Positions 1 through 64,000 of a stretch of DNA of 64,000 nt are shown one piece after another (positions within the stretch are counted from its first letter, which is position 1; the number at the start of each line of letters is the position of its first letter). Under the pieces are notes generated by a model. The model was not told the DNA's origin. It was given only the letters and a program-made list of their open reading frames with translations, and made no database searches. The position numbers and the translations under genes are program-made. Origin of the DNA: Gemmatimonadales bacterium (lineage in GTDB: Bacteria; Gemmatimonadota; Gemmatimonadetes; Gemmatimonadales; GWC2-71-9); NCBI GenBank assembly GCA_050732995.1, contig JBOHSA010000095.1, positions 1,471 through 65,470 on the forward strand, in the 5' to 3' direction.

Positions 1-535
1 GCGCGTACACGGTTCCGCCGGCGGGGATGCGGGGGGCGAACAGGCCGTCGAGCAGCGCCGCCCAATCGGGGTGGAGCAGGGGGGCGGTGAGGACCACGCC
101 CGCCACCATCAGCACCACACACACCGCCATCACGCGCTCGAACAGCCGGAACCCACCGCGCCAGACGAGCAGCCCGCCGACGACGGAGTGCGCGATGCCC
201 CACGCGATCTTGGAGGCATCGGGATCATGCGCCAGCGGCAGCAACCCCGTGCCGGCGACGCCGCACGCGCTGGCGAGCGCGCCGGCCGTGAAGAACCCCC
301 AGGGCAGCAGGTAGACGAGAAACGCCCACTGGGCCCAGCGTCCCAGGTGTGCGACCCACCCCTCGACGAGCGTCGTGCCGGTCGCCATCTGCCACCGGGC
401 GATCCCTTCGTTCAGGAACCACTTCAGCAGGGCCCCGATCCACGCGGCCCAGAGCAACGCGAGACCGTGGCGTGATCCCGCCAGGCTCGCCGTGAGGAGG
501 TCACCGGCTCCGACGCCCGTGGCGGCGATCAGCAT
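1..535 (-). CDS. NRAMP-family divalent metal cation transporter, 5' part (gene continues past the left window edge)
   Basis: Absent from the ORF track because it has no in-window stop. My reverse-strand translation from the ATG at 535 reads MLIAATGVGAGDLLTASLAGSRHGLALLWAAWIGALLKWFLNEGIARWQMATGTTLVEGW... and continues as hydrophobic helices to position 1. The pattern resembles Nramp/MntH TM1-TM4, with GAGD in place of the canonical DPGN. The frame stays open upstream to 670 (GTG at 628), so the start is uncertain. Confidence 0.65.
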   Translation of the reverse strand, partial: MLIAATGVGAGDLLTASLAGSRHGLALLWAAWIGALLKWFLNEGIARWQMATGTTLVEGWVAHLGRWAQWAFLVYLLPWGFFTAGALASACGVAGTGLLPLAHDPDASKIAWGIAHSVVGGLLVWRGGFRLFERVMAVCVVLMVAGVVLTAPLLHPDWAALLDGLFAPRIPAGGTVYA

Positions 536-580
536 GCCCGGCGCGAACAGGGCGAGCCGGGGGAACCGGGGTGGGGTCCG

Positions 581-622
581 GGCGGGGAGGGAGGGGGGGG
601 AGGGGGGGGAGGGGGGGGAGGG
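581..622 (+). repeat. G-tract with three consecutive G8-A units
   Basis: Read directly: G8 at 593-600, 602-609 and 611-618, each followed by a single A. It lies in the divergent region between the Nramp and ECF sigma genes. Confidence 0.9.
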
Positions 623-711
623 TTGCACGGAAGCGGTGCGGGCCGAATCTCCCGCCCGCCCCCAGCGCTGTCAACCGGGCGGGCCTAGCCACGCCACACC
701 GCCCGTGTCAT

Positions 712-1257
712 ATGGATCAGCCGTGCCCGACACTCACTCACGACCCCGCTGAGGCCGAGATGCTGCGCCCCGACCTGGAAAAGGAGCTCGAGCGCCTGCA
801 CCCCGCCGCCTTCGGTTGGGCGCTGAGCTGCTGCGCCGGGGATCGCCGGGTGGCCGAGGACGCGCTCCAGGCGAGCTACCTCAAGATCCTGGATGGCCGG
901 GCGCGGTTCGACGGCCGCTCGAGCTTCCGGACCTGGGTGTTCGGCGTCGTGCGGCGGACGGCGGCCGAAGAGCGGCGGCGCGCCCGCATCCGATGGTGGC
1001 TGACGTGGTCCCTGGACAACCCGCCGGACCCGGAGACCGCCCTGGTGCGCTCGGAGACCACCCGGCAGCTGGCAACGGCGCTCGGCGGCCTGCCGGCCAG
1101 GCAGCGCGCGGTGCTCCACCTGGTGTTCTACCAGGAGCTCACGATCGCCGAGGCAGCCGCCGTGCTGGGTGTGGCGCTCGGCACGGCCCGGACCCACTAC
1201 GAGCGCGGCAAGGCCGCGCTGCGACGGCTGTTGGTCGCGGAGGAGGACCCGACATGA
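712..1257 (+). CDS. ECF-type RNA polymerase sigma-70 family factor
   Basis: ORF 571..1257. It has a region-2-like FRTWVFGVVRRTAAEERRR and a region-4 HTH, ARQRAVLHLVFYQELTIAEAAAVLGVALGTARTHYERGKAALRRLL. The first 47 codons of the listed ORF (MGSGRGGRGG...) only translate the G-tract, so ATG 712 (or 760) is the likelier start. Confidence 0.85.
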   Translation: MDQPCPTLTHDPAEAEMLRPDLEKELERLHPAAFGWALSCCAGDRRVAEDALQASYLKILDGRARFDGRSSFRTWVFGVVRRTAAEERRRARIRWWLTWSLDNPPDPETALVRSETTRQLATALGGLPARQRAVLHLVFYQELTIAEAAAVLGVALGTARTHYERGKAALRRLLVAEEDPT

Positions 1258-1604
1258 ACGAGGCGCGTGAGCGGGAGCTGCGCGACCGGTTCGAGCGCCT
1301 GCGGCGCGAGGAGGCCGACCGCGTGCCCGCGTTCCGCGCCGTGCTCGCGGCTGCGGAGCGGCGCCGCGCCGGGCGTCCGCCCGCGCGATTCCGCCTGGCG
1401 CTCGGCGTGATCGCCCTCGCGGCCGGGGTGGTCGCGGTCGTGGTGGGGGTGAGGCTGTTCCGGGCACCCGCCACGCCTGTGGATCTCGCCGCGACCCGCT
1501 GGCGCGGCCCCACCGACTTTCTGCTGCGGCTGCCGGGCCACGAGCTGCTGGGCACGGTCCCGCGGCTCAGCACCATGTACACCGACTGGAGGAATCCGTT
1601 ATGA
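1254..1604 (+). CDS. putative anti-sigma factor (single-pass membrane protein)
   Basis: ATGA start/stop overlap with the sigma gene. Charged N-terminus (MNEARERELRDRFERLRREEADR) followed by one TM helix (LALGVIALAAGVVAVVVGV). The call rests on position after the ECF sigma gene; no family motif was recognised. Confidence 0.5.
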   Translation: MNEARERELRDRFERLRREEADRVPAFRAVLAAAERRRAGRPPARFRLALGVIALAAGVVAVVVGVRLFRAPATPVDLAATRWRGPTDFLLRLPGHELLGTVPRLSTMYTDWRNPL

Positions 1605-2017
1605 GGCACCGTTTCGCGGGAGCGCTCGCCGTCCTCGCCGCCGTGGCGCCGACCGCCGCGGGGCAGCAGCCGGGAGAGGACCCGCTGGCCCGGCTCCTGT
1701 TTCCACCGGAGCTCGTGATGCAGCGCCGGGCCGACATCGGGCTCCAGCCGGAGCAGCGCGCCACGATTACCAAGGCGATTCAGGACTTCCAGACGAAAGT
1801 CGTGGACCTGCAATGGCGGATTCAGGAGCAGTCGCAGAAGCTCGCCGGGCTGCTCGGCAAACCGTCGGTCGATCCGGCGGCGGCGCTGGCCCAGGTGGAC
1901 GAAGTGCTGAGCGTCGAGCGCGAGATGAAGCGTGCACACATGACGCTGCTCATCCAGATCAAGAACACGCTGACGCCCGAGCAACAAGCGAAGCTGGCCG
2001 CGGCGCGCGGCCCCTGA
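1601..2017 (+). CDS. periplasmic Spy/CpxP/ZraP-like (LTXXQ motif) protein
   Basis: ATGA overlap with the upstream gene. Signal peptide MRHRFAGALAVLAAVAPTAAG, a helical body, and LTPEQQAKL, which matches the LTXXQ motif. Confidence 0.6.
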   Translation: MRHRFAGALAVLAAVAPTAAGQQPGEDPLARLLFPPELVMQRRADIGLQPEQRATITKAIQDFQTKVVDLQWRIQEQSQKLAGLLGKPSVDPAAALAQVDEVLSVEREMKRAHMTLLIQIKNTLTPEQQAKLAAARGP

Positions 2018-2081
2018 GGCGGCGCTAGTGCGCGGCGTCCCCGGCGCGTAGCATATCGGTGGCCCTTTTCCCGGGACGCTC

Positions 2082-3449
2082 GTGCCGCCCCACGCTTCTC
2101 CCGAGCTGCGTCGCTCCCTCGGCTTCCTGCGCGCCACGGCCATGGTGGTGGGCACGATCATCGGGGCGTCGATTTTCGTGCAGCCGTCGGTGGTGACCGG
2201 CGCCGTGCCCTCGGTGACGGGTGGGATGCTGGTGTGGCTCGTGGCGGGTCTGTTGACACTGTGCGGCGCCCTGATCACCGCCGAGCTGGCCGCGGCGTAC
2301 CCGGAGGCGGGCGGCGTCTACGCCTTCCTCCGCTCGGCCTACTCGCCCGCGGCGGGCTTCCTGTGGGCGTGGGCGATGTTCTGGACGATGCACTCCGGCA
2401 TCATTGCCGCGCTCGCCGTGGTGTTCGCGCGTTACGTGGGGTATTTCGCGCCGCTCGGCGACGCGGGTATCCGCGCCGTCGCGATCGTCGCCATTCTCGG
2501 TCTCTCGGCCATCAACTACTTGGGCGTCGCGCTCGGGAGCGGCCTCCAGGCCGCCGTGACCCTCGGTAAGGTCGCCGGGGTCGTCGCCATCCTCGTCGTG
2601 GGGTTCTGGCTGGGCGCGGATCTCCCCAGCCACTTCGTCACCGCATCCGCCTCGGGCGTCCGGGGCCATGGACTCAGCGGGTTCGCCACCGGCGTCGCCG
2701 CCGGCCTGTTCGCCTACGGCGGCTGGCATATGGTGACCTACACCGCCGAGGAGACGCGGGACCCGGAGCGCACGCTGCCGCGCGCTCTGCTCGTCGGCAC
2801 GCTGATCGTCACCGCGGCGTATGTGGCGCTGAACGTCGTCTACCTCTACATCCTGCCGCTCGACCGGGTGATGGCGTCCGACCGGGTCGCCGCCGAGGCC
2901 GCGGACGCGCTGCTCGGCGGGCGGGGGTTGGGGGGGGGTGGCGCGGCGATCTCGGCGCTCGTCATCGGCTCGACCTTCGGCGCGCTCTCGGGGATCGTGC
3001 TCACCGGGCCGCGCGTCTACTTCGCGCTGGCCCGGGATGGGCTGATCTTTCCTTGGGTCGGGGCGGTGCATCCGACGTTTCGGACGCCGCACCGTGCGAT
3101 CGCGCTCCAGGCCGTCTGGTCCGCCGTGCTTGTGGCGACCGGCACCTACCGGGCTCTGTTCACGCGCGTCGTCTACACCGAGTGGATCTTCTTCGCGGCG
3201 ATGGCGGTGGGCCTGCTGCTGCTGCGGCGGCGCGCCGGGTACGCGCCGGCGTATCGCCTCCGCGGCGGTCCCGTGGTCCCGTTGACGTTCGCCGTTGCCG
3301 CCGTCCTCGTCGCCGGGAGCCAGATCGTGACCGATCCTCGGAGCAGCGCGATCGGCCTCCTCCTCGTGCTCGCGGGGCTGCCCGTGTACGCCGTCTGGGT
3401 GCGGGGACGAGCGGGTGACCGCGTCCGCCAGGGAGTAAACCCAACATGA
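2082..3449 (+). CDS. APC-superfamily amino acid permease
   Basis: 455-aa ORF with about 12 hydrophobic segments. N-terminal LRATAMVVGTIIGASIFVQP is typical of amino acid/polyamine permeases. GTG start at 2082. Confidence 0.85.
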   Translation: MPPHASPELRRSLGFLRATAMVVGTIIGASIFVQPSVVTGAVPSVTGGMLVWLVAGLLTLCGALITAELAAAYPEAGGVYAFLRSAYSPAAGFLWAWAMFWTMHSGIIAALAVVFARYVGYFAPLGDAGIRAVAIVAILGLSAINYLGVALGSGLQAAVTLGKVAGVVAILVVGFWLGADLPSHFVTASASGVRGHGLSGFATGVAAGLFAYGGWHMVTYTAEETRDPERTLPRALLVGTLIVTAAYVALNVVYLYILPLDRVMASDRVAAEAADALLGGRGLGGGGAAISALVIGSTFGALSGIVLTGPRVYFALARDGLIFPWVGAVHPTFRTPHRAIALQAVWSAVLVATGTYRALFTRVVYTEWIFFAAMAVGLLLLRRRAGYAPAYRLRGGPVVPLTFAVAAVLVAGSQIVTDPRSSAIGLLLVLAGLPVYAVWVRGRAGDRVRQGVNPT

Positions 3450-4426
3450 GGATCATCGACTTCCACAATCACTACTACCCCCCCGCGTACCTCAAGGCGC
3501 TGCGGGCCGGCCCCACGACGGTGAAAGTGTGGACCGACGGGGACCAGAATCCCGTCTTGGGCTACCCGGGTGACTACAACGTGGTGGTGCGCGGGCACCG
3601 CGACATCGCCTATCGGGAGGCGGTCCTGGAACGCGAGGGCGTGGCCATGCAGGTCCTCACCTTCACGACGCCCGGGACGCACGTGGAGGCGCCCGTGCGG
3701 GCCGTAGCGCTCGCCCGCCTGGTGAACGACGCCTTCGCGGCGGTGGTGCACGCGCGGGCCGCCCGGTTTGCGGCCTTGGCGACTTTGCCGCTGAACGATG
3801 CCGCCGCGGCGGCGGCCGAGCTGGAGCGTGCCGTCACGGAACTGAAGTTCCGGGGCGCGATGCTCTTCAGCAACGTCAACGGCGTGGCCCTGGCCGACGA
3901 CCGCTACCGGCCGCTGTATGAAATCGCGGACGCGCTCGGCGCCGTGCTGTACATCCATCCGACCCACCCCGTCGGCGTGGAAGCGATGACCGAATACTGG
4001 CTCATGCCCCTGGTCGGGTTCCTGTTCGATACCACGCTCGCCGCGGCGCAGCTCGTCTTCAGCGGCGTCGTCGCGCGCTACCCGCGGATCCGCTGGGTCC
4101 TGGGGCACCTGGGTGGCGCCATTCCGTATCTCGCCGAGCGGCTCGATCGCGGCTATGAGGCGTTCCCCGAGTGCCGGGTGCACATCCAGCGGCCGCCGAG
4201 CGCGTATCTGAAGGAGTTCTACTACGACACGGTGAATTTCGACCCTGCGGCGCTGCGACTCGCGCTCGCGTTCGCCGGCCCGCGCCACATCCTGGCGGGG
4301 AGCGACTACCCGCACCGGATCGGCAGTCTCACCGCGATGCGGGAGAGTCTCGAGCACCTCGATCTACCGGCAGCGGACCACGCCCTGGTGCTGGGTGGCA
4401 ACGCCGCGCGGCTGCTGGGCGACTGA
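3446..4426 (+). CDS. amidohydrolase-2 family protein (ACMSD-like metal-dependent hydrolase/decarboxylase)
   Basis: MRIIDFHNHYYPP (HxH metal motif) at the N-terminus, HLGGAIPY, and a C-terminal GSDYPH. ATGA overlap with the permease stop. Confidence 0.8.
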   Translation: MRIIDFHNHYYPPAYLKALRAGPTTVKVWTDGDQNPVLGYPGDYNVVVRGHRDIAYREAVLEREGVAMQVLTFTTPGTHVEAPVRAVALARLVNDAFAAVVHARAARFAALATLPLNDAAAAAAELERAVTELKFRGAMLFSNVNGVALADDRYRPLYEIADALGAVLYIHPTHPVGVEAMTEYWLMPLVGFLFDTTLAAAQLVFSGVVARYPRIRWVLGHLGGAIPYLAERLDRGYEAFPECRVHIQRPPSAYLKEFYYDTVNFDPAALRLALAFAGPRHILAGSDYPHRIGSLTAMRESLEHLDLPAADHALVLGGNAARLLGD

Positions 4427-4487
4427 CGTCCAGCGACCCCCCGGCGTGCACCCGGGGGTCGCGGTTCCGCTGGAGTCGCCTGCGGGC

Positions 4488-7400
4488 TCAGTGCCCGGCG
4501 TCGTCCTCGAAGGGGAACGCCAGCACGCCGGTGCTGCCGATGCGATCGACGCGGAGCACGCGGCTGAGCGTCTTGCCGTCTACCGTGATGCTGACGAGGT
4601 AGTCGCCGCTGGCGACGGTAGCCGCGCCGCCGCCGAGTCCGCCGAACCCGCCACCGCCGCCGCCAGCTGCGCGGCCGAACGTTTGGGCGACGAACCCCAG
4701 GGCGCCGAACCCGCCACCCCCGCCCCCACCCCCGCCGCCCTGACCGGGGCGGCGCAGCAGGTTGCCGAGCTGGCCAAGGAAGCCCGGGTCGGGGGCGGTT
4801 TCGGCGCCTGCGCCGCCCTCCGGCGCGGCGGCGCCTGGTGCACCGGGCGCGCCCGGAGCGCGCGGAGTCGTTTCACCGGGGCGCTCCACGAACCGCCCGG
4901 CCGCGCCGGCACCAGCCCCGCCGCCGCCCCCGCCGCCGCCCCCACCCCCGAAGCCGAAGCGCTGGGCGAGACCCTGAATGTCACCGGCGAGCAGCGCGGT
5001 CTTGATCGGATCGAGCATCTGCTGGTTCTGCCCGGCCTTGGCGAGCGAGTCGAACACGACGTTGATGCGGGCGACGAGCCATACGCTGTCCCGCTTCTGC
5101 GACGGCGACAAGGCCACGGGCGGCGGCTGGCGCCCCTGGAAATTCCACGTGACGCGGTGCAGCCCGGGACCGCCGGGGCCCTGGAGGGTGCGGATCGTGT
5201 CGCCGGTCACGTCGCTGATCACGACGCGGGTGCGGCTGCGCCGGTCGCCCGTGGTCAGGCGGTACCCGATTTCGGCGCCGTACGACGGGCTGGGCGAGCG
5301 GAACGCCTTGTGGCCGGGGCTGCCGCCGCCGAGCGGGGACTGCCCGTACTGGTAAGCCGTCTTCGGTTGAAAGAGGTAGGCCGTGGCGGCGAGCACACTG
5401 TCGGTGAGCTGCTGCAGCGGCGCGATGTCCACGATCCAGATCGCGCGGCCGTGCGTGCCGGCGATCAGCTCCCGGTCGCGGGGGTGAATCTTCAGGTCGT
5501 GCACCGGCACCGTCGGCAGGCCCGTCATGAACTTCTGCCACGAGGCGCCCCGGGTCAACGACACGTAGGCCCCGACGTCCGTCCCCACGAACAGCAGATT
5601 CCGGTTGGTCGGGTCCTCGCGGAGCACGTGGACGTAGTCCGGGCCCCCCTTCGGGAGGTTGTTCGTGATGGACCGGAACGTCTTCCCGAAGTCGGTCGTC
5701 ACGTACACGTAAGGCGTGAAGTCATTGGTCCGGTGGCCGTCGAACGTCACGTAGACGGTGGCCGTGTCGAACCGCGACGGCTCGATCCGGCTCACGTAAG
5801 TGCCCGCCGGCACGCCGGGGAAGCGGCCCGTGAGATTTTCCCACGTGCCGCCGTCGTTCCGCGTCAGCCAGACGTTGCCGTCGTCCGTGCCGGCGAACAG
5901 CAGGCCGGGCCGGATCGGGGACTCGGCGAGGGAGACGATGGTGCAGTGCGTTTCGGCCCCCGTGATGTCTGGAGTGATGCCGCCCGTCGCGCGCGTGCTG
6001 ACGCGGATCTTCATCGTGTCGCGGGTCGTCAAGTCCGCGGAGATCGGGTACAGCTCCTCGCCGCGCTTGGTGGACTTCATCACCTTGTTCGCCCCGGCGT
6101 AGAAGATCTCCGGGTTGTGAGCCGAGATGAGGAATGGCGTGTTCCAGTTCCAGCGCAAGGCGCTGTCGACCGAGTCGGAGCGCTGGCGCGCGCGCAGCGC
6201 CTGGATGCGGCGCCTTTGGGCCGCGGTCTCCGGTCGCGCGGTGTCGGGGCGCTCGATGACCACTGAGTCCTCGAACAGCTGGTAGCGCGGCCGCCAGTTC
6301 GGCTTCTGGAGCTGGACGCGGTCGCCGGTCGCGAAGTTCAACCGCGACATGTTCCCGCCCTGCGACTCGACGTAGATGATGTTCGGGTCGGTCGGGTCCT
6401 GCGCCGTATAGAAGCCGTCCCCTCCGCCGACGGTCGTCCAGTCGGCGTTGGTGATGTCGCCCTGGCGGCGGCGCGAGGGCCCGCACCAGGAGCCGTTGTC
6501 CTGGAGCCCGCCGCACACCCGGTAGGGGAACGCCATGTCGAAGCTGACGATGTACAACTGGCCCAAAGCGAAGGTGTTGAGGAAGTCGTAGTTCCCGCCC
6601 TGGTCCCACGTCTGGGCGATCCCGCCGTCGTTCCCGACGATGATGTGGCTCGGGTCGGCCGGGTCGATCCACATCGCATGGTGGTCGACGTGAATCCCCA
6701 CGGTCGCGTTCCCGACCGTTTTGCCGCCGTCAGTGGAGAAGTTGACGGGCGTCGACGACCAGTAGACGCGGTTCGGGTCCTTCGGGTCCACGCGCACTTG
6801 CGAGTAATAGAAGGGCCGGACGTTGTTGCCGTTGGTTTTCTCCCACGTCGCGCCGCCATCGGCCGAGCGATACAGGCCCGAGGGACGGGTCTGCGCGGGC
6901 TTGCCGGCGGTGGGCCGGGGGTTGGGCGTGGTGTCGGCCTCGACCATCAGATAGATGACCTTCGGGTCGGAGGGCGCGATGGCGATGCCGATCCGGCCCC
7001 GGGTGGTCTCGGGGAGGCCGCCGCCTTTCCCTTCGGTCCAGGTGCGGCCACCGTCGGTGGTTTTCCACAGGGCGCTGCCGGGGCCGCCGCTCTTCAGGAA
7101 GTACGGCCCGCGCACGCGCTCCCAGCTCGCGGCGAACAGCACCTCGGGGTTCGCGGGATCCATCGCGACGTCCACGAAGCCGGCGCGCTCGGAGACGAAC
7201 TTCACGCGCTGCCAGGTCTGCCCCCCGTCGGTGGTCTTGTAGAGCCCGCGCTCGGGGTTCGCGGCCCAGGGCTGCCCCAGGGCGGCGACGTAGACGATGC
7301 TGGGATTGGTCGGATGGACGACGATGCGCCCGATCGCGCCGGAGCGCTCGAGGCCCATGAGCTTCCAGCTGAGCCCGCCGTCGGTGGACTTGTAGATGCC

Positions 7401-7772
7401 ACAGCCGGGGGAGATCGTGTTGCGCGAGTCTTCCTCACCGGTACCCGCCCAGACTTGCAGCGTGTCGCTGGGCGCGATGGCCAGCTCGCCCAGCGCAACG
7501 CACCGCTCGTTGTCGAAGACCGGCCGGAAGGTGGTGCCGGCGTTGGTGGTCTTCCAGATCCCGCCGGCCGCGGCGGCCACGAAGAAGGTGCGGGACGGGC
7601 TCGGGATGCCGACGACGCTCGAGACGCGGCCCATCATGTTGGCCGGGCCGATGTTGCGCCAGCGGAAGCCGGCGAGCAGCGTCGAATCGAGGGGCGTGGA
7701 GACTTGAGCGGAGAGCGCGGGCGGGGCCGCGAGGGTCAGGACGGCCGCAGCCGCCCACAGGCGTTGGGTCAT
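4488..7772 (-). CDS. secreted BNR/Asp-box repeat (sortilin/VPS10-like) protein with Gly-rich C-terminal linker
   Basis: ORF 4488..7946; I place the start at the internal ATG 7772, which gives the signal peptide MTQRLWAAAAVLTLAAPPALSAQ. Repeated Asp-box motifs are present: STDGGLSWK, TTDGGQTWQ, TTDGGRTWT, SADGGATWE, RNDGGTWEN. The C-terminus contains long poly-Gly stretches. Confidence 0.85.
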   Translation of the reverse strand: MTQRLWAAAAVLTLAAPPALSAQVSTPLDSTLLAGFRWRNIGPANMMGRVSSVVGIPSPSRTFFVAAAAGGIWKTTNAGTTFRPVFDNERCVALGELAIAPSDTLQVWAGTGEEDSRNTISPGCGIYKSTDGGLSWKLMGLERSGAIGRIVVHPTNPSIVYVAALGQPWAANPERGLYKTTDGGQTWQRVKFVSERAGFVDVAMDPANPEVLFAASWERVRGPYFLKSGGPGSALWKTTDGGRTWTEGKGGGLPETTRGRIGIAIAPSDPKVIYLMVEADTTPNPRPTAGKPAQTRPSGLYRSADGGATWEKTNGNNVRPFYYSQVRVDPKDPNRVYWSSTPVNFSTDGGKTVGNATVGIHVDHHAMWIDPADPSHIIVGNDGGIAQTWDQGGNYDFLNTFALGQLYIVSFDMAFPYRVCGGLQDNGSWCGPSRRRQGDITNADWTTVGGGDGFYTAQDPTDPNIIYVESQGGNMSRLNFATGDRVQLQKPNWRPRYQLFEDSVVIERPDTARPETAAQRRRIQALRARQRSDSVDSALRWNWNTPFLISAHNPEIFYAGANKVMKSTKRGEELYPISADLTTRDTMKIRVSTRATGGITPDITGAETHCTIVSLAESPIRPGLLFAGTDDGNVWLTRNDGGTWENLTGRFPGVPAGTYVSRIEPSRFDTATVYVTFDGHRTNDFTPYVYVTTDFGKTFRSITNNLPKGGPDYVHVLREDPTNRNLLFVGTDVGAYVSLTRGASWQKFMTGLPTVPVHDLKIHPRDRELIAGTHGRAIWIVDIAPLQQLTDSVLAATAYLFQPKTAYQYGQSPLGGGSPGHKAFRSPSPSYGAEIGYRLTTGDRRSRTRVVISDVTGDTIRTLQGPGGPGLHRVTWNFQGRQPPPVALSPSQKRDSVWLVARINVVFDSLAKAGQNQQMLDPIKTALLAGDIQGLAQRFGFGGGGGGGGGGGAGAGAAGRFVERPGETTPRAPGAPGAPGAAAPEGGAGAETAPDPGFLGQLGNLLRRPGQGGGGGGGGGGFGALGFVAQTFGRAAGGGGGGFGGLGGGAATVASGDYLVSITVDGKTLSRVLRVDRIGSTGVLAFPFEDDAGH

Positions 7773-7857
7773 TGACGGTCGGGTGTGAAGGGTGGACGGT
7801 GAACCGGCGGCACGTCTTAAATGTACGCGCCGCCGGCGCCCGCCGTTGGTCGGCCCG

Positions 7858-9294
7858 CTACCCCGGCCACTGCGCCGGTGGGAGGGGGGGAAAGATGCTG
7901 GGGGGGCGGGGCGGGCGGGGGCGGCCCTTGCGGGCCTTGACTTCATACAGGGCGCGATCCGCCGTGGCCATCAGGGCTTCGGTCGTGGCGCCGTCGCGCG
8001 GGTGCCAGGCGTGGCCGACGCTGACCGCCAGCGTCGGCTTCTCCGGGTTGCCCGCCACGTGTTCCATGATGCGCTGGGCGACCTGCAGGGCCTCGGCTTC
8101 GTCCGTTTCGGGCAGGACCACGGCGAACTCGTCGCCGCCGTAACGCGCGGGGATGTCGATCGACCGGCACGAGGCCCGCAGCGCGTCGGCCACCCGGCAC
8201 AGCGCCCGGCTCCCCACGAGATGCCCATGCCGGTCGTTGATCCGTTTCAGGCCGTCCAGATCGAGCAGCAGGAGCGCGAACGGCCGGTCGGTGCGCTGGG
8301 ACCGCTGGATTTCTCCAGCAATCTCGTGGTTCAGCTGGCGGTAGTTCGCCAGGCCAGTCAGCGGGTCGGTCACGGCCAGCTGGCGCAGCTGGTCCTCGGC
8401 GCGCCGGCCTTCCGAGACGAGCGCCGCCAGCGCCAGGGTCATGATCGCCGTCACGCCCATGAACGCCTGGAGCAGGAGGAGCGACTCGTTGGGCGTTCGT
8501 CGGACGAACGGGCCGAACCCCGAGAGGGTGCCCCACACGGTGATCCCGGACAGCGCGACAATGGCCGTGACGGCGCCGCGCTGCGCGAAGCGGAATGCGG
8601 CCCACACGAACAACGGGACGCACAAGAATTCCAGCGGATAGTTCTTGACATCCGACGGAAACTGGCCGCCGAAGACCACCACCCCGACCAGGACCAGCGC
8701 GAGTCCCAGCAGCGCGGCTTCCGCTGCCCGCCCCCAGTCCCAGCGCGGCCACGGGCTCACGCTCCACGCCAGGAGAAAGGGGGCGACCACCAGATTCCCG
8801 GTGACGTCCCCGAGCCACCACGTGAACCAGATGGATCCGTAGGCCGCCCACTCGGCGAACCCACCGAGCGTGAGACTTGTGACGCCCCACGTCGGACTGA
8901 CCATCGTGCTGCCGATGGCGGCCAGCGCGATGAATCGGAAGAAGTCCGGCGCGCGCAGCAAGGCCTCGCGCCCGCCGGCGAACCGGTTGACCAGGTAGGC
9001 GCCGACGACGCCTTCGAGCGTGTTGCCGATGCCGATGGCGAGCGACGTCGCCGCGGACCCGGCCGTGGTCACATTGGCGAGGAAGGCGCCCAGGAGGATG
9101 GCGGGCCACACCCGGAGCCCGAACAGCAAGAAGGCGGTCAGCGCAATGCCCGTCGGCGGCCACACCAGAGAGGCGTTGGGGTGGAGGAAGGCGAGGCTCA
9201 GCCCGAGCTTGCCGGCCAGAAAGTACACGACAGCGAGGGCGACAAGCGTTGCCGCGTAGCGAACCGATCGGGCGCCGGTGATCCCGTGGGGCAT
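7858..9294 (-). CDS. MASE1-GGDEF diguanylate cyclase
   Basis: The N-terminal multi-TM region (YFLAGKLGLSLAFLHPNASLVWPPTGIAL) is typical of MASE1. The C-terminal domain carries DPLTGLANYR...RYGGDEFAVVLP (intact GGDEF). The Pro-rich tail RPRPPRPPSIFPPLPP is encoded by a G-tract on the opposite strand. Confidence 0.85.
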   Translation of the reverse strand: MPHGITGARSVRYAATLVALAVVYFLAGKLGLSLAFLHPNASLVWPPTGIALTAFLLFGLRVWPAILLGAFLANVTTAGSAATSLAIGIGNTLEGVVGAYLVNRFAGGREALLRAPDFFRFIALAAIGSTMVSPTWGVTSLTLGGFAEWAAYGSIWFTWWLGDVTGNLVVAPFLLAWSVSPWPRWDWGRAAEAALLGLALVLVGVVVFGGQFPSDVKNYPLEFLCVPLFVWAAFRFAQRGAVTAIVALSGITVWGTLSGFGPFVRRTPNESLLLLQAFMGVTAIMTLALAALVSEGRRAEDQLRQLAVTDPLTGLANYRQLNHEIAGEIQRSQRTDRPFALLLLDLDGLKRINDRHGHLVGSRALCRVADALRASCRSIDIPARYGGDEFAVVLPETDEAEALQVAQRIMEHVAGNPEKPTLAVSVGHAWHPRDGATTEALMATADRALYEVKARKGRPRPPRPPSIFPPLPPAQWPG

Positions 9295-9373
9295 GGACCG
9301 CGCTCCCTGAGGGTGAGAGCAAGTTCCCGCAACGCGGCGGCGGGTGACGTGACGGCCGTCACGCGCCGCACGG

Positions 9374-10933
9374 CTAGCCCGCTTTTCCCTCCCCCGCGTA
9401 CAACACCGCCCGCACCTTGGCCGCCAGCGCGGCGGGCGTGAACGGCTTCTGCATGAAGGCCGTACCGGGGTCGAGCACGCCGTGCCGCTCCACGGCGTCG
9501 TCCGAATAGCCGGAGAGGTAGAGGACCCGCACGCCCGGACGCCGTTGCACGAGCTGGCGCATCAGCTCGCGCCCGTTCATGCCCGGCATCACGACATCGG
9601 TCACCAACAGGTCCACCGGGCCGGGATGCTCCTCGGCGAGCCGCAGCGCCTCCGCCCCCCCGGCCGCGACCAGCACGGCGTAACCGGCCTGCTCCAGCAC
9701 CTTACGGGCCAGGGTCCGCACGAGCGGGTCGTCCTCGGCGATGAGGATGGTCCCGGTGCCGGCGACGGGCGTGGCAACGGGCGCGGCGTCGCCGGCGACG
9801 TCCACGGCCGCTTCCACGCGCGGCAGGTACATGCGGAACGTGGCTCCCCCGCCCGGTCGGCTGTCGACGGTGATGTGACCGCCGCTCTGCCGCACGATGC
9901 CGTACGCGGTCGCCAGGCCGAGACCCGTGCCCTTGCCGCGGGCCTTGGTGGTGAAGAACGGCTCGAACGCCCGGGCCAGCGTGTCGCGGTCCATCCCAAC
10001 GCCGGTGTCGGACACTCGGAGCAGGACGTAGCGCCCGGCGGGCAGTTCGCCGGCGTCTCCCTCGGTCAGGTCGACGTTGGACGTCGCGAGGGTGAGGCGC
10101 CCACCCTCGGGCATCGCGTCCCGGGCGTTGACGGCCAGATTCACGAGCACCTGCTCCAGTTGTCCGGGATCGACCCGGATCGCGCCCAGGTCGGGCGCGC
10201 GCTCGAGGGTCAGGGTGATGTCCTCGCCGATGAGGCGGCGCAGCATCCTGCCCACGTTTTTCACCAGGGCGCCGAGGTCGACCACCGCCGGCGTGAGCAC
10301 CTGCCGGGCGCTGAAAGCCAGCAGCTGGCGGATCAGGTCCTGCGCTCGCGTCGCCGCCTCCCGGATGATCCCCAGCTCCTCCTGGGCGGCCGCGTCGGGC
10401 GGCGTCTCCAGCAGCAGGAGCTCGGTGGAGCCGAGGACCGCCGTGAGCACGTTGTTGAAGTCGTGCGCCACGCCCCCCGCGAGCCGGCCCAGCGCCTCCA
10501 ACTTCTGGGATTCGAGAAGCTGCCGCTCGAGCTGCCGGGCCTCACGCCGCGTCGCACTGTCCTCCAGCGCCCGCGCGACGGCCGGCCCGAGACGCTGCAG
10601 CCGGTCCTTCATGACGTAATCCCGGGCGCCGGCCCGCATCGCCGCCACCGCCGTATCTTCTCCCACGCTCCCGGACACGACGATGAACGGAATGTCCGCG
10701 CCGCGCTCCTGCAGCACACCGAGCGCCGCGGGGGCGTCGAACTCGGGCATGTAGTAATCGCTGAGCACCACGTCCCACGGCTGTTGGGCGAGAGCGTCGC
10801 GCATCGCGGCGGCGCTCTCCACGCGGACGTGCTGCGGTGCGAAGCCGGCGCCCCGCAGCGCCCGGAGCATCAGCTCGACGTCGGACACGGAGTCTTCGAC
10901 GATCAGCACGTGAAGATCTCGGGGTGCGCTCAC
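9374..10933 (-). CDS. hybrid sensor histidine kinase (REC-HisKA-HATPase-REC)
   Basis: N-terminal receiver (VLIVEDS...[13 protein letters not shown]), H-box [14 protein letters not shown], ATPase motifs DTGVGM and GTGLGLA, and a C-terminal receiver (ILIAEDD...[14 protein letters not shown]). Confidence 0.88.
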
Positions 10934-12159
10934 CGTCGGTATACCTGTCCGCCCTTCATCACGAAGACGACGCGCCGGAGCGCCGTGATGTCCTCGAGGG
11001 GATTGCCGTCGAACGCGACCAGATCGGCCTGGAGGCCCGGCGCGATCGCGCCGATGCTGTCCTGGAGCCCGAGCGAGCGGGCAGCGAGCGAGGTCGCCGA
11101 CACGAGCGCCGCCAGCGGCGCCTGGCCACCCCGTTGCACGCGGTAGATCAACTCCTCCCAGTTCCGTCCGTGGGCGCCCGCCACGGCGTCCGTCCCGAAC
11201 ACCACCTGCAACGTCGGCCGCCGGAGCGCGCGCTGGAACACCGCGAGCATCAGCGGGAGCGCCTGCTCCATCTGGCGGAACCCCTCCTCGGTGTAGTTTC
11301 CGGTGCCGAGAAACCGCGCCTTGTTCGCGAAATAGTTCTCGAACACGAGGTGGACGTGCGGATCGAAGAACGTCCCGCTCGCCGCCATCAGATCCAGGGC
11401 GGCGTCATCCACCAGCGCGCCGTGTTCGATCGTGGTGCAGCCCGCGCGGACCGCCCGCCGCACGGCCTCCGCCGCGTGAGCGTGGATCACCGCGCGTCGC
11501 CCCAGCGCCCGGGCCTCGCCGCAGGCTGCGCGCAGCTGGTCCTCGCTGAGCGTGGGCCCCCCGCCCTCGCGGATGCTCTTGGAGGCGAAGATCTTGATCG
11601 CGTCCGCCCCGTCGGTCGTGCGGCGCCGCACCTCGCGGCGCAAGCCCGCCGTGTCGCCCGCCGCTTCGGTCACCCACTCGAGGGACGTCAGCACACGGGG
11701 ACTCGGGATGCCGCCCCGCGCGATCGCGTCGCGGAGATCGCGGTCGAGCGTCGCGCCGAGGCTTTGGACCGTCGTGATCCCCGCCATGAGGGTGCGATAG
11801 GCGTTTTCCACCGCGTACAGCACGCTCTGCTGGATCGGCTCCGCCCCGCCAGCCTCGTTGTGCGCCCGGCCGTCGCGGTCGAAGTGCGAGCCGATGTGAA
11901 TGTGCGTGTCGATCCCGCCGGGCATCACGGTGAGGCCGCTCAGATCGTAGGTCGCCCGGGTACCCCCAGCCCCCGCCCGTCCGGAGTCGAGCCGTACGAT
12001 GCGCGAGCCCTGCACGACGATCGTGGCATTCCGAAGCACACCGCCCCGGCCGTCGAGCACGACCCCCGCACGCAAGGTGACCGTCGGAGCGGTCGACTGG
12101 GTGCGGGCCACGGCGGGGAAGACGAGCGACCAGGCGAGCGTGCAACCAACGAGCCTCAT
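10930..12159 (-). CDS. secreted metal-dependent amidohydrolase (imidazolonepropionase/prolidase-like)
   Basis: ORF 10930..12348. I prefer the internal ATG 12159, which is preceded by AGGAGG and gives the signal peptide MRLVGCTLAWSLVFPAVARTQS. Motifs GGIDTHIHIGSHF (HxH), VIHAHA and FGTDA are present. 4-nt overlap with the downstream kinase gene. Confidence 0.8.
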   Translation of the reverse strand: MRLVGCTLAWSLVFPAVARTQSTAPTVTLRAGVVLDGRGGVLRNATIVVQGSRIVRLDSGRAGAGGTRATYDLSGLTVMPGGIDTHIHIGSHFDRDGRAHNEAGGAEPIQQSVLYAVENAYRTLMAGITTVQSLGATLDRDLRDAIARGGIPSPRVLTSLEWVTEAAGDTAGLRREVRRRTTDGADAIKIFASKSIREGGGPTLSEDQLRAACGEARALGRRAVIHAHAAEAVRRAVRAGCTTIEHGALVDDAALDLMAASGTFFDPHVHLVFENYFANKARFLGTGNYTEEGFRQMEQALPLMLAVFQRALRRPTLQVVFGTDAVAGAHGRNWEELIYRVQRGGQAPLAALVSATSLAARSLGLQDSIGAIAPGLQADLVAFDGNPLEDITALRRVVFVMKGGQVYRR

Positions 12160-12368
12160 GCTGAGCCTCCTGCCTCGGGTCTGGCGAACTGCGAGACTAA
12201 TGGTGGTTCGCGCGGTCTGACACAGTAGGATCGCGCGGAACCCGTTCTTGTGCAAGCACTTCCGCACCGGGACCTGTTCTTGCTCGTGCTGAGCCGCGAT
12301 TGTAGGGATCGGGCTCGGGCCACAGGTTAGGGACCACCCGATACACATCGCGCGGACCGGGAGCGGCG

Positions 12369-13121
12369 TTGGGCAAGTCGACCACGATCAAACACTACGT
12401 GATGGCGCTGGGCCTGGCCACTATGGGCGCGCTACCGGCTTGCTCGCATGCCTGGCCGGAGACTGCCGCACGCCCGGCGGTGGACACGGCGGCGGCCCGG
12501 CGGGCGGCGCTGCTGCCCGCGCCCACCCGGGATCCCGAGATGGAGCAGCGCCTCACCCGGCTGGAGCTGCGCGTGCTGGAGAAGGAGGCGCAGGTGGCCG
12601 AGCTCCAGGGGCAACTGGAGGAAGCGCGGCGGGAGGTCGTGCGGGCCATGGCCCGGCTCCAATCCCTCGCCAGCCGGGCCGAGGCCGCCTCGGCGATGGC
12701 GGAGGTGGAGGTCGCGCTCCAGTCTCTGCGGACCACGAGCGCCGTCATGGCGGCGCCCGAGATCGCGCAGGCCCGGCGGCTCCTGGAGATGTCCACGACG
12801 GAGTTCAATCGGCAGAACTACGGGGGCGCGCTCTACCTCGCCAACCAGGCGAAGAGTCTCGTCGGGCTGGGCCGCGGCCGGCTGGCGGATGCCGAGCGGG
12901 GGGTGCTGCGGCCGGGCGAGATCCTCTTCGCGGTCCCGCTGCAGCTCCAGGCGCTGGGCCAGAGCAATGTGCGCGAGGGCCCCGGCATGAACTTCCGGGT
13001 GCTCTTCACCCTGGAGAAGGGCGCGGCGCTCACCGGCCACTCCTACGCGGGAGAATGGGTGCGCATCAGCGACCGCGGCGGCCGCAGCGGGTGGATCTTC
13101 GCCTCCCGTGTGGGGCGCTAG
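12369..13121 (+). CDS. lipoprotein with coiled-coil region and C-terminal bacterial SH3-like domain
   Basis: Lipobox GALPAC; heptad-like LTRLELRVLEKEAQVAELQGQLEEARREV; C-terminal NVREGPGMNFRVLFTLEKGAALTGHSYAGEWVRISDRGGRSGWIF resembles SH3b. The start is TTG 12369 or ATG 12402. Confidence 0.55.
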   Translation: MGKSTTIKHYVMALGLATMGALPACSHAWPETAARPAVDTAAARRAALLPAPTRDPEMEQRLTRLELRVLEKEAQVAELQGQLEEARREVVRAMARLQSLASRAEAASAMAEVEVALQSLRTTSAVMAAPEIAQARRLLEMSTTEFNRQNYGGALYLANQAKSLVGLGRGRLADAERGVLRPGEILFAVPLQLQALGQSNVREGPGMNFRVLFTLEKGAALTGHSYAGEWVRISDRGGRSGWIFASRVGR

Positions 13122-14764
13122 CCCGTTTCCTTTCTCGATTCCTTTGGCCGCCGGCGCACGGCCTGCACCACCCGGTCGCGCCCCCCATGTTTCGCTTCGT
13201 ACAGAGCCTCATCCGCGCAGGCGAGAAGCGCCTCCGGCAGGTCGGCATGGTCGGGGAACTGCGCCACGCCGATACTCAATGTCACCTTCCCGCCCCGGAA
13301 CACTTCGTCGGCGAGGCTTGCGCGCAACCGTTCGCCGGCCTGCACCGCGGCGTCCGCGTCGGTCTCGGGCATCAGCACCACGAACTCTTCGCCCCCGAAA
13401 CGCGCCACGCAGTCGACGTCGCGCGTCGTCTCGCGAAGAATGGCCCCGACGCGCCGCAACACCTCGTCCCCCGCCAGGTGGCCGAAGCGATCGTTGTACT
13501 GCTTGAAGTAGTCGATGTCGGCGATCACCAGCGCCAAGGCATGGCGGTTGCGCCGGGCGCGCCGCACTTCGCTCTCGAGCGTCTCCATCAGCTGCCGGCG
13601 GTTGAACAGCCCCGTCAACCCGTCCGTCACCGAGAGCCGTTCCAGCCCCTGCCGTCCCTCGCGCAGCCGGGCCACCATGTCGTTGAACACCGTCGTCAAA
13701 GCCCCGATCTCGCCGCCCGTCACGACGGGGAGGTCGACGGCGAGATCGCCGGCGGCCACTTTCGCCGCTCCCTGGGTCAGGCGGACGACCGGCCGGACGA
13801 TGAGCAGGCCGAGCACGTACGCGACGAGCCCCAGGACGACGAGCAGCGCCGCGAGGATCAGGATCGTCAGGTTCCGCAGCCGCAGCACCTGGCGATAGGC
13901 CTCCGCCGTGGGCATTTCGGCCAGCACGGCCCATCCGAGGCGCGGCGCACGCGCCAGCGTGCCGACCGTCCGGATGCCCTCGAAGTTTGTGTACTCCACG
14001 GCCTCTCCGACCAGGTTGAGCAGCTCCGGAGACTCGGCCGTGCGCCCGGCGGACAGGGGTTCGACGCTGCCGGCCCCGAACCCGGTGATCAGCGCTCCCT
14101 CCCCCGTCAGGACGTGGACGTGGCCCGCCGCGCGACGCGACAAGCCTGAGAGCGCGTCCTCGACGGTGCGGAGATTGACCTGGGCCGACAGCGCTCCCAA
14201 TAGCCGCCCGCTCGGGGCTCGGATCGGCACGGCGACCGGGACGACCGGTCGCCCCAGGGCACTGTCCCGATGCACCGCGCCCACGACCGGGTGGTCCGCC
14301 CGGACCTGCGTCAGCCAGTCGGAGGGAAAGCCGGTCATCCCCTCGCCTCCTCCCCCGCCCCCCGCGCCCCCCCCGCCCCCCCCGCGCCGCCGGCCGGCGC
14401 TCGTCGCCACGACTCGCCCCGCCGGGTCGATGACCAGGAGCTCCTCGTAGTCGGCGAACCGGTGCTTGACGGAATTGAGGTAGTCCGTGAGCCGAGCGAG
14501 CGTTTGGGCCCGCCCCCCGCGCTCCAGGTTGTCGGTCACCTCGACGGACCGGGCGAATACCCGGAGATCCGAGACCCGCTCCTTGAGCCAGATATCGAGC
14601 TCGCGGGCCGCCTGAGAGCTCACGCCGCGCAGCTGCTCGGTGAGTCGTTCCGTCAGCGCGCGCTTGTTCTCCCGGTAGGACAGCCAGGAGGTGGCCAGCG
14701 AAGGGATCAGCGCGGACAGCACGGCAAAGGCCAAGATCTTGTTGCGGATGCTGTCCAGCCGCAT
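13118..14764 (-). CDS. Cache-HAMP-GGDEF diguanylate cyclase
   Basis: ORF 13118..14848; the internal start MRLDSIRNKILAFAVLSALIPSL (14764) is typical for this architecture. It has a periplasmic sensor region, a second TM, a HAMP domain, and DGLTGLFNRR...RFGGEEFVVLMP. The sensor region carries a GGGGGGAGGGGGGEG insert encoded at 14341-14400. Confidence 0.8.
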   Translation of the reverse strand: MRLDSIRNKILAFAVLSALIPSLATSWLSYRENKRALTERLTEQLRGVSSQAARELDIWLKERVSDLRVFARSVEVTDNLERGGRAQTLARLTDYLNSVKHRFADYEELLVIDPAGRVVATSAGRRRGGGGGGAGGGGGGEGMTGFPSDWLTQVRADHPVVGAVHRDSALGRPVVPVAVPIRAPSGRLLGALSAQVNLRTVEDALSGLSRRAAGHVHVLTGEGALITGFGAGSVEPLSAGRTAESPELLNLVGEAVEYTNFEGIRTVGTLARAPRLGWAVLAEMPTAEAYRQVLRLRNLTILILAALLVVLGLVAYVLGLLIVRPVVRLTQGAAKVAAGDLAVDLPVVTGGEIGALTTVFNDMVARLREGRQGLERLSVTDGLTGLFNRRQLMETLESEVRRARRNRHALALVIADIDYFKQYNDRFGHLAGDEVLRRVGAILRETTRDVDCVARFGGEEFVVLMPETDADAAVQAGERLRASLADEVFRGGKVTLSIGVAQFPDHADLPEALLACADEALYEAKHGGRDRVVQAVRRRPKESRKETG

Positions 14765-14946
14765 GGCGCGCAGCCAGCCGGCGATCACCTCTTCCCAGAC
14801 GCTGAACCGTGCCAATCCCGCCCCCTCGTGCGATACTGCAAGATTCACCCGCTGCGAGCCACCGCAAGCCGGAGTGTGATCCCCGTCACATCCGTTGCTT
14901 GGGTTCCCCCCGTTCTTGGATTCGGGAAGCGCTCGGGGGGCGGTCG

Positions 14947-15300
14947 ATGCAGCAGGGACTGTGGGCCCGTTTGCGGGGCGAGGTCGACGTACAGCTGCGG
15001 CGCGGCGGCTGGTATCGCGTCGTGCGCGAGACGCCGCTCGAGGCCGTGCTGGACGCGAATGGGCGGCAGGTCAATGTGCCGAAATCCTTCCTCCAGATCG
15101 TCTCCGCTCGACCCGAAGTCTGGACCGTCGTGCCCCGTCCGCCGCGCTCGGGCCGGCTTCCCATGACGTGGGGTCCGCGTTACGCGGTGTGCCCCAATTG
15201 CCGAGCGCGCGCGCCGCTGGGTAAACCGGTGCCGAGCATGCGCTGCCCGACGTGCAACGGGGTATTCGAAATCGGTTGGGGGGACGGCTACTCGTCGTAA
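14947..15300 (+). CDS. hypothetical protein with C-terminal zinc-ribbon (CPNC...CPTC)
   Basis: ORF 14809..15300 trimmed to the ATG at 14947 (MQQGLWARL). Two CxxC pairs are present (AVCPNCRARAP...MRCPTCNGVF). No family was recognised. Confidence 0.4.
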   Translation: MQQGLWARLRGEVDVQLRRGGWYRVVRETPLEAVLDANGRQVNVPKSFLQIVSARPEVWTVVPRPPRSGRLPMTWGPRYAVCPNCRARAPLGKPVPSMRCPTCNGVFEIGWGDGYSS

Positions 15301-15309
15301 CGTTTCCCG

Positions 15310-16728
15310 TTGCTTCAGCGGGTGCAGGGCGTAGGTTGGGACGGCGTGGGGCCGGCTCCTTCTCTCAGCGCGACCGCTTTGCGCGCGGCATGCCGCGCGC
15401 TGCTCGCCCTCGTCCTCCGGATTTTCTTCCGGCGCATTGAGATCTCCGGGCTCGAACGGGTTCCGGCCAGCGGGCCCATCATCCTGGTGCTCAACCACCC
15501 GAACGGGCTCATCGATCCCGCCTTCCTGCTCTGTCTGACGCCCCGGCGCGTGTCGTTCCTTGCCAAGGCACCGCTGCTTGGGATGCCGGTCATCGGGTCG
15601 ATCGCGCGCGCGTTCGACGCGATTCCCGTATACCGCCGCCAGGACGCGGGCTCCGATCCGGCGCACAACCGGGAGACATTCGAGGCCGCGCGTCGCGTGC
15701 TCGAGCGCGGCGGCGCGATCGCGATCTTTCCCGAGGGGGGCTCGCACTCCGACCCCAAGCTGCGGCCGCTGAAAACCGGGACGGCCCGCATCGCATTGGG
15801 CGCGGCCGCGGCGCTGGGCGAGCGCGAACGGATCCGGCTCGTGCCGGCAGGCCTGTACTACCGGGCGAAGCGCACGTTTCGCAGCGCGGCGCTGCTGCAC
15901 TTCGGAGCGCCGTTCATGGTGGATCCGGTGCCGCTCGCGCCCGGGGCCGATCCTCCCAGCGGGCCCGTGCGGGCGCTCACGGCGCGGATCGAGCAGGCGC
16001 TGGCCGCGGTCACCCTGCAAGCAGAGCAGGCCGAAGCGCATACGCTGGTGGAGCGCGCGCTGGGGATCTTCCGGGCCGCCACCTCCTCAGCGGGCGGGCA
16101 GCCGCTCGCCGAGGAGTTCGAGCTGCGGCGCCGCTTTCTCGCCGGGTATCAGGTGGTGCGGGAGCGGTGGCCGGCGCGCCTCGACCGCCTCCGCGCCCGG
16201 ATCGACCGCCACGAAGCCGCGCTCCGGGTCGCGGGCCTGGACCCGCAGCATCCGTCGGCGCGGCGGCTCACGGCGCGGGTCGTCGCCCGCTACACGCTGA
16301 GCAGCGTGGCCGTGCTCGGCGTGTTGTTGCCGGCCGCGCTCGGCGGCGCGGTGTCGCACTATCCGGCCTACCGCGCCGTGGGGTTCGTGGCGACGGGGAT
16401 CGCAAAGGGGAAGGAAGACAGTCTGGCTACGGTGAAAGTGCTCGCCGCCATGCTCTTGTTCCCGGTGACGTGGGGCGGCGTGGCGTTCGGGCTTGCGCTC
16501 CGGCTGGACGCCCGCGTCGGCGCCGCCGCCCTCGCGCTGCTGCCGCTCGCCGGGTACGCGGCACTCGTGTTTTTCGAGCGGCTCGACCGCCTGCTCGGCG
16601 CGGCCCGGGCGTTCACCCTGTTCGTGCTACGGCGCCGGGCGTTCCTGCGCTTCGAGGCCGAGCGGCGCGCCATCCGGGACGAGATCCTCGCGCTCAGCCG
16701 GGACCTGACGGCCGTCGGGGTCGGGTAG
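15310..16728 (+). CDS. lysophospholipid/glycerol-3-phosphate acyltransferase (PlsC-like) with C-terminal membrane domain
   Basis: Acyltransferase motifs VLNHPNGLIDP (H-x4-D) and IAIFPEGGSHSD. Hydrophobic C-terminal helices. The start codon (TTG 15310) is uncertain. Confidence 0.75.
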   Translation: MLQRVQGVGWDGVGPAPSLSATALRAACRALLALVLRIFFRRIEISGLERVPASGPIILVLNHPNGLIDPAFLLCLTPRRVSFLAKAPLLGMPVIGSIARAFDAIPVYRRQDAGSDPAHNRETFEAARRVLERGGAIAIFPEGGSHSDPKLRPLKTGTARIALGAAAALGERERIRLVPAGLYYRAKRTFRSAALLHFGAPFMVDPVPLAPGADPPSGPVRALTARIEQALAAVTLQAEQAEAHTLVERALGIFRAATSSAGGQPLAEEFELRRRFLAGYQVVRERWPARLDRLRARIDRHEAALRVAGLDPQHPSARRLTARVVARYTLSSVAVLGVLLPAALGGAVSHYPAYRAVGFVATGIAKGKEDSLATVKVLAAMLLFPVTWGGVAFGLALRLDARVGAAALALLPLAGYAALVFFERLDRLLGAARAFTLFVLRRRAFLRFEAERRAIRDEILALSRDLTAVGVG

Positions 16729-16735
16729 GGGTAGG

Positions 16736-18115
16736 ATGGTACCACGATCGATGCGCCACGTGCCGATCCGCTTCGCCTGTCTGATCCCGCTCGCTGTCGG
16801 GTGCCGAGCCGCAGGCCCACCCTCCGCGCGGGTGGGGGAACCGGTCCCGGAGACCGCCCCCGCCATTGCGTGCCTGCCCCTTGCAGCCCGCCCGCTCACC
16901 ACTCGTCGCGCCGCGGGGAGAATGGATTCCGTCACCGTCACGCTCGCCGAACCGGTCGATCCGTCCCGCGCACCGGTTCCGAGCAGCGCCAGCGAGGCAC
17001 TGGTGTTCCGCCACCTGTACGAAGGACTGGCCCGCGTCGATTGCGAAGGCCGGGTCCTGACGGCCCTCGCCGAGTCTTGGCAGGCGGACGATGAAGGGCG
17101 GCGTTGGACTTTCATCTTGCGCCCCGGCGCGAGCTTTTGGGACGGCTCTCCGGTCCGGGCCGAGGACGTCGTCGCGGCGTGGAGTGCCCGGTCCTCGGCT
17201 GCCGGGCCCCTCCAGTTCCAGGTGGTGGTGACCGACGCGCGCACGCTCGTCGTCACGTTCGCGCGGCCGGACGCGGCGGCGCCGCGCCGGTTCGGCGACC
17301 CCGCTCTCGCCGTGACGAAACCCGCGTCCGAGGCGGCATGGCCCCTCGGCACCGGGCCCTATCAGATCGTGTCCGCCGGCGAATCGATCACCGCGGCCCC
17401 CGTCCCGGGGGTTCACGGGCCGCTGCTCGTCCTCCGGTCCGCGTCGGCGGCGGACCCCCGGGATCTGCTCGACGCCGGTACGGACGCGCTCCTGACCGAC
17501 GACCCGGCGGTGCTGGATTACGCGGCTCCGCGACCGGCGCTGGTCTCACTCCCGTTGCCGTGGAGCGGCACCTACGCGCTCGTCACGTCGCGCGAGACCG
17601 CGCTCGCGGCGGCGGAGTCCCGCGACGCGCTCGCGCGGGACGCGGTGCGCGGTGAGGCCCGGGGAGCGCAGCCGCCGTTCTGGTGGACCGAGGATGGCCT
17701 GCGATCCTGTTCGGCGGGTCCCGCCACCGCCGTCTCGGACGCCGCGGCCGGGGCCAGCCGCATCGTGTATCCCCGCGGCGACCGGTTGGCGCGCGACCTG
17801 GCTGGCCGCCTCGTGGCGCTCGCGGCCGCCGGCCGGCTGTGGCGGTCCCCCCCTCCCGCCACGCCTCGCGTCGCGGCGGTGGGCCTCGCGACCCGCGAGT
17901 TCGACGAGGCGCTCGCGCGCGGGGACGAGCTGGGCTACGTCCTGGCCTTGCCGCGCCAGGTCTACGATCCCTGCCGAGAGATCCGGGCGCGCGGGCTCGA
18001 CCCGCGTCGCGCCGCCGCGCTCGTGCCGCTCGTCGACACGCGCCGGCGCCTGCTCGTGCGCCGGAGTCGCTTCGGGGTATCAGTCGATTGGGACGGGATT
18101 CCGCGAATCCAGTGA
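16736..18115 (+). CDS. ABC-transporter family-5 (peptide/nickel type) substrate-binding-like lipoprotein
   Basis: LVFRHLYEGLARVDCEGRVLTALAESWQADDEGRRWTFILRPGASFWDGSPVRAEDVVAAW is the typical SBP_bac_5 N-lobe. The likely lipobox LAVGC favours a start at ATG 16751. No permease or ATPase genes follow; a sensor kinase gene does. Confidence 0.7.
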   Translation: MVPRSMRHVPIRFACLIPLAVGCRAAGPPSARVGEPVPETAPAIACLPLAARPLTTRRAAGRMDSVTVTLAEPVDPSRAPVPSSASEALVFRHLYEGLARVDCEGRVLTALAESWQADDEGRRWTFILRPGASFWDGSPVRAEDVVAAWSARSSAAGPLQFQVVVTDARTLVVTFARPDAAAPRRFGDPALAVTKPASEAAWPLGTGPYQIVSAGESITAAPVPGVHGPLLVLRSASAADPRDLLDAGTDALLTDDPAVLDYAAPRPALVSLPLPWSGTYALVTSRETALAAAESRDALARDAVRGEARGAQPPFWWTEDGLRSCSAGPATAVSDAAAGASRIVYPRGDRLARDLAGRLVALAAAGRLWRSPPPATPRVAAVGLATREFDEALARGDELGYVLALPRQVYDPCREIRARGLDPRRAAALVPLVDTRRRLLVRRSRFGVSVDWDGIPRIQ

Positions 18116-18149
18116 CCCCGCACACCTGACACCCGGTACCTCTAGACCG

Positions 18150-19847
18150 ATGACGTTCCGCTCTCGTCTCCTGGCCACCTTCGGAGCGCTCGCGCTCGTC
18201 CCGCTCGCGGTGCTGGGGGTCGGCATCCGGCGCGAAACGCGGGCCCGGCTCACCCTGCAGTACGAAGCGCGAGTCGGTGCGCTCGTCGCCATCATCCGCG
18301 CGGACCTGGCGCAGGCCAATGCCGCAATCGCCGCGGCGCTCGCTGGGGTGCGGGACGGGCTCGCCGAGGACAATCGGTTCCGTCTGGCGGTGAGCGACGG
18401 CGGCGACCGCGTGTATCTGCTGGACTACGCCGGGCGTGCCATGCGCCTCGCTGGGCTGTCGATGCTGCAGCTCCAGGACGAAGACGGGCGCATCGTCAGC
18501 TCCGGTCACTTCCGTAACGAATTCGACCGGATGGAGCCGGGGCTCCCGCGCGGGCTCGCGGCCGCCGGCCCGGGCCTCGCCCTGGTCGAGGCCCGGACGC
18601 CGGAGGCGTCGTTCTTCGTGCTGGCCCGCGCGGATTCCCTGCGGCTCGGGGGCCGGCGCCTCACGCTCGTCGGCGGCCGGGTGGTCGATCACCGCTTCCT
18701 CGCGCGGCTCGCGCGCGACCGCGACCTCGAAGTGACGCTCGAATACCCCGGCGGCGTCATCACCTCTACGCCGCCGGATTCCCTCGCCTCGGGCGGGGAT
18801 GCCGTGGCGGCGGAGCTGCCGATCCCCTTCATCACCGATCCGCCCGCACTCCCACCCCCCGCAGCCCGGTTCGTAGTGGCCGCCTCGCTCGCGCCGCTCG
18901 CGGCGCTCGAGCGCAGCCTCGACGCCTGGGTGCTGAGCGCCCTTGCCGCCAGCGCCGTCGCCGCCCTGCTGGGCGCGGGGTGGCTGTCCGCCCGCGTCAG
19001 CCGACCTCTGACCGCGCTCGCCGAGCGGACGGCCCAGGTCGACCTGGATCGGCTGGACGTGGAATTTCCCACGGACCGACGGGACGAGATCGGCGCCCTG
19101 GCGCGGCTGCTCGGCGCGATGACCGAGCGGTTGCGCGCCGGCGCCACCAGGCTGCGCGAGGCCGAGCGCCGGGCCACGGTCGGAGAAGTGGCCCGCCAGG
19201 TGAACCACGACATCAAGAACGGCTTGATTCCGATCCGCAACGTGCTGCGCCACTTGGCGGAGGTCGCCCGGGACCGGCCGACGGCCCTGCCGGGGGTGTT
19301 CGAAGAGCGGCGCGGCACGCTCGAGTCGGGAATCAGCTACCTCGAGACCTTGGCCGCGAACTACGCCCGGCTTTCGCCCAAGCTGGACGGCGGCGCCTGT
19401 CAGGCGAATGCGGTGGTGGCCGAGGTCCTGCGCGACGCCCCACGGCGCGATGGTCTGGAATTCGTGACCCGCCTGGCCGAGGGCCTCCCGCCCGTGCAGG
19501 GCGACGCCGTGGTGCTGCGGCGCATTCTCGAGAACCTGGTCGGCAACGCGGTGGACAGCCTCGGTCCGGACGGCGGCGCTGGCATGGTGACGCTGGCGAC
19601 GGAGGCCGCGGGCTCGACCATCCGGCTCACCGTCGCCGACACGGGGCCGGGAATGACCCGGGCGGAGCTCGACCGGGCGTTCGAAGATTTCTATACGACC
19701 AAGCCGGGCGGCACCGGCCTCGGGCTGTCCATCGTGCGCCGCCTGGTGGTCGATCTGAGCGGATCCCTCCGGGTCGAGACGGCGCCCGGGCAGGGGACGA
19801 CCTTTGTCATCGAACTACCCGCGGCGAACCAGGGCAGCGCGGCATGA
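18150..19847 (+). CDS. NtrY-like sensor histidine kinase (TM-HAMP-HisKA-HATPase)
   Basis: ORF 17652..19847 trimmed to ATG 18150 (MTFRSRLLATFGALALVPLAVLGVGI). HAMP (DEIGALARLLGAMTERL), H-box ARQVNHDIKNGLIPI, and ATPase motifs DTGPGM and GTGLGLSIV. Confidence 0.82.
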   Translation: MTFRSRLLATFGALALVPLAVLGVGIRRETRARLTLQYEARVGALVAIIRADLAQANAAIAAALAGVRDGLAEDNRFRLAVSDGGDRVYLLDYAGRAMRLAGLSMLQLQDEDGRIVSSGHFRNEFDRMEPGLPRGLAAAGPGLALVEARTPEASFFVLARADSLRLGGRRLTLVGGRVVDHRFLARLARDRDLEVTLEYPGGVITSTPPDSLASGGDAVAAELPIPFITDPPALPPPAARFVVAASLAPLAALERSLDAWVLSALAASAVAALLGAGWLSARVSRPLTALAERTAQVDLDRLDVEFPTDRRDEIGALARLLGAMTERLRAGATRLREAERRATVGEVARQVNHDIKNGLIPIRNVLRHLAEVARDRPTALPGVFEERRGTLESGISYLETLAANYARLSPKLDGGACQANAVVAEVLRDAPRRDGLEFVTRLAEGLPPVQGDAVVLRRILENLVGNAVDSLGPDGGAGMVTLATEAAGSTIRLTVADTGPGMTRAELDRAFEDFYTTKPGGTGLGLSIVRRLVVDLSGSLRVETAPGQGTTFVIELPAANQGSAA

Positions 19848-21244
19848 CGCTCGTGCTGGTGGTAGACGACGTCCCGGCGTTGGCCGAGCAATACGCCTAC
19901 GACCTCCGGCGACTGGGGGGCGGGCCGGGGGGACCCGGGTTCGAGACGCTGGTGGCCGGCGGGGGCCGGGAAGCGCTCGAAACGCTCGCGCGCGAGGCCG
20001 TCGACTGCGTGATCCTCGACCTCGAGATGCCGGGGGTGGACGGCTTCGAGGTGCTGCGCACGATCCGGCAGCGCGGGCTCGACGTCCCGGTGATCGTGTA
20101 CACCGGCACGGGCAGTTACGACCGGTGTGTCCAGGCGGTCCGCCAGGGCGCCGACGGGTTCATCGACAAAGCGGAACCGATGGAGCGCGTGCTTCGGGAG
20201 ATCGAGGTCGCGCTCGAGCGGCGCCGGCTCACTTCCGAAGTGCGGGCGCTCCGCTCGCGACTCGGCGTGGACACTTCGCTCGTCGGGGAGAGCGAGCCGA
20301 TGCGGCGGCTGCGGGAAGCGATCGCGCGCGTGGCTTCCGTACCCAGCCCCGTCCTGATTGAAGGGGAGACCGGTACGGGCAAGGAGCTGGTCGCACGCGA
20401 TCTCCACCGGTTGGGGGGAGGGGGGGGGGCGGCACGTGAGCGCGAGCCGTTCATCGCTCTGAACTGCGCAGCGCTGCCGGAGAACCTGGTCGAGAGCGAG
20501 CTGTTCGGGCACGAGCGCGGCGCGTTCACCGGCGCCGCACAGCTGCGCCAGGGCGCCTTCGAAGCCGCGGGTCGGGGCACCCTGTTCCTCGACGAGATCG
20601 GCGAGCTGCCGGGGCCGGCGCAGGCGAAGCTGCTCCGCGTCCTCGAGACCAATGAGGTCACGCGGGTCGGCGGCACGCGGATCGTCGCCGTCCGCGCGCG
20701 CGTCCTTGCGGCGACCAACCGCCGCCTCGAGGCGGAGGTCGCCGCGGGACGGTTTCGCCAGGACCTGTTCTTCCGGCTGAACGTGCACGTCCTGCGGGTC
20801 CCCCCGCTCCGGGAGCGGCTGTCCGACGTTCCCGCGCTCGCCGAGCACTTGCTCGCGGCGCTGTGCCGGCGGCTGGGCGTCCGTCCGCGGCGCCTCGCCC
20901 CCGACGCGATCGAGCTATTGATGGGCTACGATTGGCCCAAGAACAACGTCCGCGAGCTGCGCAACATGCTCGAGCGGATGATCATCGCCTCGGATGTCGA
21001 GACCTTGACCGCGGCGGACGTGCCGCCGGAAGTCCGGGACAGCGGGCCCCCTCCCCCGCCCGGCGGCCCCGGCGTGGGCGCTCGGACCTTTCTCGAGCAA
21101 AAGGCCGAAGCCGAGCGCCGGATCCTCGTCGCCGCGCTCGAGCGCAACGACTGGCACATCAGCCGCACGGCCCGCGAGCTGGGTCTCGCCGACCACTCGA
21201 GCCTGCTCAAGATCATGCGGAGGCACGGCATCGGTCGCGATTGA
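19844..21244 (+). CDS. sigma-54-dependent response regulator (NtrC-family bacterial enhancer-binding protein)
   Basis: ATGA overlap with the kinase stop. REC domain (VLVVDDV...CVILDLEMPGVDG), AAA+ domain (GETGTGKELVA, ESELFGHERGAFTGA = GAFTGA motif), and a C-terminal Fis-type HTH (ISRTARELGLADHSSLLKIMRRHGI). Confidence 0.92.
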   Translation: MTLVLVVDDVPALAEQYAYDLRRLGGGPGGPGFETLVAGGGREALETLAREAVDCVILDLEMPGVDGFEVLRTIRQRGLDVPVIVYTGTGSYDRCVQAVRQGADGFIDKAEPMERVLREIEVALERRRLTSEVRALRSRLGVDTSLVGESEPMRRLREAIARVASVPSPVLIEGETGTGKELVARDLHRLGGGGGAAREREPFIALNCAALPENLVESELFGHERGAFTGAAQLRQGAFEAAGRGTLFLDEIGELPGPAQAKLLRVLETNEVTRVGGTRIVAVRARVLAATNRRLEAEVAAGRFRQDLFFRLNVHVLRVPPLRERLSDVPALAEHLLAALCRRLGVRPRRLAPDAIELLMGYDWPKNNVRELRNMLERMIIASDVETLTAADVPPEVRDSGPPPPPGGPGVGARTFLEQKAEAERRILVAALERNDWHISRTARELGLADHSSLLKIMRRHGIGRD

Positions 21245-21253
21245 AAACCATCC

Positions 21254-21304
21254 GTGTCCCGCCGGACACATTAGGTATCTCCTCTATGTGTCCGGATGAA
21301 CACA
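21254..21304 (+). promoter_or_regulatory. two copies of an inverted repeat GTGTCC-N4-GRACAC (candidate enhancer-binding-protein UAS)
   Basis: GTGTCCCGCCGGACAC at 21254-21269 and TGTGTCCGGATGAACACA at 21287-21304. Their centres are about 34 bp apart and lie about 100-145 bp upstream of the predicted -24/-12 promoter. Confidence 0.45.
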
Positions 21305-21400
21305 ACCAGTGTGGCCGGCAGTCCTCTCAGACCTAGGCATCAGAGGATAACCAATTGAGCCGGAGTGGCTTACGACTAGTGGCCAGCCGGCGCATTCCGC

Positions 21401-21416
21401 TGGTATTCCCCCTGCT
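21401..21416 (+). promoter_or_regulatory. candidate sigma-54 (-24/-12) promoter
   Basis: TGGTATTCCCCCTGCT has GG and GC at the consensus spacing of TGGCAC-N5-TTGCW. It lies 36 nt upstream of the ATG at 21452 and directly downstream of the bEBP gene. Confidence 0.5.
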
Positions 21417-21451
21417 TTCTCTGCGTGTGCCCACACATCAGAGGAGGCAGT

Positions 21452-22468
21452 ATGCGTCGGGAATTCACCTTGGCTCCGGCGGGGGAGCCCAAGCCATGGC
21501 AGCTCGGGGCCGTAGTTGCCGTGCTGACTGCCGTCACGTTCGTCGCCGCCTACGCGACGGGCTGCGGAGATTCGGGGCACGCGGAGCGCGACATCGGGGT
21601 GGACAGCGGGGAGGTGGCGGTGACGTCGTCGCCGACGCCGCCCACAACGTTGGCCGAAGCGGTGACTCGTGCCGCGATCTCCGGCCCGGTCGCGTTTGCA
21701 GACGCCGAAGCCGCGTACCGTGACAAACGCTACGGCGAAGCGACGGCCCTGTTCACGGCCTACAGCGAGCGCCGGCCGGAGAACCCGTGGGGTCATTACA
21801 TGCTCGGCCTCTCCGCGTGGAAGGCCGGACACGCGGATCGCGCCGTGCCCGCGTTCGAGCGGGTGCTCGAGCGCGACTCCACCCACGTGAAAGCCCTGCT
21901 CAATCTGAGCCGGGTGCTGTTGGAGATCGGACGGTCGGAGGATGCGATCCAGCGCATCGAGCGCGTGGTGGGATCCGACTCGACGCTCGGCGAGGCGTGG
22001 CGGGTGCTGGGCCGGGCTCGCGCCGAGCTGGACCAGGTGGACGGCGCCATCGAGGCCTACCAGCGGGCGCTCGCCCTCGACGACGGTGATGCATGGAGTA
22101 TGAACAATCTCGGACTGCTGCACGTCCGGGAGGGTCGATTCGAGGAGGCGTTGCCGCCCCTGGCGCGTGTCGTCGAGCTGCGGCCCGACGTCGCCGCCTT
22201 CCAGAACAACCTCGGCATCGCTCTGGAGCGGGCAGGGCAATACGGCGCGGCCGGGACCGCTTACCGCGCCGCCCTCGCGGCCGATAGCGCGCACGCCAAG
22301 GCGTCCGTCAGCCTAGCGCGGGTGGAAGGGAAGCTGGACTCCGTCGGCGTCGTGCCGGTGGACCTGGCCGCTCTGGCGCGGGGGTTCGTCGCGGAAACCG
22401 CCCGGTGGCGGGAGGAGTTCGGGGTCGGCGCTGCGGAGACGCCGTCCAAGCCTGAGCCGGCGCGCTGA
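21452..22468 (+). CDS. TPR-repeat lipoprotein/secreted protein
   Basis: ORF 21425..22468; ATG 21452 is preceded by AGGAGG. It has an N-terminal hydrophobic segment with Cys (AAYATGCG) and repeated 34-aa TPR-like units (AYRDKRYGEATALFTAY, WRVLGRARAELDQVDGAIEAYQRALALD, NNLGIALERAGQYGAAGTAYRAALAAD). Confidence 0.8.
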   Translation: MRREFTLAPAGEPKPWQLGAVVAVLTAVTFVAAYATGCGDSGHAERDIGVDSGEVAVTSSPTPPTTLAEAVTRAAISGPVAFADAEAAYRDKRYGEATALFTAYSERRPENPWGHYMLGLSAWKAGHADRAVPAFERVLERDSTHVKALLNLSRVLLEIGRSEDAIQRIERVVGSDSTLGEAWRVLGRARAELDQVDGAIEAYQRALALDDGDAWSMNNLGLLHVREGRFEEALPPLARVVELRPDVAAFQNNLGIALERAGQYGAAGTAYRAALAADSAHAKASVSLARVEGKLDSVGVVPVDLAALARGFVAETARWREEFGVGAAETPSKPEPAR

Positions 22469-22494
22469 GGAGCAGAAACCTGGCTGGTGGAGGG

Positions 22495-22524
22495 ACGAGG
22501 CCCGCGGTGCGGGCCTCGTTTTTT
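22495..22524 (+). terminator. rho-independent terminator
   Basis: Perfect 11-bp stem ACGAGGCCCGC / GCGGGCCTCGT with a 3-nt loop, followed by TTTTTT. It lies 27 nt after the TPR gene stop. Confidence 0.85.
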
Positions 22525-22572
22525 CGGTGCGGGTCTTCCTCCCCCGGGCTGCCGCACGCGATCATCATCTCC

Positions 22573-23280
22573 TCAGGACTTCCGGAACACGACGAAGAGG
22601 ATCCGGCCCAACAGTAGCGCCGTCGAGTTGTGCAGGCGATAGGGGAGCCCGGCCAGCCGAGTGTAGGCGTACACCAGCGGGACCAGCCACAACAGCCAGC
22701 GGGACGTCGTCTGGTAGCGGTCCGCCGCCACGGTCTCCACGACGAGGCCGGCGCGGTGGGCCAGATAGCCCAGCTGGTCCAGGGTGAGTGCCGCGACGTG
22801 CTGCAGGCCGTCCGTGTTCTCCGGGTCGAGCGGCTTGAAGCTGTAGAAAAACCCCGACAGCAGGAACCGCACGCGCGACTTGAGCGACAGGACGTTCGGC
22901 GTCGAGATCACGAGCCGGCCGCCGGGCTTCAGGACGCGGTGGCACTCCCGGACGAACGTCAGATGGTCCACCAGATGCTCCATGACCTCGATCGCCACCA
23001 CGACATCGAACGAGGCGTCCGCGTACGGCAGGCGCTGCGTGAGGTCGGCCTGGCGGACCTCCACCGGCGCGTAGCGGAACCGCTCCGGAAACAGGTCGCA
23101 CGCTGCGACCTCGAACCCCTGCTCGTGCAGCCGCTGCGCCAGCGCGCCGTGGCCGGTCCCGGCGTCGAGGATCCGCAGCGTGTCGCGACGCGCGTCCGCC
23201 CCACCGACCAGCTGCGTGAAGAACGCGAGGAACCGCTCGTGCACGCCGGGCATCGTGATCGGTCGAATGTCCGAGCTCAC
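22573..23280 (-). CDS. class I SAM-dependent methyltransferase with hydrophobic C-terminal tail
   Basis: Motif I ILDAGTGHGALAQRL, then DVVVAIEVMEHL and LKPGGRLVIS. The listed 383-aa ORF is over-extended. The start is GTG 23280 (GTGA overlap with the upstream stop) or ATG 23253. Confidence 0.8.
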   Translation of the reverse strand: MSSDIRPITMPGVHERFLAFFTQLVGGADARRDTLRILDAGTGHGALAQRLHEQGFEVAACDLFPERFRYAPVEVRQADLTQRLPYADASFDVVVAIEVMEHLVDHLTFVRECHRVLKPGGRLVISTPNVLSLKSRVRFLLSGFFYSFKPLDPENTDGLQHVAALTLDQLGYLAHRAGLVVETVAADRYQTTSRWLLWLVPLVYAYTRLAGLPYRLHNSTALLLGRILFVVFRKS

Positions 23281-23846
23281 TGCCCACCCTTCCGGGGCCG
23301 GGTGACGAACGTCCCGAGGTAGATGTAGTCGCCGAGCGGGGACGCGTCGTCGTCGGCGGCGTTGGCCGCCACATGAAACACCACGGGCGCCGCGCCGGAG
23401 GGCGCGGTCCACTCCAGCGTCCAGCGCGCCGTATCGGGCGCCGTGAGGTCCGTCCCAGCGAGCGTGTGGTGCACGTAGTCCACGGCGCGGACCGAGTCGC
23501 GTGTCAGCGCGACCCGCGGGTTGCCGGGGGTGAAGCGGCCCGCCTGGCGCCCTATCTCGTCTCCCGCGGCCCACCGGGCCGAGGCTTCGAAGCCGGCGGC
23601 CCGCATCCCCGGCCGGACGAGCGTGATGATCAAGCGGTAACGCTGTCCCGCGACCGACGACTCGGGAACGCCGTCGATCGAGAGGGTGCCGAGGCGCTCG
23701 TTGAGGGGCGCGCCCGAGTGACACTGCGCGCAGCTCGGCTCGCCGAATCCGCCCGTGTGCGCCGGTGGGGGACGCTCCGGAAAACGGGGCGCCGCCGCGA
23801 CCGCGGCGGCGCCGAGCACCGCGAGCCCGAAGCCGAACGGTCTCAG
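23277..23846 (-). CDS. secreted hypothetical protein with a single CXXCH haem-binding motif
   Basis: C-terminal 189 codons of ORF 23277..24839: (L)RPFGFGLAVLGAAAVAAAP...HTGGFGEPSCAQCHSG... followed by a beta-rich region ending VFHVAANAADDDASPLGDYIYLG. There is no ATG or GTG near the signal peptide. The candidate starts are CTG 23846 (CTGA overlap with the upstream stop) and GTG 23819. Confidence 0.5.
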   Translation of the reverse strand: MRPFGFGLAVLGAAAVAAAPRFPERPPPAHTGGFGEPSCAQCHSGAPLNERLGTLSIDGVPESSVAGQRYRLIITLVRPGMRAAGFEASARWAAGDEIGRQAGRFTPGNPRVALTRDSVRAVDYVHHTLAGTDLTAPDTARWTLEWTAPSGAAPVVFHVAANAADDDASPLGDYIYLGTFVTRPRKGGQ

Positions 23847-24832
23847 GGCAACCGCGCCCGACCGATCGTGCCGACGTCGGTGCCGAACCAGATCTCGCGC
23901 GTCGGCCGGTGGTACACCATGTGCCGCACCGTCCCGCCGCCGCTCTTGATGTCGGTGATGCTCCAAAACTCTCCCGTCGTCGGGCCGAAGCCGACGAGCC
24001 GATTGGGTTGCCGGCCGGTCTCGACCAGCCAGATCCGGTCGCGCTCGTCCACCGTCATCGCGTAGGGGCGCGACCCCGCCCCGCCGGGCATCGGCCACTC
24101 CTTGAATGCACCCGTCGCGGGATCGTAGCGGCCCAGCTGGCCGGCGGCGTAGTCCCCATACCAGATCTTGTCGTCCGAGGTGATGCCGATCCGCCGCGGC
24201 CGGGTTGCCTCCCGCGGCAGCGGTATCTCCCGCAGCGCCAGCGAGGCAGGGTCGACCGTGGCCAGCTTGTTCGTGCCGAACAGCACGATCCATGGCCGGT
24301 CTTTCGAGTCGATCCAGATACCATAAGGGCGGGCGTTCGGCGTCGGCACCGGCACGAGGCGCACGACCCCCGACGCGACGGTCAGCTTCCCGATCCGGTT
24401 GGCGCCCTGCAGGGTGAACCAGATGTCGCCGTGACTGTCGAACACCAGCGTATGCGGGTCGCGGGCGGCGGGATCGGGCATCGGGTACTTGGTGATCCCG
24501 CCCGTCTTGGGATCGAGCTTCCCGATGTGCGCGGCCCGGTTCCCCGCGTACCACACGAAGCCGTTCCGGTCCACGATGAGGTTGTGCGGCCCGGCGCCCG
24601 AGTCGAGCGGGAACCGCTTGAACTCCCCGGTCTTGGGCTCGAGGTAGGCGACGTAATCGGCGGTTTGCCCGACGAACCAGACCCGGCCCTGACCGTCCAC
24701 GTACGGGTCGCGGGGGCGCGAGTTCGGCCAGGGGACCGGCCATTCCCGGATGTCGACGGGGTTCGTGTCCGGCCCGGGGGTCACGCTGGCCCCGAGCAGG
24801 GGCAGGAGCAGCAGGGTGAGGCGCGGTTTCAC
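23843..24832 (-). CDS. Vgb (virginiamycin B lyase)-like beta-propeller protein, secreted
   Basis: ORF 23843..25054 trimmed to GTG 24832 (VKPRLTLLLLPLLGASV signal). It has repeated approx 40-aa blades with (P/A)xGI(W/T)xDxxGxIW(F/Y) patterns: PHNLIVDRNGFVWYAG, PHTLVFDSHGDIWFTL, PYGIWIDSKDRPWIVL, PRRIGITSDDKIWYGD, PYAMTVDERDRIWLVE. Confidence 0.75.
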   Translation of the reverse strand: MKPRLTLLLLPLLGASVTPGPDTNPVDIREWPVPWPNSRPRDPYVDGQGRVWFVGQTADYVAYLEPKTGEFKRFPLDSGAGPHNLIVDRNGFVWYAGNRAAHIGKLDPKTGGITKYPMPDPAARDPHTLVFDSHGDIWFTLQGANRIGKLTVASGVVRLVPVPTPNARPYGIWIDSKDRPWIVLFGTNKLATVDPASLALREIPLPREATRPRRIGITSDDKIWYGDYAAGQLGRYDPATGAFKEWPMPGGAGSRPYAMTVDERDRIWLVETGRQPNRLVGFGPTTGEFWSITDIKSGGGTVRHMVYHRPTREIWFGTDVGTIGRARLP

Positions 24833-24959
24833 GGAGCACTCCCGGAAGGTCTCGTGGAAGTGTACGCGCCGCCGCGCGCGTTCGTTAGAGCCCCGGGTGT
24901 CCTTGTGGCGGGCCGGACCCGGCGTTCTCTTTTCCGGAGCCACGTCACAAGGAGATCGC

Positions 24960-27032
24960 GTGCGTTGCGCCGTCCTGCTGTCGCTGGCCGTCCTGGCCGC
25001 CCCCTCGGGCCTTCGCGCCCAGGAAACCCCGTCCGACACGCTGCTCACCGTCAACCATTACCTGGACTGGGAGACCGTCGCCGAGCCTCGGCTCTCCCCC
25101 GACGGATCGCAGGTCATCTACACCCGCCGCTGGGTGAACAAGCTCGAGGATCGCTGGGAATCGGCGTTGTGGATCATGCACGCCGACGGGACCAAGAACC
25201 GCTTCCTGGTCAAGGGCTCGAACGCGCGCTGGTCACCCGACGGGACGCGGATCCTGTACCTGGGCGACGGCGAGCCCAAGGGGTCGCAAGTGTTCGTGCG
25301 CTGGATGGACGCCGAGGGCGCGACCTCCCAGGTGACGCGCGTGCTCGAGGCGCCGGGCAGCCCGGAATGGTCGCCCGACGGCCGGTGGGTCGCGTTCGCG
25401 ATGCTGGTGCGCGATGCCGAGGCCTGGAAGATCAGCATGCCGGCCGCGCCTGAAGGCGCCAAGTGGACCCCCGCGCCGCGCGTCGTGGACCGCCTGCACT
25501 ACCGCCAAGACCGGTCGGGGTTCATGCAGGACGGCTACACGCACCTGTTCGTCGTCGCGGCGGACGGCGGCACCCCGCGGGCGCTCACCAGCGGGCCGTG
25601 GAACGTGGGCGCGCGGTTCGATATGCTCGTCGGCACCGTGGGCTTCGACTGGACGCCGGACGGCCGGACGATCGTGTTCGACGGCTACCGCGACCCGGAC
25701 GCCGACTGGAACCACCGGGATTCCCATTTGTACGTGGTGGACGTCGCGAGCGGCGCGATCCGACAGCTCACCGTCCGCCGCGGCTCATGGACCGACCCGG
25801 TGATCTCGCCCGACGGTCGCTCCGTCGCGTTCACCGGCTTCGACTCCACCGCCAAGTCGTACAAGACCGACGAGGTCTTCGTCATCGGGATCGATGGGTC
25901 GGGCATGCGGCAGATCTCGGGGAACTTCGATCGCGATCCGGCGAACCTGCACTGGGCGCCGGACGGGAGCGGGCTGTACTTCACGGCGGCGGACCGGGGG
26001 ACGAGCAACGTCCTCTTCGCTGGCAGTCGGGGCGGGGGCGGCGTGCGGAAGGTGACCGAGGGCACGCACATGCTCTCGCTGACCGCGATCGACCGCACCC
26101 TGAACGCCGTCGGCATCCGCGCCGATCCCGACGAGCCGGGCGACGTGGTGCGCTACAACCTGCGCCGGCCGCAGCCCATCACCCGCCTCACCGCCGTCAA
26201 CGACGACGTCCTGGCGAACAAGCGGCTGGGCCCGGTAGAGGAGGTCTGGTACACGTCGACGAGTGGCACCCGAGTGCAAGGCTGGATCGTCAAACCGCCG
26301 GGCTTCGACGCCGCCAAGAAGTACCCGCTGATCATGGAGATCCACGGCGGGCCGCACGGGATGTACAACGTCGCCTTCAGCTACATGTATCAGAACTTCG
26401 CCGCCAACGGGTTCGTGGTGCTGTACACCAACCCGCGCGGGTCCACGGGCTATGGGACGACGTTCGGCAACGCGATCGAGCGCGCCTACCCCGGCGTGGA
26501 TTACGACGATCTGATGGCCGGTGTGGACACGGTGCTGGGGCGCGGCTACATCGATCCCAAGCGGCTGTACGTGGGCGGCTGCAGTGGGGGTGGGGTGCTG
26601 TCGAGCTGGGTCATCGGCCACACCACCCGCTTCGCGGGGGCGGCCGTGCGCTGCCCGGTGATCAACTGGATCAGTATGGCGGGCCAGACCGATATCCCGC
26701 TCTTCACCTACTTCTGGTTCGACGCGCCGTTCTGGGAGAAGCCGGAGCAGTGGCTCAAGCAGTCATCCCTGATGTATGTGGGGAATGTGACGACGCCGAC
26801 CCTGGTCATGACCGGCGAGCTCGATCTCCGGACACCCATGCCGCAGAGCGAGGAGTACTTCGCGGCCCTGAAGATGCGGAAGGTCCCGACCGTGCTCCTG
26901 CGGTTCAACGGCGAGTACCACGGCACGGGCTCGCGGCCATCGAACTTTATCCGCACCCAGCTCTACATGATGAGCTGGTACAAGAAGTACGGCGGCGGCG
27001 GAGAGACCGCCGCGAGCGGCGAGCAGAAATAG
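24960..27032 (+). CDS. S9-family serine peptidase (prolyl oligopeptidase/acylaminoacyl peptidase type) with N-terminal PD40 beta-propeller
   Basis: ORF 24750..27032 trimmed to GTG 24960, preceded by AAGGAG (VRCAVLLSLAVLAAPSGLRAQ signal). PD40-like repeats (RLSPDGSQVIY, RWSPDGTRILY, EWSPDGRWVAF, VISPDGRSVAF), nucleophile elbow YVGGCSGGG, and later GELDLRTP and GEYHG. Confidence 0.88.
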   Translation: MRCAVLLSLAVLAAPSGLRAQETPSDTLLTVNHYLDWETVAEPRLSPDGSQVIYTRRWVNKLEDRWESALWIMHADGTKNRFLVKGSNARWSPDGTRILYLGDGEPKGSQVFVRWMDAEGATSQVTRVLEAPGSPEWSPDGRWVAFAMLVRDAEAWKISMPAAPEGAKWTPAPRVVDRLHYRQDRSGFMQDGYTHLFVVAADGGTPRALTSGPWNVGARFDMLVGTVGFDWTPDGRTIVFDGYRDPDADWNHRDSHLYVVDVASGAIRQLTVRRGSWTDPVISPDGRSVAFTGFDSTAKSYKTDEVFVIGIDGSGMRQISGNFDRDPANLHWAPDGSGLYFTAADRGTSNVLFAGSRGGGGVRKVTEGTHMLSLTAIDRTLNAVGIRADPDEPGDVVRYNLRRPQPITRLTAVNDDVLANKRLGPVEEVWYTSTSGTRVQGWIVKPPGFDAAKKYPLIMEIHGGPHGMYNVAFSYMYQNFAANGFVVLYTNPRGSTGYGTTFGNAIERAYPGVDYDDLMAGVDTVLGRGYIDPKRLYVGGCSGGGVLSSWVIGHTTRFAGAAVRCPVINWISMAGQTDIPLFTYFWFDAPFWEKPEQWLKQSSLMYVGNVTTPTLVMTGELDLRTPMPQSEEYFAALKMRKVPTVLLRFNGEYHGTGSRPSNFIRTQLYMMSWYKKYGGGGETAASGEQK

Positions 27033-27045
27033 ACGGCGCGACGCC

Positions 27046-27870
27046 TCAGAACGGGTGCTCGAAGCTGAGGTAGAGGAACAGGGCATCCTCGCCCCGGCTC
27101 TGCCCCACGCCGATCGGGAACGCGATCCCCGGCACGATCTGGAGCCCGCTCGGGAAATTGTGCGCCCAGCGGACGCCGGGGTTCACGAACAAGGCCTCGG
27201 CGCGCGCCGTCGCGCCGGGACCCGTCACCGTTTCGCCCCGGGACCATACGACCTCGACCAGCACGTTGAACGTCGAGCGCGCCAACCAGATGACGCTGGC
27301 GCCGAGATTGTACTCGGTCGTGGTCGCTTCGTCGCCCAGCGGGCTGTTCGCGTCCGGCGTGAGCGTCGCGCCGGCGTTCCAGTGCGTCACGACGCGGGGC
27401 GCCAGCGTGACGCTGACCGGCAGGTTGACCTGGAGCCCCGCGGCGCCCGTGCCCAGCCCCTTCGCCTCGTCTCCCGTCGGCAGGAGGACGGAGAGACGCG
27501 GGGCGACCGAGACGCGCGTCTCGGTGCCGGCGAGCTGATACCGGTAGTTGACCGCTATGTCGCGCAAGCCGGTCCGACCGGCCCGCTCGACCGGCACCGT
27601 GAAGCTCAACTGGCTCGTCTGCCCGAACAGCGGCCACTCCTGCGTGAAGGCGTAGACCCATGTGCCAGCGCCGCGCGGGCGGAGAAACGCGCTGATGTGC
27701 TGCACGACGCCTGGCTCCTGATTGTACGCCTCCTCCAACAGGAAGCTGTTGTCCGCGATTGCCGGCGCGTCTTTGCGCTCCTGGCCGGCGGCCACCCCTA
27801 TGCCCCCGCCTGCGCCGAACGCCAGGGCGGCCACCAAGGCGCCGCACGGCCACCGACCGCGCCGCGTCAC
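27046..27870 (-). CDS. outer-membrane beta-barrel transporter-like protein (MetA-pathway/phenol-degradation-like family)
   Basis: Signal peptide, alternating beta-strand pattern, a conserved-looking N-terminal ADNSFLLEEAYNQEPGVVQHI, and a terminal aromatic residue (...YLSFEHPF). Confidence 0.65.
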   Translation of the reverse strand: MTRRGRWPCGALVAALAFGAGGGIGVAAGQERKDAPAIADNSFLLEEAYNQEPGVVQHISAFLRPRGAGTWVYAFTQEWPLFGQTSQLSFTVPVERAGRTGLRDIAVNYRYQLAGTETRVSVAPRLSVLLPTGDEAKGLGTGAAGLQVNLPVSVTLAPRVVTHWNAGATLTPDANSPLGDEATTTEYNLGASVIWLARSTFNVLVEVVWSRGETVTGPGATARAEALFVNPGVRWAHNFPSGLQIVPGIAFPIGVGQSRGEDALFLYLSFEHPF

Positions 27871-29354
27871 TGGCGGCCCGCGCGCTCGACATCCCCCCAG
27901 CCGGCGACGCCCCCATGTCCACCCGCCACCCGCTCGAGGGCGATCCCGCGCGCGCGCGCGAAGGCGAGGAGCTCGGCGCTGCCGATCGGCGCCAGCGTGG
28001 GTCCGGGGGTCAGCACGTCGCTCGTGAACAGGAGCCGCGCGCTCGGCACGTAGGCCGCGAGCATCCCCTCGACGTGCGTGGTCGGGAGGCGGTAGATCAC
28101 CACCCGGCTCTCACCCTGGCCGAGTACGAGGCTGTCGTCCACGGTCTGGATGACCGGTGGCGTCGGCCGCCGCGACAAGGCGTCGGGGGCGATGGTCTTG
28201 CGCGCCGTGGCGATCTCCCGGATCAACGCAGCGTTGCGACGGTGCGTGACCACGGGGATGCCCGCGGCGAGATAGCCCCGCACGCCACCGGCGTGATCCC
28301 AATGGTGGTGCGTATTGACCAGCAGCCGGACGGGTTTCGCCGGGAAGCGGACACGCAGGGTGTCGAGCACGGCCTGGGACCGGGCCGCGCTCTGGGGCCC
28401 TTCCACCACGACGAGGCGAGTCGGCTGCTCGACGACGAGGGAATGGTGCGACCCCCCCTCGGCGCGCCACACGCCGGGCGCGAGCTCGACCAGGGTCACC
28501 GTGATTGGGGGCGGCGTCGGGTTGCTGCGCTGCGCCCGGCGGGTGATCGAGTCGGGAATGACGAACAGGGAATCGGGCAGGTCGGGGTTGACGGTCACCG
28601 CCGTGAACACCGAGTGGTTCTGCAGGCGGCCGTTGACCGCGACGTCGTACTGGCGGGGATATTTGAGGCCGCCGCCCGCGCCGCCCGCGCCGCCCGCGCC
28701 GCCCGTCGCCTGCCAGCGCGTGTACCACCGCGCGGTCCGCCGGTCGCCCAGGATCGGGTCGTCGGTGACGGTTTCCGCCACGGTCAAGAGCCCCGAAGCG
28801 CGATCGAAGTACAGATCCAGCGTGTCCGGTCCGCTCGCGTACCGCACGCCGTCATGCGGCTCGCCCCGCCAGGGCTTGGGGGGCAGGGGCCGCAGCGCGC
28901 CCGGGTGATCGAGCCCCGCGAGGAGCAGCCGCTCCGGTGCCTGCCGCATCCCGGTTTCCACGCCGGCCACGGTGGCCGGGTTGTCGGGCGCCTGACGGCC
29001 GTTGGTCTCCAGCATGCCGATCCCGCCCGCGGTCACGCGCCGCAGCCGGTTCACCACCCCTGCGACCACCCGCAGCTCGGTGCTTCCGGTCTGGCGGGCG
29101 CCGCGGTAGTCGGTGGCAGTGCGGCCGACGACCAGGTTGGCGCGCGCGGCGGAGGCGGGCGTTTCCTCCTGGCCGATGGCGAACGTGGCGCCATAGAACT
29201 CGGTCGTGATCCCCGTCAGGCCGCGCAGCGCCTGCTCCCCACCCATCGCCGCGACGGCGCGCGCGACGATGTCTCGAGGCGCAGCGCCCTGAGCACTCGC
29301 ACCGGGCGGTCCGATCACGATGAGTGCCCACACCAATCCGAAGCGGTTCGACAT
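27867..29354 (-). CDS. secreted MBL-fold metallo-hydrolase
   Basis: Signal peptide MSNRFGLVWALIVIGPPGASAQ. LLVNTHHHWDHAGGVRGY (HxHxDH) in the C-terminal half. 4-nt overlap with the downstream OM gene. It contains a (GGA)n insert encoded by a 9-bp tandem repeat. Confidence 0.82.
   Translation of the reverse strand: MSNRFGLVWALIVIGPPGASAQGAAPRDIVARAVAAMGGEQALRGLTGITTEFYGATFAIGQEETPASAARANLVVGRTATDYRGARQTGSTELRVVAGVVNRLRRVTAGGIGMLETNGRQAPDNPATVAGVETGMRQAPERLLLAGLDHPGALRPLPPKPWRGEPHDGVRYASGPDTLDLYFDRASGLLTVAETVTDDPILGDRRTARWYTRWQATGGAGGAGGAGGGLKYPRQYDVAVNGRLQNHSVFTAVTVNPDLPDSLFVIPDSITRRAQRSNPTPPPITVTLVELAPGVWRAEGGSHHSLVVEQPTRLVVVEGPQSAARSQAVLDTLRVRFPAKPVRLLVNTHHHWDHAGGVRGYLAAGIPVVTHRRNAALIREIATARKTIAPDALSRRPTPPVIQTVDDSLVLGQGESRVVIYRLPTTHVEGMLAAYVPSARLLFTSDVLTPGPTLAPIGSAELLAFARARGIALERVAGGHGGVAGWGDVERAGRQ
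28671..28706. repeat. perfect 9-bp tandem repeat CGCCGCCCG x4 inside the MBL gene
   Basis: Read directly. On the coding (minus) strand it encodes the GGAGGAGGAGGG segment. Confidence 0.9.
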
Positions 29355-29368
29355 GCCCTATCCCTCCT

Positions 29369-30259
29369 CTAGCGGGGAGTCGTCTTGGGGATGGCTGCAA
29401 TCGCCAGGCGGTCACCGCGCGGACTCACGGCGAGGCGTCCGATGTCAGCGAGGCCGGCGGCGGCGAAGTCCGCGATCTCCACCCAGGCGGTGCCGCTCGC
29501 CGGGGTCCATTGAAACACCTTGGTGCCCTTGCCCGCGAGCAGGATGCCATCGGGCGTCCAGGCGAAGAAATCCTGGCCTTCGAGCGTTCGGACGAGCGGC
29601 CGGGCCTCGCGCGTCGCTCGGTCGAGCTGGCTGATCCACTGCGTTTCGGAGATCTTGTGCACGAAGGCGACGGCCCGCCCACCCGGCACCGGCAGCAACG
29701 AGCGCCCGATGTCGCGCGCCACCGTATCGGCCCGGCCGGTGCGCGTGTCCGCGAGCTGGAGAGTCGGCGGCGACCCGAGCACGAAGAGCGCGACGGTGTG
29801 CTCGTCCGCCCACGCATGATAGCCCACGGGCTTGATGCCGGCGAGCACGAGGCGAGGGTTCGAGCCATCCGGGTCGAACCGCCACAGCCGCTGCGTGGAG
29901 TCCGACTCGACCCGGACGACGGAGAATCCGCCGTCGGCAGTCGGCGTCGGGGAATACTCGCTTTCCGGTGTGGCGGTGACACGGACCGACCGGTGGGTGG
30001 TCAGGTCATAGCGATAAATGTCGGCCTGGCCATCCGCCCCGATCGCCGTGTAGAGCAGCGCGCGCCCGTCGGGGAGGAAGAACGGCTGATTGTCGTAACC
30101 GTCGCGATTCGTCACGTTCACCGGGGCGCTGACCGACACGCGCCCGTCCCGTACTCGCAGCTCGGCGAGAAAGATGTCGGTCGCCGGCGGTCCCTGGGCA
30201 GGGCAGGGGACCGCCGCGAGCGGTGCGAGGTAGAATAGAATCGTGAAGCGGCCCATCAA
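29369..30259 (-). CDS. secreted TolB/PD40-like beta-propeller protein
   Basis: Signal peptide MMGRFTILFYLAPLAAVPCPAQ. Motifs NQPFFLPDGRALLYT, ADIYRYDLTT, YSPTPTADGGF, FAWTPDGILL and LAVSPRGDRLAI. Confidence 0.7.
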   Translation of the reverse strand: MMGRFTILFYLAPLAAVPCPAQGPPATDIFLAELRVRDGRVSVSAPVNVTNRDGYDNQPFFLPDGRALLYTAIGADGQADIYRYDLTTHRSVRVTATPESEYSPTPTADGGFSVVRVESDSTQRLWRFDPDGSNPRLVLAGIKPVGYHAWADEHTVALFVLGSPPTLQLADTRTGRADTVARDIGRSLLPVPGGRAVAFVHKISETQWISQLDRATREARPLVRTLEGQDFFAWTPDGILLAGKGTKVFQWTPASGTAWVEIADFAAAGLADIGRLAVSPRGDRLAIAAIPKTTPR

Positions 30260-30358
30260 GCCTCTCCGACCGTGCGAGTGTGCTGGGGGAGAGTTATCAT
30301 ATTTGGGTGTGGCTGTCCATCTGGGAGAACTCCTCCAGGCCTTGACGCGGAGTGGATC

Positions 30359-30751
30359 ATGAAACCGTGCTACGTGCTCCTGCCGGCATTGCTCGCCGGG
30401 TGCAGCTCGGCCTCGTCGTCGTCACGGACGGCGCCGGCGCCGGCCGCCGCGGCGTCCCGCGACGTCATCACCCAATCGGAGATCCAAAACGCGAACGTGG
30501 CGACCGCGTACGATGTCGTGGCGCGTCTGAGGGGTCACTGGCTGCGGCGCCGCGGTGCCGTCAGCATTCAGGAGCCCAATGCGGGCGAGGTCGTGGTGTT
30601 CGTGAATGAAGTGCGGACCGGCGGGGCGGAGGTGTTGCGGGGCATCCGCACGGACGAGACCCGCGAAATCCGCTACCTGAATGGCCCCGACGCTACCATT
30701 CGCTACGGCACGGGCTTCGGCGGCGGCGTTATCCAGGTCTTCACGAAATGA
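30359..30751 (+). CDS. small lipoprotein with TonB-receptor plug-like fold
   Basis: ORF 30272..30751 trimmed to ATG 30359. Lipobox LLAGCS. ATAYDVVARLRGHWLRRRG...VVVFVNEVRTGGAEVLRGIRTDETREIRYLNGPDATIRYG resembles plug-domain sequences. Confidence 0.5.
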   Translation: MKPCYVLLPALLAGCSSASSSSRTAPAPAAAASRDVITQSEIQNANVATAYDVVARLRGHWLRRRGAVSIQEPNAGEVVVFVNEVRTGGAEVLRGIRTDETREIRYLNGPDATIRYGTGFGGGVIQVFTK

Positions 30752-30756
30752 ACGAA

Positions 30757-30789
30757 GGGGGAGTGTCGGCCCTCTCCCCCCCCCTTTTT
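30757..30789 (+). terminator. possible intrinsic terminator between convergent genes
   Basis: GGGGGAG (30757-63) pairs with CTCCCCC (30774-80) across a 10-nt loop, followed by CCCC TTTTT. A weaker hairpin than the one at 22495. Confidence 0.45.
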
Positions 30790-30811
30790 CCGCCTGGCGT
30801 TCCTTTCGGCC

Positions 30812-33373
30812 CTAGAACGTAGCCGTGACGCCCGCGATCACCCGCCGGCCCACGACCGAGCCGCCGTAGATGTGGAACCGTTGCTGGTCGAACAGGTTCG
30901 TCGCGATCGCGTGCACGCGGAAGTTGTCGTTCACCCGGTAGCCCGCGTTCAGGTTGACGATCTGGCTCCAGTCGACCAAGCCACTGAACACGCCCGCCGC
31001 CCAGTCGAACGCCGTCTGGCGGCGGACCGTCAGTCCGGCGTCGATGCCCTGCGCCCCGGCGTACTGCACTGACAGCGTCCCCTTATGCCTCGGCGTGTTG
31101 GGGAGCACCTTGTCGCCTGACAGGGTGCCTTCCGGTTCGTCGAAGTCGAAGAACGAGTAGGAGCCTTCCACGCGGAGCTCATTGGTCAGAAGGAGGCCGC
31201 CGCTGAACTCGAGGCCGCGCTCCTTCGCCTTCCCGGCGTTTGCGTAGGACACGACGATGGCCGTGTTGCCGTTCGCCAGGCGCGTGAGTCCCGCGGCCGC
31301 GATGGGCTGGTTCGCGGCGAGGAGCTGCTGACGGACCGCGGTCTCCAGCGCCGGGCGGAACTGCGCCGGCACCGCAGCGGGCGAGGTCCAGGGACCGTAG
31401 GTGGGATTCACGCCGGGCAAGAGGTCCGTCACGAAGTTGCTCAGCTCGTTCTGATACAGGTCGACGCTCACGTACAGCTTCGGCGTGATGTTGCCTTTGT
31501 ACCCGACCTCGAACCCGTTCACCTTTTCGACCGACAGGTCCCGGTTGCCGAGCGCGAGGACCGGCACCGCGGACGAGGTGGTGAACAGGGTGCCCGATGG
31601 GACGCCCGCGAGCGCGGGCCCGAGCGGCGACGCCCGCAGCCCGGCCTCCAACGCGGCGAGGTTTGCCGGCAGGCCGGCCGGGACGCGCAGGTACCATTCG
31701 GAGTAGTTGGGCGTCTGGAACGCCTGGTTGGCCGTGATGCGGAACGAGTGCTTGTCGTTGGGGCTGAACACCAGGGCGCCTTTGGGCGAGAAGAACGCCG
31801 CGATCAGGTCGCCGTCGTCGAGCCGGCCGGCCAGGACCGCGCGGAGCTGCGGCGTGATCCGGTACTCGACCTGCCCGTAGAGCGACTGGTATTGGTCTCC
31901 CCGGTCGTCGTCCGAGGGCTGCATCAGCGTCCCGTCGGTGTCCAGGTTGTATTGCCGGAACGACGCGCCCAACACCGCCCGTGCCTTGTCCTCCATGAAG
32001 CTCCGGTGGACCTGGCCCTCGACGTGGTAGATGCCTGACTGCTCCTTCAGGCCCAGGTTCGCCGCGAGGGAGTACTGCGGCTCGACCGTATTCCGCCCCG
32101 TGTACCAGGCCATCAGGTTGTAGCTCGGCGCCGCCCACGCGACGCGGGCCCAAGGCCTGCGCGTCTTGGTAACCTGCACGCGGCCGATCCCGGTGACGAA
32201 CACCTCGTTTTGCACTTGCGCGTTGCCGTATTCGACCGAGCCGACGGAGCCGCCGCCCGCATAGTAGTCGACGCGGAGCGCCCCATACGTGTTGTTCAGG
32301 TCGTCCCGGTCGCCGGTGGCCTCGTAGTTCCGCACCGGGATCGCGGTCTGTCCCTTCAGCGGCCGGGTTTCGAACCCGGGGTTCGGGGGTCGGACGGGCT
32401 CGGGCGTGGCATCGGCGTACTCCCGGCGGAAGTCCAGGGTGTCGCGCCGGGTGCGCGAGCGCGTCCACGTATCACTGCGGTTGTGCCCGACGTTGAAGCG
32501 GTAGCCGAAGCGCCCACCGGCGACGAAGCTCGCCGTGTTCACATCGAGGCGTTTGGTGTCCGGCCCGCCGCCCGCGACGGTGATTTTCGAACCGAGCACT
32601 TCGCGCGCCGTCGGCGTGCGGATATCGATCACGCCGCTGAACGCGTTCGCGCCGTACAATGCCGAGCCGGGGCCGCGCACGACCTCGATCCGCCCCAGGT
32701 CCTCCAGCGGGAGGGACATCCCGTTCCATTCCTGGGCGCCGAGAAACGCGATGGCCATGTCGCGACCGTCCTGGAGCACGAGCATCCGGCGGTTCAGCGT
32801 CGAGTTGTACCCCCGCGCGTTGATGTTGAAGTCGTTCATGCCGCTCTGCACCACGTCCACCCCGGGCGTCACGGCGAGGGCGAGGGGCACCTGTCCGGCC
32901 ACCGACGTCGCGCGGGCCACCGCGGGATCGACGACGGCGATGGCGGACGGGGCCTCCACGATCCGCTCGGGCGCGCGCGAGGCCGTCGTGACGATGATCT
33001 CGCCCAGCGTGATCGGCTCGGCGGAGAGCTCCGCGCTGACGGTCTGCGTGCCGCCGGCCGCCACCTGGACGGCCTGCTCCTGCGGCCGGTGGCCGAACCA
33101 GCGGAACAGGAGGGTCTGAGCGCCCTCGGGGACGCGCTCAATGGTGAAGCGGCCGTCCGCGGCGGTGACGGCGCTGAGGCGCGTGCCCCGCACCGTGACG
33201 CTCACGCCGCCCAGCGGGGTGCCGTCGCTCTGGCGGACCGCCGTCCCCTGGACGGTGCCGGTGCCCCCGCCCTGGGCGGACGCATCCGGCGTGAAGAGAC
33301 CGAGGAGGAGGGCGCTGGCGACGGCGCTCGGGAGCAGACGATGCGGCAATTTAGACGGGCGCTCGGACATCAT
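30812..33373 (-). CDS. TonB-dependent receptor with N-terminal carboxypeptidase-regulatory-like domain
   Basis: ORF 30812..33502 trimmed to ATG 33373, preceded by GAGGGAG. Signal peptide, GTVQGTAVRQSDGTPLGGVSVTVRGT...DGRFTIERVPEG (CarbopepD_reg), plug (ITLGEIIVTTASRAPERIVEAPSAIAVV), and a long beta-barrel ending ...RVIAGVTATF. Confidence 0.9.
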   Translation of the reverse strand: MMSERPSKLPHRLLPSAVASALLLGLFTPDASAQGGGTGTVQGTAVRQSDGTPLGGVSVTVRGTRLSAVTAADGRFTIERVPEGAQTLLFRWFGHRPQEQAVQVAAGGTQTVSAELSAEPITLGEIIVTTASRAPERIVEAPSAIAVVDPAVARATSVAGQVPLALAVTPGVDVVQSGMNDFNINARGYNSTLNRRMLVLQDGRDMAIAFLGAQEWNGMSLPLEDLGRIEVVRGPGSALYGANAFSGVIDIRTPTAREVLGSKITVAGGGPDTKRLDVNTASFVAGGRFGYRFNVGHNRSDTWTRSRTRRDTLDFRREYADATPEPVRPPNPGFETRPLKGQTAIPVRNYEATGDRDDLNNTYGALRVDYYAGGGSVGSVEYGNAQVQNEVFVTGIGRVQVTKTRRPWARVAWAAPSYNLMAWYTGRNTVEPQYSLAANLGLKEQSGIYHVEGQVHRSFMEDKARAVLGASFRQYNLDTDGTLMQPSDDDRGDQYQSLYGQVEYRITPQLRAVLAGRLDDGDLIAAFFSPKGALVFSPNDKHSFRITANQAFQTPNYSEWYLRVPAGLPANLAALEAGLRASPLGPALAGVPSGTLFTTSSAVPVLALGNRDLSVEKVNGFEVGYKGNITPKLYVSVDLYQNELSNFVTDLLPGVNPTYGPWTSPAAVPAQFRPALETAVRQQLLAANQPIAAAGLTRLANGNTAIVVSYANAGKAKERGLEFSGGLLLTNELRVEGSYSFFDFDEPEGTLSGDKVLPNTPRHKGTLSVQYAGAQGIDAGLTVRRQTAFDWAAGVFSGLVDWSQIVNLNAGYRVNDNFRVHAIATNLFDQQRFHIYGGSVVGRRVIAGVTATF

Positions 33374-33483
33374 GACTCCCTCGTGCGGAAAGGTGAAGGA
33401 TTCTCTCCGGGCCGCCAAAAATGCACCGCCCCGGGCCGTTCGGCGAGTGGCCCCCCCCCCCTGTCCGGCCCGCCAATCCGGGG

Positions 33484-34377
33484 CTACAGTCCCGGCCGCC
33501 ACCGTGGCAGCACATCGGTGAACCCGTCCCGCGTCACCCTGGAGATGCCCCCGCCGCTCACATGGTAGATCCGGAGTTCCCCGTCACTGTCGAAGGCGAT
33601 CCGGGTGCCGTCGGGGGACCAGGCGGGCAACTCGTCGGGCACGGAGCTGGTGGTCAACTGCGCCACCCCGGTGCCATCGGCGTTCATCACATAGAGGGCG
33701 TACTCGCCGTCGCGGCGGGACATGAAGGCGATCTTGGTGCCATCGGGCGACCAGGCCGGGGTAAGGTCGCCAAACGGGTTGTTCGTGAGGTTCGTCGGGC
33801 CGCTCCCGTCGGCGTTCATCACGTAAATCTCGGCGTTGCCGTTCCGATCCGAGACAAAGGCGATTCTGGTACCGTCGGGCGACCACGCCGGGTGGAGGTC
33901 GAGACCGGGGTCGGTGGTGAGCCGGGTGGCCCCCGTCCCGTTGGCGTTCATGACGTAGATCTCGGCGTTGCCGTCGCGCTCACTGCTGAATACGATCCGC
34001 GTGCCGTCGGGCGACCAGCTCGGCTGCCCGTCCGCTGCGGAGTCCGAAGTCAGGCGCACGACCCCGGTGCCGTTGGCGTTCATCGTGTAGACGTCCAGAT
34101 TCGGGATGCCATTGCGGGAGTCCCGGTCGGATTCGAACGCGAGTTGTTGGCCGTCGGCCGACCAGGCGGGCCAGAAATCGTACGCCAGGCTGTCGGTCAG
34201 GTTCACGAGCCCGGTCCCGTCCACATTCATGACGAAAACGTCGAACTGCCGGAGGCGCCCCCGGTCGCTCGCGAACGCGACCGCGCCGGCGCCGGGCGGG
34301 GGACCCAATTCGGGCGCCTCGTCCGCTCGGCAAGCCGCCAGGGCCAGGAGGCCTAACGCAGACGCGAGGATTCTCAC
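33484..34377 (-). CDS. TolB-like PD40-repeat beta-propeller lipoprotein
   Basis: Lipobox LALAAC. Six or more PD40 repeats (PAWSADGQQLAF, PSWSPDGTRIVF, PAWSPDGTRIAF, PAWSPDGTKIAF), each followed by (E/D)IYVMNA(N/D)G(T/S)G. Confidence 0.88.
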   Translation of the reverse strand: MRILASALGLLALAACRADEAPELGPPPGAGAVAFASDRGRLRQFDVFVMNVDGTGLVNLTDSLAYDFWPAWSADGQQLAFESDRDSRNGIPNLDVYTMNANGTGVVRLTSDSAADGQPSWSPDGTRIVFSSERDGNAEIYVMNANGTGATRLTTDPGLDLHPAWSPDGTRIAFVSDRNGNAEIYVMNADGSGPTNLTNNPFGDLTPAWSPDGTKIAFMSRRDGEYALYVMNADGTGVAQLTTSSVPDELPAWSPDGTRIAFDSDGELRIYHVSGGGISRVTRDGFTDVLPRWRPGL

Positions 34378-34431
34378 CGGCGACCTCCGCGTAGAGACGG
34401 GTGGGCGGGGGTGGGGAGGCTGGCCACGAAA

Positions 34432-35562
34432 CTATCCCGCCGCCACCAGGCGCGCCACCGCCCGCGCGTCCCGGTTGATGTTGTGCAATCCGCCCGTGGC
34501 GTCGTAGTTGTGTCCCACGAAATACAGGCCGGGATGGTCGGCGCTTGCGACCCGGCCGTGGCGCAAGGCGAAGCCACGCGCATCCTTACGAATCAGGTCC
34601 CCGAACGGGGCCAGGGCCGGCGCGAAGCCGGTAGCGAGAATCACGTCGTCGAAGGCCGCGTGAGAGCCGTCGGTGAATGTGGCGCCCGTCTCGCTGAATT
34701 CGGCAACGCCGGGTGCCACGGTCACGAGCCCGGCCCGAATGGCGTCGACTAGATGGAACCCGATGACGGGGATGGCTTCGAGCGGGCTGTGGGCGGGGCG
34801 GGGGAGCACCGGCGGACCGCGTCGGAGCTCGGTGACCTTCCCCACAGCGGCCACGAGGAGCTCCTGGAGCGGTCGGGGCAGCTTGCGCACCCAGTAGGAC
34901 ACGTACTGGATGGGGACGCCGAACAGGGTCAGCGGAACCACGTTGGCACCAGAGCGCACCGCGATCGTGACTCGCGCGCCCGCGCGCGCCAGCTCGCTCC
35001 CGATCTCCGCACCTGAGTTTCCGACGCCGACCACCAGCACGCGGCGGCCGACGTACGGCTCGGGCTGCCGGTACTCGATGCTGTGCGCGATTCGGCCACG
35101 GAACCGCTCGCGGCCCACAAAGGGCGGGACTTGTGGGTTCGCGATGATGCCCGTGGCGACGACGAGCGCCCGCGCCGTGAACGACCGCCCCCCCCCTCCC
35201 TCCACTCCCCCCCGGCCGCCATGCACCGTCACGACCCAGCGACCGTGGTCGAACCGGACGCCGGAGACCGGGCTCCCGGTTTCCACCGGCAGGGCGAACC
35301 GGTCCGCGTAGTCACGGAGATACTCCCAGAACGCGTGGCGCGGAATGAACACAGGATAGGAGCGCGGAAAGGGGAGACCGGGGAGGCTCGACATGCGCTT
35401 GCCCGTGTGCAGCCGGAGGCTGTGGTACAGGTGGGCCCAGCTATGGCCGACCTGGTCGCCGCGCTCGAGCACGCGATGGGCGATCCCGCGCCGCTCGAGC
35501 TGCTGCGATGTCGCCAGCCCGGCCGGTCCGGCGCCCAGGACGAGGACGTCGCTTTCGCTCAT
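34432..35562 (-). CDS. flavin-containing monooxygenase-like FAD/NAD(P)-binding oxidoreductase
   Basis: ORF 34432..35589 trimmed to ATG 35562. DVLVLGAGPAGLA (FAD GxGxxG) and VLVVGVGNSGAEI (NADPH site). It carries a GGRGGVEGGGGRS insert. Confidence 0.8.
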   Translation of the reverse strand: MSESDVLVLGAGPAGLATSQQLERRGIAHRVLERGDQVGHSWAHLYHSLRLHTGKRMSSLPGLPFPRSYPVFIPRHAFWEYLRDYADRFALPVETGSPVSGVRFDHGRWVVTVHGGRGGVEGGGGRSFTARALVVATGIIANPQVPPFVGRERFRGRIAHSIEYRQPEPYVGRRVLVVGVGNSGAEIGSELARAGARVTIAVRSGANVVPLTLFGVPIQYVSYWVRKLPRPLQELLVAAVGKVTELRRGPPVLPRPAHSPLEAIPVIGFHLVDAIRAGLVTVAPGVAEFSETGATFTDGSHAAFDDVILATGFAPALAPFGDLIRKDARGFALRHGRVASADHPGLYFVGHNYDATGGLHNINRDARAVARLVAAG

Positions 35563-35613
35563 GCAGGTTCCAATCTTACGCGCTGGCAAGCGGTTACACA
35601 GCTGTTGTCCAAT

Positions 35614-35625
35614 ACGAACGTTCGT
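35614..35625. promoter_or_regulatory. perfect 12-bp palindrome ACGAACGTTCGT (candidate TetR operator)
   Basis: Lies in the 77-bp divergent region between the FMO-like gene start (35562) and the TetR gene start (35640), in a locally AT-richer stretch. Confidence 0.5.
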
Positions 35626-35639
35626 GCTATTATCGTGCC

Positions 35640-36233
35640 ATGCGACGCGGCGATCTTACGCGACGAGCGATCCTACACCGCGCCACGGGGCTCGCCAGCA
35701 AACTCGGCCTTGGGGGCCTGACCATCGGCGCGCTCGCCGATGCGCTCGAGCTCTCCAAGAGCGGCCTGTTCGCCCACTTCCGGTCCAAGGAAGCGCTGCA
35801 GCTCCAGGTGCTGGAGTTCGGCGCCACGGTCTTCGTGGACCACGTCGTGCGGCCTGCGCTGGCGGCGCCGCGCGGCGCGCCGCGCATGCGGGCGCTATTC
35901 GAGAACTGGCTCGCTTGGGCGCGGTCGAGCCCGCTTCCGGGCGGCTGCCTGTTCGTTGCCGCGACGACCGAGCTGGACGATCGCCCCGGTCCGGTGCGCG
36001 ACCAGCTGGTCCAGCTCCAACGCCAGTGGCTCGACGTCATCGCTGTTTCATTCCAAAAGGGGATCGGCGAGGGGCACTTCCGCCCCGATGCCGATCCGGA
36101 GCAGTTCGCTCACGACTTGTATGGGGTGATGCTCGCGTTTCATCACGCGTCCCGTCTGCTGAAGGACGCCCGGGCGGCAGCCCGGGCCCGTCGTGCCTTC
36201 GACACCCTGCTCGCGGCCGCGCGCCCGAGCTGA
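35640..36233 (+). CDS. TetR/AcrR family transcriptional regulator
   Basis: ORF 35508..36233 trimmed to ATG 35640. HTH region GLGGLTIGALADALELSKSGLFAHFRSKEALQLQVL. Confidence 0.88.
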   Translation: MRRGDLTRRAILHRATGLASKLGLGGLTIGALADALELSKSGLFAHFRSKEALQLQVLEFGATVFVDHVVRPALAAPRGAPRMRALFENWLAWARSSPLPGGCLFVAATTELDDRPGPVRDQLVQLQRQWLDVIAVSFQKGIGEGHFRPDADPEQFAHDLYGVMLAFHHASRLLKDARAAARARRAFDTLLAAARPS

Positions 36234-36252
36234 CCGACCGGGAGCTTCTCGC

Positions 36253-37227
36253 ATGCACCCGTTGCGGCTCGTCTTCTCCGTTCTCCAGCCCGTCGCGCCC
36301 CGCCTGGCCGCGCGCTGGGCCGAGCAGCTGTTCTTCGCCCCGCCACTGTCCCGGCGCCGCTCGCCGCTCACCGCCGAGGGGCGGCGGCTGCTGGAGACCG
36401 GCCACGCGTTTACGGTGTCGGTTGGCGGGGAACGGGTCGCCGCCTGGTCCTGGAGTGACCACGGACGCGACCATCCGGCGGTCTACCTGGTGCACGGCTG
36501 GGGCTCGCGGGGAGGCCGGCTCGCCGCCTTTGTGCCGCCGCTGCTCCGGGCGGGTGTGCGGGTGATCACGTTCGATGCTCCCGGGCACGGGGCATCGGAG
36601 GGGCGGCTGAGTTCGATGCCCCAGTTCGCGCGCGCCTTCCGAGCGGTGGTGGACGCGGCCGGGCCGGCGCAGGGCGTCATCGCGCATTCGATGGGGGCGT
36701 CGGCGAGCGCCCTCGCCATGTCCTGGGGGCTAACGGTCGGGCGGGCCGTGTTCCTGGCGCCCGCGGCCGACCCGTCGGCGTTTGCGGCCCAGTTCGCCGC
36801 CGCCTTGGGGCTCGGCCCCCGGATCATGGCCGGAATGCGCGAGCGCAGCGAGCGGCGTCTCGCCTTCCGCTGGGCGGACCTGAACATCCCGACGCTGGCG
36901 CGCGGGATCTCCGCGCCGCCGCCGCTGCTGGTGTTCCACGACCGGGGGGATGCGGTGGTGCCCTGGTCCGACGGCGCCGCCATCGCCGCCGCGTGGCCGG
37001 GACCGGCGGGTGGCCCCGGAGGCGCCGAGCTGGCCAGCTCGACCGGCCTCGGGCACCGCGACCTGGTGCGCGCGCCGGATGTGGTCGCCCGGGCGGTCGC
37101 CTTTATCCTCGAGGGGAGGACACCCCGCCGCGGGTCTGAACTTCCGTCGGCGCTGGTACCCGAGGACGTCTGGCTGGAGCGGGATCTGTTCGATCGGGAG
37201 GCGCGCCGGCGCCGAGTGTTCTCCTAG
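36253..37227 (+). CDS. alpha/beta-fold hydrolase
   Basis: ORF 36193..37227 trimmed to ATG 36253. VYLVHGWGSRGG (oxyanion HG), nucleophile elbow VIAHSMGASA, and C-terminal GLGHRDL. Confidence 0.78.
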   Translation: MHPLRLVFSVLQPVAPRLAARWAEQLFFAPPLSRRRSPLTAEGRRLLETGHAFTVSVGGERVAAWSWSDHGRDHPAVYLVHGWGSRGGRLAAFVPPLLRAGVRVITFDAPGHGASEGRLSSMPQFARAFRAVVDAAGPAQGVIAHSMGASASALAMSWGLTVGRAVFLAPAADPSAFAAQFAAALGLGPRIMAGMRERSERRLAFRWADLNIPTLARGISAPPPLLVFHDRGDAVVPWSDGAAIAAAWPGPAGGPGGAELASSTGLGHRDLVRAPDVVARAVAFILEGRTPRRGSELPSALVPEDVWLERDLFDREARRRRVFS

Positions 37228-37237
37228 GCCCTGGCGC

Positions 37238-38746
37238 TCAGGCGGCCAGGATGGCGGGCGCGTCGGCGCGGATCGCTTCGGCCACCCGGTCGGCCAGGGC
37301 CATGATGGTTACGTAGGGATTGATCTCGAGCGCGTCCGGGAAGAGGCTGGCATCGGCGACCCGAAGCCAGGGCAGCCCATGGACGCGCCCCCAGGAGTCG
37401 GTGACCGAGTCGGTGGCATGTCGCCCCATGGCGCACCCGCCCATGAGGTGCGCCGCTGACACCGAGATCTTGCCCGGGTTCCAATGGTGGGCACCGATCA
37501 GGGATTCCAGGCGATCGGCGTCGCGCGCTTCGATCAGCGGCGGCTCGGCGAACGGGGCGTGCACCCGTTGCGCGCCGGCGGCGAGGAAGATCCGCGCCGA
37601 GGCCAGGGTGCCGCGCGCCAACCCCGCCACCGTCTCCGGGGTGAACCGGTAGTGCACGACCGGTTTCCCGGCCCGGTCCACTGTCACCCGGTTGTCCGGG
37701 ATCGCCCGGTCGCAGGCCAGAACGAGGATCATTTGCAGGCGGGGGAAGGCGCGCATCATGGCGCTGTGGGCCGCGCCGAAGCCGGTGATCGCTTTCGCCG
37801 TGGTGAACGGGAAGTACATGCAGGTCTCGAGCACGAACCGTTCGTCGGCCCCGCGGTCCACGAAGAAGCTCTTCGGGTGGCCGACGTCGTTAGTGATGGG
37901 GCGGGAGTGCTCGGCGACGAGAATCAGCGCCGGATGGCAGGTGAAGCCGCGCCCCAGGGCGCGGGGTGCGGGGAGCGAGGAGCGCAAGAGCAGCGCGGCG
38001 GTCCCGATCGCGCCGGCGGCGAGGACCACGAGTCGGGCCTGGACCCGGTGCTCCCCGGGCGCCCATTCCGACGGCGCGCCCTTGGCTCCCGGCGACGGCT
38101 CGGCCACGCGGACCGCCAGCCCGCGATCCCGCCCGATCCGCGTGACCTCGGCCCGCGTGACCACCTCGACACCGGCGCGCTCGGCGAGCGGCAACTGTAC
38201 CCGGTTGGTGCCCTGCTTCGCCTGGTTCGGGCAGCCGAGGTTGCACAGGCTCGACCCACGACAACCTTTCACATTGACGGGGAATTGCTCGACGTGGTAC
38301 CCGGCCGCCCGGCCCCCCGCGACGAACAGCTGGTTGTTGTCGTTCACTTCCTCGGCCGGGAGCAGGTGCACGTTGTTCTGCTGCAGGTAGGTGCGGGAGC
38401 GGCGGGCGAGATCGGCGTGATCCAGCCCCGGCACATCCCAGCGCCGAATCACGCGCTCCGGCGCGACGAGTGAGGTCCCAGTGTAGACGACGGTCGAGCC
38501 GCCGTAGGCGGCCGCGAACGCGAGGGTCATCGTGCCATCCGCCGTGAGGAACCCGCCGCCGTCCTCGTACAGCGCGGTGGCCATCTCGAGCTCCCGACCG
38601 GTGAACTCGTCGTCGGCGAAACGGGGCCCCTTTTCGAGCAGCAGCACGCGCACGCCGTCCCGCACGAGCGGGGCCAGCGCCTGGGCGGCCGTGCCCCCGC
38701 CGGCGCCCGACCCGATGATCACGATGTCGTAGGAATGCTCGATCAT
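37238..38746 (-). CDS. GMC-family FAD-dependent oxidoreductase
   Basis: Real part of the 967-aa ORF 37238..40141. The start is ATG 38746 (MIEHSYDIVIIGSGAGGGTAAQAL, FAD-binding GxGxxG). C-terminal SAAHLMGGCAMG...LRVADASLFPDALEINPYVTIMALA is typical of GMC enzymes. Confidence 0.88.
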   Translation of the reverse strand: MIEHSYDIVIIGSGAGGGTAAQALAPLVRDGVRVLLLEKGPRFADDEFTGRELEMATALYEDGGGFLTADGTMTLAFAAAYGGSTVVYTGTSLVAPERVIRRWDVPGLDHADLARRSRTYLQQNNVHLLPAEEVNDNNQLFVAGGRAAGYHVEQFPVNVKGCRGSSLCNLGCPNQAKQGTNRVQLPLAERAGVEVVTRAEVTRIGRDRGLAVRVAEPSPGAKGAPSEWAPGEHRVQARLVVLAAGAIGTAALLLRSSLPAPRALGRGFTCHPALILVAEHSRPITNDVGHPKSFFVDRGADERFVLETCMYFPFTTAKAITGFGAAHSAMMRAFPRLQMILVLACDRAIPDNRVTVDRAGKPVVHYRFTPETVAGLARGTLASARIFLAAGAQRVHAPFAEPPLIEARDADRLESLIGAHHWNPGKISVSAAHLMGGCAMGRHATDSVTDSWGRVHGLPWLRVADASLFPDALEINPYVTIMALADRVAEAIRADAPAILAA

Positions 38747-39159
38747 TCCGTGCCGGCCGCGGCGCGCCGCGCCGCCCACCCGCCCCGGTGCCCCCGATAG
38801 CCGATCTCGCGGCTGGCGTCCGGCCGGGCGTAGTACCCCATCAGGATGAGCGTGCGCAGGCCCCAGAATCCGCGCCGGAGCAGGAGGAGGCGCGCATCCT
38901 GGATGGCGGCGAGGAACCGCGCCCTGCGGGTGGGGTCGAGCGCCGTTAGCGAGCGCCCGTAGCGCAGCAGCGGCAGCCATTGGAGCAGCAGCAGCAGGAT
39001 TCCGAACTGCCGTCGCATCCGGGCTGGCCGAGCCGCGAGTGCCCGATCCACGATCCGTTCCAGGCCATCCCAGCCCCGGTCGTCCAGCCGGGACGCCTCC
39101 GGCACGACTACCGTGCCGACCGCGCGAAATACGCGACGCCAACCCTCGGGCACGGGCAA
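38743..39159 (-). CDS. small subunit of GMC oxidoreductase (gluconate 2-dehydrogenase subunit-3-like)
   Basis: ATGA overlap with the GMC gene. 138 aa with FRAVGTVVVPEA...LDPTRRARFLAAIQDARLLLLRRGFWGLRTLILMGYY, the pattern I recall for subunit-3-family partner proteins. Confidence 0.6.
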   Translation of the reverse strand: MPVPEGWRRVFRAVGTVVVPEASRLDDRGWDGLERIVDRALAARPARMRRQFGILLLLLQWLPLLRYGRSLTALDPTRRARFLAAIQDARLLLLRRGFWGLRTLILMGYYARPDASREIGYRGHRGGWAARRAAAGTE

Positions 39160-39211
39160 AACCTAGACCCGCCCCACGCGTAGGGCAAGAAAGCCGCATA
39201 CTCCGAGGCCG

Positions 39212-40160
39212 ATGTCGCGTTCGCGCTGGATAGTGTTCGGAGGTCTCCTGCTGCTGCTCGCAGCTGCCCTCTGGCTGCGCGGGTGTCCCGCTCACGCGGT
39301 GCGACTGGACGCGCTCCACGTGCCGCCCGGCTTCCACATCGCGCTCTATGCCGCTGCCGTCCCGGGCGCGCGGGCCCTCGCCCTCGGCGCGCAGGGGACT
39401 GTGTTCGTCGGGACGCGGGGCGTGGGGCGCGTGTACGCGCTGGTCGATCGCGACGGCGATCAGCGGGCGGATACGGTTTACACGCTGGCGCGCGACTTGA
39501 ACTCCCCCAACGGCGTCGCGTTCCGAGACGGCGCGCTGTACGTGGCGGAAACCCACCGCGTGGTGCGCTTCAATGGCATCGAGGCCCGTCTCGAGCGGCC
39601 GCCGGCACCGGTGGTGATCACCGATCGCCTCCCGCGGGAAGGACACCACGGCTGGCGCTATCTCGGGTTTGGGCCGGACGGGTGGCTCTACATCGGGTCC
39701 GGCGCGCCCTGCAACGTCTGCGACGCCCCCGACGAGCGCTTCGCGGCGATCCTGCGCCTGCGGCCGGACCCGGGCGGCCTCGGCCCGGAGATCTTCGCGC
39801 GCGGCGTGCGCAACACGGTTGGATTCGATTGGCATCCGGGGACGGGAGAGCTGTGGTTCACCGACAACGGCCGGGACTTGCTCAGCCCCGACCGGCCGCC
39901 GGATGAGTTGAACTGGGCGCCGCGGTCGGGCCTGCGGTTCGGGTTCCCCTTCTGTCACGGCCGGGACATCCTGGACCCCGAGTTCGCCCGGGAAGGTGCG
40001 GCCGCCTGCGCGGAGTTCGCGCCTCCGGAAATGGCGCCACGGAGTCAACCGGGAGGCGTGGGGACGGCCGGTCGATGTGCTGGTAATGCCGGATGGCGCC
40101 CTGCTGGTCTCGGATGATCGGGCGGGTGTCGTATATCGCATCAGTTATGAGAACCGGTAG
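39212..40160 (+). pseudogene. PQQ-dependent sugar (sorbosone/glucose) dehydrogenase, internally deleted and frameshifted
   Basis: Frame 1 (39212-~40035) gives family motifs (LNSPNGVAFRDGALYVAE, GHHGWRYLGFGPDGWLYIG, RNTVGFDWHPGTGELWFTDNGRD, FGFPFCHG, CAEFAPPEMA). The conserved C-terminal motif EAWGRPVDVLVMPDGALLVSDDRAGVVYRISYENR* is in another frame and ends at 40160. About 75-80 residues normally found between these parts are missing. Confidence 0.6.
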
Positions 40161-40308
40161 ATGGACAGCCAGGCGCGTAGGCGCACAGGCGCGTAGCGGG
40201 TTGGAGGATCCAGTTCACAGGAATTCCTAAACGCTGCTTCCTGGTACCCGCTGTGCGCCTTCGCGCTTACGCGCCTGACTGATAGCTTCTTGTCCTATCC
40301 TTGTACTG

Positions 40309-40893
40309 ATGGAGCCTGCCATGGCCCCCGAACTCAGCGAGTTTCTCTCTCAGTTGGAAGCCGTCAAAGCCGATGGTCGCGCCGTCGCTGCGGGCCTGTC
40401 CGAGGCCCAGTTCAATTGGCGGCCGGCGCCGGACCGGTGGTCCATCGGGGATTGTCTCGCGCATTTGAACGAGAGCGTGACGACGACCCTGCCGGCGTTC
40501 GACGCCGCCATCGCCGCGGGGCGCGCGCGAGGGCTCGTGAGTCCGGGACCGTACAAGTACGGCTGGTTCGCCAGCTGGATGGCGCGCTCCATGGAGCCGC
40601 CGCCCCGCTGGCGCATGCGCTCCCCCAGCGTCTTTCGCACGTCGCCGGCTCAGCGGCGGGCCGACGTCGTGGTGCCCGAATTCCTGGCGGTGCGCGATCG
40701 GCTGGCCGAGCGCGTACGTCGGGCCGACGGACTCGATCTGACACGCGTGCGGGTCACGTCGCCGGCGTCGCGGTTTTTCCGCCTGCCGCTCGGGGCCTAT
40801 TTCGGCTTCGTCCTTGGCCATGAGCGACGCCATGTGTGGCAGGCCCGCCAGGTCCGGAATGCGCCGGATTTCGGCGCCGAACGGGGGGCTTGA
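40309..40893 (+). CDS. DinB-superfamily (DinB_2-like) protein
   Basis: WRPAPDRWSIGDCLAHLNES... and C-terminal FGFVLGHERRHVWQARQV; these His-containing motifs are typical of the DinB/YfiT-like four-helix bundle. Confidence 0.72.
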   Translation: MEPAMAPELSEFLSQLEAVKADGRAVAAGLSEAQFNWRPAPDRWSIGDCLAHLNESVTTTLPAFDAAIAAGRARGLVSPGPYKYGWFASWMARSMEPPPRWRMRSPSVFRTSPAQRRADVVVPEFLAVRDRLAERVRRADGLDLTRVRVTSPASRFFRLPLGAYFGFVLGHERRHVWQARQVRNAPDFGAERGA

Positions 40894-40925
40894 CGTCCGG
40901 TGGGCGAGTGCTAGTTTTTTAGCAC
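40890..40925 (+). promoter_or_regulatory. candidate promoter (TTGACG ... TAGTTT) overlapped by palindrome GTGCTA-N6-TAGCAC
   Basis: TTGACG at 40890-95. GTGCTAGTTTTTTAGCAC at 40908-25. Lies 57 bp upstream of the BlaI-family gene start and is the only AT-rich patch in this interval. Confidence 0.4.
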
Positions 40926-40981
40926 TATGCTGGTTTCTTCGCAGCACCCGACGCCCGACGCAAACCCGGTGGGGCCGGCGC

Positions 40982-41371
40982 ATGGCTAACCCTGGGCGGG
41001 CGCATCTCAGCCGGCGCGAGCGCCAGATCATGGACGTGATCTACCGCCTGGGCCGGGCGACGGCCGCGGACGTGCTGGACAGCCTCCCCGATCCACCCGG
41101 GTACTCGGCCGTGCGCGCGTTGCTCCGCGTCCTGGAAGAGAAGGGGCATCTGAAGCACGAGCAGGAGGGACCCCGCTACGTGTTCGAACCGACCGTGCCC
41201 CGGGAGCTGGCCCGCCAGTCAGCGTTGCGGCAACTCGTGAGCACCTTCTTCGACGGCTCCGCGGAGCAGGCCGTGGCGGCGTTGCTCGATCTCCCGGCCG
41301 CCCGGCTCTCCGCGGCGGAGCTGGATCGGCTCGCGGGGATCATCGCGCAGGCCAAACGGGAAGGACGGTAA
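40982..41371 (+). CDS. BlaI/MecI/CopY-family transcriptional repressor
   Basis: ORF 40814..41371 trimmed to ATG 40982. LSRRERQIMDVIYRLGRATAADVLDSLPDPPGYSAVRALLRVLEEKGHLKHEQEGPRYVFEPTV is the typical winged-helix Penicillinase_R domain. Confidence 0.88.
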   Translation: MANPGRAHLSRRERQIMDVIYRLGRATAADVLDSLPDPPGYSAVRALLRVLEEKGHLKHEQEGPRYVFEPTVPRELARQSALRQLVSTFFDGSAEQAVAALLDLPAARLSAAELDRLAGIIAQAKREGR

Positions 41372-41374
41372 GCC

Positions 41375-43815
41375 ATGCGAGACCTGGTTGATGCCATCCT
41401 CGCGAGCGCCGTCCTGGGCGGCGGCGTCGCGCTGCTCGTGGACACGGCCGTGAAGGCCACGCTGCTCGTGCTCCTCGCTGCCGCGCTGACCGCCGTGTTG
41501 CGGCGCTCCGCCGCCTCGTTGCGGCACTTTGTCTGGTCGCTGACCGTCGCCGGCCTGGTGACGCTGCCGCTCGCGGCCCGGCTGTTGCCCGCCTGGAACG
41601 TCCCGCTGCTGCCCCGCTTCGTGCCCGCGTTCGACGCGGCGGCGGTGTCCGAGCCGCCGGCGCGACCTGCCATCGAGCAATCGCCGGCGGTCGCGACGCA
41701 AACGGCCCCCCCCCCTTCCCCCCTCCCGGTAGGGAAAGCAGTCGAGCTCGACGCGCCCGCGCCCGGCGCGTCCGGGGCGGAGCGGTTCCGGCTCAGCTTC
41801 GGGTGGACCGCCTGGGTCGTGCCGGTGTGGCTGAGCGGTGTGGCGCTGGTACTCGCCGGGATCGTGCTCGGGCTCGCGCGCTTGCGCTGGATCGCGCGCG
41901 CCGCCCGACCCGTGACGGACCCGGCGTGGGCGCGGCTGCTCGCCGAGCTGTCGCGCGAGATCGGAGTGTCGCGCCCCGTCACGCTATTGCGCAGCCCGGG
42001 GCCCGCGATGCCGATGACCTGGGGCGTCCGGCGGCCGGTCGTGCTCCTGCCGGCGGACGCCGACCGCTGGCCCGCGGATCGGCGCCGGGGCGTCCTGTTG
42101 CATGAGCTCGCCCACGTGCGGCGCCACGACGTCCTCACGCAGCTCGTCGCCCGGCTCGCCTGCGCCGTCTACTGGTTCCACCCGTTGGTTTGGGTCGCCG
42201 CCGCGCGGCTGCGCGTGGAGCGGGAACGCGCCTGCGACGATCAGGTCTTGCGCGCGGGCGCCCGGGCCTCGGAGTATGCGGGGCACCTACTCGAGATCGC
42301 GCGGTCGTTGCGCGTGGCGCCGGCGACCTCGCTGGCGAGCGTGGCGATGGCCCGGCCCTCTCAGCTCGCGACCCGGCTGCTGGACGTGCTCGACACGGGC
42401 CGGCGGCGGCACGGGGTGAGCCCGCGCACGATGGTCCCCGCGTGGCTCATCCTGGCGGCGGTCGTGCTGCCGCTGGCGGCCGCCGTTCCCTCACCGACAT
42501 CCGCCCCTCCCCCCGCTCCCCCCGCTCCCCCCTCCCCCCCCCCTCCCCCGGTGCCCCGACCGACCGGCTCCGGGAGGGAACCGAGCCCGCGGCCCTACTC
42601 TCGCTCGCGCCGTCCGCGCGGGCTGAGCGAGGCCGTCCCCGGGCCGCCGTGGAGGCGCCGCGGCCGGCGGCGTGGTCGCCGGACTCGCTGCGCGAGTGCG
42701 GCGGTGACCGGGTCAAGCGCAGCAGCACCAGCAGGACGGACAATGACGGCGCGGTCCAGCGGACCACCATCCGGACCCTGGTCGGACAGTGTGAGGTCCT
42801 GTTCCGCGCCGAGGGCAAGTTCACCTTCACCGCCGATTTCACCGACATCGCCACGGTCGCACGCGGCGGGGAAGTCATGGTCGAGGTGGATTACGGCCAC
42901 CGCGCGCGCCGGCTCGAGATCCGGCGCGGAGATGGCGCCGGCGGTCTCGAGCGCGAATACACGGTGGATCGCGCGGTCCGCCCCTTCGACGCCGAGGCCC
43001 GTGCCTGGCTGGCGGAGACGCTCACGTTTCTCCTGCGCCGCAGCGGCCTCTCCGCCGAGCAGCGGGCGCAGTGGATTCTCGAGCGCCGGGGGATCACCGG
43101 GCTCGTCGACGAGATTGCGCAGCTGCAGAGTGACTACGCACGGCGCCAGTACTATCAGACGGCCGTTGCGAGTGGCAAGCTCGATCCGGCCGGCTTCGAG
43201 CGCCTCGTCACGCGGGCGGGGCAGGAGATCGAAAGCGACTACGAGCTGGCCGAGCTGCTCATCGAAGTCGCTCGGCAGCAGCCGCTGACGGCGGGGCTGC
43301 AGGCCGGCTTCGTGGCCGCGGCCCGGACCATCGACTCGGACTACGAGCGGCGGCGGGTGCTCGACGTCGCGCTGGGGCGGCCCGGGCTCACGACCGAGGT
43401 GGCGGCCGGCATGCTCGGAGCGGCGGGGGAGATCGACTCCGACTACGAGCTCGCGGAGCTCTTGATCAAGCTCCAGCGCGCCCGCCCGATCGATGACGCC
43501 CTGCGGCCCGCCTACTTTACGGCGGTGAACACGATTCAGTCGGACTACGAGCATCGGCGCGTGCTCGGGGCGTTGCTGGACCAGCGGGAGCTCAGTGGCC
43601 CCGTGCTCGCGGCGACGCTGGAATCGGCGCGGGCGATCCGGTCCGACTTCGAGCTGGCGGAGCTGCTGGTCGCCGTGGCGCGGCGCCACCGTATCGACGC
43701 GAGCCTCCGCCCCGCGTTCGAGGAGGCCGCCAATACCATCGGCTCGAGCTACGAAAACGACCGCGTGATGGCGGCGCTGGCGCGGAGCCAGGGGCGCAGC
43801 CCCGAGCGCCAGTAA
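41375..43815 (+). pseudogene. BlaR1-like M56 peptidase/signal transducer with SDYE-repeat C-terminal domain, reading frame broken at a C-tract
   Basis: Frame A (41375 onward) gives TM helices and the M56 zinc motif LLHELAHVRRHD, up to ...AAVPSPTSAPPPAPPAPPSPPPPP. Beyond the C-rich tract 42501-42550 (which contains C10 at 42534-43), frame A turns Arg-rich nonsense. Frame B (ORF 42190..43815) carries the sensible continuation WSPDSLRECGGDRV...SDYELAELLI repeats. Adding one nucleotide in the tract would fuse the two frames. Confidence 0.65.
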
Positions 43816-43835
43816 CCCGCTTCCGAGGAGCGCTG

Positions 43836-46469
43836 ATGACGCGCTGGCCGATGTCCGCGGTGCTCCTCGCCGCGCTGGTCGTGCCAGGGTCGGCCGGCGG
43901 GCAGACCGCGCCGGCGCCACCGCCCCGCAAGCAGGCCCGCGCGCTGCGCCTCGACCGGGAAACGGTCCGGCTGGACGGCCGGCTGGACGAGGCCGCGTGG
44001 CGCCGGGCCGCGTGGATCTCGGATTTCGTCCAGAAAGAGCCGAACGAGGGCGCCGCCCCCACCGAGCGCACCGAGGTGGCCTTCTTCTACGACGCCGACG
44101 CGCTGTACGTGGGCGTGCGGGCCTATGCGGATGATCCGGCCAAGATCCAGGCCCCGCTGTCCCGGCGCGACAACACCGCCCAGGCGGAGCACGTCTGGAT
44201 CTCTCTCGACACGTACCTCGACCATCGCACGGCGTACTCGTTCGGCGTGACCGCGTCGGGCGTGCGGATGGACTTCTACCACGCCACCGACCGCGAGCAC
44301 AACGTAGACGGCCGGTTCGATCCGGTGTGGGAGGCCCGGGCGGCGATCGACTCGCTCGGCTGGACGGCCGAGCTGCGCATCCCGTTCTCCCAGCTCCGCT
44401 ACACCGCGAAGGACGCCCAGGTCTGGGGCCTTAACATCGATCGCTGGATTCCATCGCGGCGCGAGGACGTGTTCTGGATCCCCGTGCCCAAGAACGAAAC
44501 CGGCTGGGCCTCGCGGATGGGCGAGCTGCACGGGATCGAGCGGATCGCCCCCTCCCGCCGGCTGGAGCTGCTCCCCTACGCGGCGAGTAACGCGACGCTC
44601 ACCGGCGACCGCGATCCCGCGGACCCGTTCGACGACGGCCGGAACCTCGAGGCCCGTGCCGGCGCCGACATGAAGATGGGCGTCGGCCCCAACCTGACGC
44701 TCGATGCGACGGTGAACCCGGATTTCGGCCAGGTCGAGGCCGACCCCGCGATCGTCAACCTGTCGGCCTTCGAAGTCTTCTTCGACGAGCGCCGGCCGTT
44801 CTTCACGGAGGGGAGCCAGCTCTTCCCCTCCCGCTTTTTCTACACGCGCCGGGTGGGGGCCCGGCCGCGCGGCGCGCCGGTCGCGGACGACGACGACTAC
44901 GTGGACTATCCGGACGCCAGCACCATCCTCGGGGCCGCCAAGCTCACGGGGCGGCTGCGCTCGGGCACGTCGGTCGGCGTTCTCGCCGCGCTCACGGCCC
45001 GGGAGCGCGCCCGCGCCTACGACCCCACGACCGCGCGCGTCACGGAAACTGTGGTCGCGCCGGTCAGCGGGTTCGGCGCCCTGCGGACCCGACAGGAGAT
45101 CGGCGCCGACGCGTCGGTGGGCGGGACGCTCACCATGGTCCGCCGCGATCTCGCGGACGGCGACCCGCTCGCCGGGATCTACGCCCGCGAGGCGTACGGA
45201 GGCCGGCTGGACTGGAACCTGCGGTTCGGCCGGGACGCCTACGTGCTGGACGGGGACATCGGGTTTTCGCACGTCCGGGGCGACTCGAGCGTGTTGCTGC
45301 ACATTCAGGAATCGCCGGTCCATTACTTCCAGCGGCCGGATGCGGGCCACGTCGCGGTGGATTCGTCCCGGACCGCCCTCAGCGGCTATGTCGCGAGTCT
45401 CGCGTTCTCCAAGATCAGCGCTCGGCACTGGCTGTACGAGGTCAGCGTGGGCCGGGAATCACCCGGCTTCGAGCCTAACGATGCCGGCCGGCTCTCGAAC
45501 GCCGACGGGCAGAACGCGTTCGCCCAACTGCGGTACCGGGAGACGCAACCGGGCCAGACGTTCCACACCTACGAGCTGAGTTTCGAGACGGGTGGCGAGT
45601 GGAATTTCGGCAACGACCGGCAGTTCTACACCACGCGCTGGGACGCCAAGCTGACCTGGAAGAACTTCTGGGTGACGAACCTCACCTTCTGGATCGACCA
45701 CCCCTCGCAGAACCAAGCGCAGACCCGCGGCGGGCCCTCCATGGGCACGCCCCGCAGCCGGGTCGTGATCGCGCGACTGGGGAGTCGGCTCGGCGCGCGG
45801 ACGGCGTGGAACGGCCGGGGGTACTACGGGTGGGACGAGCTGGGCGGGGAGATCTACCGGCTGAGCGGCGGCCTGTCGGTGCGCCCCAGCACGCGCTGGC
45901 AGGTGTCGGTGGATCCGAACTACCTGCGCGTGATCGACCCGCGCCAGTACGTGGCCACGTTCGACTCGGGACCGGCGGCGACGTACGGCCGGCGTTACGT
46001 GTTCGCGTTCGTCGACCAGAGCGAGTTCCGGATCCCGATCCGGGCCAATTACACCCTCACCCCCGACCTGACGCTCGAGCTCTTCGCGGAGCCGTTCGCC
46101 GCGAGCGGCCGCTTCTACGGGTTCGGCGAGCTCGCGGCGCCCCGAACCACCCGGCTGCGCCGCTACGGCACCGATGGCACCACGATCGCGCGCGACCCCG
46201 CCGGGGACTACCTCGTGACCGACAACGGCGGCGCGGACACGCTCGCCATCGCCAACCCGGACTTCAACGTCCTGTCCTTCCGCAGCAACCTCGTGCTGCG
46301 CTGGGAGTGGCGCCCGGGGAGCACGCTGTTCCTCGTGTGGCAGCAAAATCGCCAGCACGACGACGCGCGCGGCGCGCACGTGGGGCCGGCCGATCTGATG
46401 GATTCGCTGCGGGCGACGGGGGACAACTTTCTGGCGATCAAAGCCAGCTACTGGATCCCGGTGCGGTAG
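43836..46469 (+). CDS. DUF5916/CBM9-like domain outer-membrane protein
   Basis: Signal peptide MTRWPMSAVLLAALVVPGSAGGQ. LDGRLDEAAWRRAAWISDFVQKEPNEGAAPTERTEVAFFYDADALYVG (CBM9-like), then VNPDFGQVEADPAIVNLSAFEVFFDERRPFFTEG and a long beta-rich C-terminus. This is the pattern I recall for DUF5916 proteins. Confidence 0.75.
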   Translation: MTRWPMSAVLLAALVVPGSAGGQTAPAPPPRKQARALRLDRETVRLDGRLDEAAWRRAAWISDFVQKEPNEGAAPTERTEVAFFYDADALYVGVRAYADDPAKIQAPLSRRDNTAQAEHVWISLDTYLDHRTAYSFGVTASGVRMDFYHATDREHNVDGRFDPVWEARAAIDSLGWTAELRIPFSQLRYTAKDAQVWGLNIDRWIPSRREDVFWIPVPKNETGWASRMGELHGIERIAPSRRLELLPYAASNATLTGDRDPADPFDDGRNLEARAGADMKMGVGPNLTLDATVNPDFGQVEADPAIVNLSAFEVFFDERRPFFTEGSQLFPSRFFYTRRVGARPRGAPVADDDDYVDYPDASTILGAAKLTGRLRSGTSVGVLAALTARERARAYDPTTARVTETVVAPVSGFGALRTRQEIGADASVGGTLTMVRRDLADGDPLAGIYAREAYGGRLDWNLRFGRDAYVLDGDIGFSHVRGDSSVLLHIQESPVHYFQRPDAGHVAVDSSRTALSGYVASLAFSKISARHWLYEVSVGRESPGFEPNDAGRLSNADGQNAFAQLRYRETQPGQTFHTYELSFETGGEWNFGNDRQFYTTRWDAKLTWKNFWVTNLTFWIDHPSQNQAQTRGGPSMGTPRSRVVIARLGSRLGARTAWNGRGYYGWDELGGEIYRLSGGLSVRPSTRWQVSVDPNYLRVIDPRQYVATFDSGPAATYGRRYVFAFVDQSEFRIPIRANYTLTPDLTLELFAEPFAASGRFYGFGELAAPRTTRLRRYGTDGTTIARDPAGDYLVTDNGGADTLAIANPDFNVLSFRSNLVLRWEWRPGSTLFLVWQQNRQHDDARGAHVGPADLMDSLRATGDNFLAIKASYWIPVR

Positions 46470-46494
46470 GGGGGGGGGGGAGGGGGGGGGGAGG
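46469..46494 (+). repeat. G12-A-G10-A-GG tract between convergent genes
   Basis: Read directly. It begins at the last base of the TAG stop of the DUF5916 gene and ends 22 bp before the stop of the convergent ada-like gene. Confidence 0.9.
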
Positions 46495-46515
46495 CCGGCC
46501 GGGGCGTCGAGCCGC

Positions 46516-47631
46516 TCAGGTCCGGTTTCCCGCTTCCAGGTCCAGCAGGGCTCGCTTGCGCTCGACTCCCCACCGATATCCCCCCGGCTCCCCGTCCTCC
46601 CGGACGACGCGATGGCACGGGATGACCAGGGCGGCGGGATTTCTCGCGCACGCCCGCGCCACCGCCCGGCTCGCGGTGGGAGTCCCGAGAGCCCGCGCCA
46701 CTGCCCCGTAGGAGCGGGTGCGGCCGTAGGGGATCTTGCGCAGCGCCTCCCAGACGCGGCGCTGGAACGCGGTGGCGCGCACGTCGAGCGGCAGCTCCAG
46801 TGGCGGCTCCCGGCCCGCGAGGTGCCGGAGGATGACCGCGACCGTCCGGGCCAGCCCGGCCGCGTCGCGCCGGATTTCCGCCGCCGGGAACTCGGCCTTG
46901 AGCTCGGCCGCGAGCTCCGCCGCGCCGTCGCCCAGCGCGACGCGGCAGATCCCGCGCGCCGTGGCGGCTACGAGCAACCGGCCCAGGGGGCGCGCGCAGG
47001 GCACGATCGCATACCCGATCCGCATCCCCCGTCCGCCGCGGCCATAGGTCGCGGGCGTCATGCCGAGTTGCGCGTCGGCGCGCTCGTACACCCGGCTGCC
47101 CGAGCCGTAGCCGGCGGCGTACACCGCCGGACTCACGCGCCGGCGCTCCCGCAGCTGGGTCTTGAGCCGGGTCAAGCGCCGCGCGTCCTTGTACTGGCTT
47201 GGCGTGATGCCGAGCACCCGGCGAAACACGCGCAGCAGGCGGTGCGGGCTGCAGCCCAGCCGCCGGCTGAGGCTCGCGAGTCGGGCGTTGGCGTCGGGGT
47301 GGGCGTCGAGCAGCCGACAGGCCTCCTGCACCAGGGCGACGGCAGGGTCCGCGCCGTTGCGCTGCTCGGGCCGGCAGCGCCGGCACGGCCGGAACCCGGC
47401 CAGCTCGGCCGCCGGCGGAGCGGGGAAGAAGGAGACCAGCGCCCGCCTGGGCCGCCGGCTCGGGCACGACGGCCGGCAGTAGATCCCGGTCGAGCGGACG
47501 GCGTACACGAAGGCGCCGTCGAACCGGCGGTCGCGACGCAGCACGATCCGCCAGGGCCGCTCGGACCCCAGCGCGGTCAAATCCGGGGCGGGATGCACAG
47601 GGGGAAACCTAGCGCGCCCCTCCCGCGCCAT
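46516..47631 (-). CDS. ada: bifunctional Ada-like protein (Zn-Cys methylphosphotriester acceptor + AraC HTH + O6-methylguanine-DNA methyltransferase)
   Basis: N-terminal Cys cluster (YCRPSCPSRRP...FRPCRRCRP), AraC-type HTH (LASLSRRLGCSPHRLLRVFRRVLGITPSQY), and a C-terminal MGMT active site VIPCHRVV. Confidence 0.88.
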   Translation of the reverse strand: MAREGRARFPPVHPAPDLTALGSERPWRIVLRRDRRFDGAFVYAVRSTGIYCRPSCPSRRPRRALVSFFPAPPAAELAGFRPCRRCRPEQRNGADPAVALVQEACRLLDAHPDANARLASLSRRLGCSPHRLLRVFRRVLGITPSQYKDARRLTRLKTQLRERRRVSPAVYAAGYGSGSRVYERADAQLGMTPATYGRGGRGMRIGYAIVPCARPLGRLLVAATARGICRVALGDGAAELAAELKAEFPAAEIRRDAAGLARTVAVILRHLAGREPPLELPLDVRATAFQRRVWEALRKIPYGRTRSYGAVARALGTPTASRAVARACARNPAALVIPCHRVVREDGEPGGYRWGVERKRALLDLEAGNRT

Positions 47632-47655
47632 CTATCCGATTCTGGCGGCCAAACC

Positions 47656-47924
47656 TCATATCCACTGCTCGTCCGCGGACGGGCCGTGGATGGACGGCAC
47701 CTGGCCGCCTGCCATCCGCAGATAGACCGAGAACTGGCCGCGGTGGTGCACCATGTCCATCAGCAGGAACCACAGAAAGTCGAGCCGCCGCACGTCGCCC
47801 ATTTGCTTCGGTCCGGTGAAGAACTTGACGGTCGTATTCAGGTAAGCGTCGTCCGCTTTCCGGACCTTGTCCCGTAGCCCCTGGAAGACGCCCATGTTCC
47901 GAGGAACTGCTCCTTCTCCGTCAT
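47656..47924 (-). pseudogene. DinB-family protein remnant (internal deletion with frameshift)
   Basis: A strong SD (AAAGGAGGAG) precedes ATG 47924, giving MTEKEQFLGTW and then a stop after 28 codons. A different frame (ORF 47656..47976) carries only the family C-terminus: ...FQGLRDKVRKADDAYLNTTVKFFTGPKQMGDVRRLDFLWFLLMDMVHHRGQFSVYLRMAGGQVPSIHGPSADEQWI. About 70 central residues expected for the family are absent. Confidence 0.6.
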
Positions 47925-47999
47925 GACTCCTCCTTTGGTTCGTCATCATCGCCTGAGTGGTGTTCGTCGTCAACACGAGAATCCTGAGGACCGGGACAC

Positions 48000-48587
48000 C
48001 TAAGAAGTAAGCCCCGGCAGCGTCGGGCGACCCATCTCGCCGCGCACCTCGAGATGACGCCGGTCCTCACCACGAGCGGCCACCGGCCCTGAACCGCGCT
48101 TAGTCCCGGGCCCGGCCTCGGCCGTCTGCCGGTACACGGCGACCCCGTACCAGCAGGGATTCAGCCGGCACTCGGCCATGACGATCTTGACGCGGAAGCG
48201 TGTATCCGTCTGCGGCCGTACCTGCACGACGGCCGCGGCGCCGCTCGCGCGGTCCGCGGCCACCTCGTAATCGCTGTCATTGTAGAGCAGAATACTGAGC
48301 GCCGCGCAATCGCCGTCACACACGCCCAGGACCGCGTACTGTGCAGCGGGCTCCAGCGTCAGTGTGAACGAGCCCGATTCGCCGGTATCGAGCAGGCCCG
48401 CGTGATCGGCGGGGATCCGTTCGAACCCCGTGCGCGTGAGGGACCGCTGAGCCCGGGCCAGCCCGTTCTGCACCTGTCGAAGCCACCGGTTTCCCCGACC
48501 CTCCTCCCCTTCCTCTCTCTGGGCTGAAGCGCTTGCGGCGCCGAGCAGCGCGGCCGCGCTCAGCACGATCGGCCAGGCGCCGCGCAT
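48000..48587 (-). CDS. secreted hypothetical protein (last gene of the GntR-ABC operon)
   Basis: ORF 48000..49298 trimmed to ATG 48587 (TGATG junction with the upstream stop). Signal peptide MRGAWPIVLSAAALLGAASASAQ. Beta-rich body with Cys pairs (GVCDGDCAAL, AECRLNPCW). No family was recognised. Confidence 0.5.
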   Translation of the reverse strand: MRGAWPIVLSAAALLGAASASAQREEGEEGRGNRWLRQVQNGLARAQRSLTRTGFERIPADHAGLLDTGESGSFTLTLEPAAQYAVLGVCDGDCAALSILLYNDSDYEVAADRASGAAAVVQVRPQTDTRFRVKIVMAECRLNPCWYGVAVYRQTAEAGPGTKRGSGPVAARGEDRRHLEVRGEMGRPTLPGLTS

Positions 48588-49798
48588 CAGCGGGCCTGGC
48601 GGCGAATGGCCGCGAGCAGCGCGCTCAGGACCGCCACGCCCGCCAGGAGTACGCCCGTCACCCCGGCACTCAGGGGGGCGATCGGTCCCAGGGGCAGCCG
48701 CGGGGCGAAGCGCCGCTGCCAGCGCGCGGTCCATTCTCCCACGGGCGCCCGCAGCGCCGCCGCCAATGAGGGCTCGACAGCCAGCGGGGAATTCCAGAAC
48801 CGCAGGAATCGGTCGTGACCGACCTCGCGGACGACGTCCGCCAGGAATCGGTCCTCCTCCAGCAGGCGCTCTGCCCGCCACCACGAGGGCGTGATCGTGA
48901 CGATCCGGGGCAGGGAGTCCTCGACCCGATCCCCGGAGCCGGCCAGGACGGCGTCCTCGCAGCTGGTGGCCCTTCCCCCCAAGCAGCCGACCGCCGAGAC
49001 GGGCATTCCGCTGATACCGCTCCACCACCACCGTCCCGTCGCCGGATCGTGCACGAACGCGGAATGCCCTCCTACCTCGGCGGCCACGCTCGGACTCCAG
49101 TCGGGGACTACAGCGAGGGTGTAGTGCCGGGCTGCCAGCCAGCGCCGCGCCGGTCTCCCGGGCGTTCCGAACCCGGCATAGAACGCACATGGCCCGAGGG
49201 CGAGCTTGAGCCATTCGGCGAGCTGTTCGGTCCGTCTCGCGGGGACGATGGTCTGCAGCCACCGCTCCCATCGGTCCGCCGGGACGTACGCCACGCACGC
49301 CGCGCGATCGGTCGAATCAGGCAGCAGGTAGGACCGCGCGCGAACTATCTGCGGGTGGTTCGAGGCTGCGGGGGAGGGGGGGGGGGGCAGAGCCCCACCG
49401 GTTTCCAGGACGACGCCGACGGCGACTTTGGACACGCCGAGGTCGAGCGAGCGCCAAACGGCGTCGAGCGTCTGTCGCACTGTCCGCTCGAACTCTGCGG
49501 CGACATTCCCCTGTGTCCCCCCGGCGAACAACAACGCCGGGCCCTCCACGTCCGCGTGTCGGCGGCGCTCGAATTCGGGCTCCAGGCGGTTCCGGAACTG
49601 GGCGAGTCGGAGCGCCAGATCCATCTCGCGCCATTGCTCGGCGAGCGCTTGGGCCTGGAGGCGGGCGGCGGTCGGCGGCGCCGCCCGCGGCGTCCGGGAG
49701 CGGGGCGGGGATGCGCCTCGAGGTGGCAGGTAGGCCGCCGCGATCAGGACGCACACGGCCGCGGCACCGGCTCCCCACCAGGTCAGCTGACGCGCCAT
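48587..49798 (-). CDS. hypothetical bitopic membrane protein (paralogue of 49783-50904)
   Basis: ORF 48587..50503 trimmed to ATG 49798 (MARQLTWWGAGAAAVCVLIAAAYL, N-terminal TM). C-terminal TM LSAGVTGVLLAGVAVLSALLAAI. Its C-terminal module is shared with the upstream gene product. Confidence 0.5.
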   Translation of the reverse strand: MARQLTWWGAGAAAVCVLIAAAYLPPRGASPPRSRTPRAAPPTAARLQAQALAEQWREMDLALRLAQFRNRLEPEFERRRHADVEGPALLFAGGTQGNVAAEFERTVRQTLDAVWRSLDLGVSKVAVGVVLETGGALPPPPSPAASNHPQIVRARSYLLPDSTDRAACVAYVPADRWERWLQTIVPARRTEQLAEWLKLALGPCAFYAGFGTPGRPARRWLAARHYTLAVVPDWSPSVAAEVGGHSAFVHDPATGRWWWSGISGMPVSAVGCLGGRATSCEDAVLAGSGDRVEDSLPRIVTITPSWWRAERLLEEDRFLADVVREVGHDRFLRFWNSPLAVEPSLAAALRAPVGEWTARWQRRFAPRLPLGPIAPLSAGVTGVLLAGVAVLSALLAAIRRQAR

Positions 49799-50904
49799 CT
49801 CGAGCTCCACAGCGCGCACCCAGCGAAGACGATCACCCAGCCGAGCGCCACGGGCCATCCCCACGACGGGAGATCGATCCGCCGCGGGTACGCCGCCAGG
49901 ATCTCCGCCCGCCACGTCGTCAGGAGCGAGTCCACCGGCACCCGCGCCGCCGCGGCCAGGCGCTCGGCGATCGACAAGGTCGGATCGCCGATCAGCCGGC
50001 GATAGGCGTCCCGCCCGCCGAGCCGGAGCGCGAGATCCACCACCGTCTGCCGGACGCCGGGGGTGAGGGGTCGTGGCACGAACTCCCGCGGCGTCGATCT
50101 CAGCAATTCGACGCACGCGGTGTCGTTGCCGCGCGCACAGGCGCGGAAGGCTCGCTCGGTGGGCCCTCGGGCGAGCCCGCCCAGCGATCGCGTCACAGCC
50201 TCCCGGCGTTCCGCTGGTGTGACGTACCAGAGCAGCGCGATGTCTGGGGAGGCTGTGAGCTCGAGCGCGGTCCGGCAGCGCCCGAGATCGCCGAGATAGC
50301 AGTCCCGCGCCGCTCCGGAGGGGGTGGTCACGAGCTCGACGTACACGCGGGACCGCAGCGCGCGGGGCTGGAGCAGGGGCCGCACCGAGCCGGTGCCGCC
50401 CGCGCCTCCCTCCCCCAGCCACCGAGTCAGGCCGGCGTCGGGTGGCGCGAGTGGCGCCCGGGCGGCCAGGAGGCCCGTAAGGGCCGCGAGCTCCGTGTCC
50501 CACGGCAGCGCGAGGACACCGCGGGCCACGGGCCCGTCGGGCGTCGTGTCCGGGTCAAAGGGGAGGATGACAATGGGCCGGCGCACGAGCGACTGGGCCT
50601 CGTCGCCGTACAGGCTGTCGAGCACCTGCCAGGCCCGGGCGGCCGCCTCCCGCAGAGGCAGGGGCGACGCGTCGGCGATGATCCACAACGCCCCCGCGCG
50701 GATGGTGTCGCGCGCCACGGGGCTCCGAAGGAGCGCCAGGCTATCGAGGGCATCGGCCAGCGCGTTGGCTCGCCGCCAGGCGATCGCCACACTGTCCGCC
50801 CGGATCCGGAGCCGCACGAGGTCCGAACCTCCGCCCTGGGCGTTAAGGGGATGCGTGGCGGCCGACGCCACCAAGAGCCAAAGGGGCCAGCATCCGCTAC
50901 ACAT
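49783..50904 (-). CDS. hypothetical secreted/membrane-anchored protein
   Basis: 373-aa ORF with signal peptide MCSGCWPLWLLVASAATHPLNAQ and C-terminal TM WGWPVALGWVIVFAGCALW. Overlaps both neighbours (8 nt upstream, 16 nt downstream). No family was recognised. Confidence 0.55.
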   Translation of the reverse strand: MCSGCWPLWLLVASAATHPLNAQGGGSDLVRLRIRADSVAIAWRRANALADALDSLALLRSPVARDTIRAGALWIIADASPLPLREAAARAWQVLDSLYGDEAQSLVRRPIVILPFDPDTTPDGPVARGVLALPWDTELAALTGLLAARAPLAPPDAGLTRWLGEGGAGGTGSVRPLLQPRALRSRVYVELVTTPSGAARDCYLGDLGRCRTALELTASPDIALLWYVTPAERREAVTRSLGGLARGPTERAFRACARGNDTACVELLRSTPREFVPRPLTPGVRQTVVDLALRLGGRDAYRRLIGDPTLSIAERLAAAARVPVDSLLTTWRAEILAAYPRRIDLPSWGWPVALGWVIVFAGCALWSSRWRVS

Positions 50905-51553
50905 CGATCAGCATCCAGCGGCCGGTGAAGATGGCGAAGGGCCCGGGCCAGTTCAGCACGATCGGGAGGAGCCGCCCGGGGAGGTCGAGGTCGACGTTGG
51001 CCGCGCCCGCGATCACCTGGACGACGATGACCGACCCCAGCCCAGCGAGAATGAACGCAGCGGTCCGCGAGGTGCCGGAGGAGACCGAGAAAAAGACGGC
51101 ATAGGCCACGAGCACCGCCAGCGCGAATCGAGCGGCGAGGGCTATGGGATAGGTCTGCAGCCCCGGCGGGACGGTGGCGCTCGCGGTCGCCAGGATGGCG
51201 CCGACCAGGACGGCGCCGACCGGCGCTGTCAGGAGGACCAGGCCCGCACCGAACCGCAGGAGCGCATAGCGCCAGCGCGGCAGCGGCAGCGACAGCGCGT
51301 GGACGTGGCGCCCGCGGTGATCCGGCGCCCACGCGGCGACCGCGACCAGGAGTCCCAGGGCGGCGGCCAGCACGGGGTACAAGGTGCCCCAGGACTGGAG
51401 TGCCTGGAGTAGGTCGGGAGCGGAGAGGGCGCCGCGGTCCGGTCGGGTGGCCCCCTGGACGGACAGAATCGGCAGGGCGAATCCGGCGATCGAGCCGAGC
51501 GCGATGATCAGGCGGCTCCACTTCCACTGGCTGAAGAGCATGACACGAAACAT
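50897..51553 (-). CDS. integral membrane protein (putative permease partner of the ABC ATPase)
   Basis: 218 aa with about 6 hydrophobic helices. It follows the ABC ATPase gene after a 9-nt gap. Confidence 0.6.
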   Translation of the reverse strand: MFRVMLFSQWKWSRLIIALGSIAGFALPILSVQGATRPDRGALSAPDLLQALQSWGTLYPVLAAALGLLVAVAAWAPDHRGRHVHALSLPLPRWRYALLRFGAGLVLLTAPVGAVLVGAILATASATVPPGLQTYPIALAARFALAVLVAYAVFFSVSSGTSRTAAFILAGLGSVIVVQVIAGAANVDLDLPGRLLPIVLNWPGPFAIFTGRWMLIDV

Positions 51554-51562
51554 CGTCGGCTC

Positions 51563-52477
51563 CTAACGCGGAGGGTCGCGAAACGCCCGGAGCAGCTCCA
51601 CGAACCCCTCCTCCAGGTCGAGGTCGATCACGTCACGCAGGTCGGCGCCAATGGTCGCGAAGTACGCCGCCATCGCCGGCTCCCAATCGCGCACCGCCCA
51701 ACGCTCCGCCGACCCCTCCCCCCCCTCCCCTCCGTTGACCGGATGACGTCCGAGCACTACGAATGGCGGCTCAGGAACACGCGCGGGCGCCCCGTGCACG
51801 TGGAGCCGTTTCATGCCGTGCTTGAAGCGGTCCATCGGGACCTCCAGGACCAGGCGGCCGTCGTCCATGACTCCGATCCAGTTGCAGAAGCGCTCCAGCT
51901 CGTGGATCAGATGACTCGAAATGAAGATCGTGGCCCGGCGCTCCGAGACGTAGTCGAGGAGGGCGGACAGGATATCGCGCCGAACCACGGGATCGAGTCC
52001 GTCGGTCGGCTCGTCCAGCACCAGCAGCTCGGGCTGCTGCGCGAGCGCCAGCAGCACCATCAGCTTGCCCTTCTGACCCTTCGAGAGGCGCCCGAACAGC
52101 TTCCCGTCGTCGAGCCGGAACTCGCGCACCAGCTGTTCGGCGCGCTGCCCGTCCCAGGCCGGGTAGAACGCCGCCTGGTAAGCGACGGTCTCGCGCACGG
52201 TCAACGTCGGGTCGAGATGCGGTTGCTCCGGCACGTATCCGACGTGCGTCAGCACACGCGCGGCGGCGCCGGGCATCTCGCTCCCGAGCACCTGGATGTG
52301 GCCGGCACGAGGGCGGAGCAGCCCCAGGACCAGCCGGATCGTCGTCGTCTTGCCGCATCCGTTGGGGCCGAGAAAGCCGTAGATCGCCCCGGCGGGGACG
52401 TGCAGGGCCAAATCCTCGATGGCGAACGTCCGGCCGGCGTGGTACGACAGGCGCTGGGTTTCGATGGCGTTGGTCAC
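51563..52477 (-). CDS. ABC transporter ATP-binding protein
   Basis: Walker A GPNGCGKTT, signature LSKGQKGK, Walker B LLVLDEPTDGLD, and H-loop SSHLIHE. The C-terminal region carries an NGGEGGEGS insert. Confidence 0.9.
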   Translation of the reverse strand: MTNAIETQRLSYHAGRTFAIEDLALHVPAGAIYGFLGPNGCGKTTTIRLVLGLLRPRAGHIQVLGSEMPGAAARVLTHVGYVPEQPHLDPTLTVRETVAYQAAFYPAWDGQRAEQLVREFRLDDGKLFGRLSKGQKGKLMVLLALAQQPELLVLDEPTDGLDPVVRRDILSALLDYVSERRATIFISSHLIHELERFCNWIGVMDDGRLVLEVPMDRFKHGMKRLHVHGAPARVPEPPFVVLGRHPVNGGEGGEGSAERWAVRDWEPAMAAYFATIGADLRDVIDLDLEEGFVELLRAFRDPPR

Positions 52478-52854
52478 GGGGTCGGCGCTCCGATCTCTTC
52501 GGTGATCGCGGCCTGCAAGTCCTGGACGGCCACGCCGAGGCGCGCGGCGTCGGCGAGCAGCCGTCGGACCAAGCTCGTGGCGTGACGGGCCCGCTCGCGG
52601 GCCCGCCGTTCGGGGGCGAGCTCCCGCACGAAAGTCCCCTCCCGCTCCCGCGTCTCCACGAACCCCGATGTTTCGAGATCGCGGTAGGCCTGCACGACAG
52701 TCGCCGGGTTCACGCGCAGCTCACCGGCGAGCTGGCGCACGGAGGGCAGGGCGTCCGCGGGGCGCAGGTGCCCCGCGGCGATCGCCACCCGGACGCGGTC
52801 GGCGATCTGGGCATAGAGTGGTGTGGCGCTCCGGGGATCGATGTGCTCAAACAC
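52474..52854 (-). CDS. GntR-family transcriptional regulator, YtrA-like short subfamily
   Basis: 126 aa. PLYAQIADRVRVAIAAGHLRPADALPSVRQLAGELRVNPATVVQAYRDLETSGFVETREREGTFV is the GntR winged HTH. GTG start at 52854. 4-nt overlap with the ABC gene. Confidence 0.88.
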   Translation of the reverse strand: MFEHIDPRSATPLYAQIADRVRVAIAAGHLRPADALPSVRQLAGELRVNPATVVQAYRDLETSGFVETREREGTFVRELAPERRARERARHATSLVRRLLADAARLGVAVQDLQAAITEEIGAPTP

Positions 52855-52862
52855 GTGGTCGT

Positions 52863-52884
52863 CTGTATTGCTGTTGTGATACAG
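52863..52884. promoter_or_regulatory. inverted repeat CTGTAT-N10-ATACAG (candidate YtrA-type operator)
   Basis: Lies 9 bp upstream of the GntR start codon, in the divergent GntR/MarR intergenic region. Confidence 0.4.
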
Positions 52885-52913
52885 TGGGGATCCCGGCAGG
52901 GCCTGTCAAGCGC

Positions 52914-52944
52914 ATATAGTTTGGTTTGACAAAACAAACTATAT
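52914..52944. promoter_or_regulatory. 31-bp near-perfect AT-rich palindrome ATATAGTTTGGTTTG-A-CAAAACAAACTATAT (candidate MarR operator)
   Basis: 14 of 15 arm positions pair. It ends 17 bp upstream of the MarR start codon and is strikingly AT-rich for this sequence. Confidence 0.55.
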
Positions 52945-52960
52945 TCCGTAGCTTGCCGCC

Positions 52961-53446
52961 ATGGCCGACAGCAGTGTGCACCGCCTCCTCGACCTCTATC
53001 CCCGCATCTTCTTCGCGTGCCACACCCGGCACGTGCGCGACCCCCAGTCCCGCACCCGGCTCAGCGCCCACCAGGCCGGCATCCTCGATCACCTGGACGA
53101 CGTGGAACCGACGAGCCTGACCGGCCTGGCGCGCCATATGGGCGTCACGGCGTCCACCATGTCGCTCGGCGTGGACCGGCTGGCCCGGCACGGGTACGTC
53201 GTGCGGGCCCGGGACCCCGAGGACGGCCGCCGCGTCCTGCTCCGGCTGACGGCGGCGGGCGCGCGGATCAAGGAGGCCCAGTCCGTGCTGGAGCCGGAAC
53301 GGGTGAGGGCGATGCTGGACCGACTGTCGGCCGACGAGCAGACACAGGCCCTGCGGGGATTGGGGCTCCTCGCGCAAGCCGCCGATGAGATGATGCAGGC
53401 CCGCAGCGCGGGCGCTCTCCCGCCCTCGGAATGGAGGTCGACATGA
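52961..53446 (+). CDS. MarR-family transcriptional regulator
   Basis: LSAHQAGILDHLDDVEPTSLTGLARHMGVTASTMSLGVDRLARHGYVVRARDPEDGRRVLLRLTAAG is the canonical MarR winged helix. Confidence 0.88.
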   Translation: MADSSVHRLLDLYPRIFFACHTRHVRDPQSRTRLSAHQAGILDHLDDVEPTSLTGLARHMGVTASTMSLGVDRLARHGYVVRARDPEDGRRVLLRLTAAGARIKEAQSVLEPERVRAMLDRLSADEQTQALRGLGLLAQAADEMMQARSAGALPPSEWRST

Positions 53447-53958
53447 AATGGGTCTTGATCGTGGTGGCAGCGGTCGTGGGGTTGGTCGGCGTCGTGGCGC
53501 TCGGCGGCGCGCTCCTGCCGCGCGGCCATACAGCCAGGCACACGGGTCGGTTCCGACAGCCGCCGGACTCCGTGTGGCGCGCCATTACCGACTTCGCCTC
53601 CGCGCCCTCGTGGCGCGCGGACGTGCGGGCCGTCGAGCGGCTCCCCGACCGGGACGGCCATCCGGTGTGGCAGGAGACCGACAAGCACGGGCAGCGGCTG
53701 CCCCTCGAGGTGCTCGAATTCGCGCCGCCGCGCCGCCTCGTGTTGCGCATCGCCGATCCGAAGCTTCCGTTCGGCGGCACCTGGACCTACGAGATCAGCC
53801 CCGTTGCCGCGGGTAGCAGTCTGACCATTACCGAGGATGGCGAGATCTACAATCCCATCTTCCGGTTCGTGGCCCGGTTCATTCTCGGCTACACGGCCAC
53901 GATGAAGGGCTATGTGCGAGCTCTCGGGCGCCGGTTCGGGGAGGACGTGGTTTCCTGA
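53443..53958 (+). CDS. SRPBCC-superfamily (polyketide cyclase/START-like) protein with N-terminal TM anchor
   Basis: ATGA overlap with the MarR stop. TM segment WVLIVVAAVVGLVGVVALGGALL, then PPDSVWRAITDFASAPSWRADV...TWTYEISPVAAGSSLTITEDGEI, which resembles SRPBCC. Confidence 0.65.
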   Translation: MKWVLIVVAAVVGLVGVVALGGALLPRGHTARHTGRFRQPPDSVWRAITDFASAPSWRADVRAVERLPDRDGHPVWQETDKHGQRLPLEVLEFAPPRRLVLRIADPKLPFGGTWTYEISPVAAGSSLTITEDGEIYNPIFRFVARFILGYTATMKGYVRALGRRFGEDVVS

Positions 53959-54004
53959 GCGGCTGTTTGCCGAGTCCCGGTGCACCCGCCAGATTGAAGT
54001 CTCC

Positions 54005-54454
54005 ATGACCTCCTACGTGCGAGCGCGGTACGACTCCGGGGAAACCGATCCCCAAAGGGGGGGGGGAGGGCCAGCCGTATCGGAGCGCTCCCGCGGCGTC
54101 GCGCTCGCGCTCGGCTTCATCGGCGGCGTGTTCGGTCTGCACCGCTTCTACACGGGCAAGATCAAGAGCGGTCTCTTGATGATCTGCACGTTCGGCGGGC
54201 TCGGTTTGTGGTGGCTGTACGACATGATCCTGCTCGCCACGGGTGAGTTTCGGGACGCGGACGATCTCCCCTTGCGAAACTGGAACGTCCAGGAGCCGCG
54301 CGGGATGGCCCGCGCGGCCGACCGGCGCACGGACGAGCTGGAAGAGCGCTTGGACGCGCTGCAGGGGGAGGTCGCGGAGATGCAGGAGCGGTTGGACTTC
54401 ACGGAACGCATGCTGGCCCAGCAGCGTGACCGCGATCGTCTGTCGAAGGGGTAG
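54005..54454 (+). CDS. TM2-domain membrane protein with C-terminal coiled coil
   Basis: ORF 53912..54454 trimmed to ATG 54005. GVALALGFIGGVFGLHRFYTGKIKSGLLMICTFGGLGLWWLYDMILL is the TM2 signature. The C-terminal helix is LEERLDALQGEVAEMQERLDFTERMLAQQRDRD. Confidence 0.8.
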   Translation: MTSYVRARYDSGETDPQRGGGGPAVSERSRGVALALGFIGGVFGLHRFYTGKIKSGLLMICTFGGLGLWWLYDMILLATGEFRDADDLPLRNWNVQEPRGMARAADRRTDELEERLDALQGEVAEMQERLDFTERMLAQQRDRDRLSKG

Positions 54455-54511
54455 GCCTGCCGGCTTCATCGAGCCGGCGTTCTAGGAACGCATCCACGCA
54501 CACAGGGGTTC

Positions 54512-55621
54512 GTGATGAAGGTTGGGGTTCCGAAAGAAACCGCCGCCGCCGAGCGCCGGGTCGCCCTGGTTCCCGACGTCGCCGCCCGGCTGGGCAAGGC
54601 GGGTCTCGAGGTGGTGATCGAGCGCGGGGCGGGCCAGTCGGCAACGTTCCCCGATGCCGCCTACGAAGCCGTGGGCGCGACGCTCGCGCCCACGGCGGGA
54701 GCGCTGTACGGAGCGGCCGACATCGTGCTCAAGGTCCGGCCGCCGTCTGCTGCGGAGGTGACGCAGGTGCGCGAGAGCGCCGCGCTCATCGGCCTGCTCC
54801 AGGCCGCGACGAGCCCGGACCTCGTGGCGCAGCTCACCCAGCGCCGCGTGACCGCCTTCAGTCTCGAGCTGCTGCCGCGGATCACGCGGGCCCAGCCGAT
54901 GGACGTGCTGTCGTCGCAGGCGACGGTGGCGGGGTACAAGGCCGTCCTGCTGGCGGCGCACGCCGCGCCGCGGTTCTTCCCGATGCTCGTGACCGCGGCC
55001 GGCACGCTTCCGCCCGCGCGCGTCCTCGTGCTGGGCGCGGGCGTCGCCGGCCTGCAGGCGATCGCCACCGCCAAGCGGCTCGGGGCGGTGGTCTCGGCGT
55101 TCGACGTGCGACCCGCCGTCAAGGAGCAGGTCGAGAGCCTGGGCGCGACGTTTCTCGCCCTGGAGATCCGGGAGGAGGCCGAGACTGCCGGCGGCTACGC
55201 GAAAGAGCTGTCCGAGGAGTCGCACCGCCGCGAGCTCGCGTTCATCGCCAGCCATGTGCAACAGGCGGACGTCGTGATCACGACCGCCCTGATTCCGGGG
55301 AAGCGGGCGCCCGTGCTCGTCACGCGGGACGCGGTGGCCGGCATGCGGCCCGGCTCGGTGATCGTGGACCTCGCCGCCGAGGCGGGCGGGAACTGCGAGG
55401 TCACGCAGGCGGGCGCCGAGGTCGCGGCGCACGGCGTCGCGGTGCTCGGCCCGCTGAATCTGCCCGGCACGCTGCCGCTGCACGCGAGCCAGATGTACGC
55501 CAGGAACGTCGCCAGCTTCCTGCTCCACCTGGTGAAGGACGGCCGGCTCGAAGTGCATCTCGACGATGAGATCACCCGCGGGACGTGTGTGACGCACGCC
55601 GGCCAGGTGCTGCGCCGGTGA
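54512..55621 (+). CDS. pntAA: NAD(P) transhydrogenase subunit alpha part 1 (PntAA-like; alanine dehydrogenase/PNT fold)
   Basis: MKVGVPKETAAAERRVALVPDVAARL..., Rossmann motif VLVLGAGVAGLQAIATAKRLGAVVSAFDVR, and ALIPGKRAPVLV. No pntAB or pntB follows. Confidence 0.78.
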   Translation: MMKVGVPKETAAAERRVALVPDVAARLGKAGLEVVIERGAGQSATFPDAAYEAVGATLAPTAGALYGAADIVLKVRPPSAAEVTQVRESAALIGLLQAATSPDLVAQLTQRRVTAFSLELLPRITRAQPMDVLSSQATVAGYKAVLLAAHAAPRFFPMLVTAAGTLPPARVLVLGAGVAGLQAIATAKRLGAVVSAFDVRPAVKEQVESLGATFLALEIREEAETAGGYAKELSEESHRRELAFIASHVQQADVVITTALIPGKRAPVLVTRDAVAGMRPGSVIVDLAAEAGGNCEVTQAGAEVAAHGVAVLGPLNLPGTLPLHASQMYARNVASFLLHLVKDGRLEVHLDDEITRGTCVTHAGQVLRR

Positions 55622-55659
55622 CCGCTGGCCTCGCCCGGTAGGGAGGCGCTCGTGGCAGG

Positions 55660-56090
55660 ATGCCCATGATCCCAGGCACCGCATTTGTGGCGACGCTCGC
55701 GCTCGTCGGCGTGGTCATCGTCGTTGCCGCGCTGCTCTCGGGGGTCGTCGAGCGCACGCGCTTCCCCCAGGTCGCGCTCTTCGTCCTGCTCGGTCTGTTG
55801 CTGGGCCCCTTCGGCCTCCGGATCGTCGATTTCCGCCTCGAACTCCGGCGTGCTTGCGACCATCGCCACGCTCGCCCTGGTCCTGGTCTTGTTCACGGAT
55901 GCGGTCTCGATCAACGTCGCGGAGGTGCGGCGGCATCGCACGCTGGCCCTGCTCGTGCTCGGTCCCGGGACGCTGCTCACGGCCGCGCTCGTTGCGGTCG
56001 CGGCGTGGGCGCTCCTCGACGTGGCGCCGGCTCCCGCGGCGATCCTCGGCGCGCCGCTGGCCTCCACCGACCCGGTGATCATGCGCGGCA
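55660..56090 (+). pseudogene. cation:proton antiporter (CPA1-type) remnant, frameshifted and 3'-truncated
   Basis: Frame 1 gives MPMIPGTAFVATLALVGVVIVVAALLSGVVERTRFPQVALFVLLGLLLGPFGLRIVDF. Near 55840 the sensible reading moves to another frame: SGVLATIATLALVLVLFTDAVSINVAEVRRHRTLALLVLGPGTLLTAALVAVAAWALL...LASTDPVIMRG. Homology stops about 140 residues in, whereas this family is usually over 400 aa. Confidence 0.55.
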
Positions 56091-56267
56091 GGCGGCCGGG
56101 ATGCCGGTGGCGCCCAGGCGGCGCTGATTCCCGCTCAGGGAGGCGGTCGCGTAATCATGCGGAGCGGCGCGTAATTATCCGATCTTGACGCTCCCGCCGC
56201 CGGGTCGGAGCTTTTTCAGGACGCGCCCATCCACGTGTCGAGTGTCACTCGAAGGAGGCTCCCCGTC

Positions 56268-57179
56268 ATGTGCCGGAATGCCCGTTCCCCCATCGTCGTC
56301 GTCGCTGCCGGACTCGCGCTCGCCGCCTGTAGCCGGCCGGACGGTGCCGGTACCGTCGCGGCGCCGCAGTTCGCCCATGTGCAGGATTTGATCGGCACCC
56401 CCGACCTGATCGTCGACGCCAAGAAGCTGGCGACCTCGTGGGTCGTGTACGACCAGGAGCTGAAGGAGTCGTTCTGCAGCATCGACGAAGCCGACCTCGC
56501 CCCCGGCCGGTACCGCGTGCTGCGATTCACCGTGAACACGCCGAACATCGGCGATGCCGACGTCTTCATCGGCAGCCCCTGGAAGCACATGGACCCGAAC
56601 GACGACGGGAGCTTCGCCGATTCCGACGGTCTGTATGAGGAGTCGACCTGCCACCGCCACTTCCATTTCCGCAACTACGCCCTGTACCAGCTGATCGACG
56701 CCGCGACGGGGAAGGTGTTCCGGGCCCGGAAGAACGGCTTCTGCATGATCGATATCACGCCCTGGTCGGAAGAGGTCCCCCCCGGAAGCTGGGTGTACCG
56801 AAGCTGCGGGAACTCACTGGTCCGAGGCTCGGGGTTTCAGGGAATCAGCGTCGGCTACGGCGACGAGTACTTCAAGTGGCTGGGCGGGCAGTACTTCGTT
56901 CTTGAGGGGGATCCCAACGCCGAGCCGATTCCCCCCGGGCAGTACCTGCTCCGGATCTGGGTGAACCCACCGTTCGTGGCGCGGGGCAAGGAAGTGTGTC
57001 CCGCCAAGGATCCCCAGGGCCTCTGCCACATGTTCGTGGAGAGCGACTACGGCAACAACATCGGCCAGGCGCTCATCACGATCCCGGCCGGGCGGCCCGG
57101 CAAGACGGGCTTCGGACCGGGCGGCGGCCAGCTGGCGCAGGACGAGGCGATCGACGACGAGAATCGGCCGAACAAGTAA
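56268..57179 (+). CDS. lysyl oxidase (LOX) catalytic-domain homologue, lipoprotein
   Basis: ORF 56235..57179 trimmed to ATG 56268, preceded by GAAGGAGG. Lipobox LALAAC. Motifs TCHRHFHF, RKNGFCMID, QGISVGYGDEY and ESDYGNNIG align with LOX copper-His, LTQ-Lys, LTQ-Tyr and C-terminal motifs. Confidence 0.8.
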   Translation: MCRNARSPIVVVAAGLALAACSRPDGAGTVAAPQFAHVQDLIGTPDLIVDAKKLATSWVVYDQELKESFCSIDEADLAPGRYRVLRFTVNTPNIGDADVFIGSPWKHMDPNDDGSFADSDGLYEESTCHRHFHFRNYALYQLIDAATGKVFRARKNGFCMIDITPWSEEVPPGSWVYRSCGNSLVRGSGFQGISVGYGDEYFKWLGGQYFVLEGDPNAEPIPPGQYLLRIWVNPPFVARGKEVCPAKDPQGLCHMFVESDYGNNIGQALITIPAGRPGKTGFGPGGGQLAQDEAIDDENRPNK

Positions 57180-57220
57180 ACTGAAGCCGTCTCACTCCTG
57201 GACTGAAGGCGACGCTCCCG

Positions 57221-58376
57221 TTAGACGCCTTTGATGATTTGTGCCGCCCGATGCGCAATCCCCATGATCGTGAGCATCGGGTTGACGCCCGAGGCTGAAG
57301 GAAAGACGCTGGCATCGGCGACGTACAGGCCGGGAACGCCCCAGACCTGGTTCTCCGCATTGACCACCGACGTGCGGGGGCTCGATCCCATCCGGCACGA
57401 CGCCATCTGGTGGTAGCTCGCGAGCAGCAGCTGGTTCGGTCCGAGCCCGGCGCCGTCGATCGCCGCGAGCCAGTGGGCGCGCGTTGACTCCCCGGGCCGG
57501 CAGGAGATCCAGCGGTGCAGCGGCGCGGTCTCGAACTTGAACCCGAACCCGCGGTCGAGGTCGGCGAACTGGCCGGAGTAGTGCGCCTGCAAGGTTCCCG
57601 TCCAGGGGCGGATCTCCTCGGGCATCAGCGCGAAGATCGCCGTGGCGGGATGCAACGCGAGAAACCGGCCGAGCGCCGGCAGCCGGATTCCGGAGCGGCA
57701 GAGCAGGGCGGGCGAGTGCAGCGCCCCGCCGGCGACCACCACGCAGCGCGCCCGCACGATCAGCCGGTGATCCCCCACGCGGGCCTCGACGCCCGCCGCC
57801 CGGCCCGCCTCGAACGACACCCGTTCCGTCATGGCCCCCACGACGAACCGGGCCCCCCGCGCCGCGGCATCCTGCAGCGGCCGCGGCGAGCTCGCCGGCC
57901 ACCACGCCCCCGCCCGCTCCGGAGCCGACGATCACGACGTCGCAATCGAGCGTAGTGTCACGCGGGATCGCGAGCGGCGTGATGCGTTTGGGGGTTGTCG
58001 GCGGCGGGCTCATCGGACCCGGATAGGCGATCCGCGCCCGGGCGGCGGCGGTCGTGTAGTGGACCAGGGTGATCAGCCGCTTGAGCGCCTGAAACCCTTT
58101 GCGGCGGAGCGGCAGGCGGCTTTCGGCCCAGCTCCGCAGGTAGCGCTCCCGCCACTCGACCGGCATGGCGCTGAACGGCCGGGGACTGCCGGTGAGCAGC
58201 AGGTTCGCGACGCGGCTCTCGAACAGCCGGAGCAGCCGCTCGAGCTCGGCGCGGTCCGTGGCGCCGGGCAGCAGCGCGAGCTTCGCCGCCACCCGATCCG
58301 TGAGCTCCGGCCCGGCCTCCGGGACGAGCGTCTCGGCGACGGCCCGGAGGCTCAGCGCGACCGGTGCCGCGGTCAG
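57221..58376 (-). pseudogene. GMC oxidoreductase fused to a subunit-3-like N-terminal domain, disrupted by internal deletion(s)
   Basis: The N-terminal frame (within ORF 57192..58652) reads LRAVAETLVPEAG...WRERYLRSWAESRLPLRRKGFQALKRLITLVHY...DCDVVIVGSGAGGGVVAGELAAA. Near 57880 the sensible reading jumps frame to LQDAAARGARFVVGAMTERVSFEAGRAAGVEA...(ORF 57221..57841)...YHQMASCRMG...LYVADASVFPSASGVNPMLTIMGIA. About 190 residues of the FAD/substrate domain are missing, and possibly about 80 more between FETAPLH and YHQM. Confidence 0.65.
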
Positions 58377-58834
58377 CCGCGGCTGAGGGAGAGTCGGAAC
58401 CCGTCCGGGTCTTGCACCAGGAAGGAGCGCGACCCATACCGGTCGGCCGGCTGCTCCAGGATCGTGCCGCCGCCGCCGTAAGCCCGGACGCGTTCGGCCA
58501 GCGCGTCGATATCCTGGGCCGTACTGCACCACACCCGGAAGCCGACGCCCTTCGGCCGGTCCCGGCCTTTGGCGAAATCGTCCTGGGAGAGCCCCAGCTG
58601 GCAGCTGCCCGCCTTCAGCATCACGCCGACCAGCCGGCCGTTCTCCTCCCACCGGTCGGTCACCACGAAGCCGAGCGCGTGGCTATACCAGTTGATACTG
58701 CGCTGGAGGTCGTCGACCGTGAACGAGGGATTCACCGAGCGGAGCCGCAAGGTCTCCGGCTGGCGCCGTTTGGGCCGGCGCGGGGCGGAGGCCGGGCGTT
58801 TGGTCGCTGTCCGTCGTTTGGTCTTCGTGGCCAT
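58373..58834 (-). CDS. VOC/glyoxalase-bleomycin-resistance family protein with basic N-terminal tail
   Basis: LRLRSVNPSFTVDDLQRSINWYSHALGFVVTDRWEENGRLVGVMLKAGSCQLGLSQDD...GSRSFLVQDPDGFRLSL is the typical VOC fold pattern. The N-terminus is MATKTKRRTATKRPASAPRRPKRR. Confidence 0.78.
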   Translation of the reverse strand: MATKTKRRTATKRPASAPRRPKRRQPETLRLRSVNPSFTVDDLQRSINWYSHALGFVVTDRWEENGRLVGVMLKAGSCQLGLSQDDFAKGRDRPKGVGFRVWCSTAQDIDALAERVRAYGGGGTILEQPADRYGSRSFLVQDPDGFRLSLSRG

Positions 58835-58941
58835 GGGGGTCTCCTCTCGAAACGTGACTCGCAGGGCGCCGACGGATCAAGCGTAGCGCACCGGCGCGCG
58901 AGCCGCCAGATTACCCCTCCCGACCCATTCGGCAGGAGCTC

Positions 58942-60501
58942 GTGGCCATGACCCTCTCGCGTGTTCTCCGCCTCGCCGCCGTCGGCTGGTTCGCGTCCCC
59001 CCCCCTGGCATCGGCGCTCGCCGCCCAGCAGGTCGTCCAGGAGCGCGTGGACCTCTCGGTGGTCCAGCGCATCCGGGACGAGGGAATGAACCGGTCGCAG
59101 GTCCCCGAGCTGGCGGGCTACCTGACCGATGTCATCGGGCCGCGGCTCACCGGCTCGAGCGCCATGCGCCGGGCCAACGACTGGACGGCGGAACAGTTCC
59201 GCGGCTGGGGGCTCGCGAACGTGGTCGTGGAGCCCTGGGGGCAGTTCGGGCGCGGTTGGGAGCGCGTCTCGTTCAGCGGGCGGATCCTCGAGCCGTTCGT
59301 CTGGCCGCTGCAAGGCTCGCCGCTCGCCTGGAGCGGCAGCACGCGCGGCACGGTCGTCGGGCCGGTGGTCTTCGTGGAGCTCCGGGACACCGCGGATCTG
59401 GCCCGCTACCGCGGGAAACTCCGGGGTGCGTTCGTGATGCGCGACACCATCGTCGCGGTGGCGCCGGAGTTCGACCCGGCGCCGCTCCGGACGCCGCTCG
59501 ATCGGCTGCTGGACACGACGCGGCAGCAAGCGCCACCGCCCACGCCGCCGACGCCGGAGCAGCAGGCGCGGCAACAGGCCCAGGCGGCGTTCAATCGCGC
59601 GGCGTACGCCTTCCTTCGGGCCGAGCGTGCCGCCGGCGTGCTCACCTACTCGAGTCGGCAGTACGCGATCATCCGGCCGGGCGCGGGTCCGTTCTCGACG
59701 GCCGTGCGGTATGATACGATCCCCGACCCGCTGCCCGCCGTCATGCTGTCGCAGGAGCAGTACTTCCAGATCGTCCGGAACCTGAAGCGCGGCACGCCGG
59801 TCCGCCTCGAGCTCAACGCGCAGAACCGGTGGCTGACCCAGGACCGGCAGGCCTACAACACGTTGGCCGAGATTCCCGGCGCGGATCTCAAGGACCAGGT
59901 CGTCATGCTCGGCGCCCATCTCGACAGCTGGTTCGGGGGGACCGGCGCCACGGACAACGGGGCGGGCTCGGTCGTCATGATGGAGGCGATCCGGATCCTC
60001 AGGACCCTGGGCCTCCAGCCACGCCGCACGATCCGCATCGCGCTGTGGTCCGGCGAGGAGCAGGGCTTGCGCGGCTCGCGCGCCTGGGTCGAGAACCACA
60101 AGGCCGAGCTCGACAAGATCTCGGCCTACGTGAACGTGGACAACGGCACGGGACGGATCCGGGGCATCTGGAATCAGTCCAACGAGGCAGTCCTCCCGGT
60201 GTTCGAGCAGATCCTCTGGCCGTTCCGCGACCTCGGCGTGGTCGCGGTCCGGCGCGGCAACACCGGCGGCACCGATCATCTGGCGTTCGACGCCGCCGGC
60301 GTCCCGGGCTTCAACTTCATCCAGGATCCGATCGAGTACGGGACGCGGACGCATCACACCGACGCGGACACGTTCGAGCGGCTCTTGATCGACGACCTGA
60401 AGCAGGCGGCGACCGTGGTCGCCTACACGGTGTATCACCTGGCGATGCGGGACGAGATGATGCCGCGGAAGCCGGCGCCGGCCGCAACCGGAGGGCACTG
60501 A
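58942..60501 (+). CDS. M28-family metallopeptidase (aminopeptidase), secreted
   Basis: Signal peptide. VVMLGAHLDSWFGGTGATDNGAGSVVMMEAIRIL and LWSGEEQGLRGSRAWV (M28 zinc ligand motifs). GGTDHLAFDAAGVPGF. Confidence 0.88.
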   Translation: MAMTLSRVLRLAAVGWFASPPLASALAAQQVVQERVDLSVVQRIRDEGMNRSQVPELAGYLTDVIGPRLTGSSAMRRANDWTAEQFRGWGLANVVVEPWGQFGRGWERVSFSGRILEPFVWPLQGSPLAWSGSTRGTVVGPVVFVELRDTADLARYRGKLRGAFVMRDTIVAVAPEFDPAPLRTPLDRLLDTTRQQAPPPTPPTPEQQARQQAQAAFNRAAYAFLRAERAAGVLTYSSRQYAIIRPGAGPFSTAVRYDTIPDPLPAVMLSQEQYFQIVRNLKRGTPVRLELNAQNRWLTQDRQAYNTLAEIPGADLKDQVVMLGAHLDSWFGGTGATDNGAGSVVMMEAIRILRTLGLQPRRTIRIALWSGEEQGLRGSRAWVENHKAELDKISAYVNVDNGTGRIRGIWNQSNEAVLPVFEQILWPFRDLGVVAVRRGNTGGTDHLAFDAAGVPGFNFIQDPIEYGTRTHHTDADTFERLLIDDLKQAATVVAYTVYHLAMRDEMMPRKPAPAATGGH

Positions 60502-60502
60502 C

Positions 60503-60931
60503 GTGCCGACGAGTCACGCCACGGCCGTGTGGGAAGGGAAGCTGCGCGACGGCAAGGGGAGCTTCAAAGCCGGCAGCGGCGCCTTCACCGGGCCGTATAC
60601 GTTCGCGACGCGTTTCGAGGGCGCGAAGGGGACGAACCCCGAGGAGCTGATCGCCGCCGCCGAAGCGGCGTGCTTCAGCATGGCCCTCTCCGCCGGTCTG
60701 GAAAAGGCCGGCAAGCCCGCCGCACGGGTCGAAACGCGGGCTGCCTGCACGCTGGAGATGGTCGGCGGCGCGCCCAAGATCACCCGCATCGACCTGACGG
60801 TGCGGGGCAGGGTGCCCGGGCTCGACCAGGCCGGGTTCCAGAAAGCGGCCGAAGAGGCCCAGACCGGCTGCCCGGTCTCCAAGGCACTCAAGGGCAACGT
60901 CGAGCTCACGCTCGACGCGAAACTGGAATGA
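60503..60931 (+). CDS. osmC: OsmC-family peroxiredoxin
   Basis: 142 aa. GTNPEELIAAAEAACFSMALS and the second Cys in TGCPVSKAL are typical of the OsmC subfamily. GTG start. Confidence 0.88.
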   Translation: MPTSHATAVWEGKLRDGKGSFKAGSGAFTGPYTFATRFEGAKGTNPEELIAAAEAACFSMALSAGLEKAGKPAARVETRAACTLEMVGGAPKITRIDLTVRGRVPGLDQAGFQKAAEEAQTGCPVSKALKGNVELTLDAKLE

Positions 60932-61365
60932 GCCGGCGGGGGGGAGGGGGGAGCGGGGAATGGGGAGTGGGGCTCGCGGTCGGACTCCTTGCGCTGGCGG
61001 CGTGCCGGATGGAGCGGGCGGCCACGGTGCGGATCGTGGAGCCGGCGGAAGGTGCGACGATCGTCGGGCCCAGCGTCCGGGTCGTGCTGCAAGTGACGGG
61101 AATGGAGCTCGCCCCCGCGTCGGAGCAACGCCCGGGGACGGTCCACCACCACCTGTTCCTCGACACCGAGCTCACCCCGCCGGACGATACGATCCCCGCG
61201 GGCGTGACCGGCATCATCCACCTCGGCCGCGCCCAGACGGAGTTCAGCTTCGACAGCGTGCCGCCGGGCCCCCACCGCGTGATCGCCTACCTCGCCGACC
61301 CCTGGCACGTGCCGGTCAAGCCGGTCGCGGTGGATACGGTACGGTTTGTGGTGACGAGACCCTGA
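60928..61365 (+). CDS. DUF4399-like periplasmic lipoprotein
   Basis: ATGA overlap with the osmC stop. Lipobox LALAAC. GTVHHHLFLDTEL...IIHLGRAQTEFSFDSVPPGPHRVIAYLADPWH matches my recollection of DUF4399. The N-terminal RRGGGGSGEWG is encoded by a G-tract. Confidence 0.65.
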   Translation: MSRRGGGGSGEWGVGLAVGLLALAACRMERAATVRIVEPAEGATIVGPSVRVVLQVTGMELAPASEQRPGTVHHHLFLDTELTPPDDTIPAGVTGIIHLGRAQTEFSFDSVPPGPHRVIAYLADPWHVPVKPVAVDTVRFVVTRP

Positions 61366-61366
61366 C

Positions 61367-61470
61367 GGGGAGGACGGGGAAGGACGGGGGGAAGACGGGG
61401 GGGGGACCTCCCCCGTCCTCCCCCGCCTTCCCCCGCCTTCCCCCGTCCTCTCCCGTCCTCTCCCGTCTCC
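61367..61470 (+). repeat. purine/pyrimidine-asymmetric decamer array forming a long imperfect inverted repeat
   Basis: Left arm: GGGGAGGAC GGGGAAGGAC GGGGGGAAGAC GGGGGGGGG (61367-61405). Right arm: six in-phase decamers CCCCGTCCTC CCCCGCCTTC CCCCGCCTTC CCCCGTCCTC TCCCGTCCTC TCCCGTCTCC (61411-61470). CCCCGTCCTC is the reverse complement of GAGGACGGGG. Intergenic, between the DUF4399 and DUF971 genes. Confidence 0.9.
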
Positions 61471-61480
61471 CATCCGCCCC

Positions 61481-61816
61481 ATGGACATTCCCATTCCCAA
61501 GCTGATTGGCCGCCAGGCGGCACGCGGCGACTTTCTGATCCGGTGGGATGAGGGCCACGAAGGCGTCTACCCCGCCCGGGTGTTGCGATTGGCGTGCCCG
61601 TGCGCCGAGTGCCGCGAAGAGATGACCGGACGCCGGCTGCTCGATGCGCGTCGGGTGCCGGACGACATCGATGGCGTGCGGGTGGAGCTGGTCGGCCGGT
61701 ACGGTATCCGCATCGACTGGAGCGACGGGCATCACACGGGGATCTACACCTACGAGATGTTGTACGAGATGTGTCCCTGTGCGAGTTGCTCAGCGGCGAA
61801 GCGACCGAGGGGCTAA
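61481..61816 (+). CDS. DUF971-family protein (gamma-butyrobetaine hydroxylase N-terminal-like zinc domain)
   Basis: 111 aa. FLIRWDEGHEGVYPARVLRLACPCAECREE...GIRIDWSDGHHTGIYTYEMLYEMCPC is the typical DUF971 pattern. Confidence 0.75.
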   Translation: MDIPIPKLIGRQAARGDFLIRWDEGHEGVYPARVLRLACPCAECREEMTGRRLLDARRVPDDIDGVRVELVGRYGIRIDWSDGHHTGIYTYEMLYEMCPCASCSAAKRPRG

Positions 61817-63090
61817 GTCCCTTCACCCCTGGGCCCCCCAGCCCTTCCCACCCGCTGCAGCAACGCCAGCCCCAAGACGAACAGCCCCCCCACGGCCAAC
61901 ACCGCCGCCCGCTGGTTGCCGCCGGTGGCGCGCGACACGGTGCCGAAGATCAGGGGTCCCAGCACGGCCGAGGACTTCCCGACCACCGCGTAGAATCCGA
62001 ACATCTCCGCTTCCTTGCCGTGCGGGATCAGGGACGCCATTAGCGCGCGGCTCGCGGCCTGTACCGTGCCGAGCTGTGTGCCCGCGACCACGGCCACGGC
62101 GTAGAACACGGTCTGGCTCCGGATCAGCGCGGCCGCGATCGCGACGCCCACCCAGACGGCGAGGCTCAGCGTGATCACCCGCTTGGGGCCCCAGCGGTCG
62201 GTCGGCCGGGCGAGGACGAGCGCGCCGACCAACGCGGAGACCTGGACCACGATGAACATGAGAATCAGCTGGGCCGTGCTGAAGCCGAGGGTCTTGGCGG
62301 CGTAGAGGCTCGCGAAATAGATCGTGGTCTCGACCCCGTCGATGTACACGAAATAGGCCGCGAGGAACCGGCGCAGCTCGCCCACGCCCAGCACGTCGCC
62401 CCAGATGCGCCGGAAGTGCGTGACGCCGTCGATCGCCGCGCGCCGCGCCGGCACGCCGGTCGGCGCGTCGGCGGGCATGACCCGGAAGATCGGCACGGAG
62501 AAGACCACGAGGAACAGCGCGACCATCAGCCAGGTCAGCTCGAACCGGCCCGCGTTGACGAGCGGCAGCGCCAGCAACAGCCCGACGGTGGACCCGGCGT
62601 AGCCGATGCCGTACCCGAGTCCCGAGACCTCTCCCCGGCGCTCGGGCGGCGCCACATCGGGGAGATAGGCGTTGTAGTAGACGATCCCGCCCTCGAACCC
62701 GACGTTGGCCAGCACGGCCAATACGAAACCCCAGAGGATCATGCCCGGCTGGATCGTGCTGAACAAGGTGACACTGAGGACGCAGAGATAGGTGAACGCG
62801 AACAGCATCCGCTTGCGGACGCCCGCCCGATCAGCCACCGCCCCCAGCACGGGCGAGGTGAGCGCCACGATGATCATCGACGCGGACACGACCCAGCCCC
62901 ACACCTGGTCGCCGCGCCCCGTTTCGTTCCCGACGATGTTCTGCGCGAAGTAGACGCTGAAGATCGTCGCGATGATCACCGCCGCGTAGGCGGAGTTCGC
63001 GAAATCGTAGAGACACCAGGCCAGGACTCGGCGGCGATCCAGAGCAGGACGGGGGAGGATGGGGGAGGACGGGGACGGGGCGTCGGGCAC
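61813..63090 (-). CDS. MFS transporter (UMF1/Atg22-like family)
   Basis: 425 aa, about 12 TM. The N-terminal RRVLAWCLYDFANSAYAAVIIATIFSVYF is characteristic of UMF1-type MFS. The Pro/Ser-rich N-terminus is encoded by GGGGGAGGAY decamers on the opposite strand. Confidence 0.82.
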   Translation of the reverse strand: MPDAPSPSSPILPRPALDRRRVLAWCLYDFANSAYAAVIIATIFSVYFAQNIVGNETGRGDQVWGWVVSASMIIVALTSPVLGAVADRAGVRKRMLFAFTYLCVLSVTLFSTIQPGMILWGFVLAVLANVGFEGGIVYYNAYLPDVAPPERRGEVSGLGYGIGYAGSTVGLLLALPLVNAGRFELTWLMVALFLVVFSVPIFRVMPADAPTGVPARRAAIDGVTHFRRIWGDVLGVGELRRFLAAYFVYIDGVETTIYFASLYAAKTLGFSTAQLILMFIVVQVSALVGALVLARPTDRWGPKRVITLSLAVWVGVAIAAALIRSQTVFYAVAVVAGTQLGTVQAASRALMASLIPHGKEAEMFGFYAVVGKSSAVLGPLIFGTVSRATGGNQRAAVLAVGGLFVLGLALLQRVGRAGGPRGEGT

Positions 63091-63137
63091 GCGCCGAAGA
63101 TGGCCTTCTCAAACCGCAGGCGCTAGCTTGTCCCGCC

Positions 63138-63386
63138 GTGCCCTGGTTCGTGTATCTCCTCCGCTGCCGGGACGGGTCGCTCTACACCGGGATCACTAAC
63201 AACCTCACGCGGCGGCTCGCCGCCCACCGGGCGGGCGCGGCGAGCGCGTACACCCGGTCGCGCCTCCCCCTGCGCCTGGTCTACCGCGAGCGCCAGCCCG
63301 ATCGCGCCGCCGCCTTGCGCCGGGAAGCGGCCATCAAACGGCTCCCGCGAGGGGCGAAGCTGGCGCTCGTGCGCCGGACGCAATGA
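63138..63386 (+). CDS. GIY-YIG domain protein (YhbQ/UPF0213-like small nuclease)
   Basis: WFVYLLRCRDGSLYTGITNNLTRRLAAHRAG...E..IK: GIY-YIG motifs (FVYLL / LYTGIT) and conserved R/E. GTG start. Confidence 0.8.
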   Translation: MPWFVYLLRCRDGSLYTGITNNLTRRLAAHRAGAASAYTRSRLPLRLVYRERQPDRAAALRREAAIKRLPRGAKLALVRRTQ

Positions 63387-64000
63387 GGTCGCGCGACCTG
63401 GTCGTCGGCGGGGTCGCGCTGCTCGTCGCCGCTGGGTGCGTCCGGCTCGGCTTCTGGCAGCTCGATCGGCTGGGCCAGCGTCGCGCCCGGAACGCCGAGG
63501 TGTGGGCGCGCCGGGCCCTGCCGCCGATCACGCTCGCCGGAACGGGCCTCCCGGTGGCCGCGGACAGCGTCCGCGATCGACGGATGATCGCGCGCGGGGT
63601 GTTCGATTACGCGCGCGAGCGCGTATGGCGCGGCCGCACGTACGACGGCGTGCCCGGGGTGGCGCTCGTCACCCCGCTGCGCCTGGCCGACGGATCGGCG
63701 GTGTGGGTGGATCGCGGGTGGGCCCCGTCGCCCGACGCCGCGCGGGTGGACCAGGTCGCCTACCGGGAGGGCGATTCGGCCGTCGTGGAGGGCGTAGGGA
63801 TGCGAGCGCCGCGCGGACGCGGCGATGTGGACCCTGATGGCCTGCGAGACTCGCTGCCCTATCGGAGCCTGCCATTCGTCATCCTTCGGACGGACGCCGT
63901 GCGGGCGTCCGCCGACGCCCATCCGCTCCGCTGGTCCCCGCCGGCGCTGGGCAACGGCCCGCATCTGTCCTATGCGATCCAGTGGTTCAGCTTCGCCGTG
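63383..64000 (+). CDS. SURF1-family cytochrome oxidase assembly protein (3' end beyond the window)
   Basis: Absent from the ORF track (no stop in window). My translation from ATG 63383 (ATGA overlap with the GIY-YIG stop) reads MRSRDLVVGGVALLVAAGCVRLGFWQLDRLGQRRARN...GVALVTPLRLADGSAVWVDRGWAP...GPHLSYAIQWFSFAV, which carries SURF1 hallmarks (GFWQL.R, V.RGW, HL.YA.QWF). Confidence 0.8.
   Translation, partial: MRSRDLVVGGVALLVAAGCVRLGFWQLDRLGQRRARNAEVWARRALPPITLAGTGLPVAADSVRDRRMIARGVFDYARERVWRGRTYDGVPGVALVTPLRLADGSAVWVDRGWAPSPDAARVDQVAYREGDSAVVEGVGMRAPRGRGDVDPDGLRDSLPYRSLPFVILRTDAVRASADAHPLRWSPPALGNGPHLSYAIQWFSFAV

Follow-up and report, generated by a model that had tools for sequence, protein, structure and literature searches.

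Probable hypermutable G-run repeats in a Gemmatimonadales genome

The stretch of DNA analysed here (the window) is 64 kb of one genome, a contig of a metagenome-assembled genome (MAG) of a soil bacterium of the Gemmatimonadales. Its base composition is 35.8% G and 35.2% C (71% G+C). An initial annotation listed 17 loci with long G runs, all of which are present at the positions given, and counted eight homopolymer runs of at least 10 nt. There are exactly eight G/C runs of this length: 20420 (G10), 33451 (C11), 41706 (C10), 42534 (C10), 46469 (G12), 46482 (G10), 49376 (G12) and 54057 (G10).

Several tracts lie between genes, in leaders or at gene ends. Between the divergent Nramp (minus strand) and ECF sigma factor (plus strand) genes there is a tandem array of period 9 (580..622, plus; GGGAGGGGG x4.8), in which G8-A occurs three times. 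This array lies at the extreme 5' end or in the leader of the Nramp gene; the Nramp Pfam match begins at residue 46 of the ORF spanning the array, and no coding signal was found beyond 622. The tract at 7878..7927 (plus; G7...G7-C-G4-C-G3-C-G5) is in the C-terminal tail of a MASE1-GGDEF gene (minus), past the end of the GGDEF domain and upstream of a BNR/sortilin gene. The C11 run at 33451..33461 (minus), which is G11 on the transcribed sense strand, is intergenic, past the stop of a PD40 gene and about 80 nt upstream of the start of a TonB-dependent receptor (33373), itself preceded by a Shine-Dalgarno motif. The tract at 46469..46494 (plus; G12-A-G10-A-GG) separates convergent genes, starts on the final base of the DUF5916 gene's stop codon and falls at a synteny break versus L001, where the Ada gene is missing. 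Near gene 5' ends are G10-A-G3 at 54057..54070 (plus; about residue 18 of a TM2-domain gene, ahead of the TM2 domain, with weak coding signal upstream of the tract) and C9 at 58997..59005 (plus; about residue 19, in the signal-peptide region of an M28 peptidase). A period-7 G-rich array between OsmC and DUF4399 (60938..60975, plus; G7-A-G6-AGC-G4-AAT-G4-AGT-G4) overlaps the ribosome-binding and start region of DUF4399. This gene is followed by an intergenic hairpin of about 100 nt (61364..61471, plus) whose arms are tandem 10-nt units (GGGGAGGAC... / ...GTCCTCCCC; -84.9 kcal/mol, z -4.3), and three tandem copies of the same unit (GGGGGAGGAY) are found at 63046..63084 (plus), at the 5' end or in the leader of an MFS/Atg22-like gene (minus). 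One related locus was absent from the initial list: downstream of gene 30359-30751, a C9 run (30776-30784) supplies the 3' arm of a terminator-like hairpin (30757..30789, plus; GGGGGAG...CTCCCCC, then T5).

The remaining tracts are inside genes. An amino-acid permease contains G5-TT-G9 (2921..2940, plus; GGRGLGGGGA), with the same frame on both sides. A period-9 array (14339..14388, minus; C5-G-C6-GCG-C8-G-C8 on the plus strand) encodes GGGGGGAGGGGGGEG in frame inside the dCache_1 domain of a Cache-HAMP-GGDEF sensor. C9-T-C3-T-CC-ACT-C7 (35186..35215, minus) encodes GGRGGVEGGGGRS, also in frame, in a loop of a flavin monooxygenase (FMO). In both the FMO and the permease, the loop with the tract exceeds that of PDB homologues by a few residues. 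G5-A-G12 at 49370..49387 (plus) encodes PPPP...S of the minus-strand gene 48587-49819, with the frame kept, and a period-9 tract at 51711..51732 (minus; C4-T-C8-T-C4) gives an ABC ATPase the residues NGGEGGEGS in its C-terminal extension, past the conserved core, which ends at about residue 221. The clearest case is NtrX, in whose AAA+ domain G6-A-G10 (20411..20431, plus) is a five-residue insertion (GGG GGA GGG GGG GGG) missing from 16 of 17 aligned orthologues. A second, G/C-rich insertion of 18 nt in the same gene (19919..19936, plus; GGPGGP) is missing from all 17. These alignments bear out the initial annotation, which held that the tracts read as Gly or as Pro/Ser runs depending on strand and that they are insertions in loops and termini: in NtrX, the FMO, the permease and the ABC ATPase they are lineage-specific additions in loops, linkers or termini.

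The reading frame is preserved across 11 of the 12 intragenic runs of at least 7 nt, the exception being a BlaR1-like gene. This gene carries C10-TT-C6-T-C3 in frame in a Pro-rich loop (41704..41727, plus) and, in a Pro-rich linker, a period-9 array (CTCCCCCCG x4.8, including a C10; 42504..42549, plus). The frame changes at or just after the array. The GC3 frame switch falls between 42455 and 42694, and residues 2-381 of the homologue P0123 (838 aa) align to frame A and residues 359-838 to frame B; both confirm the frameshift that had been proposed to coincide with a tract.

The arrays have tandem periods of 9, 9, 9, 9, 11, 7, 10 and 10 (range 7-11 nt). The base interrupting runs of at least 5 is A in nine cases, C in three and T in two, against a background of 26% for A (P = 0.003). 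Because one strand is purine-only and its complement pyrimidine-only, a stop codon is impossible in all six frames, and the tract frames encode only Gly/Glu/Arg or Pro/Ser/Leu. Ten loci are G-rich and eight C-rich on the plus strand, sense and antisense being mixed. We found no common flanks, terminal repeats, ends or target-site duplications across the loci, and the 10-nt unit is common only to 61367-61470 and 63046-63074.

Long runs and their clusters exceed expectation. The eight runs of at least 10 compare with about 0.3-2.6 expected across all composition and Markov nulls: 2.3 in order-0 simulation, matching the initial estimate of about two from composition, 0.26-0.64 under Markov orders 1-3 and 2.2 under order 5; none of 100 simulations reached eight, whatever the order. 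There are 11 G5+-N-G5+ units versus 0.6-2.5 expected (0 of 100 simulations reach 11) and four (G5+N)2+G3+ matches versus 0.02-0.09. Runs of at least 6 are not above composition (68, versus 165 under order 0 and 52-83 under Markov orders 1-5). The codon-aware nulls are based on gene calls, so that the frameshifted BlaR1-like gene, which has no call, leaves its two runs of at least 10 outside the coding set. When codons are permuted within each gene, the shuffles give 0.68 runs of at least 10, versus three seen (6 of 200 shuffles as high), and 1.2 G5+NG5+ units, versus eight seen (0 of 200). A protein-preserving synonymous shuffle gives 2.2 versus three (78 of 200 as high) and 4.2 versus eight (7 of 200 as high), which indicates that the Gly/Pro runs themselves account for most of the in-gene signal. 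Thus the claim that G runs cluster beyond composition holds, also against dinucleotide and codon-permutation nulls, and a codon-aware explanation stands in part, for the protein-preserving null partly reproduces the signal in coding DNA. Intergenic DNA (about 4.0 kb, 6.3% of the window) has three runs of at least 10 at two loci, an enrichment that is only modest (P about 0.01 per run, 0.07 per locus).

The window also differs from its relatives. In four NtrX-syntenic Gemmatimonadales relatives (62 kb, 67-71% G+C) we count 11 runs of at least 6, versus 68 in the window (P = 5e-11; about six times denser), and no runs of at least 8, versus 19 (P = 4e-6). Regions with G4Hunter scores of at least 2.5 number 17 in the window and 0-1 per locus in 14 comparison loci. 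GGG makes up 0.31 of Gly codons (relatives 0.21-0.26), CCC 0.39 of Pro codons (0.29-0.30), and Gly content is 10.1% (7.6-8.3%). Ordinary poly-Gly in the window genome and the relatives is encoded mostly by GGC or mixed codons. The nearest relative available for the window organism is at about 76% protein identity, and the tracts are absent from orthologous sites in all relatives examined.

A metagenome scan with G8AG8AG8 returned at least 120 matches. The majority are poly-G artefacts, with tens to hundreds of G and stray A/T, often at contig ends, and these are concentrated in two samples; there are also some clean matches. One of the latter (L115) comes from a Gemmatimonadales population for which strain-level relatives are available, an example ascertained through the motif and placed relative to the window organism at the level of the order. 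Alleles at this one locus, drawn from independent assemblies of different samples, are GGCGGA (L137, L138), G8 (L136), G11AG9 (L135) and G8AG8AG9 (L115), with flanks 94-99.8% identical. Between L115 and L135, identity is 99.8% across about 5.3 kb; the two aligned segments contain a single indel, GGGGGA, and this is within the tract. Three more G/C tracts in the same 5 kb vary between strains, in both directions, and each of the six length differences is divisible by 3 (chance 0.0014). In this related population, several such tracts thus change length rapidly and in frame, which supports the initial suggestion that they are slippage-prone.

The tracts could be functional G-quadruplex (or triplex) elements, selected to regulate transcription, translation or replication. 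Many are very strong candidates by sequence: the window has 35 Quadparser motifs versus 9-13 under Markov orders 1-5, and 28, 17 and 4 G4Hunter regions at thresholds of at least 2.0, 2.5 and 3.0. They are also unpaired in Watson-Crick folds, several occupy leaders or intergenic positions (33451, 46469, 60938, 581), and G4-rich lineages with promoter-linked motifs have precedent, e.g., Deinococcales (PMC6200779, PMC6539912). However, at the usual G4Hunter threshold of 1.2 the density of putative quadruplex sequences (PQS) is 2.9 per kb, close to the Actinobacteria mean of 2.8 (PMC6539912); only the extreme tail (at least 2.5) is unusual, and overall PQS density is ordinary for a high-G+C genome. 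The tracts follow no strand rule and no position rule, the majority being in coding loops of unrelated genes, and lack conservation at orthologous sites. Moreover, their length differs between 99.8%-identical strains, which is not how a tuned structural element behaves. The G4-based regulation proposed initially is therefore improbable. We consider it similarly unlikely that the tracts are contingency loci, in which reversible homopolymer frameshifts would toggle sensor, transporter and surface genes between on and off states as bet-hedging. The BlaR1-like gene is frameshifted exactly at a C10-containing array, and seven tracts are at or near gene 5' ends, several in genes whose products are exported or reside in membranes (Nramp, TonB-dependent receptor leader, TM2, M28 peptidase signal peptide, MFS); N-terminal enrichment of simple sequence repeats (SSRs) is a known signature of phase variation, but indels at termini are also tolerated on structural grounds alone (PMC3315296). 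The lone frameshift may reflect a sequencing error in the homopolymer or mark a pseudogene, many of the host genes (NtrX, FMO, ABC ATPase) have cytoplasmic products with housekeeping or regulatory roles, and nearly all intragenic runs are in frame. Since the strain differences are all multiples of 3, they alter protein length and do not toggle genes, which gives no support to the classical switching that had been suggested.

Two further sources are less probable still. Two-colour Illumina poly-G or other homopolymer errors would account for most of the metagenome matches, the window derives from a MAG, and its one frameshift is within a C10 run. Against this, its tracts are short (at most 46 nt), internal and flanked by normal sequence, occur on both strands as G or C, and in many cases are built from structured units, e.g., GGGGGAGGAC or CTCCCCCCG. 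Random artefacts would not keep the frame across 11 of 12 intragenic tracts, with recognisable domains on either side, and equivalent tracts with related alleles at one locus recur in independent assemblies, so that we regard artefact as very unlikely. Least probable of all is a small mobile or insertion-prone repeat family (REP- or MITE-like), as was also proposed. The 10-nt unit GGGGGAGGAC occurs both in the hairpin at 61364-61471 and at 63046-63074, 1.6 kb apart, and several arrays have a 9-nt period in common. However, this is one unit at two loci only; units vary by locus, flanks, ends and target duplications are not conserved, and the majority of copies are in frame within genes. The 14-nt unit pattern has no match in any Gemmatimonadales locus examined, and the allelic series grows from an in-place GGCGGA seed and not from an arriving element. 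We find no evidence for G4 regulation, for a mobile family or for artefact.

We think it likely that the tracts are lineage-specific, hypermutable G-run SSRs, polypurine on one strand and polypyrimidine on the other, which arise through slippage and are filtered by selection. The starting point would be a noncoding G run or a short seed (GGN-GGN or CCN-CCN) that replication slippage lengthens, and units of 6-11 nt with an occasional A would then be tandemly duplicated into arrays such as (G8A)n. As the tracts contain no stop codons, expansions by multiples of 3 would be acceptable at any site that accommodates a flexible segment (surface loops, linkers between domains, either protein terminus, intergenic DNA), and others would be removed by selection, which would explain the placement observed; an occasional out-of-frame change may knock out a gene, e.g., the BlaR1-like gene. 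This reading builds on the established excess over nulls and relatives, in-frame placement, insertion status, tandem structure and frameshift. That slippage is the mechanism, and that the length dynamics of the related population also operate in the window genome, we infer. The cause is presumably a genome-wide property of the lineage (weaker avoidance or repair of G runs) and not a selected function of individual tracts. Because synonymous shuffling reproduces much of the coding signal, selection for Gly/Pro linkers and a DNA-level process are inseparable on the window alone; a DNA-level origin is indicated by the GGG/GGA (CCC/CCT) codons, the noncoding occurrence and the growth from a short seed in the related population. 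Selection on DNA or RNA structure could also account for the purine bias and for the regularity of the 9-nt spacing. The tracts appear to persist where added glycines or prolines are harmless, and look like unstable repeats and not like a designed regulatory system.

Gly- or Pro-rich low-complexity linkers and homopeptide expansions are in-frame, length-variable, flexible segments of loops, linkers and termini. The window tracts are likewise in-frame flexible segments in such places, but they are runs of GGG/GGA or CCC/CCT and are also found in noncoding DNA. In the G4-rich lineages of Deinococcus-Thermus (PMC6539912, PMC6200779), as here, very strong G4 density depends on lineage and is unpredictable from G+C alone; the Deinococcales motifs are concentrated on the template strand close to transcription starts, a placement not seen in the window. 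With the poly-G/poly-C contingency loci of Campylobacter, Neisseria, Haemophilus, Helicobacter and the Bordetella fim promoters (PMC8437040) the window has in common G/C homopolymers of 8-12 nt, placed upstream of genes or in the 5' part of coding regions, and a gene that is interrupted by a frameshift at a tract. Unlike these loci, the window tracts are mainly in frame in mid-gene loops, in a gene set beyond surface and modification functions, and give no evidence of reversible switching. The survey of hypermutable SSRs (microsatellites) in prokaryotic genes by Lin & Kussell 2012 (PMC3315296) describes indel hotspots through slipped-strand mispairing, long mononucleotide repeats that are normally avoided with few exceptional genomes, and accumulation at protein termini and other structurally tolerant segments, with both in-frame and frameshifting outcomes. 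The window resembles these SSRs in slippage-type indel hotspots, tolerant placement and both frame outcomes. It differs in its host, a free-living soil Gemmatimonadales bacterium of 71% G+C and not a host-adapted pathogen, and in having compound polypurine arrays of A-spaced G runs with periods of 7-11 instead of pure mono- to tetranucleotide repeats, while the related Gemmatimonadales strains differ in tract length with every observed change a multiple of 3.

All 17 G-run loci reported in the initial annotation were recovered in place in the window, which has a G+C content of 71.0% (G 35.8%, C 35.2%). The estimate of eight G/C runs of at least 10 nt was also exact: G10 at 20420, C11 at 33451, C10 at 41706 and at 42534, G12 at 46469, G10 at 46482, G12 at 49376 and G10 at 54057. 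Simulation predicts 2.3 such runs at order 0, 0.26-0.64 at Markov orders 1-3 and 2.2 at order 5, and the observed eight were attained in 0 of 100 simulations at every order. Pairs of runs of at least five G parted by one base (G5+NG5+) occur 11 times, against 0.6-2.5 expected by simulation, and the regular expression (G5+N)2+G3+, a check proposed with the annotation, matches four times against at most 0.09 expected. The 68 runs of at least 6 nt, in contrast, fall below the 165 predicted by composition. G runs are still avoided overall; the abnormal part is the heavy tail, and the excess over chance holds for long and clustered tracts.

Within called genes the outcome depends on the null model. 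Codon permutation yields 0.68 runs of at least 10 nt (3 observed) and 1.2 G5+NG5+ pairs (8 observed, attained in 0 of 200 shuffles), whereas protein-preserving synonymous shuffling yields 2.2 runs and 4.2 pairs, with 7 of 200 shuffles attaining the observed eight pairs. The predicted excess over codon-aware controls is therefore clear against permutation and much reduced once the protein is held fixed. As synonymous shuffling comes nearer to the observed values, the signal in coding DNA lies largely in the Gly/Pro runs themselves. Intergenic sequence, 6.3% of the window, holds three of the eight longest runs at two loci, an enrichment that is only marginal. A codon-usage gene map combined with Pfam gives about 60 ordinary genes, encoding sensors, transporters, peptidases, TonB-dependent receptor/PD40/DUF5916-type proteins, NtrX and a BlaI/BlaR1 pair. 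Scans of the window found no tRNA genes and no Rfam families, which means that the tracts do not belong to any known RNA, and a promoter/terminator consensus scan of 44-64 kb found nothing linked to them.

Relatives provide the strongest control. Four Gemmatimonadales loci syntenic around the HK-NtrX genes (L013, L014, L139 and L140; 62 kb in total, 67-71% G+C) contain 11 runs of at least 6 nt and none of at least 8, compared with 68 and 19 in the 64 kb of the window (P = 5e-11 and P = 4e-6, respectively). Runs of at least 8 nt are likewise absent from L001, a Gemmatimonadaceae locus syntenic around DUF5916, and from 160 kb of high-G+C Acidobacteriota and related DNA. Because relatives of like G+C lack these runs, the trait belongs to the lineage of this genome and not to high G+C as such. 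The nearest NtrX proteins outside the window's own entry are about 70-76% identical. At a G4Hunter threshold of 1.2, the density in the window (2.9 per kb) is close to the published mean for Actinobacteria at the usual threshold (PMC6539912). Regions scoring at least 2.5 number 17 in the window versus 0-1 in each of the 14 comparison loci scored. The window also has higher GGG and CCC shares of Gly and Pro codons (31% and 39%) than L013 and L014 (21-26% and 29-30%), and a higher Gly content (10.1% versus 7.6-8.3%). Window-specific and relative-specific insertions, called from indels against L014, L001 and L013, have the same overall base composition. We therefore consider the G tracts a distinct minority class, and a general insertion bias was rejected on the same indel spectrum.

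The reading frame is kept across 11 of the 12 intragenic runs of at least 7 nt. In NtrX, the G6AG10 tract encodes a five-residue insertion (codons GGG GGA GGG GGG GGG) in the loop after the Walker A region. Alignment confirmed the suspected lineage-specific insertion, which is missing in 16 of 17 orthologues, and the 17th has an unrelated insertion at this position. A G/C-rich 18-nt insertion in the receiver domain of the same protein (GGPGGP, 19919-19936) is missing in all 17. A further G/C-rich, low-complexity stretch of NtrX (PPPPPG, 21046-21071) lies in the variable linker before the HTH. Gly-tract loops in the FMO and the amino-acid permease are a few residues longer than in solved homologues, the tract of the ABC ATPase lies beyond the end of the conserved core, and that of the GGDEF protein is 3' of the last domain. 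Seven of the 18 loci are at 5' ends or in leaders (Nramp, BNR/sortilin, a TonB-receptor leader, TM2, an M28 signal peptide, the start region of DUF4399 and MFS), several of them in membrane proteins; tracts in NtrX, the FMO, the Cache sensor and the ABC ATPase are in mid-gene.

Two other repeats were seen in coding sequence. A metallo-beta-lactamase-fold gene (27867-29354) carries a 9-nt tandem array of CGCCGCCCG (28670-28719, 5.3 copies), which is in frame and G+C-rich and is not of the G-run type. A 132-nt tandem duplication (33725-33974, 1.9 copies, 77% identity) inside a PD40-repeat gene represents that protein's own beta-propeller repeats and is unrelated to the tracts.

The sole exception to frame-keeping is a BlaR1-like gene, in which third-position G+C places a shift of the coding frame between 42455 and 42694. 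The ORF on the downstream side matches proteins of 800-1000 residues over their C-terminal half, and an 838-residue homologue aligns to the upstream frame through residues 2-381 and to the downstream frame through residues 359-838. Both frames overlap in a Pro-rich linker encoded by the C-rich array at 42504-42549. The frame switch and the split alignment bear out the proposal that a frameshift coincides with a tract here; it may be a genuine mutation, a switch or an error in the homopolymer.

Most loci were resolved by TRF into tandem arrays with periods of 1, 7, 9, 10 and 11. Period-9 arrays are at 580-622, 14352-14385, 42507-42549 and 51713-51730, period-10 arrays at 61364-61471 and 63046-63074, a period-11 array at 46471-46494 and a period-7 array at 60939-60972. 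On the G-rich strand, runs of at least five are interrupted by A in 9 of 14 cases (C in three, T in two), compared with 26% in shorter runs (P = 0.003). Owing to this bias, one strand of the tracts is polypurine and the other polypyrimidine. No stop codon (TAA, TAG or TGA) can occur in any frame, of six, when one strand is purine-only and its complement pyrimidine-only. The six frames read as Gly/Glu/Arg or Pro/Ser/Leu, which explains the Gly and Pro/Ser peptides described in the initial annotation.

Common flanks or ends were not found across the loci, and a shared mobile element was rejected as their source. Only two neighbouring sites, which flank two genes, share a 10-nt unit, GGGGGAGGAC; this unit was absent from all other Gemmatimonadales loci fetched. 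At 61364-61471, 3' of the DUF4399 gene, tandem copies in opposite orientation make up both arms of a hairpin of about 100 nt (-84.9 kcal/mol, z = -4.3), and 1.6 kb away, at 63046-63074, three tandem copies occupy the 5' end of the MFS gene. The hairpin is the only intergenic tract that folds better than shuffles, the others being unstructured in Watson-Crick terms. The C9 at 30776 forms the 3' arm of a terminator-like stem (30757-30789) followed by T5, and this stem folds no better than shuffles. A generic terminator-stem explanation was rejected, as the remaining non-coding tracts do not fold better than shuffled sequence.

In comparison with L001, the closest DUF5916-syntenic relative, two blocks are additional in the window: the BlaI/BlaR1 pair and a gene for an Ada methyltransferase (window 40982-43815 and 46516-47631 versus L001 3901-4006 and 6565-6755). 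The G12AG10 tract falls precisely on the DUF5916/Ada junction. In L001, the orthologous convergent junction is occupied by a hairpin of about 170 nt (6566-6760; -112.5 kcal/mol, z = -8.7), whose arms consist of imperfect, GACGCACAGA-like tandem units of about 10 nt and which resembles the repeat-armed hairpin at window 61364-61471. The L001 hairpin may represent a kind of bidirectional terminator in this family. Three short ORFs in the window may be gene remnants: a 206-aa minus-strand ORF (57221-57841) combines N- and C-terminal pieces of a GMC oxidoreductase, a plus-strand ORF (55850-56188) matches positions 44-121 of 375 of a Na/H exchanger family, and a minus-strand ORF (47656-47895), conserved in L001, matches positions 116-157 of 165 of DinB.

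An exact scan of metagenome contigs for G8AG8AG8 returned at least 120 loci. Most of the matches listed are artefacts, with tens to hundreds of G, stray A or T and frequent placement at contig ends; among those listed, such poly-G contigs are concentrated in the samples Ga0179591 and Ga0179593. Near-pure poly-G of hundreds of bases, both internal and terminal, was seen in many public metagenome contigs (L017-L134). Sequencing artefacts assembled into contigs dominate motif searches for G-rich repeats, and the motif alone proves nothing. About a dozen of the matches listed are clean, with bounded tracts within normal high-G+C sequence, and several of these are in frame in long ORFs with a steady coding signal on either side. 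In one, L104, a G10 is in frame directly before a dihydropteroate-synthase-like motif. Clean (G8A)2G8 tracts come disproportionately from the accession series WN* and Ga01373xx (L018, L020, L104, L110, L111, L115, L137 and L138), the latter presumably soil metagenomes. This bias suggests that a tract-rich Gemmatimonadales population is abundant there.

The clean match L115 (WNGE01000571.1) encodes a TPR lipoprotein whose homologues are named Gemmatimonadales, some with 77-99% identity; in their alignment the Gly run is 11, 9, 4 or 2 residues long. Independent assemblies of strains of this population provide four alleles at the locus: GGCGGA-CCC (L137 and L138), GGCGG-GGGGGG-ACCC (L136), GGCGGT-G11-A-G9-CCC (L135) and GGCGGT-G8-A-G8-A-G9-CCC (L115). 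Over about 5.3 kb, L115 and L135 share 99.8% identity, and the sole indel in their two aligned segments is a GGGGGA within the tract, the one unit by which G11AG9 and G8AG8AG9 differ. The segments are parted by 88 nt of pyrD (DHO_dh) that L135-L138 have and L115 does not (reverse-complement coordinate ~8599); this gap reflects either a frameshifting deletion or an error in assembly and has no connection with G tracts. Most indels between L115 and L137 fall in G/C-rich tracts, and three more G/C tracts in the same 5 kb vary among strains in both directions, one of them through a (CGCGCCCCCC)n expansion in L137. Between strains, each of the six tract length differences is a multiple of three (chance 0.0014). 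Length change in this population is rapid and frame-preserving. The population was found through the motif itself, via L115; L137 and L138, which were retrieved through protein identity instead of the motif, show 9-11 runs of at least 6 nt per 10 kb, like the window.

We consider it likely that the window tracts are hypermutable, G-run-based simple sequence repeats (SSRs) that are specific to this lineage and kept where they are harmless. They would start in place from short seeds, through slippage and tandem duplication of 6-11-nt units, and would survive at sites that tolerate a flexible segment rich in Gly or Pro, or additional non-coding DNA. Short units are repeated in tandem more often than chance predicts (TRF, with the Markov and codon-permutation nulls), and the same motif is polymorphic in length in the related population. 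Slippage is the presumed mechanism, and the window's own tracts are probably as unstable as those of that population. Because of their purine/pyrimidine purity, expansions by multiples of three are free of stop codons and so tolerated in many unrelated genes, on either strand. Out-of-frame events would be rare survivors, BlaR1 being one example, and the A interruptions would fit G-to-A transitions with later duplication of the unit. What sets the lineages apart is presumably an altered mutation or repair regime or weaker purifying selection, and not function.

A more far-reaching alternative, which we regard as rather doubtful, is a soil Gemmatimonadales clade with a heritable, genome-wide tendency to expand G tracts, in which some arrays have been co-opted for evolvability or as G4/roadblock elements. 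An altered mismatch-repair, polymerase or G4-helicase repertoire, or expansion-biased slippage, would then continually seed polypurine G-run arrays across the chromosome. Arrays of this origin could serve as length-variable sensor linkers, as on/off switches (for example the BlaR1-like gene, possibly rescued by transcriptional slippage) or as G4/roadblock elements at gene junctions such as the convergent DUF5916/Ada pair with its G12AG10.

Two functional roles suggested in the initial annotation fit the data poorly. The tracts are unlikely to be regulatory G-quadruplex elements: they are excellent candidates by sequence, with 35 Quadparser motifs and 28 regions scoring at least 2.0 in G4Hunter (at least four G runs of at least 3 with short loops), but follow no strand rule (the plus strand is G-rich at 10 loci and C-rich at eight, with sense and antisense mixed) and no position rule, coding and non-coding locations being mixed. 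Nor are they conserved at orthologous positions, given their absence from 16 of 17 NtrX orthologues and from all syntenic relatives, and tract lengths are unstable in the related population. Equally improbable are contingency loci that switch genes on and off. The BlaR1 frameshift and several 5'-end tracts fit such switching, but indels in termini can also be tolerated on structural grounds (PMC3315296), many of the genes concerned are cytoplasmic, 11 of the 12 intragenic runs are in frame, and the six strain differences include no change other than multiples of three.

A sequencing or assembly artefact is very unlikely, even though poly-G contigs abound in public metagenomes. True poly-G contigs look quite different from the window tracts, which are at most 46 nt long, internal, on both strands, frame-preserving and built of structured repeat units, and comparable tracts recur in independent assemblies. 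The small insertion-prone repeat family also proposed initially, here considered as a mobile REP/MITE-like family, is hardly credible: the shared 10-nt unit that might point to it is limited to two neighbouring loci, common ends or flanks are lacking and most loci are intragenic.

As they mutate fast, long G/C homopolymers are usually eliminated from bacterial genomes; the textbook cases to the contrary are host-adapted pathogens, in which they act as switches. The present lineage, free-living, from soil and very rich in G+C, has about one strong tract per 3-4 kb where relatives of equal G+C have none, and in a related population tract length changes between strains that are 99.8% identical. 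Our data cover 64 kb of one MAG, with a nearest relative at about 76% protein identity. If the trait is genome-wide, it would offer a natural system for what sets G-run tolerance and expansion bias (repair, helicases, polymerase), a source of fast length variation in the sensor and transporter proteins of uncultured soil bacteria, and strain-resolving markers for Gemmatimonadales populations. For metagenomics, motif searches cannot separate genuine G-rich repeats from poly-G artefacts, and context is needed.

We found no description of such tracts in Gemmatimonadota in the literature, which is weak evidence of absence. In Deinococcus, G4 enrichment is tied to transcription starts (PMC6200779), a link that the window tracts lack. 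From classical contingency loci the tracts differ in their changes by multiples of three and in the breadth of the genes that carry them. They come closest to prokaryotic SSRs as indel hotspots (PMC3315296), and work like these. Long repeats of mono- and dinucleotides are as a rule counter-selected, some genomes being exceptions, and along proteins the density of SSRs follows a U shape (PMC3315296).

Follow-up and report, generated by a model that had tools for sequence, protein, structure and literature searches.

Three co-directional genes, here called A, B and C, lie on the minus strand of the window, the 64,000-nt stretch of Gemmatimonadales DNA that was analysed. Gene A (23843..24832) encodes a protein of 329 aa, predicted to be a secreted seven-bladed beta-propeller of the Vgb fold, and begins with a GTG start at 24832 that is preceded by GGGAG. 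Gene B (23277..23846) encodes a predicted secreted protein of the "choice-of-anchor V" type, in which an arm with a CXXCH motif is followed by a Reeler-like beta-sandwich; its length is 189 aa from a CTG start at 23846 or 180 aa from a GTG start at 23819. Gene C (22573..23280) encodes a class I SAM-dependent methyltransferase of 235 aa (Methyltransf_11/23) that has no signal peptide. The gene order and the two 4-nt overlaps described in the first-pass annotation were confirmed by reading the sequence: on the minus strand, CTGA at 23843-23846 contains the TGA stop of A and a putative, non-canonical CTG start of B, and GTGA at 23277-23280 contains the TGA stop of B and the GTG start of C. The latter overlap was also called in L001, a relative that is 79-90% identical. 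Comparison with L001 indicated purifying selection on all three genes, with dN/dS values of 0.13 for both A and C and of 0.21 for B.

The divergent intergenic region of 127 nt (24833..24959) between A and the gene for an S9 peptidase (GTG start at 24960, with GGAG ahead of it) presumably contains the promoter of A-B-C. No consensus match to a sigma-70-like or sigma-54-like promoter was found upstream of A in 24833..24959, and the window as a whole contains 16 sigma-54-like matches, compared with about 17 expected by chance. At the other end, a GC-rich hairpin, CGAGGCCCGC-GGT-GCGGGCCTCG followed by T6, was read on the plus strand at 22496..22524, between the end of C (22573) and the end of a convergent TPR gene (22468), and is likely to be the terminator of the A-B-C transcript. 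This hairpin was seen by direct reading and was not among the matches of the pattern scan. The three genes are probably co-transcribed at this locus. No Rfam family matched between 20000 and 28000, and no link was found between the A-B pair and a neighbouring NtrC-type regulator and kinase.

Conservation of the gene neighbourhood

With each species represented by one genome, A and B were neighbours in 77 of 80 loci. In two of the three exceptions the contig breaks off at B, so that 78 loci are informative and 77 of these have the pair. These loci come from Gemmatimonadota, Longimicrobiales, Rhodothermales, KSB1, Thermoanaerobaculia and Acidobacteriota. The genes are co-directional, A followed by B, in 60 loci and divergent in 17 (Acidobacteriota and a few others), and loci that differ more in A also differ more in B (pairwise identities, r = 0.76). 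So frequent an adjacency, often with a stop/start overlap, would hardly be expected of genes with no functional link, and A and B constitute a near-invariant, uncharacterised module across several soil-bacterial phyla. The partnership is not absolute, because one A orthologue (L092), which is 70% identical and retains the ring residues, lacks a B within 3 kb, and one B (L070) has no A on its 5.8-kb contig. All-against-all clustering of flanking ORFs from 81 loci gave no third conserved gene beside the pair. The next largest flanking cluster covered 15 loci and looks like clade synteny, in a clustering made noisy by the shadow ORFs of high-GC DNA. A literature search on the pair (choice-of-anchor, Vgb family, reeler with haem, DOMON with CXXCH, virginiamycin B lyase propellers) returned no paper describing it.

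The trio proposed in the first-pass annotation is not conserved as a neighbourhood. C adjoins A-B only in L001 and L002 among 88 loci, and its homologues at 54-65% identity occur in other contexts: one (L090) in a glycosyltransferase cluster with S-adenosylhomocysteinase, another (L091) near genes for a WecG glycosyltransferase and S-adenosylhomocysteinase. The metagenome-assembled genome DASXUE carries a 65% identical C homologue (L089) and an A-B pair (L021) on different contigs. These neighbourhoods largely refute the idea that A, B and C form one three-step pathway in which the methyltransferase acts on a substrate or product of the pair. We consider it very improbable, even though L001 keeps the GTGA overlap of B and C and purifying selection acts on C; the lack of a signal peptide in C, when A and B are exported, also argues against it. 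C is a lineage-specific add-on outside the conserved A-B module, and would have joined the A-B transcript recently in this lineage. It is probably a cytoplasmic enzyme of another process, namely envelope glycan or lipid methylation. The hydrophobic membrane tail that had been attributed to C is weak, as the maximum 19-residue Kyte-Doolittle mean is 1.14, below the level expected of a transmembrane helix. Nevertheless, homologues align with C from end to end (100% of its length), so the tail is conserved in the family.

The start of B at the A/B junction required separate consideration. NCBI records a 99% identical protein (P0001) with 180 aa, the length expected from the GTG at 23819; this start would leave B with only about 10 residues of signal peptide, too short a signal, and the full signal peptide requires the CTG at 23846. 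Of the 51 co-directional orthologous loci that were analysed, 25 have a GTG, ATG or TTG in the frame of B at the position of CTGA, with an overlap of 4 or 1 nt with the stop of A. L001 also has CTGA, and its downstream codons read in the frame of B with conservative or synonymous changes. Because of these two observations the CTGA overlap, and with it the use of CTG as a start, is credible but unproven.

With no canonical start at the junction here, and with the two frames abutting, A and B might also be read as one gene split by a frameshift or an assembly error. We rejected this candidate, whose probability we judge to be practically nil. B homologues among the matches listed are stand-alone proteins of 160-280 aa, each with its own signal peptide; A homologues are 312-379 aa long among the 120 matches listed; the genes are divergently transcribed in 17 loci; and the frames of A and B differ in most loci. 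Fused Vgb-CXXCH proteins, which had been suggested as a check, did not appear among the 120 B relatives, the 150 best B-family representatives and the 120 A homologues listed.

The propeller protein A

The assignment of A as a secreted, Vgb-like protein held up. The protein begins with a signal-like segment, MKPRLTLLLLPLLGASV, and matches Pfam PF24684 (Vgb_lyase) with 164.9 bits (cut-off 50) and an E-value of 2e-48; weaker Pfam matches to SGL (gluconolactonase-like) were also found. The AF2 structure model (pLDDT 92.5, 28 strands) is a Vgb-type seven-bladed propeller, and Foldseek aligned it to Vgb 2qc5/2z2o with TM scores of 0.83/0.91, an rmsd of 2.0 Å and 24-27% identity. Orthologues from other phyla are 63-74% identical among the matches listed. 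No PQQ Pfam match was obtained for A, and the match to the PQQ-type propeller model TIGR03606 was non-significant (E 0.026, 13.3 bits against a cut-off of 434).

A shares with the Vgb enzymes of S. aureus (2Z2N/2Z2O/2Z2P) and S. cohnii (2QC5) the seven-bladed fold, the PF24684 domain and a repeated blade motif. The residues His228, Glu268, His270 and Glu284 of Vgb are reportedly those of catalysis and Mg2+ binding. In Vgb, a substrate analogue and the catalytic Mg2+ are bound at blades 6 and 7 (PMC8916777). With the Vgb numbering checked against the 2z2n alignment, H228, E268, H270 and E284 correspond to H304, R39, R41 and T57 of A in the best-scoring register, and to Y257, T301, R303 and D319 in the topological register. 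Thus, judged from the alignments, A lacks the catalytic His/Glu set of Vgb in both registers tried. Instead, A has a conserved ring of its own, formed by R41, H83, H127, Y170, R213, Y257 and H304, each located where the first strand of a blade begins or just ahead of it. D42, D125, R214, E271, R303 and M305 are conserved alongside this ring, and Met305 and the histidines are invariant. This Arg/His/Tyr/Met set, a signal peptide and a near-constant CXXCH partner distinguish A from Vgb, which acts in the cytoplasm.

The strong Vgb_lyase match and the weaker SGL matches, together with Vgb being the closest solved structure, would fit A as a genuine Vgb- or lactonase-type hydrolytic or lytic enzyme acting on a cyclic depsipeptide, a lactone or a similar compound, with B merely a co-transcribed periplasmic protein. 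The source databases widely name A-like proteins "virginiamycin B lyase" or "lyase" (among the matches listed), and the orthologue in L092 exists without B. We give this explanation a slim chance, since the catalytic set is replaced, A is exported, it adjoins B in nearly all informative loci, often with overlapping genes, and its scores against the NCBIfam Vgb(A)/Vgb(B) models (87.3-105.2 bits) are far under the cut-off of 600. In view of the missing lyase catalytic residues, the export of A and its CXXCH partner, it is probably wrong for surveys of the soil resistome to count A-like genes as streptogramin-resistance genes.

The CXXCH protein B

B was described in the first-pass annotation as a protein with one CXXCH motif behind a signal-like segment, followed by a beta-rich domain, and the motif GGFGEPSCAQCHSG, the C-terminal VFHVAANAADDDASPLGDYIY and the structure model agree with this description. 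The CXXCH codons (C39 A Q C42 H43) were read on the minus strand at 23718..23732 and are the predicted site of covalent haem c attachment. The AF2 model (pLDDT 90.7) consists of an N-terminal arm and a Reeler-like beta-sandwich, with a helical turn at residues 39-41 of the motif. The earlier statement that B could not be assigned to a characterised cytochrome family stands as far as function is concerned, with no Pfam match and no functional study found; as to the family itself, B passes the curated cut-off of NCBIfam NF041895, "choice-of-anchor V" (75.7 bits against 42, residues 28-179), which is also the NCBI name of P0001. This name only catalogues a domain, and the literature search for it gave no description of a function, cofactor or partner. 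The B of this window differs from the NF041895 architecture in having no C-terminal anchor after the domain.

The family is large, with 7,297 cluster representatives at E <= 1e-3. Exactly one CXXCH is present in 266 of 268 members, and signal peptides are clear throughout. In the family alignment C39, C42 and H43 are 100% conserved, as part of a segment (T31, G32, G33, F34, E36, C39, C42 and H43) with 96-100% conservation. The few B proteins of greater length have BNR/Sortilin or peptidase M28 as fusion partners, or no Pfam match. A rough scan of the window for further CXXCH proteins, restricted to GC3-filtered ORFs, gave none; its filter missed B and C too. The combination of CXXCH, signal peptide and local helical turn is the signature of covalent haem c attachment, and B probably carries a covalent haem c. 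The family alignment contains no fully conserved sixth haem ligand; H127 is 87% conserved.

The relationship of B to Reeler domains (PF02014) concerns only the beta-sandwich; Reeler domains, such as those of F-spondin (2ZOT/2ZOU/3COO), have no CXXCH arm. The B family profile matched the F-spondin domains with an E-value of 2e-4, and Pfam Reeler matched weakly in 15 of 114 B relatives (best E 2.2e-4), whereas the sequence of B itself fell below every Pfam threshold. The model of B aligned to 2zot/3coo in Foldseek with TM scores of 0.46-0.62; other matches were the copper-binding protein YcnI and further non-haem Ig-like sandwiches.

These non-haem matches leave some room for B not being a cytochrome. 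The CXXCH, together with E36, H127 and D173, might instead bind a metal such as Cu, Zn or Fe, or act as a redox-active disulphide, and B might be a chaperone, a metal donor or a substrate-binding accessory of the propeller. To our knowledge, Reeler domains do not bind haem c, the family has no invariant distal ligand, and a conserved acidic loop (N162...D167-S169-G172-D173) resembles a cation-binding loop. Nevertheless, the absolutely conserved His directly after CXXC, the occurrence of the motif once per protein, the signal peptides of the family and the modelled helical turn are those of a haem c protein, so a metal site or disulphide in place of haem seems to us unlikely.

A comparison can be made with cytochrome f, in which the haem-binding CXXCH lies near the mature N-terminus but which, in contrast to B, is a membrane-anchored subunit of b6f. 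Cytochrome f is c-type and has a beta-sandwich fold (PMC6472588), as would B with its predicted haem. B gave no match to cytochrome f in the profile or fold searches. In a review of cytochromes, the beta-sandwich members are only cytochrome f and the cytochrome b domain of cellobiose dehydrogenase (PMC6472588). If B binds haem, the c-type cytochromes would gain a further beta-sandwich fold, and with it a large family. It would also offer a handle on periplasmic redox chemistry in the poorly studied Gemmatimonadota, Acidobacteriota and Rhodothermota.

A candidate periplasmic haemoprotein

Returning to B as a probable haem c protein, we propose that the pair makes up a periplasmic haemoprotein of two subunits, with B serving the propeller as its dedicated haem partner, and put this near an even chance. 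The two proteins would be exported by their own signal peptides after translation that may be coupled through the stop/start overlap. B would hold a single haem c on the invariant CXXCH of its N-terminal arm, with the arm packed on the Reeler-type beta-sandwich. A would retain the Vgb fold without the Mg2+ site of the streptogramin lyases, the mouth of its channel being lined by the conserved Arg/His/Tyr ring, and would bind a substrate, probably an anionic one. As a dedicated redox partner, B could shuttle electrons to or from the respiratory chain, or could place its haem at the channel mouth of A. Haem attachment, judged from the motif, a physical A-B complex and a redox function are what we infer, and the docking of B on the channel mouth is a conjecture. 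A redox role of A would be without precedent in its own family, because the parent Vgb is a non-redox lyase.

Similar arrangements occur in other systems. The PQQ domain of the fungal PQQ pyranose dehydrogenase is a beta-propeller. In this enzyme and in cellobiose dehydrogenase, a single-haem beta-sandwich cytochrome relays electrons for the catalytic module (PMC6472588). A-B would resemble both in combining a catalytic module with a dedicated single-haem beta-sandwich cytochrome. However, enzymes of the cellobiose dehydrogenase type carry a non-covalent haem b in a fused domain, whereas the haem c predicted for A-B is on a CXXCH and in the product of a separate gene. In cytochrome cd1 nitrite reductase, a haem sits in the central cavity of the propeller, where side chains of Arg, His and Tyr bind it. 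This enzyme and the quinohaemoprotein dehydrogenases pair a periplasmic beta-propeller with a mono-haem c module, as A-B would with the haem predicted for B. Their c domains are, in contrast, helical (fold class: PMC6472588), and their propellers are eight-bladed and unrelated in sequence to A, which is of the Vgb/NHL-like lineage.

A bolder version of the proposal is doubtful, though its probability is not negligible. B would then be the founding c-type cytochrome on a Reeler-type sandwich, and its arm haem would plug into the channel mouth of A, where its propionates would be held by the conserved arginines and its sixth ligand would come from Met305 or a ring His, creating a composite active site. 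If this is true, a new class of periplasmic haem enzymes would be present under the "virginiamycin B lyase" label in thousands of soil-bacterial genomes. In favour of the A-B haemoprotein in general, B offers no fully conserved sixth ligand of its own, whereas A has the invariant Met305 and His. The A-B pair is small and self-contained, and one of its carriers, Roseithermus sacchariphilus MEBiC09517 (L068), is in culture and completely sequenced, so that the pair is directly testable.

The locus and the start of the CXXCH protein gene

The three minus-strand genes described in the first-pass annotation were found at 22573-24832, in a window of about 71% G+C: a secreted Vgb-like seven-bladed propeller gene (A; 23843-24832, 329 aa), a CXXCH protein gene (B; 23277-23846, 189 aa) and a SAM methyltransferase gene (C; 22573-23280, 235 aa). 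Both 4-nt overlaps were read in the sequence of this strand, CTGA at 23843-23846 (the stop of A and a CTG in the frame of B) and GTGA at 23277-23280 (the stop of B and the GTG start of C), as were the GGFGEPSCAQCHSG motif and the C-terminal VFHVAANAADDDASPLGDYIY of B. The locus is bordered on the A side by a 127-nt divergent intergenic region and then an S9 peptidase gene. On the C side, a GC-rich 10-bp hairpin followed by T6 (22496-22524, plus strand) lies between C and a convergent TPR gene; the terminator pattern scan missed it, though it apparently fits the stated rules of the scan. Compared with L001, a close relative carrying A-B-C at 79-90% identity, dN/dS was 0.13 for A, 0.21 for B and 0.13 for C, so all three are under purifying selection.

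The window is close to identical with a Gemmatimonadales MAG, whose protein P0001 shares 99% identity with B; the NCBI protein of 180 aa places the start at GTG 23819. This start leaves about 10 residues of signal peptide ahead of the conserved PRFPERPPPAHTGG, and at least 27 residues precede the TGGF motif in orthologues of B. CTG is a non-canonical start. In 25 of the 51 co-directional loci analyzed, B has an in-frame GTG, ATG or TTG that overlaps the stop of A by 4 nt (GTGA, ATGA or TTGA) or 1 nt, at the exact place of CTGA in the window. CTGA is also present in L001. Read in the frame of B, the 27 nt after it show two changes at third positions relative to the window, and two replacements of one hydrophobic residue by another. 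Based on these overlapping starts and on the CTGA and frame kept in L001, we infer that the A/B overlap is real and that B is probably initiated at CTG, coupled to the termination of A.

The earlier suggestion that A and B might be a single gene was not borne out, since relatives of B (160-280 aa) and of A (312-379 aa) are separate proteins and no A-B fusion was found among those examined. The few longer B proteins with a Pfam match carry BNR/Sortilin or peptidase M28 domains, as in the database proteins P0244 (B-BNR/Sortilin) and P0253 (B-peptidase M28). A Sortilin/BNR gene also lies just downstream of B in L004/L005.

Conservation of the A-B pair and the position of C

The neighbourhood scan, using one genome per species, found 297 B relatives, from which 80 loci were kept. 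A adjoins B in 77 of these by tblastn; in two of the three misses B is at a contig edge (L063, L079), and L070 is the one true exception, with B but no adjacent A. The pair is co-directional in 60 loci (Gemmatimonadota, Longimicrobiales, Rhodothermales, KSB1 and Thermoanaerobaculia) and divergent in 17, mainly from Acidobacteriota. The pairwise identities of A and B are correlated (r = 0.76), and comparison of the flanking ORFs of 81 loci revealed no third conserved gene.

Conservation of A-B-C as a three-gene unit, a check proposed in the first-pass annotation, did not hold: C, a class I SAM methyltransferase, adjoins A-B only in L001/L002 among the loci scanned. C homologues of 54-65% identity occur in other contexts (L089, L090, L091), including a glycosyltransferase cluster with S-adenosylhomocysteinase (L090) and the vicinity of WecG glycosyltransferase and S-adenosylhomocysteinase genes (L091). 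In the MAG DASXUE, the C homologue is on L089 and the A-B pair on another contig, L021. The best reading of C is that of a passenger whose origin lies in the methylation of envelope glycans or lipids.

Starting from A orthologues, B was present with a 4-nt overlap in L093. L092, on a 2.1-Mb contig, has an A orthologue (3001-3990, 70% identical) that keeps all the conserved ring residues of A described below, with no B within 3 kb; in some genomes, A may thus function with no B beside it. Its neighbours are RsgA GTPase and PQQ_2-type propeller genes. In L070, B (601-1200) has a 4-nt overlap with an upstream membrane-protein gene and is followed by GAF-like and M28-like peptidase genes. The A orthologue at L016:3978-4943 has an in-frame TAA where others have Tyr; this MAG (47% G+C) was assembled at about 1.5x coverage, and the TAA probably reflects a sequencing error or marks a pseudogene. 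A was found in two tblastn pieces in L053 and L006, which suggests frameshifts or decay. The Gemmatimonadaceae MAG DATKCV has two B copies on separate contigs (L055, L079).

A modified propeller and a putative haem partner

A carries a signal peptide and matches Pfam Vgb_lyase at 164.9 bits; its NCBIfam Vgb(A) and Vgb(B) scores were 87-105 bits against a cut-off of 600. Vgb lyases are its nearest solved proteins, and the AF2 model (pLDDT 92.5, 28 strands) superposes on their structures with TM 0.83/0.91 and rmsd 2.0 Å. In the original Vgb structure paper, His228, Glu268, His270 and Glu284 are reportedly catalytic, and these residues can be located in the 2z2n alignment. They correspond to H304, R39, R41 and T57 of A in the best-scoring register (A blade n+1 on Vgb blade n) and to Y257, T301, R303 and D319 in the topological register. 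The set is retained in neither register; unlike Vgb, A has its own Arg/His/Tyr/Met ring. Blades 6 and 7 of Vgb bind the substrate analogue and the catalytic Mg2+ (PMC8916777). The conserved residues of A fall one per blade (R41, H83, H127, Y170, R213, Y257 and H304), each at or just ahead of the start of the first strand in the AF2 model, alongside conserved D42, D125, R214, E271, R303 and M305. If the innermost strand of a blade is its first, as in propellers generally, these residues would encircle the central channel at its mouth. The abundance of conserved arginines points to an anionic ligand, which could be a substrate or the haem propionates. Across phyla, A is more conserved (63-74% identity) than B (45-60%).

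B had no Pfam match and scored 75.7 bits against a cut-off of 42 for NCBIfam NF041895 'choice-of-anchor V'. The B-family profile matched the F-spondin reeler domain (E 2e-4), Reeler was the commonest weak Pfam match among B relatives (15/114), and reeler domains were among the best Foldseek matches of the AF2 model (pLDDT 90.7). In the model, an arm that makes a helical turn at CXXCH leads into a sandwich of nine strands. Of 268 family members, 266 have exactly one CXXCH, with TGGFGE ahead of it; in the alignment its two cysteines and its histidine are 100% conserved, and signal peptides are predicted across the family. A lone conserved CXXCH in a predicted exported protein usually marks covalent haem c attachment, which is predicted for B. 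No invariant distal ligand was found in the alignment, where H127 of B reaches 87%.

We propose that A is a propeller enzyme and B its dedicated cytochrome. They would form a periplasmic heterodimer with B as the haem partner; B would either shuttle electrons or donate a haem that would be seated at the Arg/His/Tyr/Met ring of A. Among the nearest working analogies are propeller enzymes with cytochrome c modules, such as cd1 nitrite reductase. Others are CDH and fungal PQQ pyranose dehydrogenase, which have built-in β-sandwich cytochromes (PMC6472588). Both families are already catalogued, by name only, and our literature search found no paper on the A-B pairing or on B; the pair occurs widely, is mis-annotated and lends itself to testing.

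Neighbouring genes

The convergent TPR protein (21425-22468, plus strand) matches the CcmH/CycH cytochrome c biogenesis TPR domain below threshold (37.6 bits vs 42), and the TPR neighbour in L006 is likewise a weak match; both are probably generic TPR cross-matching. Beyond this gene, downstream of C, are a HAMP histidine kinase and an NtrC-type sigma-54 activator (17652-21244, plus strand), an arrangement that L001 shares. A sigma-54-type promoter that would link these regulators to A was not found upstream of it. In L004/L005 (Gemmatimonadetes MAGs), a di-haem oxidoreductase gene (DHOR, PF06537; 2623-3807) is divergent from A; none was seen in the other loci with gene tables examined. In the window, a metallo-β-lactamase-fold gene (27867-29354, minus strand) has a 4-nt overlap with a gene (27046-27870, minus strand) whose 274-aa product has no Pfam match, and their counterparts in L001 are also adjacent in the same order.

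Follow-up and report, generated by a model that had tools for sequence, protein, structure and literature searches.

Five genes lying between positions 39212 and 58376 of the window, which is the whole 64,000-nt stretch of DNA analysed here, were found to be broken. They are probably real, recent, lineage-specific pseudogenes of an uncultured Gemmatimonadales population that arose by ordinary spontaneous mutation. The source contig belongs to an NCBI Gemmatimonadales metagenome-assembled genome (MAG) with the locus tags ACREL9_056xx-057xx. Comparison with syntenic relatives of 84-91% identity revealed that all five genes are intact there. Under reference criteria such as those of PGAP and Pseudofinder, each of the five had an intact full-length orthologue at the syntenic position in close relatives and gave a split or truncated match to it, either in two frames or with segments missing; the ancestral state was an intact gene. 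The first-pass annotation had reported five broken genes in this region, and against the intact syntenic orthologues every disruption could be found where it had been described, including three out-of-frame internal deletions, in the GSDH/PQQ dehydrogenase (40030/31), in DinB (~47893-47900) and in the GMC oxidoreductase (57875-57877). Each of the five comes from a family that is represented by very many homologues in Gemmatimonadales.

The GSDH-type gene (PQQ-dependent sugar/sorbosone dehydrogenase-like; 39212-40160, plus strand) showed a partial Pfam GSDH/DUF7133 match. Its 5' part occupies 39212-40030, and its 3' part follows in another frame at 40032-40160. Compared with L013, 197 nt are missing, and the junction, between CCGGAA and ATGG at 40030/40031, has about 3-4 nt of homology. 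The frameshifted ORF reaches a stop at 40117 and encodes 301 aa, and the intact orthologues measure 388 aa in L013 and 398 aa in L001. Residues 23-292 of the L001 protein aligned to 39206-40027 (frame +2) and residues 358-398 to 40032-40154 (frame +3). The GSDH profile (PF07995) scored 33.2 bits in the window against a cutoff of 25, with a match confined to profile positions 111-225 of 332; by this curated cutoff the broken dehydrogenase is a predicted member of the GSDH family. The L013 orthologue matched TrAA12, DUF7133 and GSDH. The same deletion was present in a second MAG (L023). A gap in the NCBI locus-tag numbering falls at this gene, consistent with a feature having no protein.

The gene at 41375-43815 (plus strand) encodes a putative M56 metallopeptidase resembling BlaR1 (Pfam Peptidase_M56, positions 3-293 of 296) and adjoins a BlaI-type repressor gene. 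The M56 domain is intact from 41375 to about 42480 and is followed by a Pro-rich linker (42504-42550) with 9-nt repeats and a C10 tract (42534-43), beyond which a C-terminal 'SDYE/ELAELL' repeat domain continues in another frame to 43815. The product of the frameshifted ORF measures 637 aa. Homologues of 810-870 aa encoded by one ORF numbered more than 100; they covered 96-99% of the joined frames and, since they span both, the locus is one gene with a frame change; an intact orthologue of 868 aa is present in L013. The NCBIfam model blaR1_generic, whose cutoff is 400 bits, scored 102 and matched at positions 105-299 of 585 only. The M56 domain is complete, and the C-terminal penicillin-binding sensor domain of a BlaR1/MecR1 sensor-transducer is absent; the 'SDYE/ELAELL' domain is unrelated to that sensor and matches no Pfam family. 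As judged from its domains, the product would be an M56-family protein that is BlaR1-like in its protease half only. In the NCBI annotation, the C-terminal half appears as hypothetical protein ACREL9_05710.

The frameshift of this gene had earlier been placed at a homopolymer. The frame change itself was confirmed, and the C10 tract is a plausible site for it, but a scan of repair positions favoured no single position. The scan located the change within 42504-42620 as a flat plateau, on which the C10 tract scored no better than other positions, and nucleotide anchors (GSGREP in frame 1, AERG in frame 3) suggest 42583-42620. An independent Logan contig (L026) was identical across this zone. Some of the broken genes could nevertheless still function, in that the BlaR1-like gene might be phase-variable, with the C10 tract as its ON/OFF switch, or its two halves might act as separate polypeptides. 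Its frame changes within a slippery linker holding the C10 tract and 9-nt repeats, dN/dS is low in both halves (0.25 and 0.16), and NCBI annotates the C-terminal half as a protein. This reading is very improbable, however, as the tract is equally long (C10) in the window and in L026, homopolymers of at least 10 bases are common in the window within intact genes, the best repair positions lie downstream of the tract, and the C-terminal half, when the M56 half is absent, appears to lack both a signal peptide and a membrane anchor.

The DinB-family (PF05163) pseudogene (47659-47924, minus strand) retained a Pfam DinB match at positions 116-157 of 165 only. It keeps its RBS, the ATG at 47924 and 11 codons (MTEKEQFLGTW). 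About 223-226 nt are deleted (junction ~47893-47900), and the C-terminal 75-77 codons (47883-47659; residues ~88-162) are out of frame with the start. The N-terminal ~75 residues being deleted, the full four-helix bundle is no longer encoded. Orthologues of 162-163 aa are intact in L001 and L027, and Logan contig L019 matched without gaps across the lesion. The frames at 48593-49672 and 48111-48476 (minus strand) were considered as a further frame-broken gene and rejected; Logan gene calls give two abutting genes of 403 and 195 aa.

The Na+(K+)/H+ exchanger remnant (55660-56134, plus strand) matched Pfam Na_H_Exchanger at positions 2-37 and 37-121 of 375, in two frames. In line with the earlier description of a frameshifted and truncated antiporter, the N-terminal ~140 codons are left with one extra A at 55841, and a deletion of 1120 nt (junction 56083-56088) has removed codons ~141-482. 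An intact orthologue of 482 aa could be found in L014, and Logan contig L018 was gap-free across the lesion. The intact orthologue scored below the cutoffs of the K+/H+ and CPA1 models (110 vs 355; 57 vs 280) and has a C-terminal rhodanese-like tail; the assignment to the Na_H_Exchanger superfamily is clear, whereas one to the CPA1 subfamily would be tentative. On the 3' side of the remnant lie 52 nt of the former spacer between exchanger and GMC genes, in which the final ~21 nt of the GMC gene recur in degenerate form (56114-56134).

Blastn block order placed an intact lysyl-oxidase-like (LOX) gene block (56148-57178, plus strand) downstream of the exchanger remnant in the window and upstream of the exchanger in L014. 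The order in the window is derived, because the duplicated 3'-end fragment of the GMC gene adjoins the exchanger remnant. L027 was tried as an outgroup for polarising this order and discarded, having neither gene at that site. The swap is flanked by an imperfect direct repeat of ~19 nt (55634-55652 and 56129-56148).

The GMC oxidoreductase (long-chain-alcohol-oxidase-like) pseudogene (57224-58378, minus strand) matched Pfam GMC_N at 134-218 and GMC_C at 83-139 only. Its N part (58376-57879) keeps the FAD motif GSGAGGG; an out-of-frame deletion of 482 nt lies at 57875-57877, and the C part (57877-57224) carries a further in-frame deletion of 261 nt, absent from the first-pass annotation, between 14-nt direct repeats of which the retained copy starts at 57514. 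The GxGxxG motif is present, but neither GMC domain is complete. The L014 orthologue (P0121; 632 aa) is intact with both GMC_N and GMC_C complete, and more than 100 full-length homologues measured 620-640 aa. The start is predicted as TTG in L014 and CTG in the window. The gene has a paralogue in the window at 37.2-38.8 kb. Logan contigs L017 and L018, from two runs, matched gap-free across the GMC lesions.

It could be suspected that the deletions and frameshifts were made by an assembler, as the window derives from a MAG and the Logan contigs of both runs stop at identical positions (39653, 40172 and ~41700), which points to a non-trivial assembly graph. Against this, the Logan contigs come from a different assembler and two separate runs (SRR27067775 and SRR27067778), and together with the second NCBI MAG (GCA_975101925.1) they were gap-free across every lesion. 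The lesions are reproducible, and an assembly artefact, which had been raised earlier, is therefore rejected as scarcely credible. The Logan assembler uses k=31; junction homology was at most 6 nt in four of the five deletions and a 14-nt repeat in the fifth, all below typical assembler k-mers, and the contig break near 41700 falls at a C10 tract, not at a lesion.

Intact and broken alleles could also coexist in the population, the consensus having taken the broken ones. Strain variation is present: the two MAGs differ at 16 SNPs over 9.9 kb, a 6-nt indel and 8 mismatches separate the Logan contigs L021 and L022, and 39653-40172, around the GSDH junction, is covered by the second MAG only and by no retrieved Logan contig. 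The broken allele was nonetheless found in every retrieved assembly, and the lesions were common to the strain-level variants. Protein searches of a 5.8-billion-protein collection that includes these runs returned no intact GMC allele above 82% identity and no intact BlaR1-like allele above 78%. As broken alleles were assembled from each data set and the two protein searches yielded no intact allele exceeding 82% identity, the earlier suggestion of heterogeneity collapsed to a consensus is unsupported and quite unlikely, though minor intact alleles may exist. Since the lesions are shared by a second MAG consensus differing by 16 SNPs in 9.9 kb, they are older than the strain-level diversity; judging from the assemblies, they have reached fixation in the sampled population or at least predominate there.

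The dN/dS values of the broken genes were 0.05-0.25, with 0.41 for two short fragments, and those of intact neighbours were 0.07-0.25 (dS about 0.3-0.6). As broken genes and intact neighbours agree, the inactivations are recent and the genes were constrained until recently. The remnants did not show the raised dN/dS of relaxed selection; the low values are read as recent inactivation and do not conflict with the structural lesions. The deletion junctions carried 3-14 nt of homology, which is typical of spontaneous deletion. The longest is the exact 14-nt repeat GGTGCAGCGGCGCC, with copies 261 nt apart, and further junctions showed an imperfect 6-mer, GCG(C/T)GG, and CAG. Among the readings offered by the first-pass annotation, ongoing or recent gene decay in the lineage is thus the one that holds, given the intact syntenic copies in relatives, the spontaneous-type junctions and the lesions common to strain-level consensuses.

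The neighbourhood (BlaR1-like, Ada, DinB ... TM2, pntAA ... GMC, glyoxalase, OsmC, MFS, GIY-YIG, SURF1) is conserved in the more distant L027. No tRNA, Rfam family or large repeat was found in the window, and Pfam scans of the window found no integrase or transposase; hence the window is not a mobile island, and a mobile element as the cause was rejected on the same grounds. Between the broken genes lie 15 genes that are intact and constrained, and the 40 flanking genes are likewise intact and constrained. The first 39 kb had been described as undamaged, and indeed Pfam domains there are full length and all 17 genes tested at 15.3-36.2 kb gave a single full-length match in one frame against the close relative L029. 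A Plug-only ORF (30344-30748) was considered as a sixth broken gene, left by a TonB-dependent receptor that had lost its barrel, and was rejected as an intact small-protein family: exhaustive searching with HMMER returned hundreds of stand-alone homologues, 125-150 aa long, that align over their full length, and L029 has an intact orthologue of 130 aa.

The density of lesions had been called unusual and local, which was weakly borne out. All lesions fall within 30% of the window, and five random lesions in the window would fall within such a span with P = 0.02-0.045, a weakly significant value. The usual genome-wide pseudogene rate is 1-2%. Five broken genes of about 60 have P = 0.0004 at a rate of 1%, 0.007 at 2% and 0.18 at 5%. 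The count is thus high if the usual rate applies, and together with the clustering it gives a local cause some probability, though a low one. Such a cause would be a 19-kb hotspot of decay or mutation. It could reflect joint loss of use of a co-regulated stress and detoxification neighbourhood, as early niche-driven genome reduction in a free-living Gemmatimonadales, or one bout of error-prone double-strand-break repair, from which several microhomology deletions and the swap of gene blocks would have resulted inside these 19 kb. Apart from the clustering, five separate structural changes lie in 3 kb at 55.6-57.9 kb, including the LOX/exchanger block swap with its ~19-nt repeat, a density above that expected from simple independent decay, and all lesions are similarly young by dN/dS. 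We consider a local cause unlikely, however, as the significance is weak and the region was picked after the data had been seen, the 15 constrained genes lie intact among the broken ones, the broken genes share no pathway, and microhomology deletions belong to the normal spontaneous spectrum. We infer that the clustering has no mechanistic meaning.

In the preferred reading, ordinary spontaneous mutation would have disabled each of the five genes, which are dispensable and accessory and lie in a chromosomal neighbourhood that is old and conserved. The mutations are 1-nt indels and deletions (197-1120 nt) bounded by short direct repeats or microhomologies. Such genes would no longer be maintained by selection, and deletional bias would remove them; no special mechanism or element would be needed. 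The cause is probably relaxed selection on redundant genes, although no relaxation is visible in dN/dS so far. Bacteria have been described to accumulate pseudogenes after ecological shifts or bottlenecks (PMC9336565). The practical value of these results lies in annotation and quality control, as these MAG pseudogenes reflect biology and not faulty assembly. Pseudogenes appear to be under-called in the NCBI record, where only two loci lack a protein as judged from locus-tag and accession numbering. By the same numbering, protein calls seem to have been made for the DinB fragment and probably for those of the GMC and exchanger genes. The region also illustrates neatly how genes were lost very recently by short-repeat deletions in an uncultured soil-type lineage, and as a case of regional decay it would be of modest interest if a later genome-wide census showed the density to be local.

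Comparison with known systems indicated ordinary recent gene decay and no new kind of system. As in phase-variable contingency loci, the BlaR1-like gene has a C10 tract inside its frame-change interval; unlike in those loci, the tract length is invariant between assemblies (window and L026), such tracts are common in intact genes here, and the indel may lie outside the tract. The recently host-restricted Sodalis, Mycobacterium leprae and Shigella likewise carry many recent inactivations with recognisable remnants, but in this window no IS expansion or mobile elements were seen and the 40 flanking genes are intact and constrained. Bacterial pseudogenes are said, in the work of Lerat and Ochman in 2005 and Kuo and Ochman in 2010, to form by deletional bias. 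The window shows the same frameshifts, internal deletions and truncations of genes intact in close relatives, in young, lineage-specific, dispensable genes with deletions between short repeats. There is no essential difference from such pseudogenes, five in 19 kb of a presumably free-living lineage being weakly significant; the phenomenon is already known and adds no new principle.

The window had a G+C content of 71%, and therefore raw ORF lists were uninformative; a coding map was derived from codon usage, and stop-to-stop translations of each coding segment were scanned against Pfam (37–63 kb and 1–37 kb). The source assembly is an NCBI metagenome-assembled genome (MAG), in which the region of interest bears the locus tags ACREL9_05685 to ACREL9_05745. 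The ancestral state was taken from four syntenic relatives: L013, a Logan contig of run SRR22388289 (84% nucleotide identity; colinear with 36.6–44.4 kb); L014 and L029, two contigs of the NCBI MAG GCA_975196505.1 (85–91% identity; colinear with 54.1–64.0 kb and 15.3–37 kb, respectively); L001, from a Gemmatimonadaceae MAG (approximately 71% amino-acid identity); and L027 (GCA_044869265.1), a more distant relative.

The five disrupted genes reported by the first-pass annotation were confirmed, since their orthologues were intact in the syntenic relatives and the lesions were reproduced in independent assemblies. The GSDH-type dehydrogenase was intact in L013 (388 aa) and L001 (398 aa). Aligned to the window, residues 23–292 of the L001 protein matched 39206–40027 in frame +2 and residues 358–398 matched 40032–40154 in frame +3, and comparison with L013 revealed a 197-nt deletion at the junction CCGGAA|ATGG (40030/31) with approximately 3–4 nt of homology. 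The truncated 301-aa ORF was also present in locus L023 of a second NCBI MAG (GCA_975101925.1). The DinB (PF05163) remnant kept its ribosome-binding site and, from the ATG at 47924, 11 codons (MTEKEQFLGTW), after which the frame changed and resumed near residue 86–88 (47883–47659), giving a deletion of approximately 223–226 nt with its junction at 47893–47900.

In the M56/BlaR1-like gene, the M56 domain was complete in one frame and was followed by a repeat-rich C-terminal domain in another. This could be identified as one frameshifted gene because more than 100 homologues were single proteins of 810–870 aa covering 96–99% of the joined sequence, and L013 carried an intact 868-aa orthologue. 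The frameshift lies within a proline-rich linker, where nucleotide anchors suggested 42583–42620. The frameshift had earlier been assigned to a homopolymer; the frameshift itself stands, and the C10 tract (42534–43) is a possible rather than a demonstrated site, since a systematic one-base repair scan of the linker gave a flat optimum across 42504–42620. The window contained eight G or C homopolymers of at least 10 nt (10–12 nt, at 20420, 33451, 41706, 42534, 46469, 46482, 49376, and 54057) against approximately 2.6 expected. Several of them lie inside intact genes, encoding poly-Pro or poly-Gly, and the C10 tract at 41706–41715 was the breakpoint of Logan contigs in both runs. The 'SDYE/ELAELL' C-terminal repeat domain, which has no Pfam family, was missing one unit of approximately 66 aa (about 43620–43700) that is present in the homologues P0001, P0002, and P0004; the loss was in frame, between repeat units.

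GMC oxidoreductase homologues were 620–640 aa long, and the L014 orthologue had 632 aa. Compared to L014, the window gene had lost 482 nt out of frame at 57875–57877 (microhomology CAG). A second deletion, in frame and of exactly 261 nt, ran between copies of a 14-nt direct repeat, GGTGCAGCGGCGCC, of which one is kept at 57514–27. The predicted TTG start of L014 was replaced by CTG in the window (58376–58378, − strand), which may be one more lesion of this gene. In L014 this TTG overlaps the glyoxalase stop codon, and for glyoxalase the substitution is synonymous. The Na+/H+ exchanger, of 482 aa in L014, was reduced to approximately 140 codons with an extra A at 55841, and a 1120-nt deletion with imperfect 6-nt homology at the junction (56083–88) fused the remnant to the former downstream spacer. 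The most reworked stretch was the 3 kb at 55.6–57.9 kb, where, besides one insertion and three deletions, the lysyl-oxidase and exchanger blocks have changed places and stand in reverse order compared to L014 (55628–57247). An imperfect direct repeat of approximately 19 nt (55634–55652 and 56129–56148) was present on both sides of the exchanger remnant. The order in the window is derived, because a degenerate second copy of the last 21 nt or so of the GMC gene persists at 56114–56134, adjoining the remnant. Candidate mechanisms of the swap are transposition, or a tandem duplication followed by loss.

The adjacent gene at 54512–55618, labelled 'alanine dehydrogenase' by Pfam, was pntAA, the NAD(P) transhydrogenase alpha-1 subunit (NCBIfam PRK09424, 437 bits vs. 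cutoff 383). The pntAA-pntAB-pntB genes were contiguous in L027; at this site in the window and L014, pntAB and pntB were absent, and lysyl-oxidase and exchanger genes were found instead. With a dN/dS of 0.13, pntAA is still constrained, and is either an orphan subunit or has its partners encoded elsewhere.

An assembly artefact, one of the explanations offered earlier, could be rejected. Logan contigs, which were produced from single sequencing runs by an independent assembler, aligned to the window end to end with zero gaps: L017 (56468–61408), L019 (47467–54902), and L026 (41732–46447) from SRR27067775, and L018 (55043–59717) from SRR27067778. The second MAG (L023) was gapless with 16 mismatches over 30435–40376. 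No lesion was confined to the source assembly: each recurred in one or more others, and those of the GMC gene in two runs. Homology was at most 6 nt at four of the five deletion junctions, with the 14-nt repeat at the fifth; a k-mer assembler would not jump across homologies this short. Heterogeneity collapsed into a consensus was unsupported at the level of assemblies, as the independent assemblies carried the broken alleles and, in protein searches, the intact GMC and BlaR1-like alleles did not exceed 82% and 78% identity, respectively; minor alleles may still occur. At 40172–41703, Logan contigs of two runs differed from the window (L021, a 6-nt indel; L022, 8 mismatches) and from each other, with unequal BlaI gene calls (113 and 129 aa). 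The population thus shows microdiversity at the level of strains.

The first half was indeed undamaged: all 17 genes tested at 15.3–36.2 kb matched the relative L029 as single full-length hits in one frame, and Pfam domains were complete across 1–37 kb. All intact neighbours in the second half gave similar matches. A Plug-only ORF considered as a sixth remnant was rejected, as it belongs to an intact small-protein family. This secreted-looking protein of approximately 130 aa (30344–30748) has a weak Plug-like Pfam match, and its family is stand-alone, 125–150 aa long, with 892 representatives at E ≤ 1e-10 and no specific annotation. The claim of an unusual, local density was weakly supported. 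Within the 64-kb window, the chance of five random lesions falling in such a span was P = 0.02–0.045, so that clustering is suggestive at best; for five broken genes among approximately 60, P was 0.007 or 0.18, depending on an assumed genome-wide pseudogene rate of 2% or 5%.

Against the relatives, dN/dS was 0.05–0.25 for the broken genes (0.41 for two short fragments) and 0.07–0.25 for intact neighbours at dS of approximately 0.3–0.6. The broken genes thus remained under purifying selection through most of this divergence, and their inactivation is recent yet older than the present strain-level diversity (0.1–0.2%). The gene neighbourhood is old, with the order BlaR1-like, Ada, DinB ... TM2, pntAA ... 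GMC, glyoxalase, OsmC, MFS, GIY-YIG, SURF1 common to L027 and the window. Its content varies among Gemmatimonadales lineages, because L001 (3900–7000) lacks BlaI, the BlaR1-like gene, and ada, which are present in the window (40900–47650) and L027. A mobile island was rejected: the window was free of tRNA genes, Rfam families and long repeats, and the Pfam scans (1–37 kb and 37–63 kb) gave no match to a transposase or integrase. The region is a chromosomal accessory neighbourhood.

At NCBI, the C-terminal half of the BlaR1-like gene (42649–43815) is a separate 'hypothetical protein', ACREL9_05710. Judged from accession numbers, the DinB fragment also appears to be annotated as a protein, as probably are the GMC and exchanger fragments; just two loci, the N-terminal half of the BlaR1-like gene and the GSDH gene, seem to be without one.

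The deletions (3–6 nt of microhomology, one 14-nt direct repeat) and 1-nt indels fit the normal spontaneous spectrum of replication slippage or illegitimate recombination, and the mutations would have struck genes that selection had ceased to maintain. We infer such relaxed selection, rather than demonstrate it, from the large gene families, the GMC paralogue (37.2–38.8 kb), and the fact that the genes are accessory. The gene-decay reading was right, given intact orthologues in relatives, agreement of independent assemblies, and junctions of spontaneous type. Prokaryotic genomes usually carry very few pseudogenes, which build up after ecological shifts or bottlenecks (PMC9336565). The decay described here is ordinary pseudogene formation, a process already known.
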